From the sequence record SRR2962707_5488: a stretch of DNA of 20,000 nucleotides; one strand, given 5' to 3'. The notes beneath the pieces are model-generated. The model did no database searches. It was not told the DNA's origin and worked only from the letters and a program-made list of their open reading frames with translations. The position numbers were made by a program, and so were the translations under genes. Shown here one piece after another: positions 1 to 20,000 of the stretch. How positions within the stretch are numbered: the first letter of the stretch is position 1; each line of letters begins with the position of its first letter.

Positions 1-1055
1 CGGATGCAGGGCTGAAGCCCAGGGACATTGACGGCATGGTGCCGCCGCCCGTCTATACAACGTCGGAGGAATTGGCCGCCAACCTTGGCGTCGATGTGCT
101 GCGATATGCCTCAACGGTCAACATGGGAGGCGCGAGTCCGACCACGGCATTGCAGAATGCCGCCATGGCCGTGGCCTCCGGCGTCTGCGACAACGTACTG
201 GTCACACTCGGCTGGAACGGCTATTCGGCGCTGCGTCCCAAGGCGGGGGTGCCGCCAAGCCGGCCGATGAATATGAACACGCTGACCTCGACCATCCGGG
301 GTTACTATCTGCCCTATGGCGTCCTGTTGCCGGTGCAGATGTATGCCTGGCTCGCGACGCGGCACTCGAAACTTTACAACGTCAGCCCCGAGGCGACGGG
401 TTGGATCGCGATGGCTTGCCGCAAGCATGCCCAACTCAACGACCGCGCCCTGACCTGCGGCCAACCGATGACGATGGATGACTACATGCGGTCGCGCATG
501 GTGTCCTCCCCGTTCCGTTTATTCGATTGCTGTCTCGAAACGGATGGGGCCTGCGCCGTCGTGGTGACGAGCGCCGAACGGGCGAAAGACTTGCCTCACA
601 GGCCGGTCTATATCTCTGGCGCGGCCGAGGGCCATCCTTATCCTGCCGACGATATTCCGTCGCGGCCGGACCCCTTCAAGATCGGTTTGAGTTATGCCGC
701 GCCGCGCGCTTTCTCCATGGCCGGTGTGACGCCGAAGGACATGGACTTTCTGCAGGTTTATGACTGCTTCACCTACGTCGTGCTACTGCAACTCGAAGCA
801 CTGGGCTATTTCGAGCCGGGCGGCGCACTCGATTTCGTCAAGGATGGACAGATCGAACTCGGCGGCAAGTTTCCGCTCAATACGCATGGCGGTCTTTTGA
901 GCGAGGCGCATGTGTGGGGCCTCAATCATGTACTTGAGGCGACGCGCCAATTGCGCGGAGATGCGGGAAAGCGGCAAATTCCGGACGCTGAAATCGGACT
1001 TGTGACCGGATGGGGTGATCTGGGCGATGGCAGCCTCGCGATTTTGAGGAGGTAA
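1..1055 (+). CDS. Thiolase-fold protein (SCP-x/Ltp2-like, probably aldolase-type), 5' end outside the window
   Basis: Frame is open from base 3 ([15 protein letters not shown]...) to TAA at 1055. Motifs [24 protein letters not shown] and [19 protein letters not shown] sits where classical thiolases have the nucleophilic Cys. Directly followed by a DUF35 gene. Confidence 0.88.
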
Positions 1056-1057
1056 AA

Positions 1058-1480
1058 ATGGAAATTCAACAACCGAAATATCCTCAGCCCGCGACTGTCG
1101 ATCCGATCGACGCGGAATTCTGGAAGCTCTGCCAGGACGGCGTCTTGCGTTTTCAACAATGCAGCAGTTGCGGTACATGGCGGTTTCTGCCGCGTTACAT
1201 GTGCGCAAAATGTAGCTCGCCGGATTATGAGTGGAAGGCGAGCAGCGGTCGCGGCCGCATTTTTTCCTGGACGGTGACCTATCAGCCCTTTCATCCGGCT
1301 TTCGCAGGCGACGTACCCTATATAGCTGCGGTCGTGGAATTGGACGAAGGTGTCCGCATGGCGACGCGCTTGCTCGACTGCGACCCGGAGGCGGTGAAAC
1401 TCGACATGCCTGTCGTCCTTGTCTTCAAGGACATCGGCGACGGATTCAAGCTTCCGTGTTTCAAGCCTGCGACGAAATAA
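1058..1480 (+). CDS. DUF35 Zn-ribbon/OB-fold protein (ChsH2 C-terminal-like thiolase partner)
   Basis: CSSC...CAKC zinc ribbon, SGRGRIFSWTV and PYIAAVVELDEGVRM. GAGGAGG RBS just upstream, start 2 nt after the thiolase stop. Confidence 0.92.
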   Translation: MEIQQPKYPQPATVDPIDAEFWKLCQDGVLRFQQCSSCGTWRFLPRYMCAKCSSPDYEWKASSGRGRIFSWTVTYQPFHPAFAGDVPYIAAVVELDEGVRMATRLLDCDPEAVKLDMPVVLVFKDIGDGFKLPCFKPATK

Positions 1481-1518
1481 GACTGAGCCAATCGCCATCG
1501 ACGCATCGGAGATCTGGA

Positions 1519-2712
1519 ATGGATCTGGCATACGGCCCCAAATACGAGGCTTTCCGGGAAGAGGTCAGGGCGTTCCTGACAAAACACAAGGACCAGGCGC
1601 CGAGGGGCCTTGGCGCTGCCGGGCGTCCGTCTCCAGAAGCCTGTTCCTGGCAGCGACAGTTGATTCAGAACGGCTATGCGGCTCGGACGATTCCGAAAGA
1701 CTACGGCGGCTATGGCGCCACGCCTGACATTCTGGAATCGCGCATCATCGCGGAGGAATTCTCCAGTGCTCGTGTGCCTTCTGCGTTGCAGAACCAGGGC
1801 ATCTCCATGCTGGTGCCGACGCTTCTGGAACTTGGCACCGAAGAGCAGAAGAAGAAATGGGTGAAGCCGACGCTTCGCGGCGAGGTGGTCTGGTGTCAGG
1901 GATATTCCGAACCGGGTTCAGGTTCAGACCTCGCCAGCCTTCAGACCAAGGCGACTGTGGATGGCGACGATTTTGTCATCAACGGCCAGAAGATATGGAC
2001 CAGCACTGCGCACGAGGCGGACATGATTTTCTGTCTGGTGCGCACGGAGCCCGATAAACCCAAGCATGAAGGCATTTCTTATCTGATCTTTTCGATGGAG
2101 ACGCCCGGTATCGAAGTCCGTCCGCTCACTACCATGACGGGTCATGCCGAATTCAATGAAGTCTTCTTTACGGATGTGCGCGTACCGAAGACGCAGATCG
2201 TCGGCCAGCGCGGGCAGGGATGGCTCGTCGCCAACGCCACGCTGAAATACGAGCGCGGAATGCTCGGCGACCCGGCCGCCATGGAAACCAGGTTCCAGGC
2301 CCTTGTCGATTTGATGCGCGATGAGACTGTCGACGGGCAGCAGGCCATCGACAATCCGATTTTCCGGGACCGCCTGGTAAGGCTTCAGGCGGAACTTGCC
2401 GCCTTGAAGTTCAATGGGCTTCGGCTCCTGACCAGCGCGAGCAGGGGTGAGTACGCCGGCTTGGCGCGTCTGATCGTGAAGCTTCAATCCTGCGAACTTA
2501 CCCATCAAATATCGGCGCTCGCGATCGACGTCATGGGAGAGTTTGGCGTTCTTTACGACGACAGCCCCTATCTGCGCAGTCACGGCTCATGGCAATGGGG
2601 GTACATGTTTCAGCTTGGGCTCATCATCGGCGGCGGTACGGCGCAGATTCAGAAAAATATTATTTCGGAACGTGGGCTTGGTATGCCGCGCGAACCGAGG
2701 TCGGCAAAATAG
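1519..2712 (+). CDS. Acyl-CoA dehydrogenase, large (alpha) subunit of a heteromeric pair
   Basis: ATG 1519 follows GGAGA (the ORF-track start at 1231 overlaps the upstream gene). Motifs WCQGYSEPGSGSDLASL, NGQKIWTS, FNEVFF, LKYERG, IGGGTAQIQKNIISER. Confidence 0.93.
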   Translation: MDLAYGPKYEAFREEVRAFLTKHKDQAPRGLGAAGRPSPEACSWQRQLIQNGYAARTIPKDYGGYGATPDILESRIIAEEFSSARVPSALQNQGISMLVPTLLELGTEEQKKKWVKPTLRGEVVWCQGYSEPGSGSDLASLQTKATVDGDDFVINGQKIWTSTAHEADMIFCLVRTEPDKPKHEGISYLIFSMETPGIEVRPLTTMTGHAEFNEVFFTDVRVPKTQIVGQRGQGWLVANATLKYERGMLGDPAAMETRFQALVDLMRDETVDGQQAIDNPIFRDRLVRLQAELAALKFNGLRLLTSASRGEYAGLARLIVKLQSCELTHQISALAIDVMGEFGVLYDDSPYLRSHGSWQWGYMFQLGLIIGGGTAQIQKNIISERGLGMPREPRSAK

Positions 2713-2723
2713 GAATTCATCCG

Positions 2724-3809
2724 TTGGAATTTGCATTGTCGGAAGAGCAGCGCCTGTTGCAGGATAGTGTCCGCCGTTTTCTTGAGCAGAACGCGCCGCT
2801 CGACAAGGTGCGCATTGCCGCCGAGAACACGCATACCGTTCAGCGGTCCCTGTGGGCGGGTGCCAGCGAACTGGGCATCCCCGGAATACTTATCCCTGAA
2901 GACTTTGGCGGCATGGGTTTGGGATTTCTCGATGCGGCGATCGTTTACGAGATGATCGGACGGCATGTTGCGCCCCTGCCCTTTGTCGGGGCTACCGTCA
3001 TGGCGCCCCTCGCGCTGATGATCGCAGGCAGCAAGGCTCAACAGGAAAAGTGGCTTCCAAAGATCGCCGCGAGTGAGATTATCGCGGGCGTGGCCATCAC
3101 GGAAAAAGTCGGCATCCGCGAAGATGCGGGCGTGAAAGCCCTGAATGGAAAGCTCACGGGCAAGTCCCTCTTCGTGATCGACTGGGCTGAGGCCGATCTC
3201 TATATCGTGGCCGACAACGACCATGGACTTCATCTCGTTTTGCCCGATGCGAAGGGGTTGTCACGGCGGGAGCTCAACACCATCGACAAGACCCGATCGG
3301 TTGGCGAACTTGTCTTCGATCAGGTTGCGGCCGAGCCGTTACCCCGATCCAGCATCGATGCGGTAGCGCGGATGATAGATGTCGGCAGGGTTATGCTTGC
3401 CGCCGACACTCTCGGCGCGGGTCAGATGATGCTTGAGAAGGCGGTGGCTTATGCGGAGGAGCGCAAGCAGTTCGGCCGTGTGATCGGGTCGTTTCAGGCC
3501 GTGAAGCACCTCTGCGCCGAGATGGCGGCCGCTCTCGAACCATCGCGTTCGCTGGTGTGGTATGCGGCCCATGCGCTGGATGAAGTGCCCGGCGACGCGC
3601 GCCTCATGGCATGTCATGCCAAGAGCCACCTGTCGGAAGTGGGCCGTTTCGTCGCGCGCACCGCAACGGAGGTTCATGGCGGCATGGGCTTCACCGATTT
3701 GCTGGGCCTGCATTACTGGTTCAAGCGGATTGGGCTCGACCGGCAGTTGCTGGGCGGGCCGGAGTTGGTTCGTCTTGAAGCCGCGCGCTTGCAGGGCTGG
3801 GCTGCCTAG
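2724..3809 (+). CDS. Acyl-CoA dehydrogenase, small (beta) subunit of a heteromeric pair
   Basis: TTG start at 2724 after AGGA gives MEFALSEEQRLLQDSVRRFL. Motifs ERKQFGRVIGSFQAVKH and EVHGGMGFT. Lacks the EPGxGSD motif, as is typical of beta subunits. Starts 11 nt after the partner gene. Confidence 0.9.
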   Translation: MEFALSEEQRLLQDSVRRFLEQNAPLDKVRIAAENTHTVQRSLWAGASELGIPGILIPEDFGGMGLGFLDAAIVYEMIGRHVAPLPFVGATVMAPLALMIAGSKAQQEKWLPKIAASEIIAGVAITEKVGIREDAGVKALNGKLTGKSLFVIDWAEADLYIVADNDHGLHLVLPDAKGLSRRELNTIDKTRSVGELVFDQVAAEPLPRSSIDAVARMIDVGRVMLAADTLGAGQMMLEKAVAYAEERKQFGRVIGSFQAVKHLCAEMAAALEPSRSLVWYAAHALDEVPGDARLMACHAKSHLSEVGRFVARTATEVHGGMGFTDLLGLHYWFKRIGLDRQLLGGPELVRLEAARLQGWAA

Positions 3810-3916
3810 ATCGCGACCTGGATATTGGGGAGCATAGATCCAGCTGCCGGTGAGTGTTGCCGCGACTAACAGCGGCGCAGGAGTATTTCCATTGGATCGG
3901 CAACGGGAAGATACGC

Positions 3917-5116
3917 ATGAATATCGACTTCACGCCGGAGGATGAGGCATTTCGCGACGAGGTTCGCGGATTTATCGCGGCGAACCTTCCGCCGGAATGT
4001 GCGAATTCGTCGATCCTGGGCGTGATGACCGACAAAAGTGTAGTCAATCGCTGGCACAAGACGCTTTACGAAAAAGGCTGGGCCGCGCCCGCCTGGCCGG
4101 AGGAGTGTGGCGGTACGGGATGGAACGCGACGCAGCGGTTTATATTCAACGAGGAAACTGCCAGAGCCAATGCACCGCGTTTGATGCCTTTCGGGCTGAA
4201 CATGGTTGGTCCGGTGATCTACACCTTCGGCAACGCCGAACAGAAGAGCCGCCACTTGCAGGGCATACTTTCGGGCGATGTCTGGTGGTGCCAAGGCTAT
4301 TCCGAACCGGGCGCCGGTTCCGATCTCGCTTCGCTTAAAACGACGGCGGTGCGCGACGGCGACCATTATGTCGTCAACGGCCAGAAAATATGGACGTCCT
4401 ATGCGCATGAGGCCGACTGGATTTTCTGTTTGGTGCGCACCGAGCAGAGCGTCAAGCGGCAGGAAGGGATTTCCTTCCTGCTCATCGACATGACGACGCC
4501 CGGTATCGAAGTGCGTCCGATTATCTCGATCGCCGGTCTGCATCATCTCAACGAAGTGTTTTTTACCGACGTCAAGGTGCCGGTACAAAATCTCATAGGC
4601 GAGGAAAACAAAGGCTGGACCTACGCCAAATACCTGCTTGTCCATGAAAGAACGAGTATCGGCGGCGTCTCCGAGTCCAAGAAGAAGGCTGCGCATATCA
4701 GGGCGATTGCCCGAGCGGAGCGGAACGCGGATGGGGAAGCGCTGATAGACGATCCCGCGTTCCAGCGCAAACTCGCCGGGATCGAAGTCAAGCTCACCAG
4801 TCTCGAATACATGAATCTGCGGATTCTCGCCGACGCGGCAGCAGGAAAGGCGGCCGGACCGCAATCGTCCCTGCTGAAGATCGTCGGTAGCGAGGTTCAG
4901 CAAGCGTTGGGCGAACTCGCCGTCGAAGCCGTCGGCTATTATATCGAGCCGTTCGAGCAAGGAGTTCCGCCTGCCGACGCCAATGTATGGAATATAGGTC
5001 CGGCCCATGCCAGGAACGTGTGGGCGGATTATGGCTACGGCCGCGCCGCGAGCATTTATGGTGGATCGAATGAGATTCAACGCGACGTCATCGCCAAGGT
5101 GATCCTTAATCTTTGA
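3917..5116 (+). CDS. Acyl-CoA dehydrogenase, PimC-like (pimeloyl-CoA dehydrogenase large subunit family), copy 1
   Basis: ATG 3917 (MNIDFTPEDEAFRDEVR), 399 aa. Motifs MVGPVIYTFG, WWCQGYSEPGAGSDLASLKT, QEGISFLLIDM, SIYGGSNEIQRDVIAK resemble recalled PimC. Confidence 0.88.
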   Translation: MNIDFTPEDEAFRDEVRGFIAANLPPECANSSILGVMTDKSVVNRWHKTLYEKGWAAPAWPEECGGTGWNATQRFIFNEETARANAPRLMPFGLNMVGPVIYTFGNAEQKSRHLQGILSGDVWWCQGYSEPGAGSDLASLKTTAVRDGDHYVVNGQKIWTSYAHEADWIFCLVRTEQSVKRQEGISFLLIDMTTPGIEVRPIISIAGLHHLNEVFFTDVKVPVQNLIGEENKGWTYAKYLLVHERTSIGGVSESKKKAAHIRAIARAERNADGEALIDDPAFQRKLAGIEVKLTSLEYMNLRILADAAAGKAAGPQSSLLKIVGSEVQQALGELAVEAVGYYIEPFEQGVPPADANVWNIGPAHARNVWADYGYGRAASIYGGSNEIQRDVIAKVILNL

Positions 5117-5137
5117 AAGCGGGGGACAATTCGGTTT

Positions 5138-5168
5138 TTGCCCGTTCGGATAAATTCATTATAATGAA
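5138..5168 (+). promoter_or_regulatory. Candidate sigma70 promoter with an overlapping perfect palindrome
   Basis: TTGCCC (5138-5143), 16 nt, TATAAT (5160-5165). The 14-bp perfect palindrome TTCATTATAATGAA (5155-5168) covers the -10 box in an AT-rich intergenic gap. Confidence 0.6.
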
Positions 5169-5207
5169 AATGTAAACACCCGGATCGTTGCCGCGAAAGG
5201 TCAGTAG

Positions 5208-6407
5208 ATGGATATCGAGCTTACGAAAGAGGACGAAGCCTTCCGTGCGGAAGTCCGTCGGTTCATTTCGGAAAAATTGCCCATGGAGCTCGCGGAGAGA
5301 GACACAGTGGGCGCGTCTGGCGAGCGCGGTGCGCTCAGGCGCTGGCAGAAAGATCTCCACGAGAAAGGCTGGGTAGCGGTCAATTGGCCCAAGGAGTACG
5401 GCGGCACTGGATGGACGCCGATGCAGAAGTTCCTTTTCAACGAGGAAATGGCGTTGGCCAATGCACCGCGGCTTTCTCCGTTCGGCCTGTCCATGGTGGG
5501 ACCGGTGATCTACACCTTCGGTAACGAAGCGCAGAAAAAGCAGCACCTGGAGGGCATTCTTACCGGCGATGTCTGGTGGTGTCAGGGTTATTCGGAGCCG
5601 GGATCCGGATCGGACCTCGCTTCGCTGAAGACCAAGGCCCTGCGTCAGGGCGACGATTACATCGTCAACGGCCAGAAAATCTGGACGTCCTATGCCCATG
5701 AAGCCGATTGGATATTCTGTCTCGTGCGAACGGATGAGACCGTCAAACAGCAGGAAGGCATCTCGTTCCTTCTGATCGACATGAAGACGCCCGGCATCGA
5801 GGTGAAGCCGATCATTTCCATCGACGGCCTGCATCACTTGAACGAAGTTTTTTTCACTGATGTCAAGGTGCCGGTGACGAACCGCATCGGCGAAGAAAAC
5901 AAGGGCTGGACCTACGCCAAGTTCTTGCTCGTCAACGAGCGCACTGGCATTGCAGGTGTTCCAGAGTCCAAGCGCAAGATCGCGCACCTCAGAAAAATCG
6001 CGAGACAGGAAAGGCTTGGCGATGGCGCGGCGCTGGCGGACGAACTGTCATTCATGACGAGGCTCTCCGAAATCGAGGTGAAGCTCACGGGTCTCGAATA
6101 TACCAATCTGAGGATCGTTGCGGAGGAAGTGGCAGGCCGTCCCGCTGGTCCCTCTTCCTCGACCTTGAAGATTGTAGGGACCGAAGTTCAGCAAGCGTTG
6201 TCGGAGCTTGCCGTCGAAGCCGCCGCCTTCTACGCCATGCCGTTCCAGAGGGAACATTTGACTGGAATTGCCAATGAAGCACCCGTCGGGCCCGCCTATG
6301 CGGTGAGCGTGACAAGCGCCTATAATTTCGGTCGCGCCGCTTCGATTTATGGCGGTTCGAACGAAATCCAGCGCAATGTCATCGCAAAGGCCGTTCTGGG
6401 ACTTTGA
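5208..6407 (+). CDS. Acyl-CoA dehydrogenase, PimC-like, copy 2
   Basis: 399 aa with the same motifs as copy 1, plus LLVNERTGIAG and SIYGGSNEIQRNVIAKAVLGL. Confidence 0.9.
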   Translation: MDIELTKEDEAFRAEVRRFISEKLPMELAERDTVGASGERGALRRWQKDLHEKGWVAVNWPKEYGGTGWTPMQKFLFNEEMALANAPRLSPFGLSMVGPVIYTFGNEAQKKQHLEGILTGDVWWCQGYSEPGSGSDLASLKTKALRQGDDYIVNGQKIWTSYAHEADWIFCLVRTDETVKQQEGISFLLIDMKTPGIEVKPIISIDGLHHLNEVFFTDVKVPVTNRIGEENKGWTYAKFLLVNERTGIAGVPESKRKIAHLRKIARQERLGDGAALADELSFMTRLSEIEVKLTGLEYTNLRIVAEEVAGRPAGPSSSTLKIVGTEVQQALSELAVEAAAFYAMPFQREHLTGIANEAPVGPAYAVSVTSAYNFGRAASIYGGSNEIQRNVIAKAVLGL

Positions 6408-6426
6408 CGGACAATCCGGACATGCG

Positions 6427-6457
6427 AAGGGCCGCATCTTGGATGCGGCCCTTTTTT
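6427..6457 (+). terminator. Rho-independent terminator
   Basis: AAGGGCCGCATC-TTG-GATGCGGCCCTT stem-loop running into a T tract, about 20 nt after the stop at 6407. Confidence 0.88.
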
Positions 6458-6482
6458 ATGTCAGTCCACCAATCCTTCGGGC

Positions 6483-6645
6483 TCACGCCACCTGCGAATA
6501 ACGCTTCAACTGGTGATCGAAGGTGCCGAACTGGGTATCGATCAACGTCAGCCGCTTGAAGTAGTGACCGACATTGAGCTCGTCGGTCATGCCCATGCCC
6601 ACGTGAAGCTGCACGGCCTGCGGGCCAACGAAGCGGCCGTCCTGA
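6483..6645 (-). pseudogene. 3' remnant of a PimD-like acyl-CoA dehydrogenase small subunit
   Basis: Minus-strand translation GRFVGPQAVQLHVGMGMTDELNVGHYFKRLTLIDTQFGTFDHQLKRYSQVA* is a typical ACAD beta-subunit C-terminus (QLHGGMGMTDEL..GHYFKR). Sequence upstream of it shows no ACAD similarity. Confidence 0.82.
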
Positions 6646-6812
6646 CGCCGCCCCGCGTTTTCAATCTTTACCGTCCCCAAACCATTTCTCCCTCGCCCAT
6701 TCGACCTGTTTTTCCGATCGGCCGTAGTCAGTGCTTCCGCCTTTCGTAGACGGGCTGGACGTTTCCCCCATGAATGCGCTAAGCAATAAGAAATCATGAT
6801 AAGGGAATAGGG

Positions 6813-7988
6813 ATGGGTATCAACGGAAAATCCTACATAGTCGGCATCTACGAGCATCCGTGCCGCGCGGCGCTGGACAAGACGCTGCCGCAACTTCATG
6901 CCGAGATCGCGAAGGGCGCGCTGGCGGACGCAGGTCTTTCAAAAGACGATGTTGACGCATATTTCTGCGCCGGCGACGCGCCCGGGTTGGGCCCGATCAA
7001 CATGATCGAGTATATGGGTCTCAATAATGTGCGTCATATGGACAGCACAGAGACCGGCGGGTCTTCCTACATTGTCCATGTCAATCACGCCGCGCAGGCC
7101 ATCGCCGCGGGGCATTGCAATGTGGCGCTGATCACGCTGGCCGGCCGGCCGGTTGCCGATGCGAAAGAAGGCAAGCCCGTCCGTTACTACAACCAGCAAG
7201 CGCCGGACTTTCCGTTCGAAACGCCTTATGGCCCCAATGTCACAAATATGTACGCGATGTGCGCGATGCGGCATATGTACGAATACGGCACCACCAGCGA
7301 GCAGCTCGCATGGATCAAGGTCGCCGCATCCCACCACGCTCAGCACAATGAACACGCCAAGCTACGCGGCGTTGTGACCGTGGAGGATGTTGTCAATTCA
7401 CCGATGATTGCCGATCCATTGCACAGGCTCGACTGCTGCGTCATCACCGACGGAGGCGGCGGCATTGTGATGGTGAGCCGGGAAGTGGCGAAGTCACTGA
7501 AGCGTACCCGGGTCAAGGTTCTCGGCGCCGGTGAGGCGCCCAAGCATCTCGCGGCGGGTCAGGTCGATCTGACCTATTCCGGCGCGTGCTGGAGCGGTCC
7601 GAAAGCTTTCGCTGAAGCCGGTGTCACACCCGCCGATATTAAGTACGCCTCTATCTACGATTCCTTCACCATCACGGTGCTGGAAACGCTCGAAGATCTG
7701 GGGTTTTGTAAAAAAGGTGAGGGCGGGAGCTTCGTCTCGGACGGCAACCTGATTTCCGGCGTCGGCAAGCTGCCCTTCAACACGGATGGCGGGGGATTGT
7801 GTAACAATCACCCGGGCAATCGCGGCGGCATGACCAAGGTTCTTGAAGCAGTCCGCCAGGTTCGCGGTGAGGCTCCTCCGAAGGTTCAGGTTCACAATTG
7901 CGATATTGCACTGGCGCATGGAACCGGCGGCCTTCTGGGATCGCGTATGGGCAGCGCAACCGTCATTCTCGGGAGTGAAGACGCATGA
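6813..7988 (+). CDS. Thiolase-fold protein (SCP-x-like thiolase-domain family)
   Basis: Motifs ETGGSSY (no nucleophilic Cys), LHRLDCCVITDGGG, SIYDSFTITV, PFNTDGGGLCNNHP, AHGTGG. ATGA overlap with the DUF35 gene. Confidence 0.92.
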   Translation: MGINGKSYIVGIYEHPCRAALDKTLPQLHAEIAKGALADAGLSKDDVDAYFCAGDAPGLGPINMIEYMGLNNVRHMDSTETGGSSYIVHVNHAAQAIAAGHCNVALITLAGRPVADAKEGKPVRYYNQQAPDFPFETPYGPNVTNMYAMCAMRHMYEYGTTSEQLAWIKVAASHHAQHNEHAKLRGVVTVEDVVNSPMIADPLHRLDCCVITDGGGGIVMVSREVAKSLKRTRVKVLGAGEAPKHLAAGQVDLTYSGACWSGPKAFAEAGVTPADIKYASIYDSFTITVLETLEDLGFCKKGEGGSFVSDGNLISGVGKLPFNTDGGGLCNNHPGNRGGMTKVLEAVRQVRGEAPPKVQVHNCDIALAHGTGGLLGSRMGSATVILGSEDA

Positions 7989-8377
7989 GCACCGATCAGA
8001 AAAGCAAGATCAACCTTGTCGTCAATTCCGAGAGCAAGCCCTACTGGGAAGGCGCTGCCAAGGGGCAACTCCTGATCCGGACCTGCAATACCTGCGGCAA
8101 GGTGCACCACTATCCGCGGACTATTTGCCCGCATTGTTTCTCGGATGACACGGCGTTTGTGGAGGCTTCGGGCAATGGCGTGATCTACAGCTATTCGGTC
8201 ACGCGGCAAGCCAAGCCGCCTTATGTCATCGCCTATGTTACGCTCGACGAAGGAGTCACGATGCTCACGAATATCGTCGACTGCGAAATCGACAAGATTC
8301 GGATCGGGCAGAAAGTCAGGGTTAAATTCTCCGGGGCCGATGACGGATACGCACTGCCGGTGTTCACATCCGCATGA
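7985..8377 (+). CDS. DUF35 Zn-ribbon/OB-fold protein
   Basis: CNTC...CPHC, ASGNGVIYSYSV and PYVIAYVTLDEGVTMLTNIVDC. Translationally coupled to the thiolase. Confidence 0.92.
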   Translation: MSTDQKSKINLVVNSESKPYWEGAAKGQLLIRTCNTCGKVHHYPRTICPHCFSDDTAFVEASGNGVIYSYSVTRQAKPPYVIAYVTLDEGVTMLTNIVDCEIDKIRIGQKVRVKFSGADDGYALPVFTSA

Positions 8378-8398
8378 TGCGGAGTTTTCGCTGACCGG

Positions 8399-8430
8399 CA
8401 TTCCGGCGGGCTCGATCCCTCGCCGGAATG
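8399..8430. other. Intergenic GC-rich inverted repeat (mRNA hairpin)
   Basis: CATTCCGGCG, 12-nt loop, CGCCGGAATG: perfect 10-bp stem with no U tract. Confidence 0.55.
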
Positions 8431-8529
8431 TTCGGCAACGGGCCGACTGAGACAAGGATGACGAAGAACGGAACGGCTCAATCGCAAGAAGGCCGACCCG
8501 CGAGGAATGGATTTTTCAGGGAGGATTAT

Positions 8530-10140
8530 ATGACGTGGAATTTCGGTGATATTCTCGACAGTATTTCGTCGGCTCTGCCGCCGGATGCGCCCGCCCTTAT
8601 TCATGGCGATCGGGTGATCACATGGGGAGAAACGACACGGAGGTCCAACAATCTCGGGCGCGCGCTGATCGCGCGCGGTGCCCAGCCCGGCGACAAGGTC
8701 GCGTTCTATATGCGAAACCGGCCCGAATATGTCGAGACCATGGCGGCCTGCTTCAAGAGCCGTCTTGTCCATGTCAACATCAACTACCGCTACAATGCGG
8801 ACGAAGTTTTTTACATCTTCAATGACTCCGACGCGCAAACGGTCGTGTACGGTTCCGAGTTCCGGGACATCATCGTCGAACTAAAAGACCGGCTAACAAA
8901 AGTCGCCACTTTCATCGAGGTGAACGAAGACGGATCCTCTGCCACCTTCGCCGAAAATTACGAAAAGGTCGTCACCGACGGAGATGGCGCACCGCTCGAC
9001 ACTGAGCGTTCGCCGGACGATCTGCTGTTCATCTATACGGGCGGCACGACGGGTATGCCTAAAGGCGTGATGTGGCGTCACGACGATATGCGGGAGGCTC
9101 AGCTCACTACGCTTCGCGCATTGGGTCCGATCCCGGAGACGCTTCCCGAACTCGTCGAATTTATCAAGACTTCCGGTCCAGGCCCCAAGTCGATGCCGGC
9201 CTGCCCGCTGATGCACGGCACCGGCCTCATTACGGCTATCGGTAATATGATGAGTGGCGGCTGCATCGTCACGCTCGAGAGCCCCGCTTTCGACGCGCAT
9301 GAACTCTGGTCCGCGGTTTCACGTCATGGTGTCAATTCGCTGGCGATCGTCGGCGACGCGTTCGCCCGTCCGATGCTGGCGGCGCTCGACGATGCGCCCG
9401 GCAAATACAACTTGGCCAGCGTCGTCTCGATCGTTTCTTCCGGCGTTATGTGGAGCACGGAAGTGAAGCGCGGCCTGCTCAGACATTTACCTGATGTCAT
9501 TCTCATGGATTCCTTCGGAGCCTCGGAGGGGCTGGGTTTCGGCAGTTCGATTATGACGAGCGCCGGCGAGGTCAAGACCGCCAAGTTCCAGATCGGCGGC
9601 CGGTGCCGCGTGTTCGATGAAAGCGATCAGCCGGTCGAACCCGGCAGCGGCAAGCCGGGCATCATCGCCATGGGGGGCCCGATTCCCGTTGGTTATTACA
9701 AGGATCCGAAAAAGACCGCCGAGACCTTCAAGACCATCGCCGGGACCCGCTATTCCATTCCCGGCGATTGGTGCGTTGTGGAAAAGGATGGCAGTCTGAC
9801 ATTGCTGGGACGCGGCAGCGTCTGCATCAACACGGCGGGTGAAAAGGTCTACCCGGAGGAGATCGAGGAAGTTCTGAAGACGCATCCCGCCGTTGAGGAT
9901 GCGCTTGTCATCGGTGTGCCCGATCAGAAATGGGGTCAGGCGGTCACCGGCATCGTCATCCTGGCGACCGGCGCAAAGTTTGACGAAGAGGACTTGCGCA
10001 AGCACGTCCGCTCGCACCTCGCTGGCTACAAAACGCCCAAGCGCATTCTGCTGGGTATCGCACCTCTTCGCGCACCGAACGGCAAGGCCGACTACAAGGG
10101 CGTTACCGATTTCGCGAAACGCGAGCTTGGGGTTGCCTAG
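8530..10140 (+). CDS. Acyl-CoA synthetase / AMP-binding ligase (FadD19-like)
   Basis: ATG 8530 after AGGGAGGA. P-loop FIYTGGTTGMPKGVMW, DSFGASEG, PGD, GRGSVCINTAGEKVYPEEIE and PNGKADY. Confidence 0.93.
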   Translation: MTWNFGDILDSISSALPPDAPALIHGDRVITWGETTRRSNNLGRALIARGAQPGDKVAFYMRNRPEYVETMAACFKSRLVHVNINYRYNADEVFYIFNDSDAQTVVYGSEFRDIIVELKDRLTKVATFIEVNEDGSSATFAENYEKVVTDGDGAPLDTERSPDDLLFIYTGGTTGMPKGVMWRHDDMREAQLTTLRALGPIPETLPELVEFIKTSGPGPKSMPACPLMHGTGLITAIGNMMSGGCIVTLESPAFDAHELWSAVSRHGVNSLAIVGDAFARPMLAALDDAPGKYNLASVVSIVSSGVMWSTEVKRGLLRHLPDVILMDSFGASEGLGFGSSIMTSAGEVKTAKFQIGGRCRVFDESDQPVEPGSGKPGIIAMGGPIPVGYYKDPKKTAETFKTIAGTRYSIPGDWCVVEKDGSLTLLGRGSVCINTAGEKVYPEEIEEVLKTHPAVEDALVIGVPDQKWGQAVTGIVILATGAKFDEEDLRKHVRSHLAGYKTPKRILLGIAPLRAPNGKADYKGVTDFAKRELGVA

Positions 10141-10199
10141 ACGACGATTTGAGTGATGGCGCCGGAGATGGCGCGCGGGTATCCGCACGGGAGGACTAG

Positions 10200-10952
10200 A
10201 TGGGACGGGTAGACGGGAAAATCGCCTTTGTGACGGGCGGCGCCAATGGCATGGGGCGTTCTCACGCCTTGCTGCTTGCGCGCGAAGGCGCAACGCTGAT
10301 CGTGACCGACATGGACGAGAAGGGCGGCAACGCCGTGGTCGAGGAGATCAACGATCACGGTGGGCAGGCACGATTCTTCAGACACGATGTGTCGAGCGTG
10401 TCGGATTGGGAGCGGATTTCACAGCAGGCGATGTCCACTTTCGGACGCGTCGACATCCTCGTGAACAATGCCGGCATCCTCGTTTTTTCCGCTGTGCAGG
10501 ACACCTCGAATGAAGACTTCGCACGTATTCTCGACGTCAATGTTAAAAGCGTATTCTATGGCACAAAATACATATTGCCCGCGATGAAGGCGGCCGGTGG
10601 CGGCTCGATCGTCAATATTTCCTCGATCTACGGACTGATCGGTGCGCCCGCCACGGCGGCGTATCAGGCATCGAAGGGCGCCGTTCGCTTGCTGACGAAA
10701 TCGACGGCTGTGGATTATGCGCCTTTCAAGATTCGCGTGAATTCCGTGCACCCAGGAATCATTCGCACGAATATGACAAAGGATCTTCTCGGCGATGCGG
10801 ATGTCGCCAAACAGGTCTTGAGCGCCACGCTTATTGGTCGGCCCGCCGAACCCGTCGAGGTTTCCTATGCGGTCCTGTTTTTGGCATCCGACGAATCGTC
10901 CTACATGACCGGCTCCGAGGTTGTCGTCGACGGCGGCTACACGACCATGTGA
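10200..10952 (+). CDS. SDR alcohol dehydrogenase, cyclopentanol dehydrogenase (CpnA)-like
   Basis: TGGANGMG, NNAG, YQASK catalytic motif, RVNSVHPG. The segments MGRV..K...VTGGA.GMG..H..LLAREGA, VQDTSNE and SSIYGL.GAP..AAY.ASKGAVRL resemble recalled Comamonas CpnA. GGGAGG RBS. Confidence 0.85.
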   Translation: MGRVDGKIAFVTGGANGMGRSHALLLAREGATLIVTDMDEKGGNAVVEEINDHGGQARFFRHDVSSVSDWERISQQAMSTFGRVDILVNNAGILVFSAVQDTSNEDFARILDVNVKSVFYGTKYILPAMKAAGGGSIVNISSIYGLIGAPATAAYQASKGAVRLLTKSTAVDYAPFKIRVNSVHPGIIRTNMTKDLLGDADVAKQVLSATLIGRPAEPVEVSYAVLFLASDESSYMTGSEVVVDGGYTTM

Positions 10953-11056
10953 TCCATAGCGAAGCGATGGAGACTGAATTCACTGAAGGTCGAGGGGGTG
11001 TCGGTGAGCCGGGGAGGAGGTCTCCCGAGGAACGCTGGCGGGTCGGTCGCTGGATT

Positions 11057-11524
11057 TTATGATCGGGGTTCTCCGGACCGGCCAGCCATCATTCGCAAGG
11101 GCGTATATTCGATCACCGTTTCGTTCCGTTGGGTCACGATCCGGTTGCTGGTGCGCACCAGACCGCGCCCCTTGGATGTCGCTCGCGCTTGAAGCACTTC
11201 GCATTCTACATGAATTGTGTCGCCGACAAAGGTAGGTCCCTTGACGTTGAACTCCATGTGCAGAAAGGCGAGACCCGTCTCCTGCATCATCGACTGGACG
11301 AGTAAACCCTCAGCCATGCAATAGACCAGCGCACCGGGCACCACACGACCGCTCATGGGGCCGTGGGCCTTGAGATATTCGACATCGGTGAAGAGCACTT
11401 CCACCATGCCCGTCGTGTTGATGAAATTGACCAGGTCGGTTTCGGTGATCGTCCGCCCAATGGTGCGGAATTCCTCGCCGACCGTGAGGTCGTTCCAGCA
11501 CAAGCCGAGGCCTAACTTTCGCAT
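11057..11524 (-). CDS. MaoC/hot-dog fold (R-hydratase-like) protein
   Basis: ATG at 11524 after GGAGAGGAGG. WNDLTVGEEFRTIGRTITETD and GPTFVGDTIHVECEV are MaoC-type signatures. Confidence 0.85.
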   Translation of the reverse strand: MRKLGLGLCWNDLTVGEEFRTIGRTITETDLVNFINTTGMVEVLFTDVEYLKAHGPMSGRVVPGALVYCMAEGLLVQSMMQETGLAFLHMEFNVKGPTFVGDTIHVECEVLQARATSKGRGLVRTSNRIVTQRNETVIEYTPLRMMAGRSGEPRS

Positions 11525-11614
11525 GCCCTCCTCTCCTTGCAGGTAGCAGCGGTAACACGTCCTCATCCGCAAATTTTGTGGCTGATGCCGGAAAATGCGT
11601 TCCGACGCTTTGCT

Positions 11615-12880
11615 TCAGCCTGGAATTCGGACCGACATGCTCGAGTAGCCGTTGATCAGATTTGAAAAAACCCTCTCGGGTTCGCCGATCACTTCGATCG
11701 GCTTGTCAGGCCAGCGTTTCAGGATTTCTTCCCAGACGACGCGGAGTTGCATCTCTGCCAGCCGGTTGCCGACGCAGCGGTGGATGCCGAAGCCGAAGGA
11801 CAGGTGCTGGCGGGGACGCTTGCGGTCGATGATGAAGCTGTTGGCGTTTTCGATTGCCTCTTCGTCCCGGTTGCCAGAGACGTACCACATGACGACTTTG
11901 TCGCCCTTCTTGATCTGCTTGCCGCCAAGTTCTGTATCCTGAAGCGCGGTACGACGCATATGCGACAAGGGTGTCTGCCAACGGATGATTTCGGGAACCA
12001 TGGATTCGACGAGTTCCGGGTTGTCCCGCAGTTTCTTGTATTGACCCGGGTTCCGGTTCAGCGCCAGCAAGCCGCCGGTGATCGAGTTGCGGGTCGTATC
12101 GTTGCCGCCCACGATCAGGAGAAGAATATTCCCCAGATACTCCATCGGCCCCATATTTTTCGTCGCTTCGCCTTGGGCCAGCATGGTGATGAGATCGTTG
12201 CCAGGCTCGGTCGCGTTGATGCGCTGATTCCACAACTCGGTGAAGTAGGCAGCGCAATCGCGCAATTCATTCCTGCGGGCCTTCTCGGACTCCTCGTCGC
12301 CGAAGGCCGTGCCGGCGGTGGCTACATCCGACCAGCGGGTGAGTTTCGAGCGCTCTTCCCAAGGGAAATCGAAAAGAGTGGCGAGCATCTGCGTCGTCAG
12401 CTCGATCGACACGCGATCCACCCAGTTAAACGGTTCATCGATCGGCAGGGAATCGAGAATCGTACCGGCGCGCTCGCGGATCGTGTTTTCAAGTTTTGCC
12501 AGATTGCCGGGTGCGACGATGGGGCTTACGACCTTGCGCTGCGCGTCGTGCTTTGGTGGATCCATCATGATGAACATGGGCAGGAAGAAACCTTCTTCCT
12601 GATTCCGGAGAGCGACGCCACCTAGAGTCGCTTCGGACGAATAGATGCCGTGGTTGGTGTCGACATGCATGATGTCTTTGTATTTTGTCACCGACCAGAA
12701 CGAGCCGTATTCACTGTCCTTGCAGTAATGGACCGGATCTTCGCGGCGCAGCCGCTCGAAATACGGCCAGATCGCATTCGCCCTGAAGAGTTCCGGATTG
12801 CTGACATCGATCTTTTCAAGCGGGACCGCGTAGGCATCCGCAATCGACTTATCTCGAGCGGCAACCAGAGTTTCACTCAT
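11615..12880 (-). CDS. cyp153: Cytochrome P450, CYP153 family (alkane terminal hydroxylase type)
   Basis: ATG at 12880 after GGAGA. Motifs MFIMMDPPKHD, LLIVGGNDTTRN (I-helix), EIIRWQTPL and [18 protein letters not shown] (heme Cys). Confidence 0.93.
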   Translation of the reverse strand: MSETLVAARDKSIADAYAVPLEKIDVSNPELFRANAIWPYFERLRREDPVHYCKDSEYGSFWSVTKYKDIMHVDTNHGIYSSEATLGGVALRNQEEGFFLPMFIMMDPPKHDAQRKVVSPIVAPGNLAKLENTIRERAGTILDSLPIDEPFNWVDRVSIELTTQMLATLFDFPWEERSKLTRWSDVATAGTAFGDEESEKARRNELRDCAAYFTELWNQRINATEPGNDLITMLAQGEATKNMGPMEYLGNILLLIVGGNDTTRNSITGGLLALNRNPGQYKKLRDNPELVESMVPEIIRWQTPLSHMRRTALQDTELGGKQIKKGDKVVMWYVSGNRDEEAIENANSFIIDRKRPRQHLSFGFGIHRCVGNRLAEMQLRVVWEEILKRWPDKPIEVIGEPERVFSNLINGYSSMSVRIPG

Positions 12881-12963
12881 GACGGCGTCTCCATTGCGTT
12901 TCCAGAAGCCTGCGAATGCGTGACATAAGGGATGCCGGTTGGCCACCTTGCTCCTGTCGATTC

Positions 12964-12992
12964 ATTATAAGCATATTTCCGCAGCTTGTCAG
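12964..12992 (-). promoter_or_regulatory. Candidate sigma70 promoter for cyp153-maoC
   Basis: Minus strand CTGACA (12992-12987), 17 nt, TATAAT (12969-12964), about 85 nt upstream of the cyp153 start. Confidence 0.65.
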
Positions 12993-13091
12993 GTTGCATT
13001 CTTCGGGCAGCAATCCGGGTTGGCAGGAACTTCCCGAATAGTCGGTCACACGAATGTTACCGACCTTCCACCATCGGCTGCCTGTGGAATA

Positions 13092-13419
13092 TCAGGTCGG
13101 CAGGGCGACGGCGATCTCGCGCAGTTTGAACTTCTGGACCTTGCCGCTCGGCACCATGGCGTTCGCCGACGTTTCCGCCCGCTTCGGCAGATTTCCACGG
13201 TGAGCTCTGCGAGGCCGATGGCGACGCGATCGAGGGTCTTTCCGAAGTCGCGATAGTTGAGGCGGGCTTCCCTGGCTGTCGTTGAATTAAAATCGGCGAC
13301 CGCTGTCTTGTCCGGCACTTTAGCGATACAGCGGTCCAGATAGTCGGGGAGTTTGGCTGGCCAGAATCCGCCGATATTCATCGCCTTCACCTGCTCCTTG
13401 GGCAGCCTGTCAGGGATGT
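13092..13419 (-). pseudogene. aliA: Internally deleted cyclohexanecarboxylate-CoA ligase-like gene (aliA-like)
   Basis: N-terminal ligase segment (LPKEQVKAMNIGGFWP..PDYLDRCIAKVPDKTAVAD...RLNYRDFGKTLDRVAIGLAEL) joins near 13192, in another frame, to the C-terminal motif LPKRAE...PSGKVQKFKLREIAVALPT* (TGA at 13094-13092). The whole AMP-binding core is missing. Confidence 0.75.
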
Positions 13420-14284
13420 TTAAGTGATCTTCGGCTGGAAATAATCTGGCCGCCCGGGAGGCCACGGATCGCCCCAAAGCTACTCGCCGCCATCGACTGT
13501 AAGTACCTCGCCGGTGATGAATTTACCGCTGGGCGCTGCGAGGTAGGCGACCGCCTCTGCGATATCATGAGCGTCCCCAACGCGCAGCATGGGTTTCGCT
13601 TCTGGATATGTCTTCAGGCCTTCGGGAGGATATTGCATGAAGCCGCTCGTCTCGCAAACACCGGGCGCGACGCAGTTGACGCGGATGCGGTGCTGCGCCC
13701 ATTCGACCGCGACCGATTTGAAGAGGTAGATAACGCCAGCGCGCCGCGCAGGTGTGCGCGATGCCGGGCATTCCGCGCCAGATGTCGGCGACGATATTCA
13801 CGATCGAACCGGGGCTTTTTCTTTCGACCCATTGCTGCGCGGCGCTTTGCATCATGTACCAGGAACCGTTGAGGTTCGTGTCGATGACGGCATTCCATCC
13901 CTTGACCTTGAAGTCCAGGGCCATTTGCGGAAACTGGCCGCCGGCGTTGTTTACGAGAACGTCGAGCGCGCCGAACCTGTTCCAGACATCGTCGACGAAA
14001 TGTTTGACCTGATCAGGATCCCGTATGGTCAGCGAGGCGCTGAAAACGCGAGCACCCATTCTTTCCAGAAGCGCGACCGTCGCGGCAAGCCTTTCTTCGT
14101 TGCGTCCGCATATAGCGACGTTCGCGCCCAGTCGTGCAAAGAGGCAGGCTATGGCCTTGCCGAAGCCGCTTCCGCCACCGGAAACCACTACCGTTTTTCC
14201 GGAGAAGAGATCTGCGCGATAGACCGTAGGCAGAGCTTTCAGTTCATCATCGGAAAAACCGAAATGGGTGTTTTGGGCTTCCAT
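13420..14284 (-). pseudogene. SDR (trans-2-enoyl-CoA / 2,4-dienoyl-CoA reductase-like) with a frameshift and a nonsense codon
   Basis: SGGGSGFG, NNAGGQF and GMPGIAHTCAAR, then a frameshift near 13740. It continues as AGVIYLFKSVAVEWAQHRIRVNCVAPG...FITGEVLTVDGGE*LWGDPWPPGRPDYFQPKIT*, with in-frame TAG at 13482-13480 and the likely original stop at 13422-13420. Confidence 0.85.
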
Positions 14285-14309
14285 GTGCGTCGTCCCTCAA
14301 AAACTTCCG

Positions 14310-14945
14310 TCACGCAACAGTTTCGTCTTCACTGCTTCGTGCCGTTTCGTCCATTCCGATTCCGCTGAACAGCATTAGACACATATGGTCTGCCATCGTC
14401 TGTATGGACGTCCTGCCCGGCTGGTACCATTCAACCGACCAGTTGAGCGCACCCATGAGCAGCATGCGCACGAGACCAAGGTCGATGTCGCTGCGCAGCG
14501 CTCTCGACTTCTGAGCTTTGGCAAGTATGCGCCGCCAGAGTTCGGCGTAGGCGTCACGCAATTTGATGTGGCGTCGCCGCACGTCTTCGGGGATCTGTCC
14601 GAAGATGCGAATATTCGCGGATGTATAGTCGTCGAGTTTCAGCAGCGTGGTGAGATGTGCTTCGACGGCAGCACGAATTCGGTCGCGGTGCGATGAACCT
14701 GGGGGCAGGCACTCTTGGCTTTCCTCGACAGCTTCGTGAACCCGCCTCATGCCAATGTCCAGAACTTCTTCGAGAAGCTCGTCCTTCGAACCGAAATGGT
14801 AATAGAGGCTTCCCGCCTGCATATCGGCGGCTCTGGCGATTTCGATCAAGGTGGTCGCTGCGTAGCCTTTTTGACGAAACATCTTTGCGGCGGCGTCCAG
14901 TATTCTCGCGCGGCTTATGTCGGATTTACTCTGCTCGGTCGTCAC
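14310..14945 (-). CDS. TetR/AcrR family regulator (KstR2-like C-terminal domain)
   Basis: GTG start after GGAG. HTH RILDAAAKMFRQKGYAATTLIEIARAADMQAGSLYYHFGSKDELL and C-terminal GALNWSVEWY. Divergent from badH. Confidence 0.93.
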   Translation of the reverse strand: MTTEQSKSDISRARILDAAAKMFRQKGYAATTLIEIARAADMQAGSLYYHFGSKDELLEEVLDIGMRRVHEAVEESQECLPPGSSHRDRIRAAVEAHLTTLLKLDDYTSANIRIFGQIPEDVRRRHIKLRDAYAELWRRILAKAQKSRALRSDIDLGLVRMLLMGALNWSVEWYQPGRTSIQTMADHMCLMLFSGIGMDETARSSEDETVA

Positions 14946-14986
14946 GAATGCTCCATCAAGGCTTGCTTGGCGACAATGGTCTAAAA

Positions 14987-15041
14987 TCTAACATGCGTTC
15001 GAAACATATTGCACCCCATTTAAAATCGAATTAGTTTTAGA
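14987..15041. promoter_or_regulatory. Divergent promoter region with two candidate TetR operators
   Basis: Imperfect palindromes TCTAAC-ATGC-GTTCGA (14987-15002) and TCGAAT-TAGT-TTTAGA (15026-15041). A plus-strand TTGCAC (15009-15014), 17 nt, TAGTTT (15032-15037) promoter overlaps the second site. Confidence 0.55.
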
Positions 15042-15111
15042 AAAAAGTACCGCCGTTGCCATGACATAGTGAACTTATGTCTGAAGCGTCGCAGTGAGGG
15101 AGGAGGAAAAC

Positions 15112-15873
15112 ATGCGAGGACTCGATCTGAAACCGGTCATCGTCACCGGCGGCGCGAGCGGTATCGGAAAAGCAATTGCACTGAGGCTTGGCGAGGAAGG
15201 TGCCAAAGTTGCCATCTTCGACATGAACGAGAAGGGTGCCGAGGCCACCGCTGAAGCAATTCGTAAAAAGAGCGGTGCAGCTTGGGCTTATAAGGTCGAT
15301 ATCATCGACTATGCGGCCGTAGCGAGGACAGTCGACGCGTTTGAAGAAGCTGCTGGTCCGGTTTATGGGCTGGTGAACAATGCCGGATGGGACGAGGCAA
15401 GACCCTTTATCCAGACAGAGCCCGATTTCTGGAAAAAAGTGATCGACATCAATCTGTACGGGCCGCTTAACCTCACTCATGTCGTTGCACGCAAGCTTGC
15501 GGAGCAAGGTGCCGGCCGGATCGTCAGCATCTCATCGGATGCGGGTCGTGTTGGCTCGTCTGGCGAGGCGGTTTATTCCGCGGCCAAGGGCGGCGTCATC
15601 GCCTTCATGAAGACGATGGCGCGAGAATTCGCCAAAAAGGGCATCACGTTTAACACGATATGTCCGGGTCCGACGGACACGCCGCTGCTCGCATCCGTGG
15701 ACGCATCGGGCGGCGGACGTCTGACCGAGGCGCTCACCAAGGCGATCCCGATGCGCCGGTTGGCGCAGCCGGACGATTATCCGGGCATGGTCGCATTTTT
15801 TCTGAGCGACGATGCGAGTTTCATCACTGGCCAGACGATCAGCGTCTCGGGCGGTCTCTCCATGCACGGCTAA
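15112..15873 (+). CDS. badH: 2-hydroxycyclohexanecarboxyl-CoA dehydrogenase (SDR)
   Basis: ATG 15112 after GGAGGAGG. NNAGWD, SDAGRVGSSGEAVYSAAKGG, CPGPTDTPLL and ITGQTISVSGGLSMHG match BadH. Position before badI supports the call. Confidence 0.85.
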   Translation: MRGLDLKPVIVTGGASGIGKAIALRLGEEGAKVAIFDMNEKGAEATAEAIRKKSGAAWAYKVDIIDYAAVARTVDAFEEAAGPVYGLVNNAGWDEARPFIQTEPDFWKKVIDINLYGPLNLTHVVARKLAEQGAGRIVSISSDAGRVGSSGEAVYSAAKGGVIAFMKTMAREFAKKGITFNTICPGPTDTPLLASVDASGGGRLTEALTKAIPMRRLAQPDDYPGMVAFFLSDDASFITGQTISVSGGLSMHG

Positions 15874-15884
15874 CGAGGATTCCC

Positions 15885-16676
15885 ATGGACTACGAAGACA
15901 TTCTTTACGAAGAGAAAAATGGCGTCGCGACCATTACGATCAACCGTCCGAGGGTCTATAACGCGTTCCGCCCCCGCACCTGCGTTGAACTGATCGATGC
16001 TTTCCTGAAAGCGGGCTGGAACGAAGAAATCGGCGCGATTGTATTGACCGGGGCGGGCAACAAGGCGTTTTGCACCGGCGGCGATCAATCTGATCACGAT
16101 GGCGCCTATGGCGACGGCGAGACGCGCGGAACCATCGGCATGCCGGTCGAGGAACTGCACACGGTCATACGCGACGTGCCGAAACCAGTGATCGCCAAGG
16201 TGCGCGGTTATGCCATCGGTGGCGGCAATGTGCTGGCGACATTGTGCGACATGACGATTGCGGGCGAGAGCGCAGTCTTCGGACAGGTGGGCCCCAAGAT
16301 GGGCTCCGTCGATCCGGGCTTTGGTACCGCCTATCTCGCCCGCGTGGTCGGGGAGAAGAAGGCGCGCGAAATCTGGTACATGTGCCGGCGTTACCCGGCG
16401 CGCGAGGCGCTGGCGATGGGTCTCGTCAATGCGGTCGTTCCCGACGACAAGCTGGATGAGGAAGTGGACGCCTGGTGCGCCGAGCTTGTGGAGCGCAGCC
16501 CGACGGCGATTGCGATCGCCAAGAAATCGTTCAACGCCGACAGCGACAATATTCGCGGCATTGGCGGTCTCGGCATGCAGGCGCTCCGCCTCTACTACAA
16601 CTCGGCGGAGTCGAAAGAGGGCGTCAATGCGCTCAACGAAAAGCGCAAGCCGGAATTCCGCAAGCATATGAAATAG
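15885..16676 (+). CDS. badI: 2-ketocyclohexanecarboxyl-CoA hydrolase (MenB-like crotonase)
   Basis: ATG 15885 after GAGGA. AFCTGGDQS, PVEELH..IRDVPKPVIA, GQVGPKMGSVDPGFGT and KKAREIWYMCRRY are BadI signatures. Confidence 0.92.
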   Translation: MDYEDILYEEKNGVATITINRPRVYNAFRPRTCVELIDAFLKAGWNEEIGAIVLTGAGNKAFCTGGDQSDHDGAYGDGETRGTIGMPVEELHTVIRDVPKPVIAKVRGYAIGGGNVLATLCDMTIAGESAVFGQVGPKMGSVDPGFGTAYLARVVGEKKAREIWYMCRRYPAREALAMGLVNAVVPDDKLDEEVDAWCAELVERSPTAIAIAKKSFNADSDNIRGIGGLGMQALRLYYNSAESKEGVNALNEKRKPEFRKHMK

Positions 16677-16684
16677 GTGGCATC

Positions 16685-17842
16685 TTGGACTTTGCATTCA
16701 CGTCCGACCAGGAAGCCATTCGCGACACCGCGGCACGATTTGCGCGTGAGCGGCTTGCGCCCGGCTACAGGGCGCGCGAGATCGTCGGAAAGATCGACCG
16801 TGCGCTCATCCGGGAGATGGGCGAACTGGGTCTGATCGGCGCCGACCTGCCCGAAGAGCTTGGTGCGCCCGGTCTCGATAGTGTCACGACCGGCATTATT
16901 ATCGAGGAAATATCGCGCGGCGACATTAGCGTCGGTTATGTCCAGCTCCTTGGCTCGCTTATGGGATCGATCGTCGCCGCGCATGCAAGACCTGAAGTCG
17001 CCGATGAAATCGTTCCGCGGATTTGCTCGGGCGAGGCGATCGTCGCGCTCGGCCTGACGGAGCCGCGAGGCGGCTCCGACGCGGCGCATCTGCAGACGAA
17101 GGCGCGCTCCGCCGGTGACGGCTACGTCCTGTCGGGGGAAAAAACCTCGATCTCGATGGCCGAACAGGCCGATCACATTCTTGTGCTCGCGCGCACGGAT
17201 GAAAACAATCCCGGTGCCGGCGGCGTCTCGGCCTTTCTCGCGCCGCTCGACGCGCCCGGCATCACGTGTTCGAGTTTCGACGATGTGGGTTCGAAGGCCG
17301 TTGGCCGCGGCTCGGTATTCTTCGACAATGTGAAGGTACCGGCGCGGCTTATGGTCGGCACGAAGGGAGAGGGCTTCAGGCAGGTGATGCAGGGCTTCGA
17401 CTATTCCCGTGCGCTGATCGGCCTGCAATGTCTGGCTCCCGCCTTCGCATCGCTGGAAGAAACCTGGAAATATGTGACCGAGCGCGTAGCCTTCGGAAAT
17501 CCGCTGGCTAAATATCAGGGCGTCACGGAACCGCTGGCCGAAGCTCAGACGTTGCTCGAGGCGGCGCGTCTGCTTTGCTACAAGACGCTTTGGCTTCGCG
17601 ACAATGATTTGCCGCACACCGCCGAAGCCGCGATGTGCAAATGGTGGGCGCCCAAGACGGCTTTCCAGGTCATCCACCGTTGCCTGCTCACGCACGGACA
17701 TGGCGGTTACAGCACTGATCTGCCCCATCAGCAGAGATTACGCGATGTGATGGGGCTGCAGATCGGCGACGGTACAGAACAAATTCAGAAGATGATCATT
17801 TCGCGCGAAAAAGTCGGTCGGATTGCCGTGCCTTATGCGTGA
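16685..17842 (+). CDS. aliB: Cyclohexanecarboxyl-CoA dehydrogenase
   Basis: TTG start at 16685 after AGGTGG. LTEPRGGSDAA, GEKTSIS, VMQGFDYSRALIGLQC, AAMCKWWAPK, CLLTHGHGGYS and RDVMGLQIGDGT match AliB/BadJ. Confidence 0.9.
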   Translation: MDFAFTSDQEAIRDTAARFARERLAPGYRAREIVGKIDRALIREMGELGLIGADLPEELGAPGLDSVTTGIIIEEISRGDISVGYVQLLGSLMGSIVAAHARPEVADEIVPRICSGEAIVALGLTEPRGGSDAAHLQTKARSAGDGYVLSGEKTSISMAEQADHILVLARTDENNPGAGGVSAFLAPLDAPGITCSSFDDVGSKAVGRGSVFFDNVKVPARLMVGTKGEGFRQVMQGFDYSRALIGLQCLAPAFASLEETWKYVTERVAFGNPLAKYQGVTEPLAEAQTLLEAARLLCYKTLWLRDNDLPHTAEAAMCKWWAPKTAFQVIHRCLLTHGHGGYSTDLPHQQRLRDVMGLQIGDGTEQIQKMIISREKVGRIAVPYA

Positions 17843-17851
17843 GGGAGTCAC

Positions 17852-18640
17852 ATGACAAGCGCCACAGAAGCTCCGGTTCAGATCGAAATACGAGACGGGA
17901 TCGGAATCGTGGCGCTCAACAGGCCTGACAAGTTCAATTGCCTCTCATCGGCCGTCATGACCGGCCTCCACGAGGCTCTTGCAAGGTTCGAGGACGACAG
18001 GAAGGTTCGTGCCGTTCTGTTGCTCGGGCGTGGAGAGCATTTCTGCACCGGCGCCGATCTCGACGAGGTACTCGACGCCCGCACGGAGCGGGGCCAGCTG
18101 GGCGCGTTTATCACGGGCGGTCATCTCGTTCTGCGCCGTCTTGAAGTCTCGCCTCTGCCGATTGTTGCCGCGGTGAACGGTCTGTGTCTTGCGGGCGGGC
18201 TTGAATTGATGATGGCGTGTGACGTGGTTTTTGCCGGTCAGTCAGCGCAGGTGGGATGCCAGCATGCTCGTTACGGTCTCGTGCCGGGTTGGGGAGGCAC
18301 GCAGCGCCTCGCGCGCATCGTCGGTTCGCGGCGTGCCCTTGATCTGATGTTCAGCGGCCGATGGCTCAAGGCGGATGAGGCGCTGGCTTGGGGGCTTGTG
18401 AACAATGTCGTTGACGACGGCGCGCTGGTCGGAGAGGCGGAAGCCTATTGCGCCGATCTCTCCAAAAAGAATCCGGAAGGCCTTGCCGCGATGAAGCAGC
18501 TTTGCAGGAACGGGCTCGATGGATCGCTCCAGGAAGGTCTGGATATGGAACAGAGCGTCGTCGTAGACGCGCTGATGAGCGAAAATGTTTCGGAAGGTCT
18601 GGCGGCGTTCCGGGAGCGCCGGGAACCATTATTCCGCTAG
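17852..18640 (+). CDS. Enoyl-CoA hydratase/isomerase (crotonase) in the BadK position
   Basis: LNRPDKFN, FCTGADL, AAVNGLCLAGGLEL and GLVPGWGGTQRL. GAGGGAG RBS. Confidence 0.88.
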   Translation: MTSATEAPVQIEIRDGIGIVALNRPDKFNCLSSAVMTGLHEALARFEDDRKVRAVLLLGRGEHFCTGADLDEVLDARTERGQLGAFITGGHLVLRRLEVSPLPIVAAVNGLCLAGGLELMMACDVVFAGQSAQVGCQHARYGLVPGWGGTQRLARIVGSRRALDLMFSGRWLKADEALAWGLVNNVVDDGALVGEAEAYCADLSKKNPEGLAAMKQLCRNGLDGSLQEGLDMEQSVVVDALMSENVSEGLAAFRERREPLFR

Positions 18641-18678
18641 TGGATAATCAAGTAGACATCGTCGGGAGACGCGCGATC

Positions 18679-19830
18679 GTGAAACACGAAGCCCAGATCG
18701 AACAGCTGCGAAAGATTTTCGGCTATCTCGACGCGGGTGAGACCGCGATGGGCGATGCCGTGTATCATCATCATGTCAGCGACTACACCAGTGCGGACCA
18801 GGCCAGCCGAGAGCGGGAGGTGCTGTTCCGAGATGAGCCGCTTCTGATCGGGTTGAGCTGCGAATTGCCCAATCCCGGCGACTATGTAACCGACGATTTT
18901 TCAGGCGTGCCGGTCCTGGCGGTGCGGGATGAAGCGGGGCAGCTCAATGCTTTCATTAATGTCTGCCGCCACCGCGGCGCGCGCGTCGCGTCGGGCTGCG
19001 GCAGCGGCAAGACCGTGTTCAGTTGTCCCTACCACGCATGGACCTACGACCGGAGCGGCAGGCTGAGGTCGATACCGTTCGAGCGGGGCTTCGAGAGCGT
19101 CGACAAAACGAGTAACGGCTTGCGGTCTCTGCCGGTGGTGGAGAAATACGGCATGATCTGGGTCATGCCGACGCCCGGCGGGTCAATCGACATCGACAGC
19201 CACCTTGCTGGAATGGCGGACGATCTCGCCGCGTTTGGTCTTGCGTGCTACAGCCACCACGAGACGCGCGTACTCCGGGCCCGCCTCAATTGGAAGCTCG
19301 TGATCGACACGTTTCTCGAAACCTACCATCTGAGCACACTGCACAAGAACACGATCGCGCCGATCCTGCACTCGAACCTCGGCACGTTCGACGGCATGGC
19401 ACGAAATCTGCGCATGATTGGCGCCCGCAAGACGATCGATGCGTTGCGCCAGAGACCCGAAAGCGAGTGGGATCTGATTCGCCACTCCGCCCTCGTATAC
19501 GTGCTCTTTCCGAATACGGTCTTCATCATGCAGGGCGATCATCTGGAGACGTGGCGGGTTTATCCGGGCGACAGCGTGGATGAATCGAAAATGCACGTCT
19601 CTCTCTATACGCCCGAACCCGCCGTCACAGACAAGGCCAGAAAGTACTGGACCAAAAACATGGACTTGCTGATGGCGACGGTGCAGCAGGAGGATTTTCC
19701 GCTGGCGGAAAATATCCAGCGCGATTTTCACTCGGGCGCACAAGATTTTGTGACTTTCGGTGCCAACGAGCCGGCTCTCGCGCATTTCCACAAATCGGTC
19801 ATGAAAACGCTTGGTATTGACGCCGTGTGA
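18679..19830 (+). CDS. Rieske non-heme iron oxygenase alpha subunit
   Basis: GTG at 18679 after GGGAGA. Rieske ligands CRHRG...CPYHAW, NWKLVIDTFLETYHLSTLH (Fe-binding His pair) and QEDF. Confidence 0.92.
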   Translation: MKHEAQIEQLRKIFGYLDAGETAMGDAVYHHHVSDYTSADQASREREVLFRDEPLLIGLSCELPNPGDYVTDDFSGVPVLAVRDEAGQLNAFINVCRHRGARVASGCGSGKTVFSCPYHAWTYDRSGRLRSIPFERGFESVDKTSNGLRSLPVVEKYGMIWVMPTPGGSIDIDSHLAGMADDLAAFGLACYSHHETRVLRARLNWKLVIDTFLETYHLSTLHKNTIAPILHSNLGTFDGMARNLRMIGARKTIDALRQRPESEWDLIRHSALVYVLFPNTVFIMQGDHLETWRVYPGDSVDESKMHVSLYTPEPAVTDKARKYWTKNMDLLMATVQQEDFPLAENIQRDFHSGAQDFVTFGANEPALAHFHKSVMKTLGIDAV

Positions 19831-19834
19831 AGCC

Positions 19835-20000
19835 GGCAATCAGACAAGATGGGCGACAGGGTTGTCATGTGGTACGTCCCTGGCAATCGGGACGGGGAGG
19901 CGATCGACGAGCCGAACCGCTTCATCATCGATCGTCTAAGGCCGCGTCAACATCTCTCCTTCGGCTTCGGCATCGCTGCGTCGGCAACCGGCTGGCGGAA
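19835..20000 (+). pseudogene. cyp153: Degraded 3' fragment of a second CYP153 P450 (runs off the window)
   Basis: Reads [41 protein letters not shown], frameshift, CVGNRLAE. Collinear with 11923-11753 of the intact gene. A 4-nt deletion (ATC CAC CGC TGC to ATC GC TGC) hits the heme motif, and there is no 5' part. Confidence 0.88.

Follow-up and report, generated by a model that had tools for sequence, protein, structure and literature searches.

A composite catabolic island from a Parvibaculum-type alphaproteobacterium with a possible role in the degradation of alkyl-substituted alicyclic compounds

The beta-oxidation of naphthenic acids is reported to be blocked by a tertiary beta carbon (PMC10710301), and in a naphthenic-acid-degrading community Parvibaculum was among the two genomes of highest coverage (bioRxiv 10.1101/2020.04.08.032540). 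For Parvibaculum lavamentivorans DS-1, the substrate section of PMC3368416 records no growth on cyclohexanone, on cycloalkanes (C6, C8 and C12) or on terpenoids including camphor and menthol, and the substrates named there omit alkyl-cycloalkanes and cyclohexanecarboxylate. A P. lavamentivorans Baeyer-Villiger monooxygenase (BVMO) is named together with cyclic ketones in the title of a reference, and BVMOParvi is described as oxidising cyclohexanone in whole cells (PMC8751089). Among thiolase-fold aldolases and their relatives, TcLtp2 is described as using the Tyr of a YDHF motif and CtSal the Tyr and Cys of YDCY, its C304S variant being inactive, and TbSLP as carrying YDCF and SCP-2 thiolases HDCF (PMC12329534).

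The window analysed here, a stretch of 20,000 nucleotides (SRR2962707_5488), belongs to a Parvibaculum-type alphaproteobacterium and is the larger part of a composite catabolic island of ~30 kb, built from two modules of different history. A 25-kb contig from DNA run X2, of another study, covers positions 2625-20000 with 125 differing letters. Every gene class named in a first-pass annotation of this DNA is present at family level (Pfam, NCBIfam), including the CYP153, the acyl-CoA ligase, the SDR, the MaoC-like protein and the badH-badI-aliB-crotonase row; that list did not include the TetR gene, the Rieske oxygenase or the remnants of four genes (aliA, sdr2, CYP153 and an acyl-CoA dehydrogenase, ACAD). 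We suggest, with a probability of roughly 0.45, that the island serves the breakdown of alkyl-substituted alicyclic compounds such as n-alkyl-cycloalkanes and cycloalkyl-alkanoic, naphthenic-type acids.

The CYP153/side-chain module

The left part of the window holds the following features; where two scores are set against each other, the second is the model cut-off.

3..1055, plus strand: thlA, Ltp2-like thiolase-fold protein, its 5' end lost at the window edge (Thiolase_C_1 141.8 bits)
1058..1480, plus strand: DUF35A, zinc-ribbon/OB partner of thlA (OB_ChsH2_C 85.7 bits, zf-ChsH2 45.3 bits)
1519..2712, plus strand: acad1, alpha-type subunit of a heteromeric ACAD, all three ACAD domains (pimC_large 253 bits against 623.85)
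2724..3809, plus strand: acad2, beta-type subunit, only ACAD N- and C-terminal domains matching, no middle-domain match
3917..5116, plus strand: acad3, PimC-large-like ACAD (pimC_large 433.4 bits against 623.85)
5208..6407, plus strand: acad4, PimC-large-like paralogue of acad3 (pimC_large 456.1 bits against 623.85)
6426..6459, plus strand: terminator-like GC hairpin, then a T run, after acad4 (read by eye)
6483..6640, minus strand: 3' remnant of an ACAD at a deletion scar, its frame ending like an ACAD C-terminus (by eye)
6813..7988, plus strand: thlB, second thiolase-fold protein, catalytic cysteines absent (PRK08142 in NCBIfam, 723 bits against 462)
7985..8377, plus strand: DUF35B, partner of thlB (OB_ChsH2_C 70.4 bits, zf-ChsH2 51.7 bits)
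8530..10140, plus strand: acyl-CoA ligase (PRK07798 700.3 bits against 543)
10200..10952, plus strand: sdr1, classical SDR (adh_short_C2 230 bits; ChcB1 model 241.5 bits against 400)
11057..11524, minus strand: MaoC-like hot-dog protein downstream of the CYP153 (FAS1_DH_region 31.5 bits)
11615..12880, minus strand: CYP153-family P450 (PDB 7ANT 645 bits; CYP153A7, 3RWL, 613 bits)

Both expected thiolase-fold/DUF35 pairs are present, the start of DUF35B overlapping the stop of thlB; the thiolase nucleophile is not. The best solved relative of ThlA is 6OK1_A (224.5 bits), and in its alignment GGAS occupies the nucleophile site and a YDCF motif is present, with His at the position that is Tyr344 in Ltp2. 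Both proteins have Gly opposite the Cys of CASG in the alignment reference 7YVY, an acetyl-CoA acetyltransferase, and where 7YVY and BbsB carry HDAF, ThlA has YDCF and ThlB YDSF. These motifs are invariant among orthologues, YDCF with GGAS in 42/42 for ThlA and YDSF with GGSS in 27/27 for ThlB. With Gly for the nucleophilic Cys and Tyr for the His, neither is a canonical thiolase, so the window alone cannot carry out side-chain beta-oxidation. Judged by these motifs, the pairs most likely act as retro-aldolases of the Ltp2/Sal type; the chemistry of ThlB is uncertain because it has Ser where CtSal needs the Cys whose C304S replacement is inactive. The window also contains no evident 3-hydroxyacyl-CoA dehydrogenase, no aldehyde dehydrogenase and no P450 redox partner (neither a ferredoxin nor a reductase gene for the CYP153), gaps that, with the lack of a canonical thiolase, count against the alicyclic reading.

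All five ACADs (acad1 to acad4 and aliB, below) are intact. The top PDB matches of acad1 are 6WY8_B (176 bits) and 4X28_A, and that of acad2 is 6WY8_A, the partner chain of 6WY8_B; the best NCBIfam models for acad2, IpdE2 (144 bits) and pimD_small (129 bits), are both under cut-off. The two genes thus resemble a steroid-type alpha/beta ACAD pair, 6WY8 and 4X28 being enzymes that we take to act on steroid side chains. The acad4 gene shares about 71-73% DNA identity with acad3. Two PimC-like genes had been counted in addition, and turn out to be already among the five; pimC_large is the best model for three ACADs, all below its cut-off, and two of these three large-subunit-like proteins have no small-subunit partner. 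Of the route first proposed, from an alkyl-substituted ring through side-chain beta-oxidation and ring opening to PimCD-type dicarboxylate oxidation, the placing of bad/ali genes beside a CYP153 stands, and the in-window beta-oxidation and the PimCD step are not supported.

In PDB comparison the window P450 scores only about 200-260 bits against CYP125 entries. For sdr1, listed as CpnA-like in the first-pass annotation, the nearest solved structures are those of Rv2002, of R-specific alcohol dehydrogenases and of 3alpha/20beta-hydroxysteroid dehydrogenases, with 160 bits to a cyclohexanol dehydrogenase, and it is likely a secondary-alcohol dehydrogenase. The MaoC-like protein matches Pfam MaoC_dehydratas weakly (29.3 bits against 27) and no NCBIfam model at 1e-10. 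In the nearest genome (G001), which has at least eight CYP153-like matches, the region just past the limits of the window holds a BVMO almost identical to the solved PDB 6JDK (1176 bits), an alpha/beta hydrolase and another CYP153; a crotonase, a GntR regulator and a FabK-like enoyl reductase of module 1 also lie just outside the window.

The bad/ali block and its decay

Beyond the CYP153 the right part of the window continues with the second module.

13089..13477, minus strand: remnant of aliA, cyclohexanecarboxylate-CoA ligase (TIGR03208 positions 8-76 only)
13480..14284, minus strand: sdr2, 2,4-dienoyl-CoA-reductase-like SDR, frameshifted
14310..14945, minus strand: TetR-family regulator, divergent from badH (TetR_N 69.8 bits, TetR_C_24 75.1 bits)
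15112..15873, plus strand: badH-like 2-hydroxycyclohexanecarboxyl-CoA dehydrogenase (best model TIGR03206, 326.1 bits against 431.2)
15885..16676, plus strand: badI-like 2-ketocyclohexanecarboxyl-CoA hydrolase (TIGR03210 456.3 bits against 467.6)
16685..17842, plus strand: aliB-like cyclohexanecarboxyl-CoA dehydrogenase (TIGR03207 556 bits against 575.35)
17852..18640, plus strand: crotonase, BadK candidate by position only (ECH_1 194 bits; EchA19 204 bits against 400)
18748..19830, plus strand: Rieske non-haem-iron oxygenase alpha subunit (Pfam Rieske, Ring_hydroxyl_A)
19840..20000, plus strand: cyp153c, C-terminal remnant of a second CYP153, ~324 codons missing at the 5' end, frameshifted, running off the window

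The scores support the row as a probable near-equivalog cyclohexanecarboxyl-CoA ring-opening set; that the bad/ali proteins all fall just under the equivalog cut-offs counts against the alicyclic reading, and the badI-like protein also scores 313-342 bits on the MenB model. The Rieske protein, for which the window holds no beta subunit, has the carnitine monooxygenase CntA as top PDB match (96 bits), and a 60%-identical homologue adjoins aliB and badI in a genome of another family (G004).

Also counting against the alicyclic reading, the block is decaying in this lineage. Relative to two related loci (L018 and L022), aliA has a 1.31-kb internal deletion with its junction at ~13192-13200, the intact L018 orthologue scoring 784.1 bits against 792.3. 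Compared with G001, sdr2 has lost 2 bp (GC) at 13743 and with them its reading frame, an intact 304-aa form being present in G001 and in L018; the contig from the independent DNA run X2 is identical to the window at 13743 and carries the aliA deletion as well. A tblastn search with the window's CYP153 matched residues 325-376 in cyp153c with a frame change; the G001 copy has an in-frame stop, and the gene is full length at the same position in G011, a complete Parvibaculaceae genome. With aliA, the SDR and its own CYP153 all reduced to pseudogenes, the block would depend on other enzymes for any CoA esters that reach it. The island bears several scars of deletion and insertion, among them ~7.25 kb missing from the window at ~6639-6643 relative to loci L016 and L017, and in relatives an integrase and a transposase lie close by.

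Distribution of the two modules

A synteny search anchored on the acyl-CoA ligase defined a nine-gene core (cyp153, gntR, nmo, thlA, duf35A, acad1, acad2, lig and bvmo), which includes the FabK-like reductase. Of 44 loci from other families, 40 carry the whole core and the other four are cut by contig ends, with 57-78% protein identity across several families; the bearers of the core, Hyphomonas, Henriciella, Sphingopyxis, Sphingorhabdus, Parasphingorhabdus, Qipengyuania and Pacificimonas, are largely marine or aquatic. Module 1 is old and widespread in Alphaproteobacteria, and since the bad genes are absent at all 44 of these loci, the CYP153/side-chain module is independent of Bad/Ali ring opening.

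The TetR-bad/ali-Rieske block lies within the core only in Parvibaculaceae. Among 29 loci of this type it adjoins the CYP153 in 15, so that the association of cyp153, bad/ali and side-chain genes does recur elsewhere, and is absent in five; three further loci end at the CYP153, three have another gene order and three show no CYP153. In these members of the family, module 2 is an insertion that separates the CYP153 from the crotonase. In G011, badI, aliB, ech, the Rieske gene and the full-length CYP153 all lie on one strand. Because the arrangement recurs in many related genomes it is not a product of chance; given the 44 loci and the five Parvibaculaceae loci without bad genes, the juxtaposition could nevertheless be an insertion without functional meaning.

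Possible substrates and alternatives

From these gene relationships we infer the following substrates and reactions. Module 1 would comprise the CYP153, ligase, alpha/beta ACAD pair, hydratases, thiolase-fold/DUF35 pairs and SDR, with two further ACADs in this genus. The CYP153 would oxidise the chain end, and housekeeping beta-oxidation would shorten the chain until the beta carbon of the acyl-CoA is fully substituted, being a ring carbon or branch point; desaturation and hydration would then give a tertiary 3-hydroxyacyl-CoA. Since such an alcohol cannot be oxidised, the aldolase would cleave it to acetyl-CoA and a ketone, and the BVMO would turn the ketone into a lactone or ester to be opened by the hydrolase. 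Module 2, under presumed TetR control, would comprise aliA, the dienoyl-CoA-reductase-like SDR, badH, badI, aliB, the crotonase, the Rieske oxygenase and its own CYP153, and would convert cyclohexanecarboxyl-CoA to pimeloyl-CoA. Odd side chains would thus end as cyclohexanecarboxyl-CoA for Bad/Ali ring opening, and even ones as cycloalkylacetyl-CoA, which the aldolase and BVMO would take through a cycloalkanone to a lactone.

The main competing explanation, which we consider possible though rather unlikely, is that module 1 degrades 3-methyl-branched isoprenoid-type alkanes or acids (phytane, phytol, phytanate), with the bad/ali block inserted at a recombination hot spot and unrelated to it in function. 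Here the CYP153 would act at the chain end, and hydration and retro-aldol cleavage would yield a methyl ketone, then by Baeyer-Villiger oxidation an acetate ester for an esterase; the aldolase, BVMO and esterase logic would apply just as well to methyl ketones derived from 3-methyl-branched acids, and has a precedent (PMC3746432). The complete core in largely marine or aquatic loci lacking bad genes, the scars and mobile elements, and the reported failure of DS-1 to use cyclohexanone and cycloalkanes (PMC3368416), which also tells against the alicyclic reading, all suit this explanation. However, the same source reports no growth of DS-1 on citronellol or geraniol, both 3-methyl-branched, the BVMO of the genus is reported with cyclic ketones (PMC8751089), the solved enzymes nearest to the ACAD pair and to ThlA handle side chains on alicyclic rings, and the CYP153 that follows the bad row on the same strand in G011 suggests a functional tie to ring opening. 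That there is no dedicated pathway, and that generic lipid and alkane beta-oxidation paralogues, which Parvibaculum has by the dozen, came to lie beside a bad/ali operon by chance, is improbable: DS-1 is indeed rich in such genes, with at least 9 P450 genes, 40 ACADs, 31 enoyl-CoA hydratases and 20 acyl-CoA synthetases (PMC3368416), and G001 in CYP153-like matches, yet the order and content of the nine-gene core are kept across families and the Cys-less ThlA and ThlB motifs are invariant.

We think it slightly less probable again that the island acts on sec-alkyl-aryl xenobiotics (linear alkylbenzenesulfonates, LAS, and alkylbenzenes), trimming their alkyl chains as is the hallmark of P. lavamentivorans. 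Parvibaculum is reported to begin its attack on LAS with omega-oxygenation and shortening of the chain (PMC3746432, PMC3368416), and relatives carry a BenAB-like dioxygenase and a PdxA-like gene within the island; the BenAB-like insert is missing from the window, however, the core is also conserved in genera that are not known to degrade LAS, and DS-1 is described as excreting sulfophenylcarboxylates rather than cleaving them (PMC3746432). Least credible is a cluster for sterol or bile-acid side chains, to which Ltp2 (6OK1) and the heteromeric ACADs (6WY8, 4X28) as closest solved homologues, the resemblance of sdr1 to hydroxysteroid dehydrogenases and the 475 bits of the neighbouring BVMO to steroid monooxygenase would point, whereas the P450 is a CYP153 and not a CYP125, KshA_C is found in 0/4 Parvibaculaceae genomes, no HsaD match exceeds the model cut-off (top 299 bits against 400), and the window's Rieske protein is CntA/GbcA-like, not KshA-like.

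If the alicyclic reading is true, the combination of core and ring opening could equip bacteria to break down ring acids that come from oil. The precedent for its chemical logic comes from Comamonas testosteroni KF-1, in which 3-(4-sulfophenyl)butyrate is described as being converted to 4-sulfoacetophenone, then by a BVMO to an ester, which an esterase cleaves (PMC3746432).

Gene content and layout of the island

All long open reading frames in the window were scanned with Pfam and NCBIfam models, and start codons were refined afterwards. The 20 kb (G+C 55–62%) are nearly all coding and do contain the genes listed in the first-pass annotation, which had read them as a single assembled route for alkyl-cycloalkanes or naphthenic-type acids built from CYP153, side-chain beta-oxidation, Bad/Ali ring opening and PimCD. 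An Rfam scan of the window at gathering thresholds returned no match.

Features of the window (coordinates, strand, description; ACAD, acyl-CoA dehydrogenase)
3–1055, plus: thlA, thiolase fold, 5' end truncated by the window start
1058–1480, plus: DUF35A
1519–2712, plus: acad1
2724–3809, plus: acad2, without a middle-domain match
3917–5116, plus: acad3
5208–6407, plus: acad4, followed by a terminator-like hairpin at 6426–6459
6483–6640, minus: 3' remnant of an ACAD gene
6813–7988, plus: thlB, thiolase fold
7985–8377, plus: DUF35B
8530–10140, plus: acyl-CoA ligase
10200–10952, plus: sdr1, an SDR of the classical secondary-alcohol type
11057–11524, minus: MaoC-like protein
11615–12880, minus: CYP153 P450
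13089–13477, minus: fragment of aliA (cyclohexanecarboxylate-CoA ligase)
13480–14284, minus: sdr2, frameshifted SDR
14310–14945, minus: TetR regulator
15112–15873, plus: badH-like
15885–16676, plus: badI-like
16685–17842, plus: aliB-like
17852–18640, plus: crotonase
18748–19830, plus: Rieske oxygenase alpha subunit
about 19840–20000, plus: C-terminal piece of a second P450

For the synteny set, one genome per species was scanned with the ligase, the best 80 of 146 confirmed loci were taken, and the window proteins together with flank proteins of the nearest genome, G001, were mapped onto them by tblastn. G001 matches the window at 94–95% DNA identity on two contigs and continues downstream of it with the P450 remnant, the crotonase gene echB, genes for an alpha/beta hydrolase, a GntR regulator, a FabK-like reductase and a Baeyer-Villiger monooxygenase (BVMO), a further CYP153 and a transposase. 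Loci at 85–96% ligase protein identity are from Parvibaculum, Tepidicaulis or Parvibaculaceae, and those at 64–68% from Hyphomonas, Henriciella, Sphingopyxis, Sphingorhabdus, Parasphingorhabdus, Qipengyuania and Pacificimonas. The order in these other families is CYP153 on the minus strand and then, all on the plus strand, GntR, FabK-like reductase, thlA, DUF35A, acad1, acad2, ligase and BVMO. This nine-gene core is complete in 40 of the 44 other-family loci among the best 80 of 146, the remaining four ending at contig ends; in L067, the one such locus scanned with Pfam, an alpha/beta hydrolase gene follows the BVMO gene.

The Parvibaculaceae loci, 29 among the same best 80 of 146, are arranged differently. 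In 15 of them the bad block lies between CYP153 and echB, with aliA, sdr2 and tetR on the minus strand and then badH, badI, aliB and onward, and five run thlB, DUF35B, ligase, sdr1, then maoC, CYP153, echB and hydrolase on the minus strand, then GntR, reductase and BVMO. As for the rest, three end at CYP153, three have another gene order and three show no CYP153. The co-occurrence of CYP153 with bad genes, for which a synteny search had been proposed, is thus found in these 15 family loci and in none of the 44 other-family loci among the best 80 of 146, where badH, badI and aliB have no match at 40% identity or more. The island thus resolves into a core of older date and a bad/ali block that was inserted into it and has decayed in part. 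For the first-pass annotation, the gene content is confirmed and the reading as a single assembled pathway is partly supported, the island being composite and its thiolases being re-read below as aldolases.

Two further arrangements were seen among the related loci. Nine of them (L018:12514–15542, L016, L017, L019, L021, L027, L029, L031 and L032) carry, between sdr1 and maoC, an insert that is missing from the window and consists of a PdxA-family gene and a BenAB-like Rieske dioxygenase, whose alpha subunit reaches 591 bits with the benzoate dioxygenase model and is accompanied by a beta subunit. At the seven loci L041–L047 a ligase paralogue, 70–73% identical, sits in a different context with distant ACAD and SDR matches and no CYP153, aldolase or BVMO homologue.

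The window block varies on the described bad-ali clusters in its TetR regulator and in having a Rieske oxygenase and a CYP153. BadI (456.3 bits against a cut-off of 467.6), AliB (556 against 575.35), BadH (326.1 against 431.2) and the AliA of the related locus L018 (784.1 against 792.3) each have the expected NCBIfam equivalog as top model by a wide margin, and each scores under its cut-off. The genes cluster with a hydratase and a local regulator, tetR standing divergent to badH-badI-aliB-ech, and this layout is conserved in relatives; no pair of inverted repeats was found in the tetR-badH spacer (14930–15110). Directly after the Rieske gene and on the same strand, the complete genome G011 has a full-length CYP153, 78% identical to that of the window, so the intact inserted block reads badH-badI-aliB-ech-Rieske-CYP153. 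Among solved structures, only generic short-chain ACADs matched AliB at E 1e-60; 7XP7 ('cyclohexanecarboxyl-CoA dehydrogenase') failed this threshold and is therefore not a close relative. Of 401 sampled genomes of the class, 44 encode a BadI-like protein (E ≤ 1e-60). There is a 98% copy in G011 together with a 74% paralogue, whereas in two further genomes of the family a 72% copy is the only one; outside the family, the nearest matches reach 80–82% identity. The second paralogue, at 71–74% identity, occupies a separate locus (L123, G011 C1:1249000–1268900; L127 in genome G196), where the only other island match detected was to the alpha/beta hydrolase at 26–29%; this may be the older of the bad loci in the family, or may encode a MenB-like enzyme. 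The alpha-only Rieske oxygenase (18748–19830) is found beside aliB and badI in each of two families: in G004, from another family, a Rieske gene of 60% identity adjoins aliB and badI (L126 7274–8341). Its best solved relative is the carnitine monooxygenase CntA, at only 96 bits, and we know of no role for such an oxygenase in any described cyclohexanecarboxylate pathway.

Decay has broken four genes. Relative to L018 and L022, 1.31 kb is missing inside aliA in the window, in G001 and in X2, a DNA run from a different study, so that no functional AliA is encoded, while 13 related loci among the best 80 of 146 keep it whole. Two bases (GC) are missing from sdr2 at 13743 relative to G001, and the second CYP153 (19840–20000) has lost about 324 5' codons and is frameshifted in the window, with an in-frame stop in G001. 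A 25-kb contig of X2 covers 2625–20000. It departs from the window at 125 letters and by three one-base gaps, and agrees with it both across the aliA junction and at 13743; these lesions are hence not errors of one assembly. The badH, badI, aliB, crotonase and Rieske genes are intact, at 94–99% identity to their counterparts in close relatives. That aliA and the block CYP153 are lost is compatible with a block fed only CoA esters made upstream, and equally with plain decay. Between acad4 and thlB, about 7.25 kb is missing relative to L016 and L017, which carry there a minus-strand ACAD (its last codons left at 6483–6640), an SDR, a ligase, a CoA-transferase family III gene, another ACAD and a crotonase. 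The CoA-transferase gene was considered as an alpha-methylacyl-CoA racemase and rejected, its best models being formyl-CoA and succinate-glutarate CoA-transferases. Part of the remaining spacer (6496–6618) also matches two other G001 contigs at 79–88%. A phage-type integrase gene lies upstream of the island in L018 (2360–3745) and a DDE transposase gene at its far end in G001 (L009:289–1143, contig C99), which hints at an island that rearranges readily.

Thiolase-fold proteins, acyl-CoA dehydrogenases and CYP153

The thiolase-fold/DUF35 pairs named in the first-pass annotation are present, and we re-read them as probable aldolases, because the nucleophilic Cys and the motif His of thiolases are both missing. 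The best solved relative of ThlA is 6OK1_A (224.5 bits), and those of ThlB are 4U4E, 9MYR and 6OK1. At the nucleophile site, where canonical SCP-2/archaeal-type thiolases have the Cys of CxSG, the ThlA sequence is GGAS, which lines up with GGGA of 6OK1, and in ThlB a Gly faces the Cys of CASG in 7YVY (deposited as acetyl-CoA acetyltransferase). Where canonical thiolases begin HDCF or HDAF with His, ThlA has YDCF and ThlB has YDSF, the latter aligned opposite HDAF of 7YVY and of BbsB. These features are invariant among the orthologues examined, with YDCF and GGAS in 42 of 42 for ThlA and YDSF and GGSS in 27 of 27 for ThlB. No canonical thiolase is encoded in the window, as judged from these motifs.

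The Tyr of YDxF/Y (Tyr294 of TcLtp2, Tyr302 of CtSal) is found in ThlA, ThlB and all examined orthologues. According to PMC12329534, the catalytic base is the Tyr of YDHF in Ltp2 or of YDCY in CtSal, Cys304 of CtSal is essential and the C304S variant inactive, and the motif is YDCF in TbSLP and HDCF in SCP-2 thiolases; our 6OK1 alignment numbering puts Tyr294 in YDHF, and Tyr344, as that text gives them for TcLtp2. At the Tyr344 position both window proteins have His, and at the position of the CtSal catalytic Cys there is Cys in ThlA and Ser in ThlB. A stand-alone DUF35 gene (zinc ribbon plus OB fold) lies directly 3' of each thl gene and is the candidate partner. ThlA/DUF35A and ThlB/DUF35B are thus most likely DUF35-dependent retro-aldolases, to judge by motif and neighbourhood, with the Ser in place of Cys or His leaving the chemistry of ThlB uncertain.

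The genes formerly called PimC-like are three of the five ACADs, all under the PimC cut-off: pimC_large is the best model for acad1, acad3 and acad4 (253, 433 and 456 bits against 623.85), and acad2 reaches 129 bits with pimD_small against 652.7. With all scores this far under the cut-offs, identity with the PimCD pimeloyl-CoA dehydrogenase is abandoned. Only acad1 and acad2 form an adjoining large/small pair, acad3 and acad4 having no small-subunit neighbour, and the two match chains B and A, respectively, of one heteromeric entry, 6WY8; acad1 also matches 4X28_A, and the best NCBIfam model for acad2 is IpdE2. We take 6WY8 and 4X28 to be steroid-type alpha2beta2 enzymes. The MaoC-like protein (11057–11524, minus) lacks, by eye, the Asp and His of what we take to be the hydratase-2 motif, and may be a non-catalytic hot-dog partner.

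The window P450 reaches 645 bits with 7ANT and 613 with CYP153A7 (3RWL), with CYP125/CYP124 entries at about 200–260 bits or less, and is on this ground firmly placed in the CYP153 family. No ferredoxin or ferredoxin-reductase gene was found among the window reading frames. At least eight CYP153-like matches, 68–81% identical in DNA to the window gene, lie on G001 contigs C177, C99, C60, C109, C166, C173 and C3, in agreement with the 'at least nine' P450 genes of P. lavamentivorans DS-1 given in PMC3368416.

Proposed route and rival readings

In the route that we propose, CYP153 would hydroxylate the end of the alkyl chain, alcohol and aldehyde oxidation (no aldehyde dehydrogenase gene was found in the window) and the ligase would then give the CoA ester, and housekeeping beta-oxidation would shorten the chain. 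If cyclohexanecarboxyl-CoA resulted, AliB would desaturate it, the crotonase, standing in for BadK, would hydrate it, BadH would oxidise the alcohol and BadI would open the ring to pimeloyl-CoA. If cycloalkylacetyl-CoA or an ester with a fully substituted beta carbon resulted, the ACAD pair and a hydratase would give a tertiary 3-hydroxyacyl-CoA, an aldolase/DUF35 pair would cleave this to acetyl-CoA and a ketone, and the lactone that the BVMO would make from the ketone would be opened by a hydrolase. The Arthrobacter cyclohexylacetate pathway runs via 1-hydroxycyclohexylacetyl-CoA and cyclohexanone; among the open-access papers listed in a search for it, none contains the CoA-ester terms of that route. 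The G001 BVMO matches PDB 6JDK, presumably the BVMO of P. lavamentivorans, with 1176 bits over 543 residues. In whole cells, a P. lavamentivorans BVMO oxidised cyclohexanone (PMC8751089). According to a review, naphthenic acids with a tertiary beta carbon are blocked for beta-oxidation, and cyclohexylacetic acid cannot undergo it directly (PMC10710301). The ACAD pair and the BVMO, as read from sequence, point to ring-borne side chains.

We give a probability of roughly 30% to the following reading. The nine-gene core would be the long-sought genes that remove an acetyl unit from an acyl-CoA with a ring beta carbon, an Ltp2-like aldolase cleaving 1-hydroxycycloalkylacetyl-CoA to acetyl-CoA and a cycloalkanone that goes on to a lactone, so that the principle of the steroid side-chain aldolases would be at work outside steroids; and Parvibaculaceae would have fused this core with the Bad/Ali-Rieske-CYP153 block, so that the odd and even series of alkyl-cycloalkanes and naphthenic acids could be mineralised from one island. 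In a naphthenic-acid-degrading community, Parvibaculum supplied one of the two highest-coverage genomes (bioRxiv 10.1101/2020.04.08.032540). Groundwater metatranscriptome contigs cover 30 of 30 window bins at 93–99% likeness, and oil-sands metatranscriptome contigs cover 17 of 30 bins and none of the last six (16009–20000). Contigs of RNA libraries, in which DNA may be present, cannot show transcription, level or strand; neither set is evidence on expression or habitat, and the gaps are uninformative.

The growth record of DS-1 counts against an alicyclic substrate: the accessible text of PMC3368416 reports no growth on cyclohexanone, on C6, C8 and C12 cycloalkanes, nor on camphor, geraniol, citronellol or linalool, nor on menthol or eucalyptol, and the growth list in that text has no mention of alkyl-cycloalkanes or cyclohexanecarboxylate. 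Because the core lacks bad genes in all other-family loci of the best 80 of 146, adjacency of the block could also be a functionless insertion. Acids with a 3-methyl branch (isoprenoid) suit the aldolase/BVMO logic equally, and are a possible, if doubtful, substrate. That the genes are generic beta-oxidation paralogues is unlikely, and the conserved order of the nine genes contradicts it, as the range of taxa sharing the core contradicts a role in LAS or alkylbenzene degradation, a distinctly unlikely reading. A steroid role seems very improbable, and a steroid catabolic cluster was rejected: the P450 belongs to the CYP153 family, and among four genomes of the family none has KshA_C and none an HsaD match over the cut-off.

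Naphthenic acids and alkyl-cycloalkanes are persistent and toxic in oil and oil-sands process water, and a fully substituted beta carbon is the textbook reason for their resistance to beta-oxidation (PMC10710301). If the Cys-less pairs are aldolases that bypass it, the core would mark this capacity in Hyphomonas, Sphingopyxis, Parvibaculum and relatives, steroid-type aldolase chemistry would reach hydrocarbons, and bioremediation strains, like the production of lactones or dicarboxylates out of cycloalkyl feedstocks, would have a defined gene set to draw on. Re-annotation of the widespread 'thiolases' and 'lipid-transfer proteins' holds even if the substrate is isoprenoid rather than alicyclic. 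We found no paper describing the CYP153/Cys-less-thiolase/DUF35/BVMO cluster or its bad/ali fusion in open-access and bioRxiv literature, and none in open-access literature assigning genes to cleavage past a fully substituted beta carbon in alicyclic acids.

Relation to known systems

The likeness to the pim operon of Rhodopseudomonas palustris is confined to pimC_large as best model of acad1, acad3 and acad4 and to a match of acad2 with pimD_small; there are no pimA, pimB or pimF equivalents here. With the class I CYP153A alkane/alicyclic hydroxylase operons the window shares the P450 family by score (CYP153A7, PDB 3RWL; 7ANT), but its CYP153 has no adjoining ferredoxin or ferredoxin-reductase gene and sits between MaoC-like and CoA-ester-processing genes.

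The bad-ali cluster of R. palustris and Aromatoleum sp. CIB (PMC9795900), whose pathway is oxygen-independent and used aerobically in the latter, likewise groups badH, badI and aliB (with aliA in our relatives) with a crotonase and a divergently transcribed regulator gene, there for a repressor. Here the regulator is TetR, whereas MarR-type BadR is reported for Gram-negative bacteria (PMC9795900); every score is slightly short of its equivalog cut-off, the genes run badH-badI-aliB-ech with a Rieske oxygenase and a CYP153 added on, and aliA is deleted in the window's lineage. Bad-ali clusters with a dicarboxylate beta-oxidation set (aab) have been described (PMC9795900), whereas no aab-type pimelyl-CoA module with a true thiolase is present here.

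Comparable in principle are the steroid side-chain retro-aldolases Ltp2-ChsH2(DUF35) and Sal-Shy(DUF35), which like the window pairs combine a thiolase fold with a DUF35 partner, miss the nucleophilic Cys and have Tyr first in the xDxF motif; YDCF of ThlA is the TbSLP motif and near YDCY of CtSal. The window pairs differ in that DUF35 is a separate protein without a MaoC hydratase fusion, in the His at the Ltp2 Tyr344 position, in the Ser of ThlB at the Cys/His position, and in a CYP153/BVMO context without steroid-nucleus genes. For the sequence of reactions, there is a precedent in the 3-C4-sulfophenylcarboxylate route of Comamonas testosteroni KF-1, in which 3-(4-sulfophenyl)butyrate yields a ketone that passes to a BVMO and an esterase (PMC3746432). 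The organism and the genes are other, but the proposed logic is the same, from a beta-substituted acid through two-carbon release, ketone and Baeyer-Villiger oxidation to ester hydrolysis, and here the candidate for the ketone-releasing step is the aldolase/DUF35 pair, encoded beside the ligase and ACADs.
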